DNA of 64,000 nucleotides from Acidimicrobiia bacterium (lineage in GTDB: Bacteria > Actinomycetota > Acidimicrobiia > Spongiisociales > ZC4RG35). The stretch is from contig OZ244034.1 of the NCBI GenBank assembly GCA_965215185.1, positions 864,001-928,000 on the forward strand, given 5' to 3'. A program made the position numbers and the translations under genes. The number at the start of each line of letters is the position of its first letter. Within the stretch, counting starts at the first letter, position 1. Positions 1 through 64,000 of the stretch are shown here, one piece after another. The notes below the pieces were generated by a model. The model made no database searches. It was given only the letters and a program-made list of their open reading frames with translations, and was not told where the DNA came from.

Positions 1-1541
1 CCGGACGGGTTGTTCGGGGATTTGTTCGGTGGTCGGGGGTCGCCCGTCGGTACCGGCTTCGGTGGTAGCGACGGTGTTGGTGTTACAGGCGTTGGAAGGG
101 CTGTCTGATCGGGAAGCGATCGGGCGGTTGCGTTGTGATATTCGTTGGAAAGCGGCGGCGGGTTTGTCGTTGACCGATGAGGGGTTCCATCCGACGGTGT
201 TGACTTTGTGGCGGGCGAGACTGCGGAACAGTTCTGCGCCGGAGCGGGTGTTCGACGCGGTGCGGGCGGTGGTCGCCGAGACGGGGGTGTTGTCGGGTCG
301 GTGTAGGCGGGTGTTGGACTCGACGGTGTTGGATGACGCGGTGGCTACCCAGGACACGGTGACGATGATCACCGCTCAGATTCGTCGGTGTCGTCGGTTG
401 ATCGCCCAGGCTCGCCAAACCGTGGTTTCCCATGATTATGAACAACCGGGTAGGCCCTCTTGTGATTGGGGACGATCCCGAAAGCCGTTCGGGGTTGATC
501 AACGGGCTGGTCGCCGACGGACTGGCAGTACTCGACTCTGTGGAAGGGGCCGTTCTTGACCCAGAACAGACCGACGCGGTGGGTCTGTTAGCAGTGGTGG
601 TAGGCCAGGACACAGAACCCGACCCCGACCGGGTGGGGAAATGGCGGATCGCACATCGGGTGGCTCCCGATCGGACCATCTCGGTGGTCGACCCCCAAGC
701 TCGTCACGCCCGCAAAACCCGGTCGCAGCGTCGGGACGGTTACAAAGCGCACATCGCCGCCGACCCCGACACGGGGATCATCACCGCCTGTGACGTCACT
801 TCGGCCAATGCGCCCGACGGTGCGATCGGAGTGAAAATGCTGGAAAACGAAGACTCGGGTTTGGAGATAATCGCCGACTCGGCCTACGGATCCGCTGCCA
901 CCCGCCACCAGATCGAAGCCGCCGGCCATCACACCACTATCAAACCCCTTCCCCAATACCGTAACCCGCGTCTGGGCAAAGATCAGTTCACCCGCGACGA
1001 CTTCTCCATCGATCACCACCACCAGCAGGTGACCTGCCCGGCGGGTCGCACCACCACCATCAACACCCAAGGATGGGCCCGTTTCGGGAAGGTCTGCTCC
1101 GGCTGTCCCATCCGGGTTCGCTGCACCACCAACCCCAAAGGACGCACCCTCAAAATACGCCCACACAACCAACTCCTGATCAAAGCCCGCCGGCGATTCG
1201 AAAACCCCGAAACCCTAGCCCGCTACCACCAACACCGACCCGCCGTGGAACGGATCATCGCCTGGGTGGTAGCCAACGGCCACCGAAAACTCCGATACCG
1301 AGGCACCCAACCCAACCGACAACAACTCCACACCCGGGCCGCCGCCATCAACCTACGCCGACTCCTCAACCTCGGCCTACACCACACCCCCACCGGCTGG
1401 GCCATCCACCCCACCTAACCCACCCCGCTCTAGCCTCCCCCCACCACCATCAACACCCAATCATCCCAACCCACCGGAAAACCCCAAAACCACAAAACCA
1501 CACCCCCCACCACCAAACACCATTACTCAGCAGACTCCTAG
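1..1541 (+). mobile_element. IS1182-family insertion sequence (left end outside window); transposase split by a frameshift (ORFs 29-559 and 432-1418)
   Basis: DUF772-like N-terminus (GLSDREA...DIRWKAAAGL...FHPTVL), DDE motifs (LDST, ADSAYG, VERII) and a Cys-rich CPAG...CSGCPIRVRC segment. Right end TTACTCAGCAGACTCCTAG at 1523-1541. Frameshift in the G-run near 467-471. Confidence 0.85.
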
Positions 1542-2303
1542 GAACCATAACCGCAGCCACTGGTCCTCCTCGAAGTTGGTAACGTCAAGATATGGAGGCG
1601 AAGTGACGATACACGACACGGACTTCTCGGTCGCGGCAGGCAGCCTCGGTAAGTCACGAAAGTCCGAGAGCGCCACTTCGGCTCTCCCCTGTGGAGGCTG
1701 AGATAGGTATCTGAACGCGGCCTGTCGACGCAGCAATGCGAACACGTCTCGGTTTGGTGGGTGAAGATCGCGCTCTTCCCAGAAGCGAATCGAGTACGCA
1801 GGCTTGGTGCTGATCGTGCGAGGCATTTGGGCGCTCAGATAGGACGGGGAAGTCTCGCTGTCGCCGTGCAATGCACCAAGGACCAAGGCCGCGACCATCG
1901 CGTCGGAGCGCGTGCGAGACCAAGCAAGGGACTCCCGCAGGTACAAGAGCTGCGCTAGAGTCCCCGTCGAGTATGCCCGCTGGAAGAAAGCGGGTTGTAA
2001 ATGCGATCGAGAAACCCAACTGCGAGCGTCATAGCCGTCCTCCAGGTGTTTGATACGCCGCTTGAGGGTAGATAGTGCTGGTGCCCGGGTCTTGGCTGCC
2101 GTTACGCAAAAGGCGACTGGGTTGATGTCGCTAGCTAGAGTTCGACGTCCCATAAGTATGGCTTGGAAGGGCGTCGTTCCCCGCCCGCAGAATGGATCGA
2201 GTACCAGGTCCCCTGCGTTGGTGAGTTTTGCGATCCAGTGCTCCACGAACTGTTCGGGGAACATCGCGAAATATGGGCAGAGGGCGTGGAACCTATGTCT
2301 CAT
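1538..2303 (-). pseudogene. Amino (N4-C/N6-A) DNA methyltransferase, C-terminus truncated by the IS1182 insertion
   Basis: Motif I DPFCGRGTT and motif IV TSPPY. Likely start ATG at 2303 (MRHRFHALCPYFAMFP) overlaps the upstream stop (ATGA). The frame runs into the IS end at CTAG 1538-1541. Confidence 0.8.
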
Positions 2304-2965
2304 GGGAGTACATTGGCGTCGAGTGCTGCTACGACCCAACGCGCGCAGCGGCTTGCCACGTGCGCGGGTATCACGGGTGAGTGGTAGGCGATTCTGCATC
2401 GCTCGAAGATCACACCGCCAAGTATCGACCGTGTCTTCCACTCTTCCTCGGTGAGGCGATGAGGAACAAACAGCATACGTATAGGGGGGACAGCTGGGGG
2501 ATCAAACATCCAGGCCCGACACCAGACCTCGCCGGATGGCAGTTCGGTGACCTTTCTTCTCCAGTTTTGACCCGCGGCACATTGGCCGAACGCAATCACC
2601 TGGCCGGGTCGCCGGTCGGCGAAGCCGTGCCAGACAACGAGATCCAAGTAAGCGTCCTTCTGATCTCTGGCTGGCCCAACCGACTTCGCTCCACCTCCTT
2701 CGCCGAGCAGCACCGAGAGCTTGTCTACTGCCGCAGAAAAGGCCTTCTCGTCGGTGCGGCGAGGAAACCCGAAGAGGTAGGATCCGTCGCGGGTGTTGTG
2801 GCCGAAATAGCTCCGAGCCGCGTCAAGGCTGATGTCTTCGAAGTCGCGCTCGGGTCGGACTCGTGAAATCTTGCCAGCTTCAACACCAAAGTTGCTCAGC
2901 AAGAGCTGGAAGATGTAGGTCGACGCTTTGATGTCCACCTGTGGAGCAAGCTTGGGAAACTCCAC
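2300..2965 (-). CDS. Putative restriction-endonuclease-like protein coupled to the methyltransferase; probably 5'-truncated by IS30
   Basis: D...LDLVVW...FGQCAAGQNW resembles an Mrr-like PD-(D/E)XK variant. ATGA coupling to the MTase; the ORF begins at the IS30 junction. Confidence 0.45.
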   Translation of the reverse strand: MEFPKLAPQVDIKASTYIFQLLLSNFGVEAGKISRVRPERDFEDISLDAARSYFGHNTRDGSYLFGFPRRTDEKAFSAAVDKLSVLLGEGGGAKSVGPARDQKDAYLDLVVWHGFADRRPGQVIAFGQCAAGQNWRRKVTELPSGEVWCRAWMFDPPAVPPIRMLFVPHRLTEEEWKTRSILGGVIFERCRIAYHSPVIPAHVASRCARWVVAALDANVLP

Positions 2966-3925
2966 CGGTGGTTGCTCGTTTGAGCCAGTATTGCTGGCTT
3001 AGCAATACAAGCGAGAACCATCCGGTGGAGGTGTTCGATTATGGCAGCGAGGCTTTCTTTCGATGAGCGGTGTGTGATCTCGGCGATGGTCGGGGTGGGA
3101 GCGTCGGCCGGGCAGATAGCGGACGAGTTGGGTCGTCACTCGTCGACGGTGCGGCGGGAGATCAACCGTGCGGGAGGCAGGGGGGTTTACCGAGCCGAGG
3201 ATGCTCAGACAGAGGCCGAGGTCCGGGCAAGGCGTCCTAAGGTCCCGAAACTGGTCACCGATCCGCAGCTGGCCGAGGCTGTGACCCAGCGGCTGGGGAT
3301 GGGATGGTCTCCCCACGCCGTAGCAGCCGATCTCCGTAACGAGGGTTCCCTTTTGCTGGTGTGCGCGGAGACCATCTATCAGGCGTGTTACGAGCCGTGC
3401 GGTGCTCGGGGCCTGGCCGCCGGCTCCTGGCGGTGGCTACCGCGCCGCCGCAGGCGGCGGAAGCCACGCAGCCGCTGTGAACAGGCAAAACGCAGCCCAC
3501 TCGGTGACATCCGACCCATCGGTGACCGTCCTCCCGATATCGAGGAACGCCTCGAACCCGGTCACTCGGTGAGGCGATTTGATCATCGGCGCCCACAACC
3601 GCACGGCGGTGGTAACGCTCACCGAACGGGTCACCCGCCACACCCTCCTAGCCGCTCTGCCCAACGGCTACCGCGCTCCCCACACCGCCCAGGCCATCTG
3701 CGACGCCTTCTCCCGCGTTCCCAAACCTCTGCGGAAAACGCTCACCTGGGACCAAGGAAGAGAAATGAGCCAATGGTGCTCTGTCGAACAGCAGACCGGT
3801 CTCTCGGTCTATTTCTGCGACCCCCGATCACCCTGGCAACGGGCCACCAACGAGCACACCAACGGAATGCTCCGCCGCTGGCTGCCCAAAAGCACCAACC
3901 TCAACATCGGCCAAATACCCCTCTC
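2966..3925 (+). mobile_element. IS30-family element, frameshifted and 3'-truncated transposase (ORFs starting at 3041 and 3579)
   Basis: HTH IADELGRHSSTVRREINR, WSP, ETIY, TLTWDQGREM, YFCDPRSPWQRATNEHTNGMLRRWLPK. Element ends are approximate. Confidence 0.85.
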
Positions 3926-4053
3926 TGGCGTGTTGCGGTTCTGTTCATGTTCTCATTCAAATGCTCTGGGTGTTGTGGTGAGCCGTATATGATTTCATTG
4001 TGATGTATGTGTGATGTGGGGTGTTGGCGGTCAACAGGATACGCGGTGGATTG
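3926..4053 (+). promoter_or_regulatory. Conserved non-coding leader (copy 1 of 3) upstream of giant surface-protein genes
   Basis: Near-identical to 48061-48188 and similar to about 62304-62400; relatively AT-rich. Confidence 0.6.
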
Positions 4054-4073
4054 ATAACGGAGGTGGGTTCGCG

Positions 4074-7000
4074 ATGAGGCGGGGTGGCTCCTTCGTCGGG
4101 GGTGGGGTTGCGGCGCTTGTGTTGGTGCTGGTCGCGGCGACCGTGGGTTGGGTCGGCACCGCGCCGGCGCAGACCGAGACCACCCCGCTGGTGAGCAGCG
4201 CGGGTCCGTTCACGGTGGCCGAGGGTTCGGTGAAGGTTGCTCAGATGGCGGCTTCGGGTTTCAGCGAGGATGCTGAGGATCTGTTCTGGTCGATCCTCAC
4301 CGAGGCGGACTCGGGTGCCGATGGCGACTTGTTCAAGTTGCGGCTTGATCATGTGCTGGAGTTCGTCGAGCCGCCCGATTTCGAGCAGCCCACCGACGCT
4401 GACGACGACAACGTCTATGTGGTGACGGTGAAGGTCAGCAATGGCGCCGATACTGACCCGGCCGAGGCGACTGCCGATATCAGCGTTACGGTGAGCGATG
4501 TTGGGTTTACCGCTTTCGATGCGAGCATGCTTTCTGTGGACTTTGACGAGAACCGCCATGTGCGGGTGGCGACGTTGGACGCGGGCGATCCGGTGGTGGA
4601 GTGGTCGTTGAGCGGTCCTGACGCGGGCTGGTTCCGCATCGCCGACGGGGCGCTGAGGTTCAGGTCTCAGGTATCGGGGGGTCCGCCGGACTACGAGTCG
4701 CCGGGCGATTCGGGCGCCGACAATGTCTATGTGGTGACGGTGTCCGCCGAGGAGGACTCAACCGACGTCGACACCACCGATGCCAGCTCGGTAGCGGTGT
4801 CGGTGACTGTGCTCAACGTCGACGAAGCCGGCATGGTGGCGCTGTCGGACTCGATGCCCACGATTGGTGAGGCACTGGTCGCATCATTGAGCGATCCAGA
4901 TGGCGGCGTCGCCGACATTGAGTGGGTGTGGGAGCGCTCGGTGGGCCGTTCAGCGTGGGAGGTGATCGACGCCGTTACTAGCGCCACGTATACGCCGACG
5001 GCGGCGGATTCTGAGGATTACTTGCGGGTGACGGCGACCTATACCGATGCTCTCGCGGCGGGAAGGACGGCGCGTGCGGTGGCGTCGAGCCCGCCGCTGG
5101 GCGAGCTGTTGAGCAGCTTGAGCGTCACGACTTCCTCGGCGCGCAAGATGTATCCGGTGTTCGATCCTGAGGTGTTGCACTATGCGGTGGGCTGCGATTC
5201 GGAGGTGACGTTGTCGTTGTCGGCGGCGAGTTCCGACGCCCGCGTCTCTGTCGATGGTATCCAGCAGCCTGCAAGCAACGCCGAGGTGACGGTGTCGGGC
5301 CTGCACGACGGCGACAACGGCGCCGACAGGGCACACAGTGGTCCCGACGCGAGCGACATCGAGATCGTCGTGAGCGATGCCGACGGGTCGAGCACCACCT
5401 ATGTGGTGCACTGCATCCACGACGACTACCCCGAGATCACGCCCATCCGCAATGCGACCTCAGACGGCGTGATCGAGGACCTGATCCTGCTGCACCTGCA
5501 GCCCGACCTGGAGGCCGGGGTGTACCCGTCCATAGTCGACACGAACGGCGTGCCGCGCTTTCACCGCCACACGCGCGGCGACGGCCCGTTCTTCCGGGTG
5601 TTCCACATCGACGGGCGCTACCGGTACGCGTGGGCGCAGAGGAGCGCTGACACGGGGAACCAGTGGATCATCCTCGACGAGTACTTCACCGTGCTTGACA
5701 ACAAGGTCACCACATCATCACCGTTGGTAAAGACCAACGCCCACGATTTCCGCATTCTCGACAATGGCAACTATCTGTTGATGTCTTATGAGCCGGGTTA
5801 TCGGGACCTGCGCTTCATGGAGTCGCTGATACCGGAGATCTCCGACCCTGCACGGGTGCCGATAGACGATACGGCGGTCCAGATCATCACACCGCGCAAG
5901 CCGAACGGCACCGCGGTGTTCAATTGGAGCTCATTCGACCAGATGGACGTGAGGGACTGTCTGAGCCACCGTTTCCCGAACGACTTCGCCCATGGCAACA
6001 GCCTCCAGTATTGGGAACCGGAAGGCCGGGACCAGGACTGGATCGTGGTCAGCCTCCGGGGCTGTTCAGCGGTCGCGGTCATCGACGCCGACACCGCGGA
6101 GACGGTGGCGAGGATCGGTCGCACGAATCTGAGTGCAGATGAGTGGGCCGCGGCCGGCAAGGGCGACCCGCCGCTGACGCTCCTCGACGACCCCCACGGC
6201 GAGTTCTGCGGGCAGCACGCCGCCTGGATGCTGCCGCACGAGCATCTCGTGATGTTCGACAACGGCAACTCTTGCACCACAGATTCGCGCACCGGCGAGA
6301 CGGTCAGGAACAGCAATAAGCCCGACCTGTTCAGCCGGGTCGTCGAGTACGCCTTGGATCTGGACAACGGTGAGGCGGTCTTCGTGCGCCACCATTCGAT
6401 GCACAGTGCGGAGAACCGGCTGGGCCGTTCGTCGGGCCATGTCGATGTGCTCGACAACGGCGACTGGCTGATCGGCTGGGGCCGAGCCAATCACGACACC
6501 GATCCCGAGACGGCCTGGGGGCCCGACGAGGCGGTCACCCAGGCCGACCCCGACACCGGCGAGGAGAAGTTCGCGCTGCAGATCTCCGAGCCCGACGGCT
6601 TGCTGCTCGACGTCGACGGCGACGGCGACACCGAGCGGGAACAGCTCAGGGTGAGGCCGGAATCGCTGAGCCCGGTCGCTCTGGCGTCCGACCGGCTCGA
6701 GCTGGAGGCAGGGTTCGCAGCGGGCAGTGATCACACCGCGGGGTTCTTCACCAGCGTGCAGGCTCGGCCCACCGTGGTGGTGAGCTTCAACCAGCCGGTG
6801 GTGGATTTTGACGAGACCACCACGTCGATGACGGTGCCGGGCGGCACGCTGGAGTCAGTGGCGCCCCATGTGGTTGCGGGCGAGCCGGCGTACTCGTACC
6901 TGCTGACGCTGGCACCCGACGGAGAGGCGGCTATGACGGTGAGCCTCGTGGCCTCGCAGGCCTGCGACGCGGGCGGCATTTGCACCGCGGACGGCTCGAT

Positions 7001-9824
7001 GCTGTCGGAAGTCCCGCAGGCGCACCGGGTGCGCTACAACATGTCGCCGACCATCGACGCCGATTCATTGGCCTTCGAGGTGGACGAGAACACCACCGCG
7101 GTTGGGCGGCTGAGCGCCACCGACGACACCGCAGCGAGCCGGCTGACATGGTCGCTGGCGTCTGAGGCGACCGGTCCTGACGACGCCGAGTTCACACTGA
7201 GTTCGAGCGGGGTGCTGAACCTGCGGGCGGGCAAGGACTTCGATGTGCCCGATGACGCCAACGGCGACGGCACCTACGAGGTGATGGTGCAGGTCAGCGA
7301 CAGCGACAGTACCGTGACCGGCCTGGTGGAGGTGACATTGGTCGATGTGGACGAGGCGCCGGTGGTGTCGGGACCGTCGTTGCGTAGCTACGACGAGAAC
7401 AACATCGCGGTGGTGGGCTTCTATTACGCGGTGGACCCTGAGGGCGAGACGGTGGAGTTATTGCCGCTGTCGGGGCCTGATGCGGGCGATTTCGAGCTCG
7501 CGGGCAGCACGTTGAGGTTCAAGACGCCGCCGGATTTCGAGGCGCGTGGCGGCAGTTCCGGGGGCGGCAACACCTACTCGGTGACCGTGTGGGCCTCCGA
7601 CGGCGACTTGGAGGGCTCGCTGGAAGTGCGGGTGAGTGTGAACGACATCGACGAGGCGCCGGTGGTGTCGGGACCGTCGTCGGTGACCGTGGATGAGGGC
7701 GTTACGGCGGTGGGGTCCTACAGCGCCCGCGATCCCGAGGGCGACGGGGTGGAGTGGCTCCTATCGGGCGCGGATGCGAATAGTTTCGAGATCGCCGGCG
7801 GGAGGCTGCGTTTCGGGTCGGCGCCGGATTTCGAGGCGCGTGGCGGCAGTTCCGGGGGCGGCAACACCTACTCGGTGACTGTGGGGGCCTCCGACGGCGA
7901 TCTGACGGGCACCGTTGGCGTGCAGGTGACGGTCGCGAATCTCGATGAGCCGGGCGGGGTGTCGCTGTCGTCGGTGCAGCCTCAGGCCGAGAGCCAACTG
8001 AGAGCGAGCCTGACCGACCCCGACGGGATCGTGGGCAGCGTCTTGTGGGTGTGGCAGCGTTCGACAAACCGCAGCTCGTGGTCCACGGTCTCCGGCGCAG
8101 ACTCGGCCGCCTACACGCCCGGGGCGGGCGATGTGGGCATGTGGCTGCGCGCAGCGGCGTCCTATGACGACGGCCACAGCTTATCGAAATCGGCGAACAA
8201 GGTGTCGGCGAACAAGGTGCAGGATGTCCCGGTGACCAACGGCCCTCCGGAGTTCCCCGCCACTGAGACCGGGCAGCGCACTGTGGCCGAGAACACTGCG
8301 GCGGGGCGCAGCATCGGCGCGGCGGTGGTGGCGGCTGATCCCGATGCGGGCGACCGGCTGACCTACACGTTGGCAGGCGCCGACGCGGCCAGCTTCAACC
8401 TTGACGACGGGACCGGTCAGCTGCGCACCAAGGCGGAGCTGGACCACGAAGCCACGCCGTCGCTGAGGGTGGTGGTGACCGCCACCGACCCCGGCGGGCT
8501 GTCGGCCACCCAGGCGGTCACCGTGACAGTGACAGACGTGGACGAGGCGCCGGTGCCGGCCGGGCCCGACGTGGTCCGCTACGACGAGAACGACACCGCG
8601 GTGGTGGGATTCTTCACCGCCAACGATCCCGAGGGCGACCCGGTCAGCTGGTCGCTGTCTGGCTCTGACCGCCGCGCGTTCATGATCGACGCCTTGGGGC
8701 AGCTGAACTTCGTGGCGCCGCCCGACCACGAGGCCAAGAGCCTGTACCGGGTCACCGTGGAGGCAACCGACGACGCCCGCAACACCGCAAGGCTCCAGGT
8801 AACCATAAACGTCGACGACATCAACGAGCCGCCCGAAGTGTCGGGCGACGAGACGCCGGGATTCGGCCATCTAGGTACCGGCACGGTGGCGCGCTACATG
8901 GCCCGGGACCCCGAGCGGCGCCCGATCGAATGGTCGCTGTCGGGTTCCGACAGCGAGGACCTGAGCATCAACAGCGGCGGGACGTTGCGCTTCCTGGCGC
9001 CACCCGACATCGACCGTCCCGACGATGCCGACACCGACAACACCTACGAGGTCACAGTCGAAGCCTACGACGGGAACAGCACCGGCACCCTCACCGTCAC
9101 CGTCACCGTCACCCTTACCACCACAACCACGACCACCACGACCACGACAACTAGGACCACCACCACAGGGGGAGGCGGCGGAGGTGGCGGAGGGTTTGAT
9201 GATGAGCTGCCGCCCACTGCCTCTGAACTGTTCGAGGACATTGACCCGGGAGTGTGGTACGAATCCGCGGTGTCATGGATGATCCTTCACAAAGTCACCT
9301 CCGGATGTTCCACCACCATGTTCTGCCCCGACGCCAACCTCACCCGCCAACAATTCGTCACGTTCCTCTGGAGAGCAGCCGGCCGACCCACCCCCACCTA
9401 CCAAGGATCAGAAGCCTTCACCGACGTACCACAAGGGGTCTACTCGGACCAGGCCATCGGCTGGGCAGTCTCCAACGAAATCACCGTGGGATGCACCCCA
9501 GGCGCCTTTAGTGATCCTGACTGGGAGTTTTGCCCAACGGATCACGTCACCAGAGGACAAATGGCCACCCTCCTCTACCGACACGTAGAAGCCGACTACA
9601 TCGGCACAACCCCCCTATATACCGATGTGCAACCAGACCGATACTACGCGGAAAGCATCACCTGGCTAACCGACTTCCAAATAGTCCCCGGATGCGGACC
9701 AACCCTATTTTGCCCCAACCGAGACGCCACCCGCGCCGAAGCAGCACGCTTCATCAACGGAGTAGCCATCCGACCCCACACCTGGGGACCAGACAACACC
9801 AACTTCATACCCCAACCAAACTAA
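4074..9824 (+). CDS. Giant secreted surface protein: cadherin-like repeats, arylsulfotransferase (ASST)-like domain, Ig-like domain, Thr/Gly linker, C-terminal SLH domains
   Basis: RBS GGAGGT before ATG 4074 (ORF track starts at 4011), then a signal peptide. Cadherin-like PPDFE/DNVYVVTV/DVDE repeats. ASST-like HDFRILDNGNYLL, HGNSL, QHAAW..MFDNG. SLH-like FCPD..TRQQFVTFLWR and TRGQMATLLYR. Confidence 0.8.
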   Translation: MRRGGSFVGGGVAALVLVLVAATVGWVGTAPAQTETTPLVSSAGPFTVAEGSVKVAQMAASGFSEDAEDLFWSILTEADSGADGDLFKLRLDHVLEFVEPPDFEQPTDADDDNVYVVTVKVSNGADTDPAEATADISVTVSDVGFTAFDASMLSVDFDENRHVRVATLDAGDPVVEWSLSGPDAGWFRIADGALRFRSQVSGGPPDYESPGDSGADNVYVVTVSAEEDSTDVDTTDASSVAVSVTVLNVDEAGMVALSDSMPTIGEALVASLSDPDGGVADIEWVWERSVGRSAWEVIDAVTSATYTPTAADSEDYLRVTATYTDALAAGRTARAVASSPPLGELLSSLSVTTSSARKMYPVFDPEVLHYAVGCDSEVTLSLSAASSDARVSVDGIQQPASNAEVTVSGLHDGDNGADRAHSGPDASDIEIVVSDADGSSTTYVVHCIHDDYPEITPIRNATSDGVIEDLILLHLQPDLEAGVYPSIVDTNGVPRFHRHTRGDGPFFRVFHIDGRYRYAWAQRSADTGNQWIILDEYFTVLDNKVTTSSPLVKTNAHDFRILDNGNYLLMSYEPGYRDLRFMESLIPEISDPARVPIDDTAVQIITPRKPNGTAVFNWSSFDQMDVRDCLSHRFPNDFAHGNSLQYWEPEGRDQDWIVVSLRGCSAVAVIDADTAETVARIGRTNLSADEWAAAGKGDPPLTLLDDPHGEFCGQHAAWMLPHEHLVMFDNGNSCTTDSRTGETVRNSNKPDLFSRVVEYALDLDNGEAVFVRHHSMHSAENRLGRSSGHVDVLDNGDWLIGWGRANHDTDPETAWGPDEAVTQADPDTGEEKFALQISEPDGLLLDVDGDGDTEREQLRVRPESLSPVALASDRLELEAGFAAGSDHTAGFFTSVQARPTVVVSFNQPVVDFDETTTSMTVPGGTLESVAPHVVAGEPAYSYLLTLAPDGEAAMTVSLVASQACDAGGICTADGSMLSEVPQAHRVRYNMSPTIDADSLAFEVDENTTAVGRLSATDDTAASRLTWSLASEATGPDDAEFTLSSSGVLNLRAGKDFDVPDDANGDGTYEVMVQVSDSDSTVTGLVEVTLVDVDEAPVVSGPSLRSYDENNIAVVGFYYAVDPEGETVELLPLSGPDAGDFELAGSTLRFKTPPDFEARGGSSGGGNTYSVTVWASDGDLEGSLEVRVSVNDIDEAPVVSGPSSVTVDEGVTAVGSYSARDPEGDGVEWLLSGADANSFEIAGGRLRFGSAPDFEARGGSSGGGNTYSVTVGASDGDLTGTVGVQVTVANLDEPGGVSLSSVQPQAESQLRASLTDPDGIVGSVLWVWQRSTNRSSWSTVSGADSAAYTPGAGDVGMWLRAAASYDDGHSLSKSANKVSANKVQDVPVTNGPPEFPATETGQRTVAENTAAGRSIGAAVVAADPDAGDRLTYTLAGADAASFNLDDGTGQLRTKAELDHEATPSLRVVVTATDPGGLSATQAVTVTVTDVDEAPVPAGPDVVRYDENDTAVVGFFTANDPEGDPVSWSLSGSDRRAFMIDALGQLNFVAPPDHEAKSLYRVTVEATDDARNTARLQVTINVDDINEPPEVSGDETPGFGHLGTGTVARYMARDPERRPIEWSLSGSDSEDLSINSGGTLRFLAPPDIDRPDDADTDNTYEVTVEAYDGNSTGTLTVTVTVTLTTTTTTTTTTTTRTTTTGGGGGGGGGFDDELPPTASELFEDIDPGVWYESAVSWMILHKVTSGCSTTMFCPDANLTRQQFVTFLWRAAGRPTPTYQGSEAFTDVPQGVYSDQAIGWAVSNEITVGCTPGAFSDPDWEFCPTDHVTRGQMATLLYRHVEADYIGTTPLYTDVQPDRYYAESITWLTDFQIVPGCGPTLFCPNRDATRAEAARFINGVAIRPHTWGPDNTNFIPQPN

Positions 9825-9834
9825 GGGCTCCTCC
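9201..9834 (+). repeat. 634-bp SLH anchor module, near-identical to 50999-51632
   Basis: Visual alignment; identity extends 10 bp beyond the stop codon (TAAGGGCTCCTCC). Confidence 0.9.
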
Positions 9835-9957
9835 ACTGGCGGCACCCGCCCACCCACACCACAACCGCCTTGGACCCCTGATGGCCCGACGACGGGCCCC
9901 GGCGCCACACCACCGTGGCCAGCACTCAACTAGAACAGCCTCCCTTTTCCCCGCTAT

Positions 9958-9982
9958 AACTGATACTCAGCAAATATCCCTC
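9958..9982. repeat. Palindromic junction site A
   Basis: AACTGATACTC-AGC-AAATATCCCTC. Confidence 0.8.
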
Positions 9983-10133
9983 ATGATGGGTTGGCAGTGC
10001 CCTTGCCCGAGATTACTGGTGCTTAGATTGGCTGGTGCCTGAGGTGGCGGGAGGAGGTAGGTAGCGGGGGCGACAGTGGTTTTGGGCAGGCGTCAGCAGA
10101 GCGCATTGGCCAGCCCACTATCTCGTCGGTCGT

Positions 10134-11657
10134 TTATCGACAGAAATGCGACCATACTGCGTTGGCTCTGACCGGTCCGATGCTGTACACAGCGTCGAGG
10201 TCGGCGATGCTGTAGAACGGTTGGTTGGCCCATAACCTTGGGGCCAGGGTCGCTCCGATGCCGTATACCGCGTCAAAGTCGGCGATGGACTTGTCGGCAA
10301 TGACGCAGGCGGCCTCTGTTGTGTCGGTTGTAGGGTTCTCCGACCCATTAGCGAACCCAACTCCTTGGTCGCCGCATCCGGCCAAGGTGGCGGACAAGGC
10401 GTCCGCCTCGGCCTGATCTACGGTAAGTTCCCATGCCGACTTGACTGCCACAGTAGTCCGAGCTAATAGGCACCGACCTGCTGCTGTTACCCGATAGCCG
10501 CCGCCACAGGCAGCCGACGAAGCAATGCGAGAATCTGACCACTCGGCTATGTCATCCCCGCTCTTTGACTGGTTGACACAGGCCCGTGACGCAACATGGT
10601 TAGCCGGGTCTCGGCTGAACCGCCGTCTCTGATCAGATGACCATGCCCACCCGCCCGATTCGTGAGCTTCGTGTAACGCCACAACATGATCTACATGGCA
10701 GACGTCAATAGTGGTTGCCGTGTAAGGGTCCGCCGAACCCACTGCCTCCCGGCAGAGACTGCTCCCGTGCGGACCCCAGTCGTCGCGGTCGTAACCTGTG
10801 CTCTGTTCAACGGCGATTTGAAGCTGCACCGACACAGGAGCCGACCCTGTTGTCTCCTCGGTGGCAGCGTTCCCCTCTGTTGATGGTATTGCGGGGGGAC
10901 AAATGTCAGGGGCTGATGCTCGGCATATAAACAGCACCGTTTCCTCCCGAACCGTGGGAGTACCGAAACCGAAAACAGAAGGATCTGTGCCCATCCCACC
11001 GGCAACGCCCTGGTCATGTGCCCACCCAATCGGCAGGTTGGCCCATTGCGACCGGCTAATGGGCACATCGGTGTAAATGTCGCTTCCCCTCGACCCTCCT
11101 GCAGGGGACCCTTTCGCTCGGAAAAGGAAAGTGACCGTTTGTTCCCGGTTTAGCGTCTGGGAACCGCCAAACGCCACCTGGCTGACCCCACTCGTAATCT
11201 GATTGCTGACCGCCCACCCAATCGCGTGATTCGCCCAATGATCAACCGGCACATCCGAAAACCTGTCACTCCCCTTCATACCACTGCGGCACTGGGTGGG
11301 AGCAAAAGCCCTACACAAGAAAGTAACCATCTCATACCGGGTCAAGGTTTGTCCCATACCAAACCGGTTATCGCCCACACCAACGGTTATCCCTTCCTCC
11401 ACAGCCCAAGCAATGGCATGCTCGGCTATATGCCCCTCGGGGACATCCTCAAAACCGGTAAGGGCCCTCCCCAAACCAACCTGGGAAGAAAAAAGCAGGA
11501 CAGACACCACCAACCCCACCCCCACAGAACGAAATGTCCGAGACCTCACAACTGCCACAAGCACCCCATTATCGTCTCCCAGCCGATCACTTCCCAAACG
11601 GGGACCGTCACCTGTGCTAGCCTCGCCGGGCCCCGGCAAACTTTCAATCCCGAGCAA
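10134..11657 (-). CDS. SLH-domain surface protein with a DUF1524-like HNH nuclease and a C-terminal ComEA-like helix-hairpin-helix
   Basis: Hydrophobic signal segment; three SLH repeats (FEDVPEGH, FSDVPVDHW, YTDVP); GYDRDDWG...HVDHVVAL.EA.ESG...N...VNQSKS; two HhH motifs (VYGIGATLA, VYSIGPVRA). Start codon uncertain. Confidence 0.75.
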   Translation of the reverse strand: MLGIESLPGPGEASTGDGPRLGSDRLGDDNGVLVAVVRSRTFRSVGVGLVVSVLLFSSQVGLGRALTGFEDVPEGHIAEHAIAWAVEEGITVGVGDNRFGMGQTLTRYEMVTFLCRAFAPTQCRSGMKGSDRFSDVPVDHWANHAIGWAVSNQITSGVSQVAFGGSQTLNREQTVTFLFRAKGSPAGGSRGSDIYTDVPISRSQWANLPIGWAHDQGVAGGMGTDPSVFGFGTPTVREETVLFICRASAPDICPPAIPSTEGNAATEETTGSAPVSVQLQIAVEQSTGYDRDDWGPHGSSLCREAVGSADPYTATTIDVCHVDHVVALHEAHESGGWAWSSDQRRRFSRDPANHVASRACVNQSKSGDDIAEWSDSRIASSAACGGGYRVTAAGRCLLARTTVAVKSAWELTVDQAEADALSATLAGCGDQGVGFANGSENPTTDTTEAACVIADKSIADFDAVYGIGATLAPRLWANQPFYSIADLDAVYSIGPVRANAVWSHFCR

Positions 11658-11698
11658 TATGCTTGCGAGATACAGCCTGACGATGTGAGGAAACGATT

Positions 11699-12460
11699 GT
11701 GGCAGGTGACCCTAACGATGACAATGACCAGATGGACAAGGGTATGTCCAAAGGAGAGTTACGGAGACAAAAGCGTCGGCAAGAGATCAAGCGGCTGCAG
11801 ACCCAGAAAGAGGAGGCTCAGGAGCAAAGAAAGCAGGCTCTAGACGAGGTCGACGAGGCAAGAGCCCGAATCGACCAGGCCCGCCAGCAGATCGAAGAAT
11901 GGGAGGCGGAGAAGAAACAGTTCCTTGAGCGCAGTGAACGCCAAAGGCGTCGGATCGAGGAGATTGGTAGCCGTATCGAGAAACTCCAAAAGCGGAGAGG
12001 GGCTTTGTGGTGGGCTGGCGCTGCTGCGATTGTAGTTGTAGTCGTAGCAGTCATTGCGGGGCTGCTACAGGGCGATGGTCCGAGCCTGCCTGATGTGACA
12101 CCACGTCAAACGAACACCACCACGAGCAGGGCGACCACTACAACGACCACGACAAGGGTGACCACGACAAGGCGGGTGCCACAGACCCCGATGGACGCAG
12201 CTGAGAGATGCTTTTCTGCCTGGGATGGCAACCATGACGACTTTGAGCGGCAAGTCCGTGAATTGCTGAACGACCCAGGCAGCATGGAAACGCACGGGAC
12301 CTATTTCAATAGCGACGAGGACATTTCTGACGGAACAATGACGATCCGGATGGACTATGGGGCACGCAACCAACTGGGCGGCATGGTCCGGACCGATGCT
12401 ATTGCCGAGATGAACGTACGCACTTGTGAAGTGACGGTCATCGACTACGGAGTCGGGTAA
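11699..12460 (+). CDS. Hypothetical membrane protein (coiled coil, TM helix, Thr-rich linker, extracellular domain)
   Basis: Charged helical N-terminus; TM WWAGAAAIVVVVVAVIAGLL; C-terminal CFSAWDGNH...DPGSMETH...YGARNQLGG. Confidence 0.7.
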   Translation: MAGDPNDDNDQMDKGMSKGELRRQKRRQEIKRLQTQKEEAQEQRKQALDEVDEARARIDQARQQIEEWEAEKKQFLERSERQRRRIEEIGSRIEKLQKRRGALWWAGAAAIVVVVVAVIAGLLQGDGPSLPDVTPRQTNTTTSRATTTTTTTRVTTTRRVPQTPMDAAERCFSAWDGNHDDFERQVRELLNDPGSMETHGTYFNSDEDISDGTMTIRMDYGARNQLGGMVRTDAIAEMNVRTCEVTVIDYGVG

Positions 12461-12502
12461 AACCAACACCCCAGCTAGATCAAAGTTATAGTCGCCGCTT
12501 GC

Positions 12503-12527
12503 GACTGATATTCAGCGAATATCAGTC
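12503..12527. repeat. Palindromic junction site B (perfect 11-3-11)
   Basis: GACTGATATTC-AGC-GAATATCAGTC. Confidence 0.85.
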
Positions 12528-12799
12528 ATGATTGGGTTTTAGGCTTCACCCGGAAGGTCGGGCAGCTTGGCGTTCTTTCGGGGTCAGCAAGCCACTGATC
12601 CAAATATCCCGACTCCACGAAAGTGGGGTACCATCAGGTCGCCCAGTGGACCCACGAACCTGATAGTGACTATCCAAAGATCACGTTGTCGGATCTTCCC
12701 AATCTGGGATCGTCCAGCTAGGTCGCAGGACAGGACTGGCGGCGAATATCCCATCCGACCCTGATCGTCTGCGGGAATGGCTAGCTAGGTGTCGGGCAA

Positions 12800-12950
12800 C
12801 CCCATCTCGAACTCGCCCGAGTTCCCTACTGCCGCCCTGTTGTCCTCGTCAGGCACAGTGATCCTCCCCAACGGCCTGGGCGCACACATGGTCGACGATC
12901 ACGGCGGCGTCACCCCCCAAGAACTCCTCATCCCCCTACTGGTCGGCTAA
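12800..12950 (+). pseudogene. C-terminal fragment of an alkaline-phosphatase-superfamily (PglZ/NPP-like) gene
   Basis: 12900-12950 translates as HGGVTPQELLIPLLVG*, resembling the terminal HGG..E..P motif. Confidence 0.35.
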
Positions 12951-13173
12951 AGCAAACCGGTGCCGAGTTGTGTCTCTTTCTCAGAGCGGCACCGCGTCTT
13001 TGAGCATCTAATCGCTACGATGTCGGCCCCATCTGTCAAGAGGGTTGCGCACTGCGTTCATGCTCACCACTTAGGCCGTCTTTATCCCGGCCGAGGAGGT
13101 AGAGAGCCAGAACAGGCTCTCCGTGTCACAATCGGGAAGTGCCTACTGGCAATCTACCTCAGAATCCCCGTCC

Positions 13174-13578
13174 TTACTCCAAGGGCACTCTTCGGAGTCC
13201 GCCTGCCTTGGTTACTGCGAACATCCATGGACCATCAGGCTCGTTTTGTATCTGCTCGAGGATCGACGTCCAATGCTTCTTGAGAGTTAGGAGACTTCCG
13301 GTGCTTGTTTGGTTCTTTCTCCCGGTCAACACGAAACCCCGCGTCTTGTAGGCGATCCACTTTGCTTTTTGCACTGGCCGCCTTCGTATATCTTTATCAC
13401 GAGTGATCACAACCATCCGGCGACAGCTCACGAGTTCTAACCATGTTTCGTCCAGACACCCTCGAGGAATCTCTGGAAGGTCAGGATGACCGGGATAAAC
13501 AACCTCTCCCGGCAGAAAACTGGCAAGCCGTTTGCCGAGTCCCAAGTCTGTCTCGTCTGCGAAGTACCGGTGTGGCAT
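13174..13578 (-). CDS. VapC45-like PIN-domain toxin
   Basis: YFADETDL...DETWL...VITRDKDIRRRP; lies downstream of a DUF433 gene. Confidence 0.8.
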   Translation of the reverse strand: MPHRYFADETDLGLGKRLASFLPGEVVYPGHPDLPEIPRGCLDETWLELVSCRRMVVITRDKDIRRRPVQKAKWIAYKTRGFVLTGRKNQTSTGSLLTLKKHWTSILEQIQNEPDGPWMFAVTKAGGLRRVPLE

Positions 13579-13587
13579 AGGCGCTGG

Positions 13588-14292
13588 CTACGCCGCCAAC
13601 ACCCTTTGCATCTCCTCGAAGGCAACGCCTGCCCTCACCAGGTGCTCCTGCATCTCATAGTCTGCTGCGATCTCGCTCACCTTTTCTCCAGCTGCTCGTA
13701 GTTCCCAAAGTCGCTCAGTGGCCACACCTCCAATGGCCGGGCGACCAAAGCACACCAGTGGGTCGATGCACACATACGCATCCACGCCTCCCGGGTACAT
13801 GCGGCAGGCCTCTCCTAAGGCGCCGCTATTGGGATCAAACCCAACTTTGTTGAAGAAGCTGTTGGCCTCGTCAGCCAGGATCATCATCTGTCCTGACCGC
13901 ACCACCATGGCGAGAGCGGAAGGCAGATTGTTTTCGACTTGCAGCTTCCAAACTATCTCATGGCCGTTGAGGTACAGGTTCTTTGTCGCCAGCGGATAGG
14001 GGAGTTCGAACACGCTACGCAACTCGTCTATGACCGGACGCAGATACTGGAGCGACACTCCTTTGCGACGGTACTCGCGGAGATAACCGAGTTCGACGAA
14101 CTCTCCCCAAGTCACCGCATCTTCGCCTGTGGCCTGTGGGCGAATAACCGGCGGATATACCTTGCCCCGCTGTGTGTAGCCATCAAGCCAAGCACTAACA
14201 CGGTCACGGCGGATGCCCAAGTGCTTGGCGGCTTCTGAAATCCCATAGGTTGGGCGTTCAAGAATTGAGATATTCGTAGCTGTTACCACCAT
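13588..14292 (-). CDS. VapB45-like antitoxin (N-terminal HTH plus DUF433)
   Basis: PTYGISEAAKHLG HTH; IDPLVCFGRPAIGGVATERL...GE.VSEIAADY. Confidence 0.8.
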   Translation of the reverse strand: MVVTATNISILERPTYGISEAAKHLGIRRDRVSAWLDGYTQRGKVYPPVIRPQATGEDAVTWGEFVELGYLREYRRKGVSLQYLRPVIDELRSVFELPYPLATKNLYLNGHEIVWKLQVENNLPSALAMVVRSGQMMILADEANSFFNKVGFDPNSGALGEACRMYPGGVDAYVCIDPLVCFGRPAIGGVATERLWELRAAGEKVSEIAADYEMQEHLVRAGVAFEEMQRVLAA

Positions 14293-14436
14293 TCCCCGTG
14301 CTTAAGGCTGATAGTAGCAGTAGCAGAAACACAGGGATGTCATTCGACCCACCGAATGCGTTGACTCACTGGCGTTCGGTCGTCCGATGCGGCTATGGTC
14401 ACGGAAACCTGCTAAAGCTCTTTGACTAACGCTAGA

Positions 14437-15486
14437 TGTCCTTCCCACATAGGTCGGTTACAAGTTGGGTGATGGGTGGTTGGCCTCCGAGTGAGCTGTG
14501 GGGTCTGCGGTGATTGTAGGTGCGAAGGAATCTGGTGAGGGCTTGGCGGCGTTGTTGGTTGGTGGTGTAGGGGCGTTTGTAGGCCCATCCTCCGAGGAGG
14601 GTTTGGTGGAAGCGTTCCACTTTCCCGTTGGTCTGGGGACGGTAAGGACGGATCAGTTTGTGAGCGGCGCCGATCTCCGAAAGAGCATCGGCGAAGGGTT
14701 GGCTGCGGCGGTAGGCCCAGGCGTTGTCGGTCATTACTCGGTCTATGCGATACCCCCAGGAGGCGAACCAGCGGGCGGCGCGGAGCATGAACCCGGCGCA
14801 GGCGTGGCCGTCCTGGGAGTCGAGGGCTTCGCGAGTAGGCCATGCGAGTGTGGTCATCGACCATGGAGTGCACATACTCATAGCCGACCTTCTGACGGGG
14901 ACCGGCTTGGGACCGGCCCAGGACCCGCCATCCGCCTCCATCAGGTATTTTGCCCAGTTTCTTGATGTCCACGTGGACCAGTTCACCTGGGCAGTCTCGC
15001 ACGTAACGGATCGGTGTGCCGGTGGTGCGGTCCAAATCGGAGAGGCGGGACAGTCCCCGGCGGGCGAGCACCCCGTAGATGGTGGAACGCGGTACACCCA
15101 GCCGTCCGGCCATCAGATGGGGGCCTTCTTTCTCTGTGATCCGATCCGAAACGATCCGCTTTTCCATCTCCGAAGAGACCCGATTGGGACTGTGGCGAGG
15201 CCTGCTGGAGCGATCCTCCAGTCCGGCTTCTCCTTCCTCCCGCCAGCGTCTCATCCACCGATAGGCAGTCTGCCGAGAAACCCCCACCGATTCGGCGGCC
15301 CGAGCCGCCGGCCAACCCAACTCGAGGATCCGATCCACCAACAACCTACGCCCGAACGGTGTCAACTTTCTACAGTTGGTTCTCACGAGGGCCTCCTGTG
15401 ATTCGCGGATAATGCTTACCCACAAATCAAACCAGGAGGCTCTCACTCATCCAAGCATTCTGTCAACAACGTCCATGGGAAGGACA
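14437..15486 (-). mobile_element. IS481-family element, complete ends, frameshifted transposase
   Basis: Terminal IRs beginning TGTCCTTCCCA at both ends; 6-bp target duplication GCTAGA (14431-14436 and 15487-15492). Motifs PGELVHVDIKKLG, VMTDN, RPYRPQTNGKVERF. Confidence 0.92.
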
Positions 15487-15595
15487 GCTAGACCACTAGC
15501 CGGGGGGCCCGAAAGACCGGTTGACGGAAGCTGAGGTTGTAGGCGGCTGAGCGCAGGACGGTCTCATGGGCGAACGGTGCAGGCGTACCTGTGTG

Positions 15596-16510
15596 CTACT
15601 GGTACTCGAAACTCCAGTCAATGAGAGTTCCCCTCGGGACTTCTGCGATCGCCCAGCCGCTCCAACTCAAATCCCCAGTCAACCTCCTGAGCCCGGAATG
15701 CGGGAGATTTGTGTCGGCGACCCGCACAAGTCTCAACTCTGCACTATTGGAGACTTCCACGCCGGCGCGCCGCAACTCGACCGTACAGTCGTCCCAGTAA
15801 TTCTCAATGATCTGTTCGATTTGGCCTAACTGGGCCAGCAGCTTCATTGCCTGAAACTTGCATTTGAGGTTGGAGCGATTTGCCAGCAGTCCGCCCCCTG
15901 GTGGCGCAATCGCCTTGCCGCCGACCTGTGTGACCACGTTTGCGTTCTTGCGGCGCAGTTCCCTGCTCTGCTCATCGGTGAGGGTGCTTCCTTCCACGCC
16001 GTGCACGATGTACGGTTCCAATGCCTCGGGCCAGTTCGAGTCGATGATGTTGAGGAAGTCGATGTCGATCCAGCCGAAATCGGCGGGATCTCCGCTGTTT
16101 GGGTGGTTCCTCACATCGAGGAAGTAAGCGTCAGAAGGCTGGACGAACACGAACAGCAAGTCGTCTGTGCGTTGCACGTACTGGCCGCTTGGATCGGACT
16201 TGGCTCCGAGGTGGAAATGGTGCACCCCGAAATCGCTTAAAAGCCCGTCTTTGAAGTGAGCATCCGATGCTTTCTTACTCAGGAACTCTGCAAGGTCGCC
16301 CCCCGCTTCGAAACGGCTCCTTATGGCCTCGATTGGAGTCGCATAGCGCCCATCAAGCGTCCCCAGTGTGGCGTGGAACTCAGCCGAACAATGCACACGG
16401 CGCGGGCGCGGCACGATCATCTTGACGAAGCTGTAGAAATATCTCTCCAGCAGATCTACAGGATTTGACGTCCCGGTTCGCGTGTGCCGGATGCCCTGCT
16501 CATCAAACAC
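15596..16510 (-). CDS. Hypothetical protein (island cargo)
   Basis: 304-aa ORF with a motif-like DGLLSDFGVHHFHLG...RTDDLLF...FLDVRNH segment; function unknown. Confidence 0.6.
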   Translation of the reverse strand: MFDEQGIRHTRTGTSNPVDLLERYFYSFVKMIVPRPRRVHCSAEFHATLGTLDGRYATPIEAIRSRFEAGGDLAEFLSKKASDAHFKDGLLSDFGVHHFHLGAKSDPSGQYVQRTDDLLFVFVQPSDAYFLDVRNHPNSGDPADFGWIDIDFLNIIDSNWPEALEPYIVHGVEGSTLTDEQSRELRRKNANVVTQVGGKAIAPPGGGLLANRSNLKCKFQAMKLLAQLGQIEQIIENYWDDCTVELRRAGVEVSNSAELRLVRVADTNLPHSGLRRLTGDLSWSGWAIAEVPRGTLIDWSFEYQ

Positions 16511-16602
16511 CGCTCGATCCCATCTACCAAATCGCTCACGAAATCGGGGCGGCGTATCAAGGTCACCTTACGGGTTCCGGGGGCATGGTAAAGGCATGGC
16601 CC

Positions 16603-16720
16603 TCAGATATCAAGGTAGCAGCTCCAGTTTTCCATTAGTTGGCGTCGTCGTTCTAGGAGGTCTGTTCTGGCGTAGGCTTTTTCCACAGGATTTCGAATTT
16701 CGTGGCCGAGGGCGCGTTCT
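16603..16720 (-). pseudogene. 3'-terminal fragment of a tyrosine integrase
   Basis: Translates ERALGHEIRNPVEKAYARTDLLERRRQLMENWSCYLDI*, closely matching 31825-31940. Confidence 0.8.
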
Positions 16721-16844
16721 ATTGGGCGATGCGACTGTTGAAGCCATCCGGCAGATCAACAATCGTATCTCGCCTTAGGATGACGTTGCTTTTTGGGATG
16801 TACGACACCCGGGTCACCAACTGGACCAAGGGCATGCACATTGA

Positions 16845-17999
16845 TCACGTTTCCAGGTAGTGAGCCCACTTTTCCATGATCGGTCGTCGTGCTTCGAGGA
16901 GATCGCTTCTGGCATAGGCGCCTTCTACGCCTCCCACGATGTGCGCCAGTGCTGCCTCGGCTATCTCGCGAGGCACTCCCGAGTCTCTACACCAGTCACG
17001 GAAGGATGATCGCATCCCGTGTGGAACGGCTTCGATCCCGTTTTCGCGAACCAGTTTGGAGATCGTTGAGTTGGATAGTGGCTTTCCTGTGGGTGATGGG
17101 AATACCAGCCCCTTTGCGTCTGTGAGGTCGGCAGCATCGTTGATGATGTTCCGTGCCGGCCTGCTTAGAGGTACCCGATGCGGGCGACCGGTTTTGGTTC
17201 GTTCGCCGGGAATCTCCCATGTGTCGGTGGTGAGGTCGATCTCGTCCCATGTGGCGTTTCGGACTTCGCCGCTTCTGGTTGCTGTCAAGGTCAGGATTTT
17301 GAACGCGGCGATGGTCGCCCAATGGGCATTGGACGCTTCGACAGTTTTGATAGCCGCGCTGACGTGGCTGTGGTGCAGGGCTCGCATGTGGTTGCGTCGG
17401 GTGCTGTTTTTGCCTAGCCCGGCGAGAATTGCCGAGCTGGGATCCGACTCCAAGAAACCCTCTGCGATCGCCCATTTCATGATGGCGCCGATTCGCTGTT
17501 GGACTCTTCGGGCTGTTTCGGGTTTGCTGTGCCACATGGGCGACAGGCATTTCATGATGTCTTTGCTGGTGACCTCGTCGACCTGTTTGCGTCCGATGTG
17601 GGGGAACACATAGGTTTGCAGGCTTGATTCCCAGATTTTTCGGCTCCGGCTTCCCGGTCGCCATTTTCCGGAGTGCAGTTCGATCACTTTGGCGGCTGCT
17701 TGTTGGAAGGTCGGTGTTTGGCCTGATCGCGGGTTGTGGCCTTCCTCAACGGACTGGCGGTTCCTCAGGGCCCGTCTTCGGGCTTCGGCCAGTGTGACGG
17801 CGGGATAGCTGCCCAGGCCCAGATTGGTTTCCCGCCCGTTGAGGCGGAGTCGCTGACTCCAGGTCTTCGATAACCGACCCTGGATGTTGGTGGTTTTGAC
17901 CAGTAGACTCAGCCCATGGCCGCCTCTGCCGTCTCCGTATCGTCCTGGTTGCCGGACCGTCTTGACGAAGGAGGCCGACAGAATGTTCGGTCTTTTCAC
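16845..17999 (-). CDS. P4-like tyrosine integrase (arm-binding domain plus catalytic domain), intact
   Basis: PGRYGDG..GL.L..LGLGSYPAVTLAEAR; catalytic residues TATRSGE, TKT, HGMRSSFR, LAH, GAY. Confidence 0.92.
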   Translation of the reverse strand: MKRPNILSASFVKTVRQPGRYGDGRGGHGLSLLVKTTNIQGRLSKTWSQRLRLNGRETNLGLGSYPAVTLAEARRRALRNRQSVEEGHNPRSGQTPTFQQAAAKVIELHSGKWRPGSRSRKIWESSLQTYVFPHIGRKQVDEVTSKDIMKCLSPMWHSKPETARRVQQRIGAIMKWAIAEGFLESDPSSAILAGLGKNSTRRNHMRALHHSHVSAAIKTVEASNAHWATIAAFKILTLTATRSGEVRNATWDEIDLTTDTWEIPGERTKTGRPHRVPLSRPARNIINDAADLTDAKGLVFPSPTGKPLSNSTISKLVRENGIEAVPHGMRSSFRDWCRDSGVPREIAEAALAHIVGGVEGAYARSDLLEARRPIMEKWAHYLET

Positions 18000-18417
18000 G
18001 TCTCTGTTTCCAATTGTTTCCTGTTGAGTTATGGGCCCGGTTATCAGTAGTTATCAGTTTAGGGGTGAGCCTCTATGGTCGTCAGTGGAACACCAATGGT
18101 AGGGCTAATCGGTGGCGTGACCTGGGATGATAGGGATCTTATAGGTTTTCCCTGGCATCCCAGATAAAGTGGACGTTGGTTACCCGCACCTCCACTGCAC
18201 CCTCACCCGCCTGGAAACACCGTAGAAGAGCCTTCCCCTGACAGGACGGTGACTGTTTGACGGTCTGCGACTAATGTGCCAGGCGGAATGTCTGAGTGCG
18301 GTAGAATACGTGGGTGCAGATAGCAGCCCGATTTTGCCTGTGTGGAGCAGAACAACCATGGTCCTAGGGGGGACTGGATCCCGCGATCTGCTGTACCGCT
18401 CTTCCAACCAAGGAAGA

Positions 18418-18441
18418 ATGGGGGACAAAATGGGGGACAAA
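18418..18441 (+). repeat. 12-bp tandem repeat (ATGGGGGACAAA)x2, likely integrase arm-type site
   Basis: Exact direct repeat about 35 bp upstream of the tRNA fragment. Confidence 0.6.
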
Positions 18442-18474
18442 TCACTGAATTCCCCTATTAACTAGGGTAAATAC

Positions 18475-18523
18475 ACGGGCTCATAATCCGTTGGTTGCAG
18501 GTTCGAGTCCTGCCGGGCCCACC
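18475..18523 (+). tRNA. 3' half of a CAU-anticodon tRNA (Ile2/Met); att-site remnant, not a full tRNA
   Basis: Anticodon arm ACGGG-CTCATAA-TCCGT, T-arm GCAGG-TTCGAGT-CCTGC, acceptor 3' strand CGGGCCC-ACC. No D-arm or 5' acceptor strand upstream. Confidence 0.8.
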
Positions 18524-18711
18524 CTCATTCACCCTGTTTCATCCTGTTTCCTGATGTTTCACGAAGTGCCACAAGTGCAGGTAGATCATCGTTTCCGCCA
18601 TCGTGTGAGCACTAGGTGACCAGCCCTGCTCGCGTTCCTCGACGTTTCAAGTTGGTTCGGGTTGTTTCGTTTTGTGTGGGACGGCCTGTGGAACGGGATT
18701 GGAGGTGAGGG

Positions 18712-19420
18712 ATGCCGAAACTGACTGCTGCGAGCGTGCGGCACGCCAAGCCAGGATCACACAGTGATGGAAATGGGCTGATTCTGAGGGTCTTTCTAAC
18801 CGGAGGCAAACGGTGGGTGTGAGAGAGGAACCGTACAGGGAAGAAGACGGGACTTTGGCTTTGGCTCTTACCCGACGGTCTCGCTCAAAGAGGCCAGAAC
18901 GAAGGCGTTGGAACATCTCAGGATTGCTCGGTTGGGAGGGATCCCTCCGTTCCCCGGTCTCAGGTTCCGACTCTCCAGCAGGCTGCGGAGAAGGTCTTTC
19001 AACTTCACCGGGCCAAATGGAAGCCAGGAGGCCGATCCGAGGAGCAATGGAGGTCGTCCCTCGCCAACTATGTGTTCCCACGAGTCGGCAACAAACCGGT
19101 CAACAACGTCACCACCCAAGATGTTATGGCCTGCCTGGCTCCTATTTGGTATTCCCGATCCACAACGGCCCGGCGGACCCTCCAGCGGATCTCGGCCATT
19201 ATGCGTTGGAGCATCGCTCAGGGTTACAGGGCGGACAACCCGGCGGACGACCGAATCACAGCCGGTCTGGGTAAGAACACCAAGCGGCCCCAGCACCTCA
19301 AGTCCGTACACCACAGCCGAGTGGCTGCAGCCATTGCCAAGATTCGAGAGTCCACGGCCCATCCGACGATTCGCCTTGCAACCGAATTTGGCATCCTGAC
19401 GGCTACAAGGTCAGGGGAGG
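18712..19420 (+). pseudogene. P4-like integrase pseudogene (stop and frameshifts; truncated by IS1182)
   Basis: MPKLTAASVRHAKPGSHSDGNGLILRV...; ...ILTATRSGEA ends at the CTAG of the IS end. Confidence 0.85.
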
Positions 19421-19620
19421 CTAGGAGGCTGCTGAGTAATGGGGTTGGTGGGTGGGGGTGTGGTTTGGTGGTTTAGGGGTTTTGGGGTGGTGGGTTGAAT
19501 TGTTGTGGGTGGTTGGTGGTTTGGGTGGTGGGTTAGGTGAGGTGGATGGCCCAGCCGGTGGGGGTGTGGTGGAGGCCGAGGTTGATAAGTCGGCGTAGGT
19601 TGATAGCGGCAGCGCGGGTT
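19421..19620 (-). mobile_element. IS1182 right-end remnant
   Basis: CTAGGAGGCTGCTGAGTAAT is the reverse complement of the 1522-1541 end (1 mismatch); encodes TRAAAINLRRLINLGLHHTPTGWAIHLT*. Confidence 0.88.
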
Positions 19621-19722
19621 CGGAGGAGAAGGCGGAACTGTGGGCCGCGCTCCGCCGGATCGGTGAGGGACTTGATGTTCCTCGGGCTTCGCTCGCTTAA
19701 CCTGTTCGGGGCCATTGGTTGC

Positions 19723-22700
19723 TTAGTCCAACGTGACACCGATAGCGGGCCAGAAGACGGCCTCGGCCATTATCCGGGTGCCGAGTTGTCGAGCTTTGCG
19801 GGCTTTGCCGGACTGCGAGTCGGGATCGGCGAGGACGAGGAGATCGAGCTTCCTAGTGACGTTGGTATTCACGTCGAGCCTGGCCTCTTCGGCGAGTCGG
19901 TGTGCGCGGTGGCGGGTGATCGGCTCTCCGTTGATCTGGCCGAGGAGTGCACCGCTGAAGCAGACCGACAATCCTGCAAGCGAGTCCGCCGGTTGGAAGG
20001 CTGCGGCGGCATGCGTGTGTTCAGCGCCGGTTATACGACGTTCACGCGAGTCGGGGCTTATGCCCAGCAGGGAGCCGACGAGCTGTAGGTCACGGTTCTC
20101 GAGGTCGGTGATGACCCCATCGGTGAGAGCGGCGTCCAGCACCGCGTTGAAGTACTGCTCGTGGGCGAGCCTGACACGGTCAGCGTCAAGTCCCCACTCG
20201 CTTGCAGTCGCAACTAGCGCCTCTGATTCCCGGTCAGTGAGGCGCCGGTCCTCGAGTGCCCGGTCTAGTAACTCCATATAGGCGGCAGCGTCGGGATCGT
20301 TCGACGGTGCGTTGTCGAGTCGGTCGACGAGTTTAGCGAGGTACTGACCTTGGCGGTCGATTCGTGCTCTGCCCGCTCCTCGTAGTTGCCGTCGTGCTGA
20401 CGGCGCGACTGTGGGAAGTGCTTCGGGCCAGACGAGGGGGACGCAGCCGATCTCATCGAGGGTACGGCAACCACGTTCGACTGCCATCTCCAGGTATGCC
20501 GCGAGGATCCCGGCGGTCGCTCGAGCGTCGGCGAGTGCGTCATGGTCGTCGGAGAGGTCGATACCGAGACGTTCGCAGCAGGCTGCGAGACGTCGGCTCG
20601 TGCCGGGCTGCATGAGCGATCCGAGCGACAGCGTGCATAGCGCAGGGAAGTTGGGAAGTTCAAGGCCGGCGAGGGCAAACTCGGCGGCGAGGAACGAGCG
20701 GTCGAATCGGAAGTTGTGAGCGACTAGCACGGCGTTACGGACGTTTTGAAGGATGTCCCCGACCACATCGGCGAAGCGGGGTGCCCCGACGACATCGCTG
20801 GCGGTGATGCCGTGGATGTGGGTGGCGCCGATGTCTCGGCTCGGGTCAACCAGTGTCGACCATTCGGACAAAACTGTGCCATCACCGCGCATCCGCACGG
20901 TCGCGATCTCAACGATCCGATCACCGAGACGAGGGCTGAACCCGGTCGTTTCGACGTCTAGAACAGCGAACTCGTGATCGAGTAGGTCTCCATGAGCGAG
21001 CCGCAGTCCGGTTGGTTCTGGCGACGGCACCGGGGCGGCCCGTGGCGGTGTCCGAAGGCGTTGTGCGATGGACAAGGCGGACGGCTTGTCCATCGCTGCC
21101 TGTCGGACGAGCTTGTCGTTGGTTGGTGGCGAGAGTGGGAGAGCAACGTCACCCTGATGGAAGTCCGGTGCAACCTTGGCGAAGAGTCTCCAAGCCCCGT
21201 CCACGTCGAGGAGACGGGCGCCTGCTGACTCGCAGGAGAGCGTGTCGTCGAGCACCCAATCCCACTTATCAATTTGCCGGTTTCTTACGGACGCTGCCAG
21301 TTCGTGAGGCGGCGGCGGCTTCTCAGCAAGAAGACGGTGGATTGTCGCTCCAACTTTGTGGATATCAGTGCCGAGTATTTGGATCGCGGGGCCTTCGGCG
21401 CTCGCTTCGATGCCTTCCCCGAGTAGTGCAATTGTTGCTGTGAAAAGGGCGCGGTCGCCGGTCCATGGGAACAGCAGCACGCCAGAGCCGTCAGCGAGAA
21501 CGGTCGTGCTGTGTAGCCCGAATCGGTCGTACGCGCTTCGGGCCTCGGCGAGCAGGATGCGTGCGTTCGCGTCGAGCCACGGCGGGGTGTCGGCGCTTTG
21601 GTAGACGGCGACCATCTCCGTCCGAACGCGATCGGATGTTGCGGCGGGGGAGCCGGCGAAATGTGGGGGGTTGCCGCCGCTGGATCGTTCGAGTTCGACG
21701 ACACGGGCTGAAGTGTCGATCCCGGTGACCTTCCAACGTTTGCCGGCAAAGATCAGTAGCACTCCTTCGTAGAGCGGTTGGTGGATCGGTACCGTGCCGA
21801 GGGTCCTGCCTCCGGTCACGAGCCGCCACTCCTCCGCCGTTTGGAACGCGGTGTAGAAGCTGTAGTGGTTGACGTGACGCTCACCGGCCTCGCCGTGTAG
21901 GAGCAACCCGTCGGAGGCTTGGACTAGCAGGTCGTGGGTGGCCATTGCTCGTAGGAGCCGCACGAACCGTGTGCGGTCGACGAGTTGGAACGGACCCAGT
22001 CCGCACAGCGCGCGGTATAGGTCGGATGCGGTGGCGCCGCCGTGCTGGGCGATCGTAGACATGATCTGTTGGACCAGCGTCGAGTAGTTGAACCCGGGGT
22101 CGTTGGGGGTCTCGAGCCACCTGTCAAGCATGAGGATCACCATGGCGGTGGTCCGCACTACGGCGCAGCGCAGTTCATCGACGGGTCCTGCCCGCTCGTC
22201 GATGTGTTTCTCGCTGATGTACAGACGTAGCACGGCCGGATCGTCGCGACGACCTGATCGCCCCAGTCGCTGACGGAGCGCCGCAACCGAGGGTGGCGGT
22301 CCGACTTGGGCGACGCTTGATACCGACCCGATGTCGATGCCCAACTCGAGCGTTGACGTGCACACCGCGGTCGCTGGCCGCGTGGTGTCTTTCAGTTGCG
22401 CTTCTACGGTCTCGCGCACGTTCTTTGAGAGGTTGCCGTGGTGTGGCCAGAACTCGTTGGGTACTCGTTCGCTCTCGCAGCGGCGGGCGAGCAGGTCGGC
22501 ATATGTCTCGACGTCACGGCGGGCGTTCGCGAACACCAGGTTGTCCTGGCCGCGGAGATACCGGAACAGATGCTTAGCAATTGCTGTCCGATCCCCGGAC
22601 GTTGATTCCTCGTCTGTCTTGTCGCGGGCGGGCTGCTCGGCAACGGGCGCTTCGCTCGAGGATGTCGGCGGCGGAGTCGACACGTAGCCACGAAGTTGCA

Positions 22701-23484
22701 GTTGTATTTCTTGGCCGTCGGATTTCGATTCGACGAGCACGACCCGCTCCGGTTCGGTCGGGCGAAGGAAGGCTGCAGCTTGCTCCATGTCGCCAAGCGT
22801 CGCGGAAAGTCCGATGCGCGGCGGCCGGCGGCGAATTGCGAGTTCCACGCGGCTCATGAGGGACTGCAGTTGGGCGCCCCGTGGTGTGGCGAGGAAGGAG
22901 TGCAGTTCGTCGATCACGATGTACTGCAACGATGCGAACACGCCGGGTACCAGGGTTCCGCGAAGCACGAACATCGCCTCCAGTGACTCCGGTGTGATCA
23001 GCAGGACACCTGACGGCTCCGCGAGCGCTTCGCGCTTTGCCGAACTCGAAACGTCTCCATGCCAGCGATGCACGGCGATGCCCACTCGTTCGCAGAGTTC
23101 TTCGAGGCGCTGATACTGGTCGTTGATTAGCGCTTTCAGCGGCGACAGGTACAACACCTGCACGCCGCGATATGCCTTGGCCTCGGGCTCTGCCCATGGG
23201 TCGTGAACTTCCCAAGGGTCCCGCCAGGCGGGTGTGGTTGCTTCGGCGCTGGTTGCGAGCGTCGAGAGGATGGGCAGGAATGCCGCCTCGGTCTTCCCGG
23301 CGGCGGTTGCCGCTGCGATGATGATGTCGCGGGCACCATCGAGGATTGGGCCGATGGCGCGTTCTTGGGCGTCGTGCAGTGATGTCCACCCCTGGTTGTG
23401 GATCCAACGCTGCATTCGGGGATGAAGGAGCGTGAACGCCGATGATGCAGTCGGATCAGAGGGGGAGGTTGGCGGGGTTGTCAC
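19723..23484 (-). CDS. sngC: Shango SngC-like Lhr-type DExH helicase fused to a DEDDh 3'-5' exonuclease, a TerB-like helical region and a BRCT domain
   Basis: Helicase TAAGKTE, IDELH, SAT, QRLGRSGRR. Exonuclease LDVETTG, AHNFRFD, HDALADA. BRCT VCFSG...VTRKLDLLVLADPDSQSGKARKARQLG. Confidence 0.8.
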   Translation of the reverse strand: MTTPPTSPSDPTASSAFTLLHPRMQRWIHNQGWTSLHDAQERAIGPILDGARDIIIAAATAAGKTEAAFLPILSTLATSAEATTPAWRDPWEVHDPWAEPEAKAYRGVQVLYLSPLKALINDQYQRLEELCERVGIAVHRWHGDVSSSAKREALAEPSGVLLITPESLEAMFVLRGTLVPGVFASLQYIVIDELHSFLATPRGAQLQSLMSRVELAIRRRPPRIGLSATLGDMEQAAAFLRPTEPERVVLVESKSDGQEIQLQLRGYVSTPPPTSSSEAPVAEQPARDKTDEESTSGDRTAIAKHLFRYLRGQDNLVFANARRDVETYADLLARRCESERVPNEFWPHHGNLSKNVRETVEAQLKDTTRPATAVCTSTLELGIDIGSVSSVAQVGPPPSVAALRQRLGRSGRRDDPAVLRLYISEKHIDERAGPVDELRCAVVRTTAMVILMLDRWLETPNDPGFNYSTLVQQIMSTIAQHGGATASDLYRALCGLGPFQLVDRTRFVRLLRAMATHDLLVQASDGLLLHGEAGERHVNHYSFYTAFQTAEEWRLVTGGRTLGTVPIHQPLYEGVLLIFAGKRWKVTGIDTSARVVELERSSGGNPPHFAGSPAATSDRVRTEMVAVYQSADTPPWLDANARILLAEARSAYDRFGLHSTTVLADGSGVLLFPWTGDRALFTATIALLGEGIEASAEGPAIQILGTDIHKVGATIHRLLAEKPPPPHELAASVRNRQIDKWDWVLDDTLSCESAGARLLDVDGAWRLFAKVAPDFHQGDVALPLSPPTNDKLVRQAAMDKPSALSIAQRLRTPPRAAPVPSPEPTGLRLAHGDLLDHEFAVLDVETTGFSPRLGDRIVEIATVRMRGDGTVLSEWSTLVDPSRDIGATHIHGITASDVVGAPRFADVVGDILQNVRNAVLVAHNFRFDRSFLAAEFALAGLELPNFPALCTLSLGSLMQPGTSRRLAACCERLGIDLSDDHDALADARATAGILAAYLEMAVERGCRTLDEIGCVPLVWPEALPTVAPSARRQLRGAGRARIDRQGQYLAKLVDRLDNAPSNDPDAAAYMELLDRALEDRRLTDRESEALVATASEWGLDADRVRLAHEQYFNAVLDAALTDGVITDLENRDLQLVGSLLGISPDSRERRITGAEHTHAAAAFQPADSLAGLSVCFSGALLGQINGEPITRHRAHRLAEEARLDVNTNVTRKLDLLVLADPDSQSGKARKARQLGTRIMAEAVFWPAIGVTLD

Positions 23485-23516
23485 CGTCGGGGCCGCCTAT
23501 AAGTGGTTGAGTGGGA

Positions 23517-24926
23517 TCAGAGCCGAAAGCGGGTGAGTTGATCATCAACAGAATGGGGCGGTGATGCACCGGCCCCTGCGGAAGGCGGTCCACTGGTGGG
23601 GGTCGCTCCGGGAGTTGACGGTGCAGCTGCGCCCTCACTGTCGTCGTCGAGCGGTTCGAGATTTGGGTTCGTCTCGAGTCCAATCTCGACGCGGTCGATC
23701 ATGTCGGACCAGCTCACCCCTGGGTTCTGGTCGAGCACGGCGAGGAGGTTCACGAATTCCTTGATGGTGGTGCGCGGCGTGCGGAAGTAGGCGTCACCGA
23801 CTTTTGATGCGCAGTGGTTCATGAACGCGCTCAAGGCCTCGTCCGGGACGAGGTAGGCACTCGGATTGCCACCGGCGAACACGTGGCGGAGTTTCGTGAG
23901 AAGCACGAACATGTCCTCGGGCGACAGGTTGGTGAGGCGTAGCACCGGTCCGGAGTAGTCGACGAGCCCTCCGGTGGCGAACGTGTTCTCGGCGAGACGT
24001 GACTGCAGTGCCGAGTACGAATACAGACCGCGGCGGGGGTCGAGCAGCATGTCGGGGGTTCCGCCGAGCACGAATCCCAGCCCGGCCGCAGTGCCTTGCA
24101 GGCAGTCGTTCAGGATGCGCAATATTTGCTCGTAGTTCGAGTTCCGAGCCTGGGTGTTGGAGAGCTTGTACAGGTTGACCAATTCGTCGAGACAGACGAG
24201 CAGGCCGGAGAACCCGGCGAGACGCACGAACCGCGCGAGCAGTTTGAGATGGTCGTAGAAGCTGCCGTCATCGATGATGGTGCGCACTCCGAGCGCTGCT
24301 CGCGCGTCGGTGCGGGTTGAGTACTCGCCGCGCAACCAGCGCACGACATCGGCTTTGGCCTGCTCGTTGCCTGCGTCGTGGGCACGCCAGTAGGTGGCGA
24401 TGACATCGGCGAAGTCGTAGCCCCCGGTGAGTTCCTGGAGTTCGACCAGTCGTTCGCGGATCACGACCTCTGGGCTGACACCCCTGGAGCGGGCGCTGTT
24501 GAGGCTCGCAGTGATGAACCGCTCTACGACCGACGGCATTGCGCCGCCGTCGGGCCTTGCTCGCGTCGAGAGGTTCCGCATCAGTTCGGCGTACAGGCTG
24601 CGAGCCTGACCGCCGGTTGCCCGCAGGCGCCGGTCGGGCGAGAGGTCTGCGTGAGCGGTCACGAGTTTGCGCTCGAGCGCGATCGAGCGCACGAGGTTCA
24701 GGAAGAACGACTTCCCGGCCCCGTACTCGCCGATGGCGAACCGGATAGCGGAACCGCCATCGGCGATGCGGTCGATGTCCGTGACGAGCGCAGTGACTTC
24801 GTTGGCGCGCCCGACCTGGATGTGCTGTTGGCCGACACGGGGCACGACACCGGCGCGCAACGACTGTATGATGGCGTCGCGGTCACGGGGACGGATGCGG
24901 TCGGTTGCGGCGTTGGGAGACATCAA
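23517..24926 (-). CDS. sngB: Shango SngB-like P-loop ATPase (DUF2791/BrxD-like)
   Basis: SLRAGVVP..G, Walker A GEYGAGKS, Walker B LDELVN; overlaps the stop of the upstream gene. Confidence 0.85.
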   Translation of the reverse strand: MMSPNAATDRIRPRDRDAIIQSLRAGVVPRVGQQHIQVGRANEVTALVTDIDRIADGGSAIRFAIGEYGAGKSFFLNLVRSIALERKLVTAHADLSPDRRLRATGGQARSLYAELMRNLSTRARPDGGAMPSVVERFITASLNSARSRGVSPEVVIRERLVELQELTGGYDFADVIATYWRAHDAGNEQAKADVVRWLRGEYSTRTDARAALGVRTIIDDGSFYDHLKLLARFVRLAGFSGLLVCLDELVNLYKLSNTQARNSNYEQILRILNDCLQGTAAGLGFVLGGTPDMLLDPRRGLYSYSALQSRLAENTFATGGLVDYSGPVLRLTNLSPEDMFVLLTKLRHVFAGGNPSAYLVPDEALSAFMNHCASKVGDAYFRTPRTTIKEFVNLLAVLDQNPGVSWSDMIDRVEIGLETNPNLEPLDDDSEGAAAPSTPGATPTSGPPSAGAGASPPHSVDDQLTRFRL

Positions 24927-27178
24927 AGCAGTTCCTCCATGGCGTAGGTGTTCAATTCGACAGGGTCGTCGCCCTCGACGAGCGGCTCACCACAGGCGTC
25001 GATGGCCGCTTCGTTGATGACGTCGAACGCTCCTTCAAGGAGCGGCAGCCCCAGAGAGTGGGCGAGTTCTTCGATGTCGCTGCGACTCCACTTTGGTCGG
25101 CCGGTGAGAGCGGCTGCGAGCGCCGAGTGCGCCGCGTCGAGACCGTAGATCTTCAACGCCACCGCAGGGCGGGCCATTGGCTGCTCGGGTGCCAATGGCT
25201 GGGTGTCCCAGCCCGCTGGCGGCGTGATTGCGGGCTCCTCGTCCTCGGCGAAGATGGTGGTCAGAAGCGCTGTGACGCGGGCGGTCTCGGCGAGGCGGGC
25301 CTTCACCTTCGCAGGGTCGAGTACCACAGCGGCCACTTGTGGGGTGTCAGCAACCGGTTCGGGCACAGCCCAGCGAGTGGTGGGCTGCGCGTGGCGGACG
25401 GTGACAGGTCCCCTCTCCCCGGTGCCGAGCGCGTGCACTTGGCGGTACACGTCGGCTTCGTCAAGGCCGAGGTACCCAAACACCTTTGTCAGCGTGCTGA
25501 TCTCCTCGGGGCTGACGACCCCGTCCGCGGCGGCAACATCGATGAGGAACCTGCCGACCGCGGCCCGTTCCCCCACGGGCAGTGCCTCCACCCTGCGCTT
25601 CGTGCCAGCCATACCGACCTTGCCGGTCGCTAGGAACGCAAGGTGTGCCTCCAGCCGCACGCATTCGGCTGTGTCGAGTCCGAGTACCTGTTCGGCGTGC
25701 TCGGCGAGGTGACGTTGTTCGGCAGGACTGATCAGTCCGTCCGCCGCCGCGACAACGGCGGTCAGATGAAGGAGTGACATTGCGGAGGTGTACTCCGGCG
25801 AGGGGACCGCTGCCGCATCTTCGGGTAGCGGAAACAGCACCGCGTCCGACCCCGGCTTCGGGGTTGAAGCACCGAAACGGACATCGGGTTCGATGCCGAC
25901 GCCGATCTTCCCGAGCAACGATGCCAAAGACACGGCATCCCGCTTCGCGAGCTTCTCGGTGCGGCCCGGCGACCACCTTCGCAAGAGTTCATCCAGCGGA
26001 ACCACGACACTCGCCCTGCCGTCCAGCATCTGCATCGTCCAAGAGCGCATGCCTTCGAACACCGGACCGCCGTGGCTGGCGATCAACTCGGCCGGCAACA
26101 ACGCGATGGCAATGGCCGTCCCGGCCTCGCCGGGTCGACGTCCGAGGAGCCTGCTGTACGAGTCGAGTTCATCAGTGCACTCCTCGGCCAGGTTCTTCAG
26201 CTTGTTGATAGGACCGATGACCGACGTGATGTCGGGTATCGCCTTCACCTTGCAGGTCACCGCGCCACCGAATCCACCCGATGCGGGCCGATGCTCGAAC
26301 TCGATCGTCTTAGCCGGCTTGCGCACCTTGACCCCGTCGCCGTATCGGGCCCGGTAACGAATTAGGAACAACTCGTCAAACTCAGAGTGACAGCGAGTCG
26401 CCGGTGTCCGCGTCGGGGCTGCGGGGTGATAGCGAAGGTAGCTGAGCGCCCACTCCGCGGGGAGCCTAGACCCTTCCGCAACATATTTCCCGACACCGAT
26501 ACGCACGGCGGCTGGAACTTCCCAATTTCTGTGGTCCGGATCCCACGGGACTGGCTCCAAGTCGGCGTCAACCGACCGCAACCCTTCGACGAATTCGAGC
26601 AGGCTGCCTGCGTACCCCGAGAACGAGCGGCTGTGGCCGTACATGCCGAGAAGGCCCTCGATCTCGTTCACCAGTGTCCCTACCTCGGGGTGGTTGAGTA
26701 CGGAGCCATGGTCAACGAGCAGCCGTCGTTCCAGTCCGTAGAAGAACAAGAACACGTAGCCGATGTATGCCGACTCGTTCCGGCGTCCTTCGATCAGCCA
26801 CGTCAGGTAAGCAGCCCGAGCGTGCTTGTCCAGACAGTTGTACGACGGCCAGTAGCCCATCGTGTTCCCGGCCCGGTCGGGGCGGGTCCAGCCAACAGGC
26901 AAGCGAGGATCGATAAGGCATGGCTCGATCTGCTGCCCGTCCACCGATCTGGCACCGCTGCCGACGTAGAACATCCCACCAGGGATCGAGCGGCCATCAA
27001 CCACGATGCTCCCACCGGAGGGAACCCAGGTCGCAGTACCCCGCTTCGACCGCACCACCGACGGTGCTGATTGCGACGCAGGAGGTGGAGCCAACGGCGA
27101 CCTGACGTGTCTGCCAACCGGCTGGGACTTCCGTCCACGCCCGAAGAAACTCCCAATACCCATCAGACAGCCTGCCAC
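24923..27178 (-). CDS. sngA: Shango SngA-like TerB_N / TerB / TerB_C protein
   Basis: YWPSY...RAAYLTWL...IGYVFLFFYGLERR (TerB_N); AAADGLISPAE and AAADGVVSPEE (TerB); DVINEAA..GEPLVEG (TerB_C). True start may be MGIGSFF. Confidence 0.85.
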   Translation of the reverse strand: MAGCLMGIGSFFGRGRKSQPVGRHVRSPLAPPPASQSAPSVVRSKRGTATWVPSGGSIVVDGRSIPGGMFYVGSGARSVDGQQIEPCLIDPRLPVGWTRPDRAGNTMGYWPSYNCLDKHARAAYLTWLIEGRRNESAYIGYVFLFFYGLERRLLVDHGSVLNHPEVGTLVNEIEGLLGMYGHSRSFSGYAGSLLEFVEGLRSVDADLEPVPWDPDHRNWEVPAAVRIGVGKYVAEGSRLPAEWALSYLRYHPAAPTRTPATRCHSEFDELFLIRYRARYGDGVKVRKPAKTIEFEHRPASGGFGGAVTCKVKAIPDITSVIGPINKLKNLAEECTDELDSYSRLLGRRPGEAGTAIAIALLPAELIASHGGPVFEGMRSWTMQMLDGRASVVVPLDELLRRWSPGRTEKLAKRDAVSLASLLGKIGVGIEPDVRFGASTPKPGSDAVLFPLPEDAAAVPSPEYTSAMSLLHLTAVVAAADGLISPAEQRHLAEHAEQVLGLDTAECVRLEAHLAFLATGKVGMAGTKRRVEALPVGERAAVGRFLIDVAAADGVVSPEEISTLTKVFGYLGLDEADVYRQVHALGTGERGPVTVRHAQPTTRWAVPEPVADTPQVAAVVLDPAKVKARLAETARVTALLTTIFAEDEEPAITPPAGWDTQPLAPEQPMARPAVALKIYGLDAAHSALAAALTGRPKWSRSDIEELAHSLGLPLLEGAFDVINEAAIDACGEPLVEGDDPVELNTYAMEELL

Positions 27179-27229
27179 TGGCCGCGGTAGTGGTTCACTG
27201 AATCATTGATGAGTCGTTCCGTATCAACC

Positions 27230-27640
27230 AATGTCCAAACCTTATCTGTGAGACCGGGTGGCCATAGCCAGGGTGATGCCCAGCCTGAGGGTGTCGTGGG
27301 AGCGGCAAAAGTTGTAGGCCACGAAATGTAACGCTACCGCCTGAGCGTGGTCATCTGGCTTCTTCCAGGAAGCGTTGGTGCAGCGGGCGTATCGGCGGAT
27401 GTTCATTCATATTGTGAGGTGTTGTCGTTCCACTTCGGCGGGGCGTCCGGCCTTGCCCTCAAGGCAGAGACTCTTGAGAATCCGATGACCTGCCATCCGC
27501 TCACCAAACAGATGACCCACAGCCTCCACATAGGCCTTCAACCCGTCGGTAGCCAGTTGAACCCGGCAGCGCATCCTGTCGGCTGGATCATCCATGAACA
27601 GGCGGCCCCGTGTAATGAGTGCGGTCTCCAAGCTCAAATC
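27230..27640 (-). pseudogene. IS1-family (ISMhu11-like) transposase remnant
   Basis: Fragments FMDD..DR..RVQLATDGLKAYVEAV..FG and AVALHFVAYNFCRSHDTLR..AMA. Confidence 0.6.
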
Positions 27641-28066
27641 TGAACTGAAGTCGGAGACCCAACACGCGGAATATCGGAGCACACCGAGTGCTGGGGGCCG
27701 ATGGCGACGACGGGGACGACCTGATGATGGCTCTTGGCCCGCAAGATCGTCAGTTGGGAGGAGGACGACGCGGTGCCCGACGGGGATCAGGCCTTGCGCG
27801 GCCCCACCAACGATAGGAATGTCGTCCAGAGACTCCATCGGTGCCACCTCGGTGAAGGACTCTGTCTCGATGTGTATATCTGCAGGTAGGCTGGTCGCTC
27901 GGGTGCGAGCGCCATTGCAAACCTCACTGCTGCGCGACACGCCTGAGTCCGGGACCGGAATGTTACAGCCGACGCAGTTTGGGCAGCCGTACTGGTGTCG
28001 TCCTCGCGCCGTTCGTCGTATAGCATGCATTCCGCGTGGCCGCGGTCTCCCCGGTGATGTTCCACG

Positions 28067-31000
28067 CTACGCCTGCTCAGTGGCTACCTCCACGAGCCGT
28101 GCGAGGGCGTTCGCGAGCCGCATCTGCCGGGGCGTGCGGCAGCGGACGCGGATGAGTGCTGGGCTGGCGACCACGACGGCAAGACACTGAGCGCGGCTTG
28201 TGGCCACATTGAGGCGGTTGAGGCTGTAAAGAAATTCCATGCCGCGGGGTGCTTCGGCACCGGAACTTGTCGCCATCGAGTAGATGGAGATGGGCGCCTC
28301 CTGCCCCTGGAACTTGTCCACGGTGCCGACGCGGAAGTCGGGGAGCAAGGCCTGTATGATCCTGACCTGCGCGTTGTAAGGCGTGATGACGAGCACATCG
28401 TGTGCTCCCACGGGGTGCACTAGCCCCGTTGGGTCGGTGTAGGTGGGTTTGACGTCCATAAGGGCGTGGACCAGGTCGGCTAACTTGCCTGCTTCCTCTG
28501 GCGAATCGCTCGACTGACCGCTATGAGGCACCGGCACGAACCGGATGCCGGTTCCGGAGAGCGGTGGCTCACCCTTGAGGTGGAGACGTTCGCGACCGGG
28601 GTGCGAGTGCAGGCGCCCTTCGTAGAACACCTCGGATGTGTAGGCGCTGATATCCGGATGTAGCCGCCAGCTTCCGTCAAGGAAGAGTCCGAGGTGATCC
28701 GGCATGACCCGTCTGCCGTGAAGCACATGCGCCAGCGCCGAGCGTGCCGCTCCCGGCGGGTGGACGCCCTGCAGCGGCTGGTCGAGCTGCTGCGGGTCGC
28801 CGAGGAGGACGAGGTTCATCGCGGAGAGGGACGCCGCTATGGCATCAGCCAGCGACATCTGCCCGGCTTCGTCGATGAATAGCACATCGATGCTCTTGAT
28901 CATGTCCTCTCGAGCCCATAGCCAGGTCGTTCCACCCACGACGTCGAGGGAACCGTCGGCGAGCGCGTCTACCGCGGCATCGTTGGTCGCGAGGTGCTCG
29001 GCGTCAGGGTAGGTGGGTTCATCATTCGCCCGCTGGCCGATGGCCACGGTGACGCCTCGTTCTTCAGCGACTTGACCCACCTTCGCTAGCAGCTCGCCGA
29101 TGACCCTGTGGCTGTTAGCGGTGACGCCGATGCGTTTCCCCGCGGCTACCAGGTCGACGATCATCTTGGCGCCGACCGTGCTCTTTCCCGACCCCGGCGG
29201 CCCCTGGATCGCAAGGTAGCTATGGTGCGCACCGGCAACCAGTCGGCGTGCCGCATTCTGGGCGTCCTCGCCCTCTCGGAGAAAGGGTTGCCCCTCTCCC
29301 TGCCCAAGCCGCGGTGGCTGGCGCGCGAGCAGGTCACGTGCCGCCCTGTACGGACCCGGGCCCTCGATGCCATGCTCGATGATCCAGCGTGCCAGCCTCT
29401 GCAGGCTCTCCGGTTTTGGCTGGGCGCGGACGAATTCGAACGGGATCAACGAGGTGGCATTTGATGGCGGCCGAGTACTGCCTCGCTTGATGTCGATCAG
29501 ACCATCTTCGTCGTTGACCCCCACCACTTTCCCCACGGCCTTCTCCGTTTCAGGATCGTACGGCCTGCTATCAGTCCTGATGGCGTGATCCTGTGGCGGG
29601 AAACGAAACCGGTAGATGGTCGATCGTGCCCCGGGGGCGGGATCGAGCCATGAACTCTCAAAGGTCAACTCGCCCAGCGCGTCGGGCTCCTCGCGATGCT
29701 CCTCGTCGGTTAGTTCGCCCACCAGATGGAAGTACCGCCACCAGAAGGACTTCGCCTCCCGCCGGTGCCAGTTCAGCAACTGCGCCAGCAGCCAGCGCCC
29801 GCGCTCCTCGTCGCTCATTTGTTCGATGCTCTCCGGAAGGGTCGCTAGCAACGCTTCCACCAGCTTGTTTACGGCCTTCTGTGCCTCGCTGTCCTCCCGC
29901 TCCTCCAGCTCGGACACGGTGGGACGGGGGAGATCGCCGAGTTCCCGAACAAGCTCTGCCCGCTGACCCTCCAGCCAGTCCCGCAGGCGCAGCGTCGAGA
30001 CACAGTCGTCTCGGTTGTACCTCTCGATTTCCATGAGTAGCTTGTCCCGTTTGTCCTCCTGCCCGAGCTCGAGCCACGTCTCGAATTCGACGATGCTCGC
30101 GCCCGCATCGCGCAGGCCCACCTCGCGATCGAAGCCATAGAGCCGCTCAAGCCGCTTGATCGAGTAGCTCTCGACTGACGCCCGGATGCCCTGCCGTACA
30201 GCCCGGTAGAGGTCGACGAAGACCCGTCCGCGCAGAAGTTGGTCGACCTCCTCCTCGCGAGTGCCGTAGCGCCCGGCGAGGCGCTTCACGGCAGTCGGCT
30301 CGTATGAGGCATAGTGGTAGATGTGCAGCTTCGGGTCGGATCCGAGCCGGTCCATAACGAGGTCGATAAACGCCTCAAAGGCCCGCCGTTCCGCGCCCGT
30401 TGTGACGGTGCCGTCTTCGATCGACCAGATAGCATGGAACCCCGGCTGCCCGCCCGCATCGAGACGACCCGGTTCGATAACACCGAAAAGGTAGTCAATG
30501 CCGTCGACCTCCTCGGAGCCGAAGAACGGATCGCCCTCAATGTCGAAGAAGAGGTCACCCGGTGACGGCTCGGGCAGCATCAGCAGCCCCCGGTTGGGGA
30601 CAAATTCGCCGTGGCGGTCAAGCGAGGGAGCGATGCGCGCCGAGATCGTCCTCCCGACGCGCTCCCCACGGACCTGAATCCTCGCCTGCGCCTGAATCCT
30701 CGCCAGCGCCTCTCTACCAGCGCCGTCGAGCCGGTCCGGGAGAGCCTTCACGGGCTCAGCGAGCCCAGTACGTGTCGTCACATTGATCATGTGCAGGGCG
30801 CGCCGCTGCCGTGACGACAGGCCGGCAACGAGCGACAGGTCGTCCTCCACCCGCCACCGCTTCCGGCAACGCTCACTCCAACGGCACACCCCGCAGTGCT
30901 CGACCGGCTCTGGGACCGTCTCAACGGGAAAGGCAGACCCACCGTCGAGAAACGCCTCGAACTCCCGCGCCACCAGCCGGAAGTAGGCGGCGTAGTCGGC

Positions 31001-31564
31001 GACGCGGAACGAGACTGCCTCGCGCTGCACTCCCCCGAGAGCCAAGTGCATCTCCTCTGGCTGTCGCCCCTGGAACTCCCGGACCATGTCGGAATAGAGA
31101 CACAACTGCAGGACTGCCGAAGCCCTGGCGTGGCGGGCGAGCTTCGTGTCCCAAACTTCATAACTCCACTCGCCGAGGTCGCTGGGCCGCCCGACCCGCC
31201 GCAAGAAGTCGGCGTACCCGACCCGCCGGTCGACAAAGAGCACCGCCTGGTAGATGACATCGGCGCCGTCGCGCATCGCCCCCAGCGTCTCATCTCGCCC
31301 CCGGAGGAGACGCTCGCCACGCGGCAACGACTCGTCCCGTTCGACCTCGACGACCGTCACCCCAGCACCATGGAGCGACTCCAGAAAGCGCCGCTCGTGT
31401 TCGATACCCCGCTGCGCAATACGGTCCAGCACCGGATCGGAACGCAGCGGCCTCGTTAGATGCCCCCATACGGCCGCCCGCTCAAGATTCGCGAGGTGCC
31501 TGCACTCCAAGAACCCGACGAGATCAGTCGCGGAGTACACCACACGCCCATCGACTCGCTCCAC
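28067..31564 (-). CDS. TM0106-family RecB-like nuclease / RNase H-like / SF1 helicase
   Basis: YSATDL, ADFL...VWDTKLA, FFDIEGDP, YSIK, YNRDDC, QGPPGSGKS, IDEAGQ, TVDKFQGQE, RLNVATSRA. Confidence 0.9.
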   Translation of the reverse strand: MERVDGRVVYSATDLVGFLECRHLANLERAAVWGHLTRPLRSDPVLDRIAQRGIEHERRFLESLHGAGVTVVEVERDESLPRGERLLRGRDETLGAMRDGADVIYQAVLFVDRRVGYADFLRRVGRPSDLGEWSYEVWDTKLARHARASAVLQLCLYSDMVREFQGRQPEEMHLALGGVQREAVSFRVADYAAYFRLVAREFEAFLDGGSAFPVETVPEPVEHCGVCRWSERCRKRWRVEDDLSLVAGLSSRQRRALHMINVTTRTGLAEPVKALPDRLDGAGREALARIQAQARIQVRGERVGRTISARIAPSLDRHGEFVPNRGLLMLPEPSPGDLFFDIEGDPFFGSEEVDGIDYLFGVIEPGRLDAGGQPGFHAIWSIEDGTVTTGAERRAFEAFIDLVMDRLGSDPKLHIYHYASYEPTAVKRLAGRYGTREEEVDQLLRGRVFVDLYRAVRQGIRASVESYSIKRLERLYGFDREVGLRDAGASIVEFETWLELGQEDKRDKLLMEIERYNRDDCVSTLRLRDWLEGQRAELVRELGDLPRPTVSELEEREDSEAQKAVNKLVEALLATLPESIEQMSDEERGRWLLAQLLNWHRREAKSFWWRYFHLVGELTDEEHREEPDALGELTFESSWLDPAPGARSTIYRFRFPPQDHAIRTDSRPYDPETEKAVGKVVGVNDEDGLIDIKRGSTRPPSNATSLIPFEFVRAQPKPESLQRLARWIIEHGIEGPGPYRAARDLLARQPPRLGQGEGQPFLREGEDAQNAARRLVAGAHHSYLAIQGPPGSGKSTVGAKMIVDLVAAGKRIGVTANSHRVIGELLAKVGQVAEERGVTVAIGQRANDEPTYPDAEHLATNDAAVDALADGSLDVVGGTTWLWAREDMIKSIDVLFIDEAGQMSLADAIAASLSAMNLVLLGDPQQLDQPLQGVHPPGAARSALAHVLHGRRVMPDHLGLFLDGSWRLHPDISAYTSEVFYEGRLHSHPGRERLHLKGEPPLSGTGIRFVPVPHSGQSSDSPEEAGKLADLVHALMDVKPTYTDPTGLVHPVGAHDVLVITPYNAQVRIIQALLPDFRVGTVDKFQGQEAPISIYSMATSSGAEAPRGMEFLYSLNRLNVATSRAQCLAVVVASPALIRVRCRTPRQMRLANALARLVEVATEQA

Positions 31565-31824
31565 GGGGCCATGCTACCCGCGCACGTCGGGGGTGGCGCA
31601 TGTAGTGTCCCTGGAAGTGGTTTAAACGAAGTTGCCTACACAGGCGTATTCGTCAGAGAGAAGGTCCAGATTTCCTACCTCTACGGAGACAACTGCCTGA
31701 TCTTCTGCGCAGCGATAGCGCCCCGCAACTAGCCGACAGCCAACAACACCTACTCCATGGACCCGCCTGAATCGCGCCGGGTTTCAGTTTGTCCCAATCG
31801 GTGGCATGGAAAAGGGTTTGCCTC

Positions 31825-32985
31825 TCAGATGTTTAGGTAGCGGTTCCAGTTTTCCATTAGTTGGCGGCGTCGTTCCAAGAGGTCTGTTCTGGCGTAGGCT
31901 TTCTCTACCGCGTTTCGGATTTCGTGGCCGAGGGCCCGTTCGGCGACTTCGCGGTTTACGCCGGTTTCTCCGCACCAGTCCCGAAACGAGCTTCTCATCC
32001 CGTGTGGCACACAGCCCACGTTGTTTTCTTTGCAGAGTTTGCTCATGGTGGCGTTGCTGATTGGCCGTCCGGTAGGCGAGGGAAAAATCAGACCATTCCC
32101 GCCGGATAGTTGGTGTGCTGTGTCGAGAACGGCCAATGCTCCGCTGTTCAAAGGTACCCGGTGTACTTGCTGTGTTTTGGTGTGCTCGGCAGGGATGGTC
32201 CAGGTTGCGGTGGTGAGGTCAATTTCTGTCCATGTGGCGTGTCTGACTTCGCCGCTTCTGGTGGCGGTAAGGGTCAGGAATTTGAAAGCGGCGATCGTTG
32301 CCCAATGTGCATCGGTTGTTTCGACGGTTCGGATGGCTGCGCCGACCTTGTTGTGGGGTAGGGCTTTCATGTGTTGGGGTCGTTGGGTGTTGGAGCCCAG
32401 GGCGGCGGTGATACGGTCGTCGGCTGGGTTGTTCTCTCGGAACCCTTGAGCGATGGATCATTTCATGACCGCGGCTATCCGTTGTTTGACACGGCGGGCC
32501 GTCTCGGGTGTTGTGTGCCATATTGGGGTGAGACAGGCCATGACATTGGCGGTCGTGATTTGGTCCACCCGCTTTTTCCCAAGGTGAGGATAGGCGTAGG
32601 TGTGGAGGGTTGACCGCCAGTGCTCTTCGGACCTGCCACCCGGTTTCCATTTGGTGGCGTGAAGCCGGATTACCTGTTCGGTCGCCTGGCGAAAGGTTGG
32701 TGCCTTGCGGGGGCGGGGGTTGCGGCCTTCTGCGATGGCTTGTCGGTTCCGGAGAGCCCGCCGGCGGGCTTCGGCGAGTGTGACTGCTGGGTAGCTACCC
32801 AGCCCCAGGTTGGTGTATCTTCCGTTGATCTGGTTTCGTTGCGCCCAGGTTTTGGAGAGTCGCCCCTGGATTTTGGTTGGTTTGACTAACAGGCTCAGTC
32901 CATGGCCTCCTCGGCCGTCGCCATAGCGTCCGGGTTGGTGCACTGTTCTAACGAAAGATGCTGTGAGTGTTGGTGGTCGTCTCAC
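31825..32985 (-). pseudogene. P4-like tyrosine integrase with one in-frame TGA (Trp to stop) at 32458-32460
   Basis: Two in-frame ORFs (32458-32985, 31825-32370), highly similar to 56789-57967, where the same position reads VMKW. Confidence 0.88.
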
Positions 32986-33302
32986 CCCTGCTTCTCCCTT
33001 TCGGCTAACCCAGAGAAGGTCCGGTACCGCCGACTATTCCTAGTGTGGATTACTTCAATAGTTATCAACATTGCAATGCGATTAGGTGCAACCCCATGGG
33101 ACTGTCTGGAACTACCTGGGACACCAATACCCCGGTGACCTGGGCAAATATGAACCACATGGGACACTATGCGCCTATATAGGACGGGAAACCCGCGGAG
33201 GTCACCTCCATCGCACCCAGGAGAGAACCTAACCAGGGTGAACCTGCGTTGCTCAGCCCAAGAGGACTCTCCTGGGCACTCTAAGACGAGCAAGATCCGT
33301 GT

Positions 33303-33327
33303 GACAGATACTCTGGGAATATCTGTC
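33303..33327. repeat. Palindromic junction site C
   Basis: GACAGATACTC-TGG-GAATATCTGTC. Confidence 0.85.
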
Positions 33328-33399
33328 GTGCCAGGTGGCCCATTCCATCACAACTGTCTCCTACAGCGCTGGCGCGCTGGCCGAGGACTGTGAGACCGT

Positions 33400-33675
33400 A
33401 TCGTCGTTTCCAGCCGGCATCGTCTCTACCGAGGCGGGCATCGACAAGCCAAAGCGGCGCTGTACCGAGTAGCCATAGTACGAATGCGATTCCACCAACC
33501 CACCATCGACTATGTCGCTTGCCGCACTGCCGAGGGCCTCTCCCAAGAGGACATCATTCGCTGCCTGAATCGGTTCCTCGCCCGCGACGTCTACCAACGC
33601 GTCATGGCGGACCACCGAACCCAACAACGGACCACCCCCACCCCCTGAACCCAATATTTGACTTTAGGGGCGTCA
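33400..33675 (+). pseudogene. IS110-family transposase 3' remnant
   Basis: ALYRVAIVRMRFHQPTIDYV..RTAEG..DIIRCLNRFLARDVY; ends near TTGACTTTAGGGGCGTC. Confidence 0.65.
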
Positions 33676-33805
33676 ACGCCATCATGGAATCGTTTTGGGC
33701 TCGCATGTAGGTCGAATTGTTGGACCGGCAGCGCTGGCGGACCCGTATTGAATTCGCCAACGCTATCTTCGAGTACCTGGAGATCTTCCATAACCGGCAG
33801 CGAGT
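33676..33805 (+). pseudogene. IS3-family transposase remnant
   Basis: NAIMESFWARM*VELLDRQRWRTRIEFANAIFEYLEIFHNRQR. Confidence 0.7.
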
Positions 33806-33874
33806 AGAAGGCATCCTCGGGAACGTCAGCGAACCTACCGGGCTGCGCGAATGCCCCACCCCATGGCACAACTT

Positions 33875-34130
33875 CGTAACAGTAGAGATCCGCTGTTTCA
33901 TCCGGTGAGCGGTGTCCGGGTTTTTCGTGCCATTGCGGTGCGAGACAGGCCATGACATCCGCGGTGGTGATTAGGTCTACCCGCTTGTTCCCAAACCGGG
34001 GATAAGCGTAGGTCCGAAGGCTTGACCGCTAGTGCTCTTCTGACTTGCCGCCCGGTTTCCACTTGGCGGCGTGAAGTCGGATCACTTTCTTGGTGGCCTG
34101 GCCAAAGGTAGGCGCGTTGCGGGCACGGGA
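33875..34130 (-). pseudogene. Internal fragment of the same integrase family
   Basis: DNA closely matches about 57450-57700 (YAYPRFGNKRVDLITTADVMACLAPQWH). Confidence 0.8.
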
Positions 34131-34513
34131 CCCGGTGTTGGTTGCCCTGGTCAGAGGGGATACTAAGGGAAGTGCCGGGTTTTCATATCGCTTTCAGTGT
34201 CTCGTTGTGTTGGGGGCCTATCAGGCCATACCGGGTGGGGTGAGGCACGTTGGGGGCGATTAGTCAGGTCATAGCGGTGGGCATCGAAGCCCTGTTCAAC
34301 TGGGTCCTTCTCGATATGCAACGGGCGGGGACGTGCCCTCCTTTTTCAGGCACCGACAAGATTGCCTTCCACCGCGATCCGCGACGCCGCTGGCATTCAA
34401 AAGATTAAAGTAGTGGGCTTGGCTGTTTGGTGGTAGATTGGGATGCGCGCCGAGTCGGTGGCGTCGTTGTACAACTTGCGGCGTCGATTTGAGATTAGGG
34501 CTGATCTGCCACG

Positions 34514-37500
34514 TTGAGTTACAGAAGGGCAAAGGTGCACAAAGCACGCTGGCGGCATTTCGCGCGCTCTCGCGCTGTGCGTGGTCTAGCCTGTGGATCC
34601 GGGAGCGGGAGCGGGAGCGTCTGGAGGGTGGCGGTTTGGTTGGCAGTGTTTGCTGTCTTGTTGCCGGTGTTTCCTGTCGGTGCGGTGGGTGCGCAGGGCG
34701 CGGTTGATGCGGACGAGACGCGGTCGGGAGCGCAGGATCTGGGTGATGTGACGGAGTGGGACGAGCCTAGAGTCTTCGATAGCGAGGTGGACGGCGCCGA
34801 CGATTCGGTGGACTATTTCAGGTTTTCGTTGAGCGAGCCGAGGCTGGTGGTGCTGCGATTGCGCCGAATGGAGTTCGACGCCGACCTATTTGTGGAGGTC
34901 CCGTCGGGATGGGTGCTGGCATCCAGTCAGGAGAACGGAACCGCGAAAGAGGGGATCAGCGTTGGGCTGGCCGTGGGCGTTTATTTAGTGAGGGTGGAGG
35001 CTCGGGAGCAGGGCAGCAACGCCTATCGGCTAAAGGTGGCCGCCAAGGTCGCGCCGGAGGGGACGGTGTTTCATGGGAATACGGAGGGGGTTTCTGATAA
35101 GGAGTCCGAGGATGGGGAACTGGTCGAGGGGTCGGTCCTGCGCTCCGCGCACGACCCGGACTCGACGCCGTCGGGAGCGACCGATTGGGGGGACGTAACG
35201 GGTTGGTCCTCGCCGCGGACGTTTGATGACTCGGTGGATGGCGGGGACGACGTAGTCGATTATTTCGCGTTCACTTTGGCCGCCACCAAGCGGATCGGGG
35301 CGGGGCTGAGCTTCATGGAACTCAATGCCGACATTTTCCTGGAAAACTCGTCCGGCACGGTGCTGGCGTCGGGCAGGAACCGCGACAACCGCCGGGAGCG
35401 GCTTAACACGGAACTCGGACCGGGCGACTATCTGCTTCGAGTGCAAGCGCAGCAGGGCGGTCTCAACACGTATGAGATCTTCTTGCAGACCGCCAAACCC
35501 GACAGTGTCACTGCGGGATTCGACACCTCTGCGGTGGTCAGGGTGGGCGCCTGCTTCGAGGGAGCCGACGGCGCGAACATTGTACCGTCGTGGAACATCG
35601 ACTGGGTGAGGGTCGAGCTCACCGCGGGCGAGGTCTATGTATTGGAGGTGCGGGGCCGCGACTCTGGATCGGGCGCTCTAGTCGACCCTGAGTTGAAAGC
35701 GGTGTATGTGGATCCGGACGGGGCGGTGTTCGACACGTACGACCAAGCCGGCCGGAGTTCCTCCGATGGACTGATCCTTGACAACGGCTTGTCATCCGAG
35801 GACCTGGACGAAGACGGATCACCCGACATATTGGACATGTACCCGAACCTTCCCGGTCCAGTGGGGTCGCCCGATCCGTTCGGGGAGAAACCGGTTCTGT
35901 CGTTTACCGAAGCATATGACCTTGACGACGGTCTTGGCCAGGATGCGTGGCTGCTGTTCCGCGCCGAGAAGACCGGATCGCACTATCTCGTGGTCGAGTC
36001 CCAGGGCGGATTCCAGGGCACCTACACGGTTGCCGCGGCCGAAGCAGCCGACGCGCCGGCGGTGTGCGGGAATGAGCCGCCGAGGCTGGAGAGCCCGGCT
36101 GCAGGAGCAACAGTGGTTGAGAACACGCGGCCGGTGTGGTTGTTGAGGGTGGTCGACGGCGACGCTCAGGACGCTGTTGTTGATGTGCGTCTGGCGGGTT
36201 CGTCCCCGGCGGGGTTCTTTGAGGTGTCTGGCAGCCTGGCGAGCGGCGATCTGCGACTGGTGACGACTGCTGCGCTTGACCATGAGGTCGGCGGCGCCAA
36301 CTCCGGCGTCTACGAAGCCGAGTTGGTGATGATCAGCGGGGTCGGCGACCGAGAGCGCACTGCGAGACAGCGGTGGACGGTCATCGCGGGAGATGTTGAC
36401 GAGCCACCGACCTCGGTGCAAGGTCTGCGCGCCGCAGCCATGTCGCACAGCACCGCGACGCTGCAATGGGGCGCTTCGTCGTGCGACTCGGCGACCACTT
36501 GCCCGTCGATCGGCTATGAGATCTATCGGCTCGACGGGACAGAGTGGATTCTCCTTGACCGTGTTGAGGCGCTGTCTTATACCGCTGCGGGTCTCGAACC
36601 AGAGTCCACCTACCAGTTCCGGGTCGACGCGAACAACGACGAAGGCACCGCTGCTGGTTCTGTGCTTAGTGTTACTACTGACGAGCCGCCGCCGGACTGC
36701 GCGGGTGACATCACCACAGCGTGCACCGTGGCGGTGGACGCCACGGCGTCGGAATCGGTCAGCGAGGCCGGCGACGCCGACTGGTACGCGGTCACGCTGG
36801 GGGTGGCGCGCTTGTATCGGTTCGAGGTGTCTGGCAGGGGCAGCGATGCGCTAGGGGACCCGTTTGTGAAGCTCTATGACGACACCGGCGCCGCGGTGGC
36901 TGCGGGCGGCGTTGTCGTGGAGGACGCGGAAACCACCGGCGACGGCACCGCGGAGGTTGATTTCCGGTCGGGTTTGACGGGCGAGTACTTCTTGGAGGCG
37001 GCCGCTTCTGATGGGGTCGGCACCGGCTACTACACGCTCTCGGTGGTCGATCTGACGCCGGCCTCGATGTCTGAGGGCGTCAACGATCTCCCCGAGTCGC
37101 CTTTCACGCCTGGACGGGTCGAACCTGACGGTGGGGAGGTGACTGGCGGAGTGGGCACGGTCGGCGATGTGGACTGGTTCGCGGTCGATCTGGGGTCGGG
37201 CCGCACCTATCGGGTTAGCGTGGTAGGCGGGACCGGCACCGGGGAGCTGGCTGATCCGGCGTTCAAACTTCTCGATGATGCTGGTGCGGAGCTGTCGCCT
37301 GCGGTGGGCGACACCGACGACGACGATGATGGCACGGCCGTCACCGAGTTCACTCCCGCGGTGGCGGGCACGTATTTCGTTGCGGTGTTAGAGGACGGCG
37401 ATGACGGCACTGGTGCGTACACGGTGCTGGTGCAGGAGTTGGACTGCGCGGGGGATGCCACCACGGGCTGTGTTGTGGAGGTGGGCGGTTCCAAGGTCGG

Positions 37501-40500
37501 CGGGATCGGCGATGCGGGGGATGTGGATTGGTATCGGGTCGCTGTGGGGGCGGGCACTGATTATGAGATCAGTGTTGTGGGCGGGTCCGGCGTGGGGGTT
37601 CTGGCCGATCCGGTTGTGAGGGTCTATGACGCCACGGGTGTCACGGTGGTCGTGCAGGACAGCGACGCCGACGATGACGGCACTGCCAGCGTCGCTGTCG
37701 CGCCCACCGAGGCTGGCACCTATTTCGTTGCGGTGTTAGAGGACGGCGATGACGCCACTGGTGCTTACACGGTGATGGTGGCCGTCATCAACAGCCCGCC
37801 GAAGTTTCTCGATCCGTACGCGACGGTCTTGCCGCTCGGGGAGCGGTTGGATGTGTCCTTGATGGAGAACACCGAACTTGTGCTGGATATTGACGTTTTC
37901 GACGCTGATGAGGCTGACTCGGTGTCGGGGTACAGCATCGTCGGCGGCGCTGATGAGAGCTTGTTCGAGATTGATGCCGGCAACGACGATGCGTTGACGA
38001 TGACGGTCGTCGCGGATTTCGAGATGCCCGTGGACAGCGGCACGGACAACGTCTATGAGGTGGAGTTGCAGGCCACCAGCGGCGCGGGTGCCCGGCAGAA
38101 GACCGCGATGGTGCTGGTGGCGGTGACCGTGACCGACGACGATTCCGAGGCTCCGGGAAAGTCCATGCCGCAGGTGATTGACGAGAGGTTCGACAGCGTG
38201 TCCGTCAGGTGGACCACGCCGCAGACGACGGGCCCTCCCATTACCGGCTATCAGATCCTGCGCCGTCTGCTGCCCAATGGTGAGTGGTCGAATTTGCCTG
38301 AGGTGGCTCCGTCGGTCCTTGAGGGTGTCGTCGACGGTCTGGACTCCGGCGCCGCTTATGAGATTGCGGTGGAGGCTCAAAGTGATGAGGGCGAGAGCTT
38401 GTCGGACTCGGTGATTGCCTACACCGATGAGTGTGCTGCTTCGGCGGTCGGGTCGTGCCCGCTCGCCGTCGGTAGCCCGGTCACGGCGCGCATCAACATC
38501 TTCAACGCCGGCGTTGACGCGGACTGGTTCGTGGTCGAGCTTGAAGCGACCACGCCCTATCGCATCGAGGTCAAGGGCAGCGAGCCTGCTGACCCTGGCG
38601 GCACCGTGAGTGATCCTGCCACTCTTTCTGATCCGGCTTTGAGGGTGTTCGACGCGGGTGGTGTCGCAGTGGCTGATGCGTTCGACGCTGACGGCGGCGA
38701 GGGCCAGAACTCTGTGCTGGCGTTCACCGCCCCGCAGACCGGCACCTATTACGTCGAGGTACGCGAAGACGGCGACGACGCCACGGGCAGTTACACCGTT
38801 GCGGTCAGCACTGACGATACGTGCGGGGCCAGCACCGCGACAGCGTGCACGGTCGCGGTTGACGGGACCGCGGCGGGTACCGCCGAGTCCGGCAGCGACG
38901 TGGACTGGTACTCGGTCGGCCTTGACCCCGACGTCGCCTATGTGTTGTATGTCGTTTCGCGCAGCGAGAACTCTGACGGCTTGGCTGATCCGTTGCTGGT
39001 GGGCGTGTTCGACGCGGCGGGGGTGCTGATTGGCGGCACTGCTGATTCTGACTCTGGCGCGGGGCAGGACAGCTACAAGCTGTTCGCCCCCGACACCGCG
39101 GCGACTTACTACGTGGCGGTCGGGTCCGACAGCGGCCGGGGAGGTGACTTCACCTTGTTCGTGTCGCGCCAGAGGCCGCAGAACTCTGTGCGGGAACCCA
39201 CCGGCGGCGATCTGGCGTCCCATGCCGGCACGACCGGTCACATATTGGTCGCCGGACAGTCCACCGGCGAGTTCTCCGACGAATCCGATCGCGACATGTT
39301 CGGGGTGTGGCTGGAGGCGGGGCGGGTGTATCGGATCGGGGCGAGTGGTGCGTGCAGCGACGACGCGGCACTTGTGGGCGGTACCTCCACAGGCCTGGGG
39401 ATCTCGTTGGTGGATCATCAGCTGGATGCGTCCCACGGCTCAGCAGCGGTCCATCTCGGCGCCGGCGTCGGCGCGGAGTTCATCGCCTCTGCGTCGGGTG
39501 CGTGCCCGCGCCCGACCATGGACGTCCAGGTGCTCGAATCGCTGTTCGCTTATGTGCTGGCAGCCGATGACGGCGTGGCGGGAGCCGGGACCTACACGGT
39601 GTCGGTGTCTGATGTGTCAGCGGAGGTGACGGTGCCCGACACGGCGGGTCGGGATGCTGCTGGGTCCACGTCGACGTCGGGCCGGGCCAGGGTGGGCGTC
39701 GCGGTCACCGGCGTGATCGATCCCAGCGGCGACGTGGACTGGTTCGCGATCGAGTTGGAGGCGGGCACCGCGTACCGCATCGATGTGCGCGGCGACAGCG
39801 TCACCGACAACGGCGGCACGCTGGGGGACCCGTACGTGAGCCTGCTCGACAGCGCCGGCGGTCCGCTGTCGCCTGCGGTGTTTGACAACGACTCCGGCGC
39901 TGACAACAACGCCCGCATCCTGTCGTACACGCCCACGGTGTCGGGCACGTTTTACATCGAGGTGAAAGACAACGCCGGCGGCACCGGCACCTACACTGTG
40001 GCGGTTGGCGTGGGCGACGCCTGCGCGGCGTCGGTGTCCACCGCTTGCACGGTGGAGGCGGACAGCGCTGCGGAGGGCACGATCGGCGAGGCCAGCGATG
40101 TGGACTGGTTCAAGGCGACCGCCCTGGCAGCCGATGTGCCCTACACGCTGTATGTGGCGCCTCGGGGCGCCGCAGTCGACGATCTGGAGGATCCGAAGCT
40201 CGAGGGTGTTTACGATTCGACCGGGGTGCAGATCGCGGGTACCACCGATTCCGACTCCGGCGCCGGGCAGGACAGCTATGTGGTGTTCACACCCGATGCC
40301 GCGGACACGTTCTATGTGGCGGTGGGCCGCGACAGCGGAGTTCCGGGCGATTTCAGCGTGTTCGTAGCCCGCCGCGAGCCCGCCGCGACAGTCTCTGAGG
40401 ACCATGGCAGCGACGTGCACGGCGGCGCGGGCACATGGGCGCACCTGCTCGTCGGCGACACAGCCACCGGCGACCTCTCCCATGTCGGCGACGCGGACGC

Positions 40501-43500
40501 TGTGGGGGTGCGGCTGGCGGCCGGGCGGGTGTACCGCCTCGAAGCGAGGGGCGCATGCCCGCAGCAACCCAACCTCAGCGGCGGCACCCTGGCGAACCCG
40601 AGCCTGACCCTCAACGATGCCGCGGGCAGCACCGACCACAGCCAACTTGCCGCAGTCGACCCAGCCCAAGGGTTCTCCGGTGAGGGCTCCGCGGCGACGT
40701 GCACTCCCGCCAGCGTCGACGTGCAGGCACTGGACACAGTGCTGGTATACGCCCAGATCACCACTGCTGATGCTGTCGCCCCGACAGGGACCTGGACGCT
40801 GTCGATGACCGACATCTCCGCGCACGCCACCATCGCTGAACCCTCCGACGGCGACGCCACCGCCGACACCGACACCGCGGGCCGGGTGGCGGTGGGCGCA
40901 TCGGTCACCGGCACGATCGATCCCGACGGCGACGAGGACTGGTACGCGGTGGAACTGGAGGCAGGCGCCGCATACCGCATCGACGTGCGCGGCGACAGCG
41001 CCACCAACAACGGCGGCACGCTGGCGGACCCGCACGTGAGCCTCCTCGACAGCGCCGGGGCCTACCTGTCACCCGCGGTGAGCGACGACAACTCCGGAGT
41101 CAACAACAACGCTCGCATAGGGTCATTCACGCCGACTGTCACCGGCACGTTCTACATCGTGGTGTCCGATCCCGACGGAACCGGCACCGGCACCTACACG
41201 ATGTCGGTGACCCCCGGCGCCGATTGCCCCACCGACATCGCGACGACCTGCGAAACCGCCATCGACGAGGCCGTGGACGGCGTCGTCCACGCCAACGACG
41301 ACCAGGACTGGTTCAAAGCGACGCTGGCACAAGACACCGCCTACACGTTGTATGTGACGCCACGCGGTTCGAGTGCCGCAGACCTCGAGGACCCCGAGCT
41401 GGTCGGGGTGTATGACTCCTCCGGCGACCTGATCGCTGACACCACCGACGCCGACTCTGGTCTCGGCGCCCACAGCTACACCGTGTTCACCCCCGACGCG
41501 GCCGGTGTGTACTACGCGGCGGTGGGCCGCGACACCGGAGGGGTGGGCGGCTTCACCCTGTGGATGGCGCGCCAGCGGCCCGGCGCCACCGTGGCAGAGC
41601 CCACCGGCGGCGACCTAGCGCCCCACGCGGGCACCATCGGCCATCTGTTGGCCGCAGGCCAGGCGACCGGCACGATCGCCGACGATCGCGACGAAGACCT
41701 CTACGGGATGTGGCTCGAAGCCGGCCGCGCCTACCGGATAGCGGCCCAGGGCGCGTGCACCACAGACGGCCCGCTCCACGGCGGCACCCTCACCGGCTAC
41801 GGGCTGTCGCTCGAGAACGCCGCCGGCGCCACGACCCACATCGGCACCGCCCAACGGATCATCGTCTCCTCGACCGGCGCCGGCACCACCGAACTCTTGG
41901 GCGTCTTCCCCTCCGGCATCGCGTTCACCGCCTCAGTCTTCAACGAGTGCGAGACCGCCAGCCTCGACGTGGAGATGCAGCAGTCAGCGCCGCTTTATCT
42001 GCGGGTCGCCCCGCTCCCAGGGGAGTCAGGCACCTACACTGTGTCGCTGGAGGACATCACCGCGCAGCTGACGGTTTCTGAGCCTGTCGGGCAGGACTTT
42101 CCCGCCGAGACCACGACCGCGGGCCGAGCCGGCATCGGCGGCTCCGCAACCGGAACGATCAGTTCCGCCGGTGACACGGACTGGTTCGCGGTCCACCTCG
42201 AAGCAGGCGGCCGGTATCAGATCGATGTGCTCGGTGACGTCAACCGGGCCTACGGCGGCACCCTCGCAGACCCCGAAGTCACACTGTTCGACATCGACGG
42301 CAACCCGCTGTCACCCGAGGTCAGCAACGACAACTCCGGCTACGTCAACAACGCCCGCATCCGTTCCTACACCGCCACCGGGTCGGGCACCCACTACATC
42401 GTGATCGAGTCCGCCGACGGCTCCGGCACCGGCACCTACACCGTGCAAGTGCACAACCCTCCGCCCATGCGACCATCTGTACCCACCGCGGTCACGGTGC
42501 AAAAGTCCGGCTTTAGGAATCTGGTCGTCTCCTGGGAGCCTCCCGGCGACACCGGCGGCGCCGAGGTTGCCTCCTACCAAGTGGTCTGGGAGTCCACCGT
42601 CGATGGCTATGACGACTTCGAAGACCTGCTCAGGCGAGGCAAGGTGGTCGCCGGCCGCACTTCGACGACCATTTCGGGCCTGCTCGACCGGCTGCCTGCA
42701 TCAGGCACGGCGCCCGAATACCAAGTGAGGGTCCGTGCGCTCAATGCCGCCGGCCACAGCCCCTGGACAGAGCCCGAGACCGAGACGCCCGTGGTGGCCC
42801 CCACCGAAGTGAAGAACCTCAACCTCGAAGTGATGAGCGCCAGCAGCATCAACGTCACCTGGGATCCCCCAGCCGACAACGGCGGACTGGCCATCACCAG
42901 CTATCTGGTCGAATACAAGCCATTCTTCTACACCTGGGCGCAGGCCAACACAGTAACCACCACCGACACGTCCTATCTCATCTCGGGCCGAACCAGCGGC
43001 CGGATCTACGACGTCAGCGTCACGGCGCTAAACGCCGCCGGCGGGACTGACGGGGCCACAAAAGAGACGTTCCTGCCGTCGCTGCCCTACACGCCCACCA
43101 ACCTCACCCTGTACAGCAAACATCAAGGTTTCACCGTCTCCTGGCAGCTAGCCCCCACCGACAGCAGACCGGTCTCCAACAGCGTGCTGCGATGGAGACG
43201 CCTCCCGTCCACCAGCTGGAGAACAAAGACTGTCGACTCCGATTCGCGCCGGGCATACGACTTCAGCGGCTTTGGCAACGGCGCCGACTTCGAGTTCCAG
43301 GTTGTTGCCGAGAACGACGCCGGCCGGAGCTCCTGGACCAACTCTGTTATCGCGGCACCGGTTCACCAGCCGCAGGCACCCCAAAACCTCAGCATCGACG
43401 CTAACCACAAACAGAGCGGCACATCACGCGAATTGCGTGTCACCTGGAGTCATGACCAATCCGATACCGGCTTCACGGTCCGGTGGCGACTCAGCACTTC

Positions 43501-44752
43501 GAGTGACTTCGACGAGGATGACACAAAGAGCCTCGACGGGTCCGCCAGATCAACCACAATAAATGTCCAGAACGGCAAGCATTACATCGTGCAAGTAACC
43601 CGGGGCAGTCAATTCAATAACAACCTCAAGACCGCCACCGTCTCCGGTACCAACTATCAGGTCCGAGATTGGCTCAAGAACGAGTTCTTACCCAACTATA
43701 CGGACGACTACCCCTGGCTCTCCGAGATCTTTGAGAGACTGCCGACATTACCCATCAATGTAGTCTCGGGGAATACGAGCTATGTAAACACGGTTGCAAC
43801 AGACATCGATGGCTGGTCCTTAGCTGGTACTCAGAAGGTGTACCTAACCGAAGATGTGTTTAGCCAGCTCCCGGACAACGCCTACCGGAACCGAGTAGCG
43901 ATCCACGAATTGGCCCACATCTACACATTGAATTGGCGGTTCATCAACGAACCGATGGCTGTCCTGAACTTACAGCAGCGTCTTGAATTCGGTACGGCAT
44001 GCGACCCAACGATCGAGTATCTTGCTGAGACCGTGACATATGCAACAACCGGAAATCTGACAGACAGCTATTACCATGGCTGCAGCGGGAAGTGGAACCA
44101 GTTCAGAAGCAGCACACTAGCAACCAGCGCGGAGAGCGCACTTGCGGGCGAAATACCAGCATGGTTCGCGCAAACATACGAGGATTCGTCGGGAAACATG
44201 GACATGGAGCAGATCTGGGACGATCTGACCAACAAAGAACTAGATCCGCAGGAGCCTGGAAGGGATAGAGATATTCGTATCTGGGGCTTCCGCAACATGT
44301 TCGGTGGTTTCTGCTCGCATTGGGAAGCGCGCACTTCACGGCGGCATCTCAATCTGACGAACCCGGTCAATGACAATAGTGACCCCTATGACGACGTCAC
44401 CACCAACCCATGGCAAGACGGCGGATGCCTGTCGCGTCGACCCCGCGAAGTGACCGCTACGCCCGCCTCGGGTTCGCTGGAAATCAGCTGGAAAAAGCCG
44501 CTGTGGTCCCATGAGCCAACCGTCGACGGCTATCTCGTGCAGTGGAAGCTCGCCCACAAGCCCGATTACCCCTCCAGCCAGCAGATAATTGTTGACGGCC
44601 TTACCGACACCACCACCGTCACCATCGACAACCTAGTCAGAAACGGGTACTACACCGTGCGGATCGCGGCGATCGAAGTCGATAGGCCCGGCATCCTACG
44701 AGACCAGTTCGGTCACAAGCGCTACATAGAGTCCAACTTTCTCGCCAACTGA
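34514..44752 (+). CDS. Giant (about 3400 aa) secreted protein: many PPC-like beta-sandwich repeats, cadherin-like and FN3 domains, C-terminal HExxH metallopeptidase-like domain
   Basis: Signal peptide (VWLAVFAVLLP..AVGAQ); repeats DVDWFAV.LEAG..YRI.V.G...DP...D.DSG; FN3-type W..P...G..ITSY; AIHELAHIY...EYLAE. Start uncertain. Confidence 0.8.
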   Translation: MSYRRAKVHKARWRHFARSRAVRGLACGSGSGSGSVWRVAVWLAVFAVLLPVFPVGAVGAQGAVDADETRSGAQDLGDVTEWDEPRVFDSEVDGADDSVDYFRFSLSEPRLVVLRLRRMEFDADLFVEVPSGWVLASSQENGTAKEGISVGLAVGVYLVRVEAREQGSNAYRLKVAAKVAPEGTVFHGNTEGVSDKESEDGELVEGSVLRSAHDPDSTPSGATDWGDVTGWSSPRTFDDSVDGGDDVVDYFAFTLAATKRIGAGLSFMELNADIFLENSSGTVLASGRNRDNRRERLNTELGPGDYLLRVQAQQGGLNTYEIFLQTAKPDSVTAGFDTSAVVRVGACFEGADGANIVPSWNIDWVRVELTAGEVYVLEVRGRDSGSGALVDPELKAVYVDPDGAVFDTYDQAGRSSSDGLILDNGLSSEDLDEDGSPDILDMYPNLPGPVGSPDPFGEKPVLSFTEAYDLDDGLGQDAWLLFRAEKTGSHYLVVESQGGFQGTYTVAAAEAADAPAVCGNEPPRLESPAAGATVVENTRPVWLLRVVDGDAQDAVVDVRLAGSSPAGFFEVSGSLASGDLRLVTTAALDHEVGGANSGVYEAELVMISGVGDRERTARQRWTVIAGDVDEPPTSVQGLRAAAMSHSTATLQWGASSCDSATTCPSIGYEIYRLDGTEWILLDRVEALSYTAAGLEPESTYQFRVDANNDEGTAAGSVLSVTTDEPPPDCAGDITTACTVAVDATASESVSEAGDADWYAVTLGVARLYRFEVSGRGSDALGDPFVKLYDDTGAAVAAGGVVVEDAETTGDGTAEVDFRSGLTGEYFLEAAASDGVGTGYYTLSVVDLTPASMSEGVNDLPESPFTPGRVEPDGGEVTGGVGTVGDVDWFAVDLGSGRTYRVSVVGGTGTGELADPAFKLLDDAGAELSPAVGDTDDDDDGTAVTEFTPAVAGTYFVAVLEDGDDGTGAYTVLVQELDCAGDATTGCVVEVGGSKVGGIGDAGDVDWYRVAVGAGTDYEISVVGGSGVGVLADPVVRVYDATGVTVVVQDSDADDDGTASVAVAPTEAGTYFVAVLEDGDDATGAYTVMVAVINSPPKFLDPYATVLPLGERLDVSLMENTELVLDIDVFDADEADSVSGYSIVGGADESLFEIDAGNDDALTMTVVADFEMPVDSGTDNVYEVELQATSGAGARQKTAMVLVAVTVTDDDSEAPGKSMPQVIDERFDSVSVRWTTPQTTGPPITGYQILRRLLPNGEWSNLPEVAPSVLEGVVDGLDSGAAYEIAVEAQSDEGESLSDSVIAYTDECAASAVGSCPLAVGSPVTARINIFNAGVDADWFVVELEATTPYRIEVKGSEPADPGGTVSDPATLSDPALRVFDAGGVAVADAFDADGGEGQNSVLAFTAPQTGTYYVEVREDGDDATGSYTVAVSTDDTCGASTATACTVAVDGTAAGTAESGSDVDWYSVGLDPDVAYVLYVVSRSENSDGLADPLLVGVFDAAGVLIGGTADSDSGAGQDSYKLFAPDTAATYYVAVGSDSGRGGDFTLFVSRQRPQNSVREPTGGDLASHAGTTGHILVAGQSTGEFSDESDRDMFGVWLEAGRVYRIGASGACSDDAALVGGTSTGLGISLVDHQLDASHGSAAVHLGAGVGAEFIASASGACPRPTMDVQVLESLFAYVLAADDGVAGAGTYTVSVSDVSAEVTVPDTAGRDAAGSTSTSGRARVGVAVTGVIDPSGDVDWFAIELEAGTAYRIDVRGDSVTDNGGTLGDPYVSLLDSAGGPLSPAVFDNDSGADNNARILSYTPTVSGTFYIEVKDNAGGTGTYTVAVGVGDACAASVSTACTVEADSAAEGTIGEASDVDWFKATALAADVPYTLYVAPRGAAVDDLEDPKLEGVYDSTGVQIAGTTDSDSGAGQDSYVVFTPDAADTFYVAVGRDSGVPGDFSVFVARREPAATVSEDHGSDVHGGAGTWAHLLVGDTATGDLSHVGDADAVGVRLAAGRVYRLEARGACPQQPNLSGGTLANPSLTLNDAAGSTDHSQLAAVDPAQGFSGEGSAATCTPASVDVQALDTVLVYAQITTADAVAPTGTWTLSMTDISAHATIAEPSDGDATADTDTAGRVAVGASVTGTIDPDGDEDWYAVELEAGAAYRIDVRGDSATNNGGTLADPHVSLLDSAGAYLSPAVSDDNSGVNNNARIGSFTPTVTGTFYIVVSDPDGTGTGTYTMSVTPGADCPTDIATTCETAIDEAVDGVVHANDDQDWFKATLAQDTAYTLYVTPRGSSAADLEDPELVGVYDSSGDLIADTTDADSGLGAHSYTVFTPDAAGVYYAAVGRDTGGVGGFTLWMARQRPGATVAEPTGGDLAPHAGTIGHLLAAGQATGTIADDRDEDLYGMWLEAGRAYRIAAQGACTTDGPLHGGTLTGYGLSLENAAGATTHIGTAQRIIVSSTGAGTTELLGVFPSGIAFTASVFNECETASLDVEMQQSAPLYLRVAPLPGESGTYTVSLEDITAQLTVSEPVGQDFPAETTTAGRAGIGGSATGTISSAGDTDWFAVHLEAGGRYQIDVLGDVNRAYGGTLADPEVTLFDIDGNPLSPEVSNDNSGYVNNARIRSYTATGSGTHYIVIESADGSGTGTYTVQVHNPPPMRPSVPTAVTVQKSGFRNLVVSWEPPGDTGGAEVASYQVVWESTVDGYDDFEDLLRRGKVVAGRTSTTISGLLDRLPASGTAPEYQVRVRALNAAGHSPWTEPETETPVVAPTEVKNLNLEVMSASSINVTWDPPADNGGLAITSYLVEYKPFFYTWAQANTVTTTDTSYLISGRTSGRIYDVSVTALNAAGGTDGATKETFLPSLPYTPTNLTLYSKHQGFTVSWQLAPTDSRPVSNSVLRWRRLPSTSWRTKTVDSDSRRAYDFSGFGNGADFEFQVVAENDAGRSSWTNSVIAAPVHQPQAPQNLSIDANHKQSGTSRELRVTWSHDQSDTGFTVRWRLSTSSDFDEDDTKSLDGSARSTTINVQNGKHYIVQVTRGSQFNNNLKTATVSGTNYQVRDWLKNEFLPNYTDDYPWLSEIFERLPTLPINVVSGNTSYVNTVATDIDGWSLAGTQKVYLTEDVFSQLPDNAYRNRVAIHELAHIYTLNWRFINEPMAVLNLQQRLEFGTACDPTIEYLAETVTYATTGNLTDSYYHGCSGKWNQFRSSTLATSAESALAGEIPAWFAQTYEDSSGNMDMEQIWDDLTNKELDPQEPGRDRDIRIWGFRNMFGGFCSHWEARTSRRHLNLTNPVNDNSDPYDDVTTNPWQDGGCLSRRPREVTATPASGSLEISWKKPLWSHEPTVDGYLVQWKLAHKPDYPSSQQIIVDGLTDTTTVTIDNLVRNGYYTVRIAAIEVDRPGILRDQFGHKRYIESNFLAN

Positions 44753-45495
44753 ACCGCACCGGGACTCACGCAGGCTGTGGTGTGCCCTGTGTTTCGCGCG
44801 GCCTGGTGTGCACCGGGTATACAACACGCACCGGCCCCACCGCTGCCTCAACCAGCGGCCGCCCAATGCGATCTGCGCCGTCACTCGACATCCACCCTCA
44901 CCAACTCCCAGTCGCCAAATCGACCAGATGTGACGGACTCATCGGTCGCGGCGGTTCTCGTGGTGGGTGCGGCGTATCTGACCGATGCGGGCGCGACAGC
45001 CCCGCCATCCAGGCGACAGCGGCGTCTGTGTATCCGACCTGGAGCGTTCCGAGCATCCGTCGGACAGCTTCCAGTTCCGCGGCCGCAGTGGTCACCATGA
45101 TCCGTGATCTGACTCCATAAAACACTCGATTTGCAAAACACTCATACTTGTAGGGTGCCCGGGCCGGGACAGGTCTGACTCTTTTGCAAACTGGCCGCTT
45201 GTGCCTTATCTATGATCTGTCGACCTGTTCTCCGGCCCGGGTAGCACTCCCCAGTGGGACGGACGTGACCTGATAGGAGCCTTGACTGATTCCCAAGCGT
45301 CTTGATGCTTCTATGTTTGGAGTTGCCCCGTTTGTGTGGACGGTGGTGGTACCCCACTTTCGTGGAGTCGGGTTATTTGAATTGGTGAGCTCCTGAGGTT
45401 GTGCCGGTGCGGTTCAGATATGTGGTAATAGGACTCGGCGTAAACTTGGGAATGTGAGAGTTGGGTTACTCCGAAGATGACGAGATTGTGAGCCT

Positions 45496-46572
45496 ATGAA
45501 GAAGACAGGAAGCGGTTGGTCAACCTCACAAGCCCGCATACTGGTGTTGACTCGACTGAGTGGGCTTCTCGCCGTGGTATTGGTGGTCGGAGCGATGGCT
45601 GCGGCATGTAACGACAACGCTTCCGATCGAGCTGACCCGGTGACCCTTAGCTTGGGTTACCCGTTTCCTGCTAAGCATCCGTTGCGTCTTCAGGTGCTGG
45701 AGCCGTGGGCCGCAGGCGTAAGCGCGGCGACGGCTGGCTCAGTCACCATTGAGTTTCACGCGGAACAGGCCTTGAGTTCAGCAGCGGATACCTATGCAAA
45801 CGTCGCTGCGGGTGGCCAGGACATAGGATGGGCGCTCCAGGGATATTCGGCGGGGCGCTTCCCGGCGACTGCAGTGATGGAGATGCCATTCGTCTTTGAC
45901 AGTTCCTCAGAGGCCACCGCGGCGTTTTGGGTGCTCTACGAGGAGTTTGAGGCCCTTCGCAACGACTATCACGACGTGAAGGTACTCGGTCTATGGACAA
46001 CGGGTCCCGGCGACCTGTGGCTTGCGGAGGGCGTTGCCTCCACAGCAGACGACATCGCGGGGCTCACTATCCGGTCGTCAGGTCCGGTGCAGGCTGCGGT
46101 GATCAAAGCGCTGGGAGCCAATCCGGTGAGCATGGTCGCACCTGATTTGCGCGGCGCATTGGAGGCAGGCGAGATTGATGGCCTGCTCACGGTTGACACC
46201 GCGCTGGCAACCCATGACCTCACAGATGTTCTGGAGAGCGGTACAGAGTGCGGCTGCTACGTGCTTGCCTCGTTCCTAGTGATGAACCTAGACGCTTGGA
46301 ACAGGCTGTCGACAGACCAACAGGCCGCCATAGAGAATCTATCTGGCAAGCAGGTTTCCGAGGCTGTGGCCATGTTCTACGAAAGGGCGAGCGCCACTGC
46401 GGCCGAGAAGAACGCTGCCGCTGGAATCACCAAAGTGGTGCTGGAAGACGCCGAACTCCAGCGGTGGAAGGAAATGACTAGCGGCATCGTTGACGAGTGG
46501 GTCACCGCCAACTCCGGCGAGTTCGACGCGCACGCCATGTACCTGCGAATTCTGGAACTGGCCGCGACCTGA
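45496..46572 (+). CDS. dctP: TRAP transporter substrate-binding lipoprotein (DctP family)
   Basis: Lipobox-like MAAAC; GRFP..MEMPF; GLTIR; ALGANPVSM; G.IDG; FLVMNLDAWNRLS..QQ. Confidence 0.8.
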   Translation: MKKTGSGWSTSQARILVLTRLSGLLAVVLVVGAMAAACNDNASDRADPVTLSLGYPFPAKHPLRLQVLEPWAAGVSAATAGSVTIEFHAEQALSSAADTYANVAAGGQDIGWALQGYSAGRFPATAVMEMPFVFDSSSEATAAFWVLYEEFEALRNDYHDVKVLGLWTTGPGDLWLAEGVASTADDIAGLTIRSSGPVQAAVIKALGANPVSMVAPDLRGALEAGEIDGLLTVDTALATHDLTDVLESGTECGCYVLASFLVMNLDAWNRLSTDQQAAIENLSGKQVSEAVAMFYERASATAAEKNAAAGITKVVLEDAELQRWKEMTSGIVDEWVTANSGEFDAHAMYLRILELAAT

Positions 46573-46599
46573 GAATCGAACGGCAGAAGCCCGCATACA

Positions 46600-47217
46600 T
46601 GGACGTTCAGACGGGGACACCGAAAGTGTGCACGACCGGAGTCTTCGCACCCGGTTACGTGTTCTGCGTACGTGTTCGCCGACTGGAAACAGCCCCTCTT
46701 CCGCTACGTCGGACCCGACGACGACGGCACCCCAAATAGCAGACACCCTCGCCTGCCTCGACCGTGCCCGCCCACGCAACAAGTTCGACACCCCAGGATG
46801 CTCGACAACGAAACCTACCGCCAAGCGTTCGACGCCTGGGAGTCCGCCCGCAACGATGTTGTCAACAAGTGGAACCATCTGGCTGACAAAGCCAACCTCG
46901 AACCCCGGATCCCACCAGCCCTCACCCGAGCCGCCGACATCGTTCGCTCCCACGCTCCCCCAACCTTGACCCAAGACCAGATCGACGGAGCAATCGACAC
47001 CCTCCACGCCCCCTACTCCCAACGCACCATCCGAACCTTCCGGGCCGCGATGAAAACCACCCAAGAGCCCGCCGAACAGGCCAAGAAGATACTTGAGATC
47101 ATTTGTGGCTTGGGACTAGAACCCTACGTGCCACCCAAACCCCTACCCGAAATCACACCAGACGATGTCTACCTCGTCTGCTGGGTAGCCCTTGTCCCCG
47201 AGGGCCCGACTCCCTGA
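46600..47217 (+). pseudogene. Frameshifted C-terminal remnant of a larger gene, possibly an SNF2-type helicase
   Basis: Shifting frames; terminal PKPLPEITPDDVYLVCWVAL motif recalled from helicase C-termini (unverified). Confidence 0.35.
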
Positions 47218-47344
47218 TGATGAAAAGTCAGTGTTGAAGGCGACGAGTACGAATTGGGTGGATCGTGGAGCCACGTCGTCAGCGACGGGTAGATGGTTTC
47301 CGGACATCCTCCCATGAACCTGACGCCTTCTGGCTACCCCGGGA

Positions 47345-47480
47345 GGAGGCGTGGTGGACACCGGACCCGGTGGCCTGGCCGTTGAGAGCAGCCCGGGCGG
47401 CGGCCTGGGCGTCGGTGACATCGGTCTTGCCGAATCGGCGGCGGAGCTGACGGTTCGGGCGGTTCACTTCCACCACCTGG
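47345..47480 (-). pseudogene. IS110-family transposase fragment
   Basis: VEVNRPNRQLRRRFGKTDVTDAQAAARA. Confidence 0.75.
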
Positions 47481-47546
47481 ACACCGAGGGCAGGGCTGCA
47501 CGGATGGCTCCAGGAGAAAGCCAGTCACCTTGCTCCCGTTTACTAC

Positions 47547-47571
47547 GACAGATACTCTGCGAATATCTCGC
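47547..47571. repeat. Palindromic junction site D
   Basis: GACAGATACTC-TGC-GAATATCTCGC. Confidence 0.75.
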
Positions 47572-47740
47572 ATGGCGTTTTCATGGTCGGGGGTGGTTGG
47601 GTTTGTTTCGAGGTTGTATGTGTTGTTCTTGTCTGGTGTGGTGGCGGTGGTGGGTGGCATGGCCGGGTTGAACCGTGCCGGGCTTCATAGAGGGTTGGTT
47701 GTTTGGGCGATTTGTGGTGTGGTCGGGTTGGTTTGATGGT

Positions 47741-47978
47741 AGGCAGCATGGAAACTCACGGGACCTATTTCAATAGCGAAGACATTTCTGACGGTACAAT
47801 GACGATCCGTATGGACTATGGGGCACTCAACCAGCTGGGCGGCATGGTCTGGACCGATGCTATTGCCGAGATGAACCTGCGCACTTGTGAAGTGACAGTT
47901 ATCGACTACGGATTCGAGTAAACGGTCATTCATAGAACTAACACCCAAAGTTAGATCAAGGTTTTAGTCGCCGGTCGC
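47741..47978 (+). pseudogene. 3' duplicate of the 11699-12460 gene plus its downstream flank
   Basis: GSMETHGTYFNS.DISDGTMTIRMDYGA.NQLGGMV..; the flank TAGATCAAGGTTTTAGTCGCC matches 12476-12496. Confidence 0.85.
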
Positions 47979-48003
47979 GACTGATATTCCATAAATATCC
48001 ATC
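47979..48003. repeat. Palindromic junction site E
   Basis: GACTGATATTC-CAT-AAATATCCATC. Confidence 0.8.
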
Positions 48004-48188
48004 ACACGGTTCTGGTCTTAGAGACCTGAGGCAACTCCGTCTGGGCTAAGTAACGCACGTTGGCGTGTTGCGGTTCTGTTCATGTTCTCATTCAAATGCT
48101 CTGGGTGTTGTTGTGAGCCGAATATGATATCACTGTGATGTATGTGTGATATTGGGTGTTGGCGGTCAACAGGATACGCGGTGGATTG
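48004..48188 (+). promoter_or_regulatory. Conserved leader (copy 2), starting directly at site E
   Basis: ACACGGTTCTGG.CTTAGAGACCTGAGGCAACTCCGTCTGG.. matches 62248 onward; the 3' part matches 3926-4053. Confidence 0.65.
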
Positions 48189-48469
48189 CTCTCAGACGGT
48201 TCTGCGACCTCTACGAGACCGGCGAGTTGCCCGAGTACCACGACGTCGTCGACACCATCATCGCCTGGTCAGACGAGATCCTCGCCTGGCACCACAGCGA
48301 CCGGGCCTCCAACGGCCGCATCGAGGGCATCAACAATCTCCTGCAAGTGCTCAGAAGAACTGCCCACGGGTTCACCAATCCGGCCAACTTCGAAGCCCGC
48401 GGCATCCTCGTGACATAATGACCCCAACCGGTGCCAGCAACCCTCAATCCCACGTTTACGCGAAGGGCC
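48189..48469 (+). mobile_element. ISL3-family 3' remnant
   Basis: WSDEILAW...SNGRIEGINN..L.R.AHGF.N..NF; terminal CCCACGTTTACGCGAAGGGCC. Confidence 0.8.
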
Positions 48470-48516
48470 CCCTGCTGCTATGGCTATTATTGCTCCAAAT
48501 CAGAAATGGGTGAGTG

Positions 48517-51500
48517 CTTGAATTCAGGCGAACCGGCGCTCACGGTGTTCGTCCCGCGGCCGGGCAAGCGGGCACACACGAGGCGGGCGTCAGCGATCTT
48601 CGGCGTGCTAGGGGCGCTGTTGGTGTGGGTCTTCTGCGGGGTCGTGGCCCTGCAAACGCCGCAGGCACAAGCTCAAAGTTGTCCTGGAGACGCTCCGACG
48701 CCGACGGCTGTGACTGTGACGGCTGTCCCGGTCGTGGTCGCATCAACCGCCGCGGAGTATTTCGTCCTCTACGCGCGCCTCGACGGCGACGCAGCGTCGG
48801 AGGTGCTGGTCGCTGTTGTCCGCGGCCAAGCCGGCACGACGACCCTCTCTGAGAACGTTGAGGCCCTCCCCGCGGAGCGCTACCGCGTCGAGAAGTACTT
48901 GGTGTCCGACCCCGCCGACGTCGACGGCGACTGTACCGACGACATCACTGAACTCGACAACCCCACCAGCATGAATCCGGTCAACCCCGCCGTCACCGTG
49001 GCCCTGAACGACGGCGCGATCATCATCCAAGACGACGCAACCTTCGATGCGCTCTCCGTTGATTTGAGGACCCGCCGATCCTTCAAGTTCATCATCGTCG
49101 GCCTCTACACAGACCGGCCAAGCATCTATTTCGCGAATTCGAACACCCACGAAACACACCTGCAACTTGCGACCGCTCTGGGCCTCGACTTCACCGGCGT
49201 CGTGCCGGGTGATCTCAACCACGTGAGCGAGCTTCCCGCAGGCAGTGACCGGGAGGATCTAGAGGACATTTTCTATATCCATCTGCGCTTCCTGGACCCT
49301 TCCGCCAGTGTCCTGCACCGAATCTATTCCTTGTTTGCAGCCAATATGCCCGTGGTAGAAGACAATCTGTTCTTGCATCTCACCAACGATAATCTCAAGC
49401 ACCTTCAGTCCGAGATGCCTGCCTTGAGAGAGTCTCGCGTCGACGTGCTGTACTTCGACGACCTCTTTCCCGGGCAAACGTTTCAGATATTGAACCCCGG
49501 CGTCGGGTACGGCAGTCTGCGGGTGCTGGATCCCGACGATCGACCCCATTCCCGAGACATAGTCATATATGAGGCGCTGCCGAACGACCTGCCCCCGGTG
49601 GCTGGCATTATCACCACGGTGCCGCAGACGCCGCTGTCGCACGTCAATCTGCGCGCCGTGCAGAACGGTGTCCCCAACGCGTACGTGCAAGACCTGCTCG
49701 ACGACCCCGACATAGCGGCCCTTCTGGACAGCTACGTCCGTTACGAGGTGACCGACGGGGAGTGGGATGTGCGGGCCGCGACTCCCGAGGAGGTCGACGC
49801 CCACTTCGCGTCACTGCGGCCCGCGACCGCGCAAGTGCCGCAGCGGGACCTGTCGGTGACGTCGATCACGGCGCTGGAACAGGTCGGCTTCGACGACTGG
49901 GACGCCTTCGGGGTCAAGGCAGCCAACGTTGCCGTCCTAGGCAGGCTCGGTTTCGCCGAGGGCACCGTGCCCGACGGATTCGTGGTGCCCTTCTACTTTT
50001 ACGTCGAGTTCATGAAGGCCAACGACCTCTATGCTCGGGTCGACGAGATGCTGGTCGATCCTGATTTCCAGACGGACTTCGACGTCCAGGACGACATGCT
50101 TGATGACTTGCGCGACGACATCAAGGACGCAGTCTCGCCGCAGTGGATCATCGATGCACTCACGCAAATGCACGCATCGTTTCCCGAGGACATTTCTCTG
50201 CGCTACCGGTCCAGCACCAACAACGAGGACCTGCCCGGATTCAACGGCGCCGGCCTGTACGACTCAAAGACCCAGGATGCAGAGGAGACCGAGGAGGACG
50301 GCATCGACAAGTCTCTCAAACAGGTCTATGCCAGCCTGTGGAACTTCCGGGCCTTCACTGAGCGTGAACTCCACCGAGTCGATCACACCAAGACCGCCAT
50401 GGGCGTGCTGGTCCACCCCAACTACAGCAACGAGCTCGCCAACGGTGTCGCCGTCAGTTTCAACCCCATCGCCGGCACGTTCGACCGCTACTACGTGAAC
50501 ACCCAGATCGGTGAAGACCTCGTCACCAATCCCGAAGACCACTCGATCCCGGAGGAACTGCTGCTTGGCCAGGGCAGCGTGTACACCGTCCTGGCCACCT
50601 CCAACCAAGTTGAGCCCGGGCAACTCCTGATGAGCGGTGCCCAAGTGATGCAACTCGGCGAGCATCTCGCCGTGATCCACGACCACTTCGAGCAGTTGTA
50701 CGCCCCCGCGGCCGACGAGCCGTACGCCATCGAGATCGAGTTCAAGATCACCGAAGACGACATCCTCGCCATCAAACAAGCCCGACCCTGGATCTTCCCC
50801 GGCACCACTGCCACGACCACCACGACCACCACGACCACCACGACCACCACGACCACCACGACCACCACGACCACCACGACCACCACGGCCACCACGGGCG
50901 GAGGCGGCGGACGCAGTGGTGGAGGTGGAGGCGGACGCGGTGGTGGAGGTGGAGGCGGACGCGGTGGTGGAGGTGGAGGTTTAGATGAGGGAGGCAGTGA
51001 TGAATTACCGCCCACAGCCTCTGAACTGTTCGAAGACATCGACCCGGGAGTGTGGTATGAGCAAGCAGTGACGTGGATGCTCCTCCACAAAGTCACCTCC
51101 GGATGTTCCACCACCATGTTCTGTCCCGACGCCAACCTCACCCGCCAACAATTCGTCACGTTCCTCTGGAGAGCAGCCGGCCGACCCACCCCCACCTACC
51201 AAGGATCAGAAGCCTTCACCGACGTAGCAGAAGGGATCTACTCGGACCAGGCCATCGGCTGGGCAGTCTCCAACGAAATCACCGTGGGATGCACCCCAGG
51301 CACCTTTAGTGATCCTGACTGGGAGTTTTGCCCAACGGATCACGTCACCAGAGGACAAATGGCCACCCTCCTCTACCGACACGTAGAAGCCGACTATGTT
51401 GGCACAACCCTCCCATACACCGATGTGCAACCAGACCGATACTACGCGGAAAGCATCACCTGGCTCACCGACTTCCAAGCAGTCCCCGGATGCGGACCAA

Positions 51501-51622
51501 CCCTGTTTTGCCCCAACCGAGACGCCACCCGCGCCGAAGCCGCACTCTTCATCAACGCAGTAGCCATCCGACCCCACATCTGGGGAGAAGGCAACACCAG
51601 TTTCATACCCCAACCAAACTAA
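48517..51622 (+). CDS. Secreted SLH-anchored protein with a PEP-synthase/PPDK nucleotide-binding (PPDK_N) domain
   Basis: Signal peptide ..LLVWVFCGVVALQ..AQA; FGVKAAN, VPDGFVVPF, RYRSSTNNEDLPGFNGAGLYDS, EIEFK..IKQARP; Thr/Gly linker; SLH module. Start uncertain (ORF track gives 48431). Confidence 0.78.
50811..50977 (+). repeat. Coding VNTR: about 8 x 9-bp CCACGACCA (poly-Thr), then 3 x 24-bp Gly-rich unit
   Basis: Tandem repeats read directly from the sequence. Confidence 0.85.
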
Positions 51623-51632
51623 GGGCTCCTCC
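50999..51632 (+). repeat. SLH anchor module, copy 2
   Basis: Near-identical to 9201-9834. Confidence 0.9.
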
Positions 51633-51812
51633 GACAGTACTTCCCCAAAGGCACCGACCTCAGCAGACACTCCAGAGGCGACCTGGACGCTGTCGCCGCA
51701 GCACTCAACAGTCGACCCCGCAAAACCCTCGGCTGGAAGACCCCCGCCGAAACCCTCAACGAACACCTACACTCCCTAAAACAAGACACTGTTGCGACGA
51801 CCCCTTGAATCC
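51623..51812 (+). mobile_element. IS30-family 3' remnant
   Basis: [14 protein letters not shown]...[16 protein letters not shown]; end GTTGCGACGACCCCTTGAATCC. Confidence 0.85.
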
Positions 51813-52110
51813 ACCTTGGGCGCCGTGGTCGGAGTGGTGGACCAGTCCCGACTGGGGTCGGGGCCGACGACGCCATCTTGCCATCTCGAACGCGTCGCAG
51901 ACTATCTGTGCTCGGATATGGTTGGCTATCGACCATCCGATCACTTCTCGGTTCCAAGCGTCCATGACCACCGCCAAATACACTATGCCCCCTCGGGTGG
52001 GGTGCTGGGTGATGTCCGCCAGCCACAGCCTGTCAGGTTCGGTGGGCGAGAACTGTCGGTCGACCAGATCAGCTGATACTTCTCCGACGCGTCTGTGGCG
52101 CCGATAGGTG
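51813..52110 (-). pseudogene. IS3-family integrase-core fragment
   Basis: DLVDRQF..PDRLWLADIT..YLAVVMDAW.R.VIGWS...HHSDHG. Confidence 0.8.
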
Positions 52111-52505
52111 GTCTTTCGGGACATTATGCGCCTATATGGGACACTAAACCCGCGGACGTCATCTCCACCGATCACTGGTTTTCCCTGTTCTCCTTCCTTA
52201 AGGTTCCTACGGGGTACGCTGGGCTTGGGTGACCGGCGACAACAAAACGGCCGAGGCCCCCCAGTCGTTGCCGCAGGCACCGATGCAGCCGTTGAACTCG
52301 ACGAACAGCCCATCCCAGCCGTCGGTGACATGCAGCATTCCGTCCCAGAAACTGTTGGCACCTGAAGGCACCGAAGTCCTCGAAGGCGTTGCACATGGCG
52401 CATCGGATGATCCGGCAACACCGGCCCCTGACCCGACGACAGGGCTAGCCGGGGAGAAGCGAACCACACGACCCATAGCTTCGAGTACGCCAACCACCCA
52501 CTATA

Positions 52506-52545
52506 TTGTGGGTGTAGACCGTGGTTTGTGGGTGTAGACGGTGGT
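52506..52545 (+). repeat. 20-bp direct repeat TTGTGGGTGTAGAC(C/G)GTGGT x2
   Basis: Read directly from the sequence. Confidence 0.7.
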
Positions 52546-52742
52546 TAGGGATATATTTCACACATCCGTCCCATATGTGCAATAACCTGAGGCTGCCGAG
52601 CCCTGTAGGTGAACGACCCGTTTCCGTCCGCCGACCTGTTGGTATTGTGCGGTCTGGTTTCGTCTGTTGGGAGGGGTGTTTGGTGGGGTGGGTTAGGTGA
52701 TGCTTTGGCCCGGGATTATCCTGGCTTCCCTGTGAGAATGGT

Positions 52743-55490
52743 ATGAGGTTGACCCGCTCTAGTGGGCGTTTGTGGGTTGTGGCTGCGCTGGTGCTGGCCG
52801 CCTCGTTGGTGGTTCCTGCTGTTTCTGTTGTAGCTCAAGGCGGGTTCTCGGATCTTGATGAGGCGGGTTCTCATCGGGCTGGGGTTGAGGGGCTAGCGGA
52901 GATGGGAGTGCTGGAGGGCACTGACTGTGCTCCGGGGGAGTTCTGCCCCGGCGATGCTTTGCAGCGTTGGGTGATGGCGGTGTGGCTGGTCCGGGTCCTG
53001 GACGGTGCCGATCCTGGTTCATCCGGTACGCGTTTCGCCGATGTTGACTCGGATGAGTGGTGGGCGCCTTTTGTGGAACGTCTCGCGGTGCTGGGAGTCA
53101 CAGGGGGTTGCGCCACCGGCCCGGCTCGGTATTGCCCTGACGATTCGGTCACTCGCGCTCAGATGGCCACTTTCCTCACTCGAGCTTTCGGTCTCGAAGC
53201 TGCGCCGCCGTTCGGGTTTGTCGACGTTGAGGGCAACACACACGCCGGGAGTATCGATGCGTTGGCGCGGGCGGGGGTCACAGCAGGTTGCGCTACCGGC
53301 CCGGCTCGGTATTGCCCTGACGATTCGGTGACCCGCGCTCAGATGGCCACTTTCCTCACCCGAGCGATAAACAGAGCCGCTCTTTCGGTCGGACTCGAAT
53401 CCCCAACGGGGCGGACTGTGGCTGGTTCCTTTCAGGTGGGGGTCTCCTTCCGCCGGCCGGTGACCGGCTTCGGTCTGGATGATGTGAGGGTGGTCAACGG
53501 TCGAGCCACCAGCCTGGCGGGTTCTGGATCCGACTATGAGGTGACAATCGTCCCAGCGGCTGGGGGAACGGTGGTTGTACGGATACCCCGAGGCGCAGTT
53601 CGTGATACCGCTGGGAGTCCGAGCCAGGCGTCTGGGCTGTTGGTGAGGACTTTCGGGTCTGATGGCCATCGGGATGGTCCTGGGTTTGATGTCTGGGACC
53701 GGGACGTGGTGGTGTCAGCGTATCTGGCGGAGTTCGAACGGGAGCAACCAGACCCAGGTTTCACAGGCAACGTCGCCGAATGCGATGCGGGCACCACCAG
53801 CCAGGCCTTCCGGGACAGTGTGGTGCAGCGGGTCAACTGGTACCGGCAGATGGCAGGCCTCGACACCGTCACCGAGGATCCCTCCCGGTCCGCCGCGGCA
53901 CAGCGGAAGGCTCTGATCATGTCCGCCGCAGGAAAGCTGTCACACCACCCGCCACCCGATTGGGTTTGCTACACCCAGGATGTCCCCGGAAGGGGCGGTG
54001 AGAATCTTGGTCTCGGTTCCGCCGGGGTGTTCGCCGTCGACAGGTACATGCAAGACACAGGCGCCAGCAATCTGGCGGTCGGGCACCGCCGGCAGATCCT
54101 GTCCCCGTTCGTGGAGGAGATCGGCACCGGCAACATCTACCCCGAGGCCCGCCGTTACCGGACGACCAACGCTATGCACTTCGGGTACGACTACTCCACC
54201 GTTGCCACGGTTCGAGAGCAGCGCGGTTTCGTGGCATGGCCCCCAGCAGGCTACGTACCCGCCGAAACCGTGTGGGGACGATGGTCATTCCAACTACTCG
54301 TACCAGCCGACTTCGCTCAGGCCACAGTCACCGTCACAGACAACTACGGTCCCATACCGGTAGCAGTCATCAACCGGAGATCGGGGATCGTCTGGGCTGT
54401 GCACGGCGACTGGAACTCAGAGAAGCTTCCTGGGTTCCCTGACCGCGACTACTGCTACACGGTGACCATCAGCAACGTGAGAATCGACGATAGGGCTCAA
54501 ACTCCTTACCAGTACGCCACCTGCCTGGGTGACCTCGGTTCGGGAGCTGGCGGTGGTGCGCCCGTATTCCTGGCGTGGTCACCCGACAGCGCCCAAATCG
54601 TGTACCGGCACAACGGCGGGGTCTGGACCGTCAACGCGGACGGCACCAGGCAACGACTGATTCTCCTCTCCGGCTCGCCGAGGTGGTCACCCGACAGGAC
54701 CCAAATCGCGTACGGGGCCGACGGAATCTGGGTCATGAACGCGGACGGCACCAACCAACAACAACTCACCGAATCCGGCTCCTACCCGGTGTGGTCACCC
54801 GACAGCACCAAAATCGCCTACAGGGGCAGCGGAATGTGGACCGTCAACGCCGACGGCACCAACCAACAACAACTCACCGACCAAGGCGCCCCCTACCCGG
54901 TGTGGTCACCTGACGGAACCACAATTGCCTACGGCCGCTACCAAAAGGGAATCTGGACCGTCAACCCCGACGGGACGAGCGATCAACAACTCACCGAATC
55001 CGGCTACTCCCCGGTGTGGTCACCAGACGGCACCAGAATCGTTTACCAGACGTTCTACGAGATATGGACTATCAACACCGACGGCACCAACCAGCAATCA
55101 CTCGCCAAAGGAATAGACACTTGGAAAGTATCACCCGACCGGACCCGAATCGTTTTCTCCTCCTACTCCCCGTCGGACTCGAGTTCCTCCTCCCCATCGG
55201 ACTGGGGTATCTGGATCATGGATACCGACGGCACCAACCACAAACGACTGACCACTAACCGAGCATCCCACCTGACATGGTCACCCGACGGCACCCAAAT
55301 CGCCTACAGCCGCTTCCAAAGGGGAATCTGGACCATCAACACCGACAGCACCAACCACAAGCAACACACCACCCACGGAGGCAGACCGGTATGGTCACCC
55401 GACGGCACCCAAATCGCCTACGACAACGGGAACAACGGAATCTGGATCATGAATGCCGACGGCACCAACCAACATCAACTCACCAACTAA
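52743..55490 (+). CDS. Surface protein: signal peptide, three SLH, Ig-like, CAP/SCP domain, TolB-like (PD40) beta-propeller repeats
   Basis: YCPDDSVTRAQMATFL (duplicated); RVNWYRQMAGL..LSH..ENL..GHRRQIL; many WSPDG repeats. Confidence 0.82.
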   Translation: MRLTRSSGRLWVVAALVLAASLVVPAVSVVAQGGFSDLDEAGSHRAGVEGLAEMGVLEGTDCAPGEFCPGDALQRWVMAVWLVRVLDGADPGSSGTRFADVDSDEWWAPFVERLAVLGVTGGCATGPARYCPDDSVTRAQMATFLTRAFGLEAAPPFGFVDVEGNTHAGSIDALARAGVTAGCATGPARYCPDDSVTRAQMATFLTRAINRAALSVGLESPTGRTVAGSFQVGVSFRRPVTGFGLDDVRVVNGRATSLAGSGSDYEVTIVPAAGGTVVVRIPRGAVRDTAGSPSQASGLLVRTFGSDGHRDGPGFDVWDRDVVVSAYLAEFEREQPDPGFTGNVAECDAGTTSQAFRDSVVQRVNWYRQMAGLDTVTEDPSRSAAAQRKALIMSAAGKLSHHPPPDWVCYTQDVPGRGGENLGLGSAGVFAVDRYMQDTGASNLAVGHRRQILSPFVEEIGTGNIYPEARRYRTTNAMHFGYDYSTVATVREQRGFVAWPPAGYVPAETVWGRWSFQLLVPADFAQATVTVTDNYGPIPVAVINRRSGIVWAVHGDWNSEKLPGFPDRDYCYTVTISNVRIDDRAQTPYQYATCLGDLGSGAGGGAPVFLAWSPDSAQIVYRHNGGVWTVNADGTRQRLILLSGSPRWSPDRTQIAYGADGIWVMNADGTNQQQLTESGSYPVWSPDSTKIAYRGSGMWTVNADGTNQQQLTDQGAPYPVWSPDGTTIAYGRYQKGIWTVNPDGTSDQQLTESGYSPVWSPDGTRIVYQTFYEIWTINTDGTNQQSLAKGIDTWKVSPDRTRIVFSSYSPSDSSSSSPSDWGIWIMDTDGTNHKRLTTNRASHLTWSPDGTQIAYSRFQRGIWTINTDSTNHKQHTTHGGRPVWSPDGTQIAYDNGNNGIWIMNADGTNQHQLTN

Positions 55491-56506
55491 CTGACCGCAT
55501 CGCCTTTGTCAGCTACGGCGCCATCCATAATTGCTAAACCGGACGGCTCCGAACCTCAACGTCTTACCCCAGACAACTCCAACCAGGGAGATGACTTCCA
55601 AGGCGACTTCAATCTTGCCTGGCACGACTCCGATCCGAGTTGGTCCCCAGATGGAACCAGGATGCTGTTCAGCAGCACCCGCACAGGTGAAAGCGAAATA
55701 TTCGTCATCGACCCCGACGGCCAGAACGTTCAACAACTTACTATGAGGACAGGTGGCAGCAGTCCCAACTGGTCGCCCGACGGTACCCGGATCGTGTTCT
55801 CACGAATCGAGAACTACTTCACCAGCAAGTGGCGCTACAACTTCGATGAGACCGAAAACGTGTTCATCATCGACGCCGACGGAACTGACATCCAGAGGCC
55901 TACGTACTCTGGGGGCTCGTCCCCAGTTGGTCGCCTGACGGCAGGCTGATCGCTTTTCACAGGGTTGTTGACGGGAACTACCAAGTATTCGTGACGGCTC
56001 CCGACGGCTCCGACGGAAGGCAACTCACCACATCCGGCGGCTCGGACGCTAGCTGGTCGCCTGACGGCAGACAACTGGTCTTCAACGGTGAAGGCGAGAC
56101 ACTCGTGATGAACCGGGACGGCACGGATATCCGCCAATTGACTACCTTCGGTAGTTCCAACGCCCATTGGTCGCCCGACGGCCAGCGCATCATTCTCGAG
56201 AGCCAGCATCTCTACAAAGAGCCGATCACCGATATCTATGCGGAGTTCGAAAGCCACGGCATCCTTTCTATGCGAATCGACGGCAGCGAGGTCGTCCGTA
56301 TTAGTGACGGTGCTTACTCTCCGGTGTGGTCGCCGTCTGAGTGGCGCGTAAGAGATGCAACCAGGCAGACCCTCCGTCTGAAGCAGGCAACGATCGGTGA
56401 TGTTCACGCGTGCGGGTTGGAAACAGGCGGGACGGTGGTTTGTTGGGGAAACAATGACTTGGGACAAACTGGAGTTCCCCCGCTTTTCCGGACACGTATT
56501 CTGTGA
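55491..56506 (+). pseudogene. Frameshifted continuation: further PD40 repeats and an RCC1-like repeat
   Basis: ORFs 55506-55949 and 55991-56506 carry WSPDG repeats and HACGL..G.VVCWG.N..GQ. Confidence 0.65.
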
Positions 56507-56788
56507 TCGTGTGAGAGGCCGTGTGGTCTCTTTGGAAGGAGTTTTGAATGCCTGCTCCTTATCCGGAAGAGTTCCGGCGTAGAGCCGTGGATCTGGTACA
56601 TGAGAGCGGCGAATCCGTGTCTGCGGTGCCTCGTCGGCTGGGGTGATGGCGATCATCACAGTAGCACAGTGCCCAACATTGGTCCTAGACCTCCAAGAGT
56701 AAGTCAAGACCTCTCAGGGAAACGCAGACACCCCACCGCTCCAGTCCTCCTAGAGGTTCTAACGAACGTACCCGCCCTCAATTCGTGG

Positions 56789-57967
56789 CTAGGAACGGTT
56801 TGCCTTCAAGTTGTCTAGGTATCTGCTCCATTGTTCCATGAGTTCGCGGCGTCTTTCTAGGAGGTCCGTTCTGGCGTAGGCCTTTTCTACGGCGTTTCTG
56901 ATTTCGTGACCGAGGGCCCGTTCCGCCAATTCGCGGTCTGCGCCTGTTTCTCCGCACCAGTCCCGAAACGAGCTTCGCATCCCGTGAGGCACACAGCCGA
57001 CATTGTTCTCTTTGCAAAGTTTGCTCATGGTGGCATTGCTAAGCGTCCGTCCGGTTGGTGATGGGAAGATCAGGCCATTGCCGCCTGACCGCTGGTGTGC
57101 TGTGTCGAGAACCGCCAGAGCCCCGGTGCTTAGAGGCACCCGATGCTCTCGCCGTGTTTTGGTCCGCTCGGCTGGGATGGTCCAGATTGCTGTGGTGAGG
57201 TCGATCTCGTCCCATATGGCGTTTCTGACTTCACCACTTCTGGTGGCGGTAAGAGTCAGGAACTTGAACGCGGCGATTGTTGCCCAGTGAGCGTCGGTTG
57301 CTTCGACCGCCCGAACAGCTGCGCCGACCATTTTGTGGGGTAGGGCTTTCATGTGTAGGGGTCGTTGGGTGTTGGAACCCAACGCGGCGGTGATACGGTC
57401 GTCAGCGGGATTGTCGTCTCGGAACCCCTGGGCGATGGTCCACTTCATAACAGCAGAGATGCGCTGTTTCACCCGGTTAGCGGTCTCCGGTTTGTCGTGC
57501 CATTGTGGTGCGAGACAGGCCATGACATCCGCGGTGGTGATTAGGTCCACCCGCTTGTTCCCAAACCGGGGATAAGCATAGGTTTGGAGGGTTGACCGCC
57601 AGTGCTCTTCGGACCTTCCGCCCGGTTTCCACTTGGCAGCGTGAAGCCTGATCACTTTCTCGGTGGCCTGACGAAAGGTGGGCGCTTTGCGAGCACGGGG
57701 GTTGCGGCCTTCTTCGACGGCCTGCCTGTTTCGGAGAGCCCTCTGGCGGGCTTCCACCAGAGTTACTGCCGGGTAGCTTCCCAGCCCGAGGTTGGTTTCT
57801 TTTCCGTTGATCCGGATTCTCTGCACCCAGGCTTTGGAAAGCCGTCCTTCGATCTTGGTCGGTTTGACCATCAGGCTCAGACCATGACCTCCTCGACCGT
57901 CGCCATAGCGACCAGGTCGGCTTAGACTCTTGACGAAAGTGGCTGAAAGTGTTTTGGGTCGGTTCAT
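56789..57967 (-). CDS. P4-like tyrosine integrase, intact
   Basis: Start MNRPKTL by comparison with paralogues (ORF track extends to 58213); full R-K-HxxR-H-Y set (TATRSGE, TKT, HGMR, LGH, KAY). Confidence 0.92.
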   Translation of the reverse strand: MNRPKTLSATFVKSLSRPGRYGDGRGGHGLSLMVKPTKIEGRLSKAWVQRIRINGKETNLGLGSYPAVTLVEARQRALRNRQAVEEGRNPRARKAPTFRQATEKVIRLHAAKWKPGGRSEEHWRSTLQTYAYPRFGNKRVDLITTADVMACLAPQWHDKPETANRVKQRISAVMKWTIAQGFRDDNPADDRITAALGSNTQRPLHMKALPHKMVGAAVRAVEATDAHWATIAAFKFLTLTATRSGEVRNAIWDEIDLTTAIWTIPAERTKTRREHRVPLSTGALAVLDTAHQRSGGNGLIFPSPTGRTLSNATMSKLCKENNVGCVPHGMRSSFRDWCGETGADRELAERALGHEIRNAVEKAYARTDLLERRRELMEQWSRYLDNLKANRS

Positions 57968-58241
57968 CCTCTCGTTTCCCTTCCCGCTATGCTCGGAACT
58001 GACGGGTTCATTGTCGATGGATTTCCCTGTTAGCTGTCGGTACCGATACCACTGTTTATACCATTTAAGGGTAGTGCGCTTGGCTGACGCCTCCTGACAC
58101 CGCCTGACACGACCCATAACCACAAATAGGCCACTACCTGGGCAAACACAGGCCCAGGGAGACGAATTGAACACGATTGAAACCCAATCAGCGTAGACGT
58201 CACCTCCACTCAACTAGAACAGCCTCCTTTTTCCCCGCTAT

Positions 58242-58266
58242 GACGGATATTCTGGGAATATCTGGG
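58242..58266. repeat. Palindromic junction site F
   Basis: GACGGATATTC-TGG-GAATATCTGGG. Confidence 0.75.
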
Positions 58267-58334
58267 GTTGTGATCTGCTTGTTACTCGCGTTGGGTTTGG
58301 TTGGTTTCGGTCTGGATCAGTGGCTCTCGGCAGC

Positions 58335-58612
58335 TAGTAGCGACAGGTTCGCTGATGTGCCAGTGGATCATTGGGCGAATTACTCGGTTGGATGGGCGGT
58401 GAACCAGCGGATAACCAGTGGGGTGAGCGCCACCGAGTTCGGAGGTTCCCGGACGCTTACCCGCGAACAAATGATCACCTTCCTCTACCGCGCAAAGGAT
58501 CACTGACCGAGGGGTCTTTGGGAACTGACATCTATCAGGATGTGCCCGGTGACCGAAGCAAAAGGGGCTAACTTGCCGATAGGGTGGGCATTCGACCAAG
58601 GTGTCACTGGTG
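58335..58612 (+). pseudogene. SLH-repeat fragment paralogous to the 10134-11657 gene
   Basis: SDRFADVPVDHWAN..GWAV..ITSGVS..FGGS.TL.REQ..FL.RAK; degenerate NLPIGWA.DQGV. Confidence 0.75.
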
Positions 58613-58784
58613 AAGCTCGAACACGCCGACCTCATTAGGTGGGGGGCTGGGACCCAACGTTCCGTCCCTTGACACAGCATCATCTTGGGAGGCCGAATAC
58701 TCGCGAAAGTGCCACACATGCCATTTTCAACGTGCCACTGATCGAGCCGTCTGACCCAATCGGTGGTATGAGAAGGATTGCCCC

Positions 58785-58892
58785 TCAGTTGTCCAGGTAG
58801 CGGCTCCGATTGTCCATCAGTTGGCGGCGTATTTCTAACAGGTCTGTTCTGGTGGAGGCCTTCTTGACGGCGTTTCGGATTTCGTGGCCGAG
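58785..58892 (-). pseudogene. 3'-terminal integrase fragment
   Basis: LGHEIRNAVKKASTRTDLLEIRRQLMDNRSRYLDN*. Confidence 0.8.
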
Positions 58893-58894
58893 AA

Positions 58895-58929
58895 GGATGT
58901 TGTCAGTGGAACATCCACTGACAACATCC
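58895..58929. repeat. Perfect 16-3-16 inverted repeat at the island edge
   Basis: GGATGTTGTCAGTGGA-ACA-TCCACTGACAACATCC. Confidence 0.8.
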
Positions 58930-59180
58930 TATGGTTGACGACCATCCGGTCCAGGTTGATCGCTCTGCCTACTCCTCAGCGAGTGAGAACAGCCGTTCAG
59001 CTATTCGCCGGTGAGGGAATGGTCGACGTGTACTCTCTGGTAGAGGCGATGCATGAGCACCGTCAGTTCTCCTTTGTGACCGGTGATGACGGCAAGAACC
59101 GGCTGTCGCCCACCCCTCGGGCGATGCCATTGGCTGCCGCCTATCCTGTTGCCTCGTCGGTCATTTCCCGGTGGCCGTTG

Positions 59181-61667
59181 TCAGAGGCTGGGAGTCGGGT
59201 GGTGGCTGTCGCCGCCGAACTCTTGCCTCCGCCAGCGATGGTACAGCGCCCAGAGCACCAGCAGCGGGGGAAGCACCACGAACGTGGCGATCAGCGCCAA
59301 CAGGATGGTGACCGCGGTGAGCAGGCCGAGTTGCCTCATCGGATCGAGCGGCGCGAACAGGAGTGTCAACAGTCCGAGAGCCGTGGTGAGAGCGCTGGCC
59401 ACCAGCGCGCCGCCGGTGGTGGTCATCGCTCGTTGCATGGCGTCCCGGATCCGGCCCGACTGCTTTTCTTCTTCCAGGAACCGGTGGGTGAGGTGGATTG
59501 TGTAGTCGACCCCGATGCCGATCGTGAGGGCGGTGATCAAGGCCGTAACCATGTTGTAGGAGATCCTCATTGCCCACATGGCGCCCAGCACCCAGATCAG
59601 AACCACCGCGATGGGGATGATGGCGATCAGTCCTAGAGTGGGGCGAAACTGGGTGAGGCCGAAGTAGAGCACCAGGATGATCAAGGCGGCCAGAGTGGTG
59701 AGGCTTACGCTGAGCACCTGGCTGGCGGTCAACTCCTCGGTCACCAGGGCGATGAGCGAGTCGCCACCGGTGATTGTGATCTCCGAGGTATCCCCTCCCC
59801 ATAGCGTCTCGAGTTCGGCGATCAACTGCTGCGAAGCCTCGATACCCCCGACTGTGACCGGTACCTGGAGGATCGTGCGGTCGGAGCCTTGGGCGCGGAA
59901 GTCCACCACCTTGGAAAACCCCACCGGATCGGCGTTCTCGAGAAGCACCCAGGCGGCGCGCACCTCTTCGTCGGTTGCGAAGACGTTGAGGTTCAAGTCG
60001 GCGTATGCGGCGGCGAAGGCGGGGTCGTAGTTGTCGCCCGGCTGTTCGCTGTCGTTGATCCAGTCCGCTAGGAGCGTCCCCGCCGACGCCGACGGAGGAC
60101 CGGCGACACCCTGCGGTCTCCTGCGGGGATCGGCGAGAGTGGTGTAGAAATCGAACAGGTCACGAAGGGTCCGGACGGTGTCCAGATCGGCTTCGACGAG
60201 GATGGTCATCGTCGAGGCGCCACCGTTGAAATTTTGTTCCAAGAATTCGATGTTTTTCTCCGTTTGGGAGCCCTTCGGCACGAAGTCCTTGAGTGCGAAG
60301 GTGGTATTCAGACCGATGGCGGCTATGGCGGCCAGGATCGTGACCACGATGGCGCCGCCCAGGATCGGCAACGGGCGACGCACGATGGTGGTCGCCACTC
60401 GCGCCAGGGCTGCTCCGGCGCCGGGGATCGTGTCGGCGACCGGTCTCGCCGCCAATGGCTGTCCTCGGGCGGAGCGCCTTCGGTCCAGCACCAGCCGGGC
60501 GGCGGGCACGAAGGTGGTCATCACGATCCACCCCGACAGAACGCCGATACCGGCCACTATGCCAAAGTCGGCAACGGGCTCGAACTTGCTGGTCAGGTTG
60601 GTGATGAAACTGACCGCGGTCGTGCCCGCCGCCAGCAGGACCGGCACGCCCGAGAACCTGACCGCCTCACCGACGGCCACCCCCGGCGCATCCCCACCCG
60701 GATCGTCCTCCCGCGCCAGCGCCTCCCGGTAACGCCCGGTGATCTGCAACGCATAGTCCACGCACAGCCCGATCAGAAGCACCGGCACCAAGACGATCAT
60801 GATGTTTTCGGGATCAACCAGGTCGGCGCCTCCGGGCGACAGCCATGCCTGGGCGCCGAACGTCCAGAAGATGGTCAGGATAAGGCCGACGATGGCCAAC
60901 ACCACGTCCGAGCCGGTACGGTAGAAGGCGGCCAACAGCACCATGATCACCACCAGTGCGATGCCCATGAGCAGGAACAGGCTCGACCGGCGAGCCTCCC
61001 TTCCTTCCGTGTTGCTGTTTGCCTTGGTTATCACCGACACCGCCAGCGGGGCCAGTTCCGCGGATTCCGCGATCTCGTGGGCCCGCAGTTGCGCGGATTG
61101 CAGGCCCAGGGGATCGCCGGCGTCGTTGAGGATGATCAGAGAAAGCCCGGCGATCGGTGTCCCGTCGGCGTCGCGAGAGACGAAACGAGCCAGTCCGGCG
61201 TTCGCCTCGGCAAACTCGGGGACGCTGACCACTCGCCGAAGGACCACATCCAATTGGGCGTCGGAGACCGTGGCCAGGTCCAATCCACCGGCAGCCAGAA
61301 GGCGCTCGATAATAGGTACATACCCAAGCGCCGCTTCGTCCACCACGAATGTCTCGACCTGGGGGTCGCTTCTGATCGTGTTCTGCAGACCCCTGATCAG
61401 CCGCAGGGAATCGGCCGCCAGAACATCGCCCTTGGCCAGGATCTGGACAATCTCCACACCCGCGGCGGCCGGAAAACTCTCCCGGATGGCCGAGGAGGCC
61501 TCCGCCAGCTCACTCTCGGCGGGCAGGAAAGAAGCGGTGGCGTCGATAGGCGCCGCAGGGATGTCCTGCACCGCGAACCCGGCGAGCAGCACCGCGGTGA
61601 TAAGGCCCACGGCCGCCAGAACCAGTTTCGGGGTTCTCTGTATTCTGCGGGCCTGCCATCCGAACAT
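59181..61667 (-). CDS. MMPL/RND-family transporter
   Basis: Two halves with multiple TM helices, each with a GxxxDY motif (IGLCVDYA, IGIGVDYT). Confidence 0.9.
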   Translation of the reverse strand: MFGWQARRIQRTPKLVLAAVGLITAVLLAGFAVQDIPAAPIDATASFLPAESELAEASSAIRESFPAAAGVEIVQILAKGDVLAADSLRLIRGLQNTIRSDPQVETFVVDEAALGYVPIIERLLAAGGLDLATVSDAQLDVVLRRVVSVPEFAEANAGLARFVSRDADGTPIAGLSLIILNDAGDPLGLQSAQLRAHEIAESAELAPLAVSVITKANSNTEGREARRSSLFLLMGIALVVIMVLLAAFYRTGSDVVLAIVGLILTIFWTFGAQAWLSPGGADLVDPENIMIVLVPVLLIGLCVDYALQITGRYREALAREDDPGGDAPGVAVGEAVRFSGVPVLLAAGTTAVSFITNLTSKFEPVADFGIVAGIGVLSGWIVMTTFVPAARLVLDRRRSARGQPLAARPVADTIPGAGAALARVATTIVRRPLPILGGAIVVTILAAIAAIGLNTTFALKDFVPKGSQTEKNIEFLEQNFNGGASTMTILVEADLDTVRTLRDLFDFYTTLADPRRRPQGVAGPPSASAGTLLADWINDSEQPGDNYDPAFAAAYADLNLNVFATDEEVRAAWVLLENADPVGFSKVVDFRAQGSDRTILQVPVTVGGIEASQQLIAELETLWGGDTSEITITGGDSLIALVTEELTASQVLSVSLTTLAALIILVLYFGLTQFRPTLGLIAIIPIAVVLIWVLGAMWAMRISYNMVTALITALTIGIGVDYTIHLTHRFLEEEKQSGRIRDAMQRAMTTTGGALVASALTTALGLLTLLFAPLDPMRQLGLLTAVTILLALIATFVVLPPLLVLWALYHRWRRQEFGGDSHHPTPSL

Positions 61668-61730
61668 GGCAGACTTCAGTAGCCCTCGGGGGGCGCGCGG
61701 TCGAGGCCGGTCGGGGTGGGACTCGTTGCG

Positions 61731-61752
61731 CTCGACATACCTCTATGTTAAA
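61731..61752. promoter_or_regulatory. Possible operator upstream of the MMPL gene
   Basis: Imperfect dyad TCGACATA-CCTC-TATGTTAA, about 65-85 bp before the start codon. Confidence 0.3.
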
Positions 61753-61831
61753 TGAGAAACATGAGTCCGCCGGCATGAATCTCACTGATTTCTTGGACCG
61801 ACGGCACCACCCCACCCGCCAGTCGAAGCGG

Positions 61832-62218
61832 TCAGACTATCCGACCGCCGCCCGTCTCCACCAAGATGGTGACCGGCCCATCAATGACAAGGGACACTTC
61901 CATCATCACTCCGAAACGGCCCGTGGCCACCTCTATCCCTTCGCTCTGCAACGCAGCAACCACCTCGTCCACCAAACGCTCGGCCGGTTCGGGACGCGCC
62001 ACCCGGACGAAGGAAGCCCGGCGGCCCTTGCCAACATCCCCATACAGGGTGAACTGGCTCACCACCAACGCCGCTCCACCGGCGACGGCCAAGGCAAGGT
62101 TCATCTTCCGCTCTCGATCGGCGAATATCCGTAGCCCGGCCATCTTGGCTGCCGCCACCCGGGCATCGGTCACCGAATCCTCGTGGGTAACACCCACCAG
62201 AGCCAAAAGACCACCCCG
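61832..62218 (-). pseudogene. dtd: D-aminoacyl-tRNA deacylase lacking about 25 N-terminal residues
   Basis: GLLALVGV, LRIF, SQFTL, KGRR.SF, TGRFG.MM.V..DGPVT. An in-frame TAG lies just upstream, and the usual QRV N-terminus is absent. Confidence 0.85.
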
Positions 62219-62222
62219 CTAT

Positions 62223-62247
62223 GACTGATACTCAGCAAGTATCCGTC
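62223..62247. repeat. Palindromic junction site G
   Basis: GACTGATACTC-AGC-AAGTATCCGTC. Confidence 0.85.
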
Positions 62248-62400
62248 ACACGGTTCTGGGCTTAGAGACCTGAGGCAACTCCGTCTGGCTAAGTAACGCA
62301 TTTTGGTGTGTTGTGGTTCTTTTCGTGTTCTTATTCAAATGCTGTGGATGTTGTTGTGAGTGGCATATGATGTCACTGTGATGTATGTGTGATATTGGGT
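62248..62400 (+). promoter_or_regulatory. Conserved leader (copy 3)
   Basis: Homologous to 48004-48157. Confidence 0.65.
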
Positions 62401-62548
62401 TTGTTGCGGTGTCCCTGGGGCAGAGGGTAGGCGGTTGAAGAGGCTGCGTCCTGAGGGCTATTGTCGTCGATGTTCGGTTTGGTGGCTTTGTCGGCGCTGG
62501 CTTGTCGGTGTCGCTGTGGGCGGTGTTGGAGGGGGTGGGGATGTTGGG

Positions 62549-64000
62549 GTGAGGAGGGCGGGGGCGTTGGTGCTGCGGGTGGTGGCGGTTGGTGTGTTGG
62601 CGTGGCTGGGTGTTGGGGTGTTGTTGGTGGTGCCGGTGTTGGGTCAGAGCGCGGCTGTTCCGGTGATCACGAGCGAGGTTTCTTTTGTGGTGGCTGAGGG
62701 GTCTGTGTCGGTGGCGACTTTGTCTGCGTCTGATGATGACACGGTTGTGGGTGATTTGGTTTGGACCCTGGCGGGCGGCGCGGATTCGGCGGTGTTTGTG
62801 TTGAGCGGGTTGGGGGTGTTGGAGTTCGTTTCGGTTAAGGATTTCGAGGAGCCTGACGATGCCGATGGGGACGGTGTTTTTGAGGTGACGGTGCAGGTGA
62901 GCGATGGTGTCAACGATGTCACCGCGGATTTGTTGGTGATGTTGGAGAACGTCATCGAGTTGGAGGAGGTCGAAGGGTCCTCGGCGGTGACGTTCGCGGA
63001 GAACAGTTGGTCACGGGTGGCTACTTTCACCGCGTCGTCGGCGCAGGACCGTGACGGCATTGTGTGGACGTTGGGCGGTGACGACGCGGCGCTTTTCAGC
63101 ATTGATAGCCTGTCGGGCGCGCTCAGGTTCGATCTTGATCCGGTGGCGCCGGTGGTTTTCTCGAAGCCGCCGGATTTTGAGGAGCCGGTTGACAGCGACA
63201 CCGACAACGTTTATGTGGTGACGCTTCTGCCTTCGTCAGGGTCGGCTATGGCTGTTTCTGCGTTGAGTGTGACGGTGACGGTGACCGACGTGGATGAGGA
63301 TGGTGTGGTGTCGTTGTCGACGAAGCGGCCTCGCAGGGGTGTGGAGGTCACTGCAACGCTGGAAGATTTTGATGGTGTGGTGGACGGTTCGCTGACGTGG
63401 GTGTGGGAGCGGACCGTTGGATACGACGGGTGGGTGGCGATCTCGGGGGCGGTTTCGTCGAGTTATACGCCGGTGGCGGCTGATGCGGGGAGTTTTTTGC
63501 GGGTCGGTGTGTCTTATAGCGACGGCCATGGTAGCGGCGGGCGAGCGCGGGCGACGGCGCCGGAGGTGGTGGCGGCTGATCAGTTGAGCGGCCTGTCGAT
63601 CAGCACCAATGACTCCGTGGCTTCTACCGAGGTGTGGCGGCTGATGCGGCCGGTGTTCGATGCGCAGATTCTGCATTATTCGGTGGGTTGTGACGACACC
63701 GACACGATGACGTTGACGATGCGCCCGGCTGTTGGGTCGAGCCGGATCTCGGTGGACGGCACCCAGCACGCCAATGCGGGCGCCTCGTTGACGGTGACGC
63801 GGGCGGTGATGGGCGACAGCGTGGTGCGCATCTCTCTGGCCGACGCTGAGGGCGCGGAGACCCAGTATGTGGTGCACTGCCTCCCGGACAACTTCGGCGA
63901 GGTCACGGTCACCAAGCCGCGGGGTGAGGCGAAGGTGCTCGACGAACTGATCCTCTATTTCCGTGACGGGCGTCTGGTGATTATGGACAGCAACGGCGTC
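62549..64000 (+). CDS. Giant cadherin-repeat surface protein, paralogue of 4074-9824 (runs off the window)
   Basis: Manual translation from GTG 62549: signal peptide, VAEGS, DFEEPDDADGDGVFEVTV, FDAQILHYSVGC, YVVHC, ending DSNGV; colinear with the 4074 gene. Confidence 0.8.
   Translation, partial: MRRAGALVLRVVAVGVLAWLGVGVLLVVPVLGQSAAVPVITSEVSFVVAEGSVSVATLSASDDDTVVGDLVWTLAGGADSAVFVLSGLGVLEFVSVKDFEEPDDADGDGVFEVTVQVSDGVNDVTADLLVMLENVIELEEVEGSSAVTFAENSWSRVATFTASSAQDRDGIVWTLGGDDAALFSIDSLSGALRFDLDPVAPVVFSKPPDFEEPVDSDTDNVYVVTLLPSSGSAMAVSALSVTVTVTDVDEDGVVSLSTKRPRRGVEVTATLEDFDGVVDGSLTWVWERTVGYDGWVAISGAVSSSYTPVAADAGSFLRVGVSYSDGHGSGGRARATAPEVVAADQLSGLSISTNDSVASTEVWRLMRPVFDAQILHYSVGCDDTDTMTLTMRPAVGSSRISVDGTQHANAGASLTVTRAVMGDSVVRISLADAEGAETQYVVHCLPDNFGEVTVTKPRGEAKVLDELILYFRDGRLVIMDSNGV

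Follow-up and report, generated by a model that had tools for sequence, protein, structure and literature searches.

The attC sites recombined in integrons are long, imperfectly palindromic sequences, folded as single strands so that the arms pair, and the attI site carries direct repeats bound by the recombinase. Cre/loxP, XerS/difSL and XerH/difH each combine one recombinase with a site of two like arms around an asymmetric centre. Where the recombinase is a single Xer, its gene adjoins the site. All have one site per replicon, which serves dimer resolution. Plasmid dif (pdif) sites, as defined in PMC6449649, are 28 bp long (11-6-11); one half belongs to XerC and the other to XerD, and their recombination is ascribed to the host XerC/D. 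In Mycoplasma agalactiae, the Xer-like recombinase Xer1 is reported to act at sites upstream of the Vpma surface-protein genes, which share a conserved 5' region (PMC2268961, PMC5634654).

The 64,000-nt stretch of Acidimicrobiia DNA analysed here (the window) carries seven copies of a palindrome, A to G, whose positions in an earlier sequence-only reading are recovered in full by a pattern scan: GACWGATAYTC-N3-RARTATC, with at most 2 mismatches, matches at 9958, 12503, 33303, 47547, 47979, 58242 and 62223 only (the 12 pattern matches counted include reverse-strand readings of palindromes), and 100 dinucleotide shuffles of the window give 0 matches, for a chance expectation of 0. The genome-wide scan proposed in that reading yields about 17 sites at up to 3 mismatches in the genome to which the window belongs (G000), against 0 for a reversed-pattern control, with nine sites in 861-926 kb, four in 240-252 kb and four single ones, and multiple sites are also present in G002, G007 and G011. 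Across these four genomes the sites lie at module borders, 7-17 per genome (17, 12, 7 and 11, respectively), and show at least 8 centre variants. One extra match in G000, at 1141655, is doubtful.

Each site, 25-29 bp long, consists of two arms, GACnGATAY and RTATCnGTC, around a 7-nt T-N5-A centre. This 9-7-9 layout and the tyrosine-recombinase-core architecture had been suggested before and are supported here, down to the five 7-nt overlaps originally listed, all of which are correct; the 11-3-11 consensus given alongside is the poorer description, being incompatible with the centre class TATCCCA/TGGGATA. Position statistics from 48 curated sites show G5, A6, T7, A8, T18, A19, T20 and C21 to be invariant or nearly so (45-48 of 48) and T10 and A16 to be present in 46-47, with positions 11-15 variable. 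Identical centres are found in only 3 of 13 consecutive site pairs, about chance level as counted by eye. Sites within an array mostly share one orientation, and one class, 3-6 kb downstream of the recombinase gene described below, has the opposite sense. Furthermore, the 11-mer CCAGSTAGAWC is conserved exactly 32 nt from many sites.

The flanks of these sites are reassorted, and flank alignment gives the same assignments as the earlier reading. Flank X (..CACTCAACTAGAACAGCCTCC..TTTTCCCCGCTAT) lies left of A (9958-9982, AACTGATAC TCAGCAA ATATCCCTC) and F (58242-58266, centre TCTGGGA), with its last 9 nt also present to the left of G (62223-62247, centre TCAGCAA); flank Y lies left of B (12503-12527, the perfect palindrome GACTGATAT TCAGCGA ATATCAGTC) and E (47979-48003, centre TCCATAA), flank P right of E and G, and flank Q (ATGAT(T)GGGTT) right of A and B. 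All four combinations of left and right flank reported earlier are present, and the combinations found include X|Q, Y|Q, X|F-right and Y|F-right. Homology does switch at the site: in self-BLAST, 9923-9978 matches 58207-58262, 12277-12513 matches 47741-47989 and 47979-48166 matches 62223-62410, these matches starting or stopping at sites. The 96 flanks sort into 12 families and many singletons. Family 3 (F-right) has Y, X and the reverse complement of P as partners across the site, family 2 (P) pairs with 4 different flanks, and 7 sites have an X flank. When the site was tested as the end of a known IS or MITE, such a terminal repeat was ruled out, as both flanks vary and there is no constant element body on one side.

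Beside A, flank X survives as a remnant (9923-9957, minus strand) that matches 58207-58241, carries, 32 nt from the site, an 11-mer of CCAGSTAGAWC type and has no integrase gene behind it; beside F (58207-58241, minus), it reads on the minus strand into GGAGG and then a TTG at 58213, heading the long open frame of a P4-like integrase. The Y remnant beside B (12458-12502, minus) corresponds to the initial ~45 nt of the sequence upstream of a recombinase gene that is itself absent, with CCAGCTAGATC at -32. Most of the interval between D (47547-47571, centre TCTGCGA) and E is taken up by a shortened version of the A-B module's tail (the 3' end of 11699-12460) plus a Y remnant (47741-47978, minus). 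Leader P precedes an SLH gene at 48431-51622 (48004-48188, plus) and a gene starting at 62435 (62248-62410, plus), a 2295-aa open frame with SLH domains beyond the window; a further copy, before a 1937-aa SLH gene (3926-4053, plus), lacks its first ~60 nt and a site and has IS-related ORFs upstream, and the G011 counterpart of that gene has a site. Site C (33303-33327, centre TCTGGGA) lies ~320 bp upstream of a P4-like integrase pseudogene, towards which a P-like leader (33227-33302, minus) reads away from the site. Short remnant flanks, Y at B, E and 861099 and X at A, indicate that deletions and IS activity also shaped the region.

The A-B module (9983-12502) encodes a protein with SLH and GmrSD_C domains (10134-11657, minus) and a coiled-coil/membrane protein (11699-12460, plus); the E-F module (48004-58241) holds two SLH proteins (48431-51622 and 52743-55490), a 290-aa ORF and a P4-like integrase; and the F-G module (58267-62222) contains a small SLH ORF and an MMPL transporter (59181-61667, minus). 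Unlike the cassettes of integrons, modules here span 0.4-25 kb and often contain several genes, in both orientations and with their own leaders. Their description as surface-protein cassettes holds in so far as SLH proteins are enriched; it does not cover the heterogeneity of the modules, which extend to the MMPL transporter, a defence island and integrase islands.

Comparison with a second species, G011, places module junctions at the sites. The MMPL module (58242-62233), with F at its left edge and G at its right, is 98.4% identical in G011 and has sites at both ends in both genomes, the outer flanks being unrelated; at both junctions the outer arm goes with the outer flank and the inner arm with the module, and at G the identity reaches site position 11 and then ends. 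G011 homology begins exactly at E, with 47978-51632 matching G011a 66114-69765 at 97.3%. Site-bounded modules are 96.6-98.4% identical between the two species, in different contexts, and the core flank beside tRNA-Pro/tRNA-Met is 78-86% identical; SLH cassettes (site, P leader, gene, tail) are ordered differently, and P-led SLH genes are co-oriented with their sites. The anticipated coincidence of breakpoints with sites is seen at module junctions and not at the giant-gene/DctP breakpoint (45140-45343), which lies at an IS-end-like repeat. Among the genomes compared, we found no locus with a module in one genome and a single empty site in another.

Flank Y is the upstream region of a gene for a ~308-aa Xer-like tyrosine recombinase, here named YR308, which is not visible from the window alone because the window holds only ~45-bp remnants of that region. 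The only intact copy in G000 lies outside the window, 617 kb away (245481-246392, minus), with its own site ~90 bp upstream, and broken copies are also present in this genome. A palindrome stands ~90 bp upstream in 9 of the 10 loci that have the 5' end of the gene, including a 68%-identical homologue from another lineage; the distance from site to open frame is 88-97 nt at most YR308 loci, and the palindrome also accompanies recombinase copies of 51-60% identity (G000 1470667, G002 314303). The upstream region forms one site flank (family 0) in 14 loci of 5 genomes, the DNA common to 10 YR308 loci is only site, leader and gene (~1.05 kb), and a second conserved block, with GAATATC, lies directly before the YR308 start. 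With the Pfam domains Phage_int_SAM_1 (PF02899) and Phage_integrase (PF00589), YR308 is, by its predicted SAM-like N-terminal and catalytic domains, a simple Xer-like tyrosine recombinase; in the alignment to XerD (1a0p), the putative catalytic motifs R, K, HxxR, H and Y are retained. Models of XerC, XerD and XerA score it at 85-96 bits, the best NCBIfam match being XerC (95.9 bits against a cut-off of 335, with XerD at 87.6 against 330), and a XerC/XerD orthologue was rejected on these scores, far below the equivalog cut-offs. The host Xer pair of G000 is found at 1397718-1398563 and 2940479-2941324.

In a phyletic comparison of 17 genomes of the genus and 24 outside it, YR308 occurs in G000, G002, G007 and G011 only, exactly the 4 of 17 genus genomes with multiple sites, a co-occurrence that rests on four related, non-independent genomes. 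G016 has one site with a YR308 fragment and G004 one exact match, and the 17-nt pattern is found in 0 of the 24 genomes outside the genus. By this distribution, YR308 is the putative enzyme tracking the site.

We consider it probable that the palindrome is the core recombination site of the lineage-specific, Xer-like YR308 and that the intervening segments are exchangeable modules; from the comparisons above we infer that the site is both bound and cut by YR308, with excision and integration as the way in which modules move. Two YR308 monomers would bind the inverted arms GACnGATAY and RTATCnGTC, and strands would be exchanged at both edges of the 7-nt T-N5-A centre, as in Cre/lox or Xer/dif, so that each arm would stay with its own flank and the DNA between sites would behave as modules. 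If two like-oriented sites recombined with each other, the module between them would be set free as a circle; this circle could then integrate at a further site, of the same genome or of another, and different centres (TCCATAA, TCTGGGA, TCAGCAA and others) may limit which sites pair. The window would then represent a YR308-less module array in a plastic tRNA-Met island that also gathers P4-like integrase islands and IS elements.

The same observations allow other readings. That the site is a regulatory operator only, through which YR308 or another dimeric DNA-binding protein controls the recombinase, the integrase and the P-led surface genes, with flank reassortment arising from homologous recombination, IS activity and deletions, seems to us rather unlikely. 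Such a role would fit the site ~90 nt upstream of YR308, ~30 nt from the GGAGG and TTG that head the integrase open frame, and directly upstream of the conserved leader of three SLH genes; the GAATATC block before the YR308 start would suit autoregulation, and the region is rich in IS elements and repeats. However, A (between the 3' ends of 4011-9824, plus, and 10134-11657, minus) and B occupy gaps between converging genes and not promoter positions, D-E holds only a gene fragment, simple hexamer reading by eye gives no consistent promoter, and YR308 is the only regulator candidate gene common to the loci. Homology breakpoints inside the 25-nt site, with arms going with flanks, also argue against an operator alone, although operator and recombination roles are compatible and not exclusive. 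It is unlikely, too, that the sites are genuine recombinase sites left as scars by a small selfish element (site plus YR308, ~1.05 kb) that decays after insertion between genes, the modules themselves being immobile. The conserved unit of just site, leader and gene, the gene-less Y remnants at B, E and 861099 and the broken YR308 copies in G000 would all agree with this, but the MMPL module is site-bounded in two species with different neighbours at 98.4% identity, the SLH cassettes stand in different order in G000 and G011, and at most sites the flanks are of X, X', W or P type and not Y remnants.

The enzymes originally proposed, the P4-like island integrases or, in a pdif-like manner, the host XerC/XerD, are very improbable as the ones that serve the sites. 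F and C do lie upstream of P4-like integrase genes, X flanks recur at 7 sites, and the 11-n-11 layout is like that of dif (PMC6449649); yet P4-like integrases occur in 10 of 17 genus genomes, including the palindrome-free G012 (15 matches) and G009 (9 matches), and in G000 a site is lacking at most of the integrase copies and fragments, which number 20 or more. The att of these integrases is here the tRNA-Met 3' end: the copy at 16845-17999 (minus), with no palindrome beside it, adjoins a partial tRNA (18456-18513, plus) that starts a 951-bp repeat of the tRNA-Met region (-5258 to -4308 in window coordinates), an att-type duplication of the integrase islands. The copy at 56789-58213 (minus; Arm-DNA-bind_3, Phage_int_M and Phage_integrase) is likewise not the enzyme tracking the site, and the palindrome as att of the P4-like islands was ruled out, given that no tRNA overlaps a site among those scanned and that the duplicated sequence is the tRNA-Met region. 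XerC-like and XerD-like genes are present in 17 of 17 genus genomes, against sites in 4-6, and neither part of the original enzyme assignment is upheld. A single-stranded hairpin, whether RNA stem-loop, terminator or folded DNA like integron attC, is scarcely credible. The 11-3-11 palindrome is perfect at several sites (B, C, 252226 and 2504639), but variable-arm pairing in the 48 curated sites is at chance or below (4/22 in 21, against ~17 expected; 9/17 in 13; 11/15 in 16), the TATCCCA class cuts the stem to 9 bp, no T-run was seen after the window sites, and Rfam gave no match at the sites. With pairing near expectation, the palindrome behaves as two protein half-sites, not as a hairpin. 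Integron attC was rejected on the 25-29-bp length, the chance-level arm pairing and the absence of hairpin covariation, and an IntI-type integrase on the score of YR308 (42.7 bits against a cut-off of 265, TIGR02249), bearing out the earlier view that the site is not an integron attC.

A site recombined by YR308 would share features with several described systems. Like those of the Acinetobacter plasmid dif modules (PMC6449649), the sites have short inverted arms and a variable centre and bound accessory modules that recur in different contexts. Measured against the pdif definition given there, they differ in having the same half-site, GACnGATAY, in both arms around a T-N5-A centre, which suggests a single recombinase, and they do not have the 28-bp XerC-half/XerD-half form. 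Unlike dif modules, they track an accessory recombinase gene instead of the universal Xer pair, and their arrays are chromosomal, at a tRNA island, in uncultured Acidimicrobiia.

At G000 246487-252226 and in the G011 array, a recombinase gene with its own site directly upstream faces a site-separated array, an arrangement that may parallel that of integrons; however, sites also occur downstream of YR308, and the window array has no recombinase gene. By analogy with the attI direct repeats, an extra recombinase-binding repeat may lie near the gene-proximal site. The single-recombinase site plan proposed here resembles Cre/loxP, XerS/difSL and XerH/difH; unlike them, each genome has 7-17 sites, at module borders, with at least 8 centre variants. 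Some sites also lie upstream of surface-protein (SLH) genes with a common 5' leader, P, as in Xer1/Vpma; the Vpma loci switch by inversion around a single promoter, whereas here each P-led SLH gene points the same way as its site and modules also carry non-surface genes.

We tentatively suggest that these arrays may constitute a third bacterial gene-cassette platform beside integrons and dif modules, in which a single dedicated Xer-like recombinase and lox-like sites with heterospecific centres would excise and insert chromosomal modules, with a preference for SLH envelope genes behind a common leader, and pass them from one species to another within an uncultured genus of Acidimicrobiia. If so, it would represent self-contained chromosomal module exchange in Actinomycetota, independent of integron integrases and the host Xer pair, and would explain the swapping of SLH genes, transporters and defence islands between species that are ~80% identical in the core here. 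As an orthogonal recombination tool set, too, a small recombinase whose 25-nt site comes with several natural centres could be of interest.

Contigs from 2 of 4 public runs (X3 and X5, from one study) join 58242 to 62255 on opposite strands, a junction of sites F and G, at low depth (4.8 and 5.7). A second strain or species in the sample may be the source of this junction, which reproduces the G011 arrangement.

The seven palindromes A to G (9958, 12503, 33303, 47547, 47979, 58242 and 62223) are present where the sequence-only reading had placed them, with flanks that match its description, and shuffled versions of the window give no match. Its claim that homology switches at these sites also held. 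In a self-comparison of 855-930 kb of the 3.12-Mb single-contig genome, G000 (60.7% G+C; the window is G000:C1:864001-928000), matches start or end at sites, with such an edge in the pairs 9923-9978 and 58207-58262, 12277-12513 and 47741-47989, and 47979-48166 and 62223-62410. A pattern scan of the whole genome at up to three mismatches finds about 17 sites, and the reversed-pattern control none. Outside the window these lie just to its left (genome positions 861099 and 863203), in a second cluster (239927, 246487, 250531 and 252226) and elsewhere (1470667, 1590566, 2495209 and 2504639), with a doubtful match at 1141655. Our curated set comprises 48 sites from five genomes: a relaxed pattern gave 77 matches, from which we kept the 47 that were also among other site listings or had GATA/TATC cores within a retrieved locus, and 861099 was added. 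The 30 matches discarded as noise all lie outside site-rich regions, all but one of them in G000.

Across the curated sites, positions G5, A6, T7, A8, T18, A19, T20 and C21 are invariant or nearly so and T10 and A16 almost invariant, with positions 11-15 freely variable. One class of sites, with the centre TATCCCA/TGGGATA, is incompatible with an 11-3-11 reading, and the site is best written as GACnGATAY / T-N5-A / RTATCnGTC, frequently extended outwards to AT...AT. Many sites have, on one side only, an 11-mer (CCAGSTAGAWC) that begins exactly 32 nt away, and it stands at this same spacing in both of the recurring flanks X and Y. A strand bias of G-T versus C-A arm mismatches was set aside, as it tracks the site classes and suggests descent rather than independent events.

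In four genomes of the genus (G000, at site 246487, G002, G007 and G011), flank Y runs on into an open frame encoding about 300-310 amino acids, whose start lies 88-97 nt away from the site. This frame, YR308, has its intact G000 copy of about 308 amino acids outside the window, at 245481-246392 on the minus strand. The protein carries Phage_int_SAM_1 and Phage_integrase domains, and its alignment with XerD (1a0p) covers residues 19-297 and retains the catalytic motifs. On the XerC, XerD and XerA models its scores of 85-96 bits lie far under the cut-offs, and the integron-integrase model gives 42.7 bits. YR308 is a simple Xer-like recombinase that lacks an equivalog, and the protein atlas offers nothing beyond generic 'tyrosine-type recombinase/integrase' clusters from Actinomycetota. 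The palindrome lies upstream in nine of the ten public-genome loci that include the 5' end of the gene, one of them in a different lineage, at a 68%-identical homologue whose site has arms altered outside the GATAC/GTATC core, and it is retained at copies of only 51-60% identity (beside G000 1470667 and G002 314303). Sites of the TATCCCA class 3-6 kb downstream of YR308 have the opposite orientation. Two identical further copies in G000 (3353-4211 and 2996699-2997557) sit inside a larger repeat, each in three broken frames, and neither has a palindrome at up to three mismatches. The alignment of YR308 upstream regions also contains a conserved 8-codon frame, MNHVEYLS-stop, between site and start (G000 about 246400-246430 and homologous loci), overlapping an arm-like GAATATC repeat.

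Long blocks are common to the window and to a stretch of G011, G011a, in differing order: window 58242-62233 corresponds to G011a 21650-25639 (98.4% identity), 47978-51632 to 66114-69765 (97.3%), 3926-9817 to 70224-76124 (98.0%), 33793-45140 to 54602-65904 (97.7%), 45343-46998 to 76187-77838 (97.5%) and 62241-66000 to 32026-35788 (96.6%). To the left of the tRNAs, the core flank reaches only 78-86% identity between these two genomes, and exchange of the modules is therefore much more recent than the divergence of the species. The expectation that breakpoints coincide with sites is borne out for the F-G segment, which carries an MMPL transporter gene and in both genomes has sites at its two ends and unrelated DNA outside them, but not for the junction of giant gene and DctP gene (45140-45343), which falls at the repeat GGTACCCCACTTTSGTGGAGTCGGG. 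At the left MMPL junction the outer arm differs (GACG versus GACT), and the two genomes share the entire sequence from GATATTCTGGG; at the right, the common sequence runs through GACTGATACTC, after which centre and outer arm go with the outside flank. This is the pattern expected if strand exchange were to fall within the central 7 nt. The GGTACCCCACTTTSGTGGAGTCGGG repeat, present in 15 copies in G000 (including window 12608-12632 on the minus and 45348-45372 on the plus strand), is followed by TTATTTGAATTGGTGG.. and resembles an IS-family terminus. Into one palindrome of G011 (G011:C10, around 1672000-1672030) an IS appears to have inserted: of the site, the last 7 nt alone remain before leader P, and the sequence upstream resembles an IS transposase gene at its 3' end.

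We grouped the 96 flanks of the 48 sites into families, counting only alignments that came within 12 nt of the site; the main families have 14 (YR308 leader), seven (X), five (P, the leader of surface-protein genes) and three flanks (F-right, the right flank of site F). F-right is partnered by Y, X and reversed P, flank P has four different partners, and only five pairs of sites have both flanks in common. Modules show the same centre at both ends in three of 13 consecutive pairs counted by eye, which is near chance.

Six public runs from three studies contain 77-83% of the words of 56500-63500. Four runs were compared by contigs only, and stretches without long contigs were given no weight. 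In two runs of one study, one contig each, at depths of 5.7 and 4.8, joins 58242 to 62255 with the two positions on opposite strands; the junction falls at sites F and G and reproduces the G011 arrangement (reversed P, site, F-right). These contigs show that both arrangements exist in nature, not that one lineage switches between them. About 60 nt to the left of site D, contigs of all four runs skip 120 nt (47365-47486; depths 4-16). A metagenome scan with the exact 9-7-9 pattern returned 71 stretches. About eight belong to relatives: their GC content is 58-60%, their centre is of the TATCCCA type, and the contig of one also encodes a YR308 of 83% identity. The other matches are unrelated perfect hairpins on contigs of different composition, and no circular module was found among the 71.

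The most economical reading, and in our judgement a reasonably probable one, is that YR308 is the cognate recombinase and the palindrome the core site on which it would act, as Cre does on lox or a single Xer on dif, with the segments between sites as exchangeable modules. Its main weakness is that we infer recombination at the sites from comparisons alone. Among 17 genus genomes, YR308 occurs (E <= 1e-30) in G000, G002, G007 and G011 only, which have 17, 12, 7 and 11 sites; G016 has a single site, accompanied by a fragment of YR308, in G004 the 17-nt pattern is matched exactly once, and eleven genus genomes and 24 outside the genus have none. As related genomes are not independent, this co-occurrence is suggestive rather than statistical. 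Use of the sites by P4-like integrases or the host Xer, the enzymes put forward by the sequence-only reading, is improbable, as neither tracks them: an XerD-like and an XerC-like gene are found in all 17 genomes, and P4-like integrases in ten, including the site-free G012 (15 matches) and G009 (9 matches). In G000 at least 20 integrase copies or fragments occur, most without a nearby site. The integrase islands carry a signature of their own, the tRNA-Met repeat. The tRNA-Pro and tRNA-Met genes at G000 858577-858789 (window -5423 to -5211) border the island, and a 951-bp repeat beginning inside tRNA-Met recurs at window 18476-19425 (97.9% identity), where Rfam finds a partial tRNA (18456-19425 region), which implies putative tandem P4-like integrase islands. 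In G011 and G002 the island occupies this tRNA locus as well.

A hairpin function, or an RNA element at the site, was rejected for missing arm covariation and for the lack of any Rfam family at the sites: the variable positions 4/22 are paired in 21 of the 48 sites, against about 17 expected, and 9/17 in 13, and the site thus behaves as two like half-sites for a protein rather than a selected hairpin. Less probably than under the recombinase reading, that protein would be a regulator and the site an operator only. A second conserved block, TGAACCATGnnGAATATCTnTCnTAA, immediately before the YR308 start codon repeats the gene-proximal site arm (it is also readable as an 8-codon upstream frame), and a check by eye of the site and its surroundings for -35/-10 promoter hexamers, on either strand, found nothing consistent; an operator role of the gene-proximal site would be compatible with YR308 acting as its recombinase. 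Also less probably, the sites could be scars of a small selfish YR308 unit: ten YR308 loci have no DNA in common but a stretch of about 1.05 kb that begins at the site and ends shortly after the stop codon. No YR308 gene lies within the window, and sites B, E and, just left of it, 861099 retain only about 45 nt of its leader. Dif modules and integrons work similarly to the proposed YR308 system, but by their defining tests it belongs to neither. The literature searched, including that on Acidimicrobiia tyrosine recombinases, yielded no description of the site or system, which does not show that none has been published.

SLH-domain frames occur at about 33 loci in G000, eight of them within the two site-rich regions, which make up about 2.7% of the genome. 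Leader P, which begins directly at the site, is common to three SLH genes, and at site C an integrase pseudogene is likewise preceded by a P-like leader. A structured RNA in the first 70 or so nt of P (RNAalifold, seven copies, -8.7 kcal/mol with a positive covariation term) was considered and dropped, with one of 15 pairs compensatory. In the second cluster the order is YR308, site, a 979-aa PD40-SLH protein, site, two ORFs and site. Among the cargo of other modules are the MMPL transporter, a binding protein of the DctP type, a BrxC/D-TerB defence block and a protein of 3412 aa. The defence-like block (19723-31564, minus strand) comprises a 1253-aa ORF, a BrxC/BrxD ATPase (23517-24926), a TerB_N/TerB/TerB_C protein (24923-27178) and a 1165-aa ORF. 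The SLH gene at 48431-51622 may be frameshifted near its 5' end, with leader P, by homology to the 4011 start, placing its start near 48146 and the long frame running from 48431 (region 48142-48513). Right after site F, a small plus-strand ORF (58270-58506) combines a hydrophobic N terminus with one SLH domain, and the 3412-aa ORF (34514-44752, plus strand) has internal repeats and is 97.7% identical to an ORF of G011.
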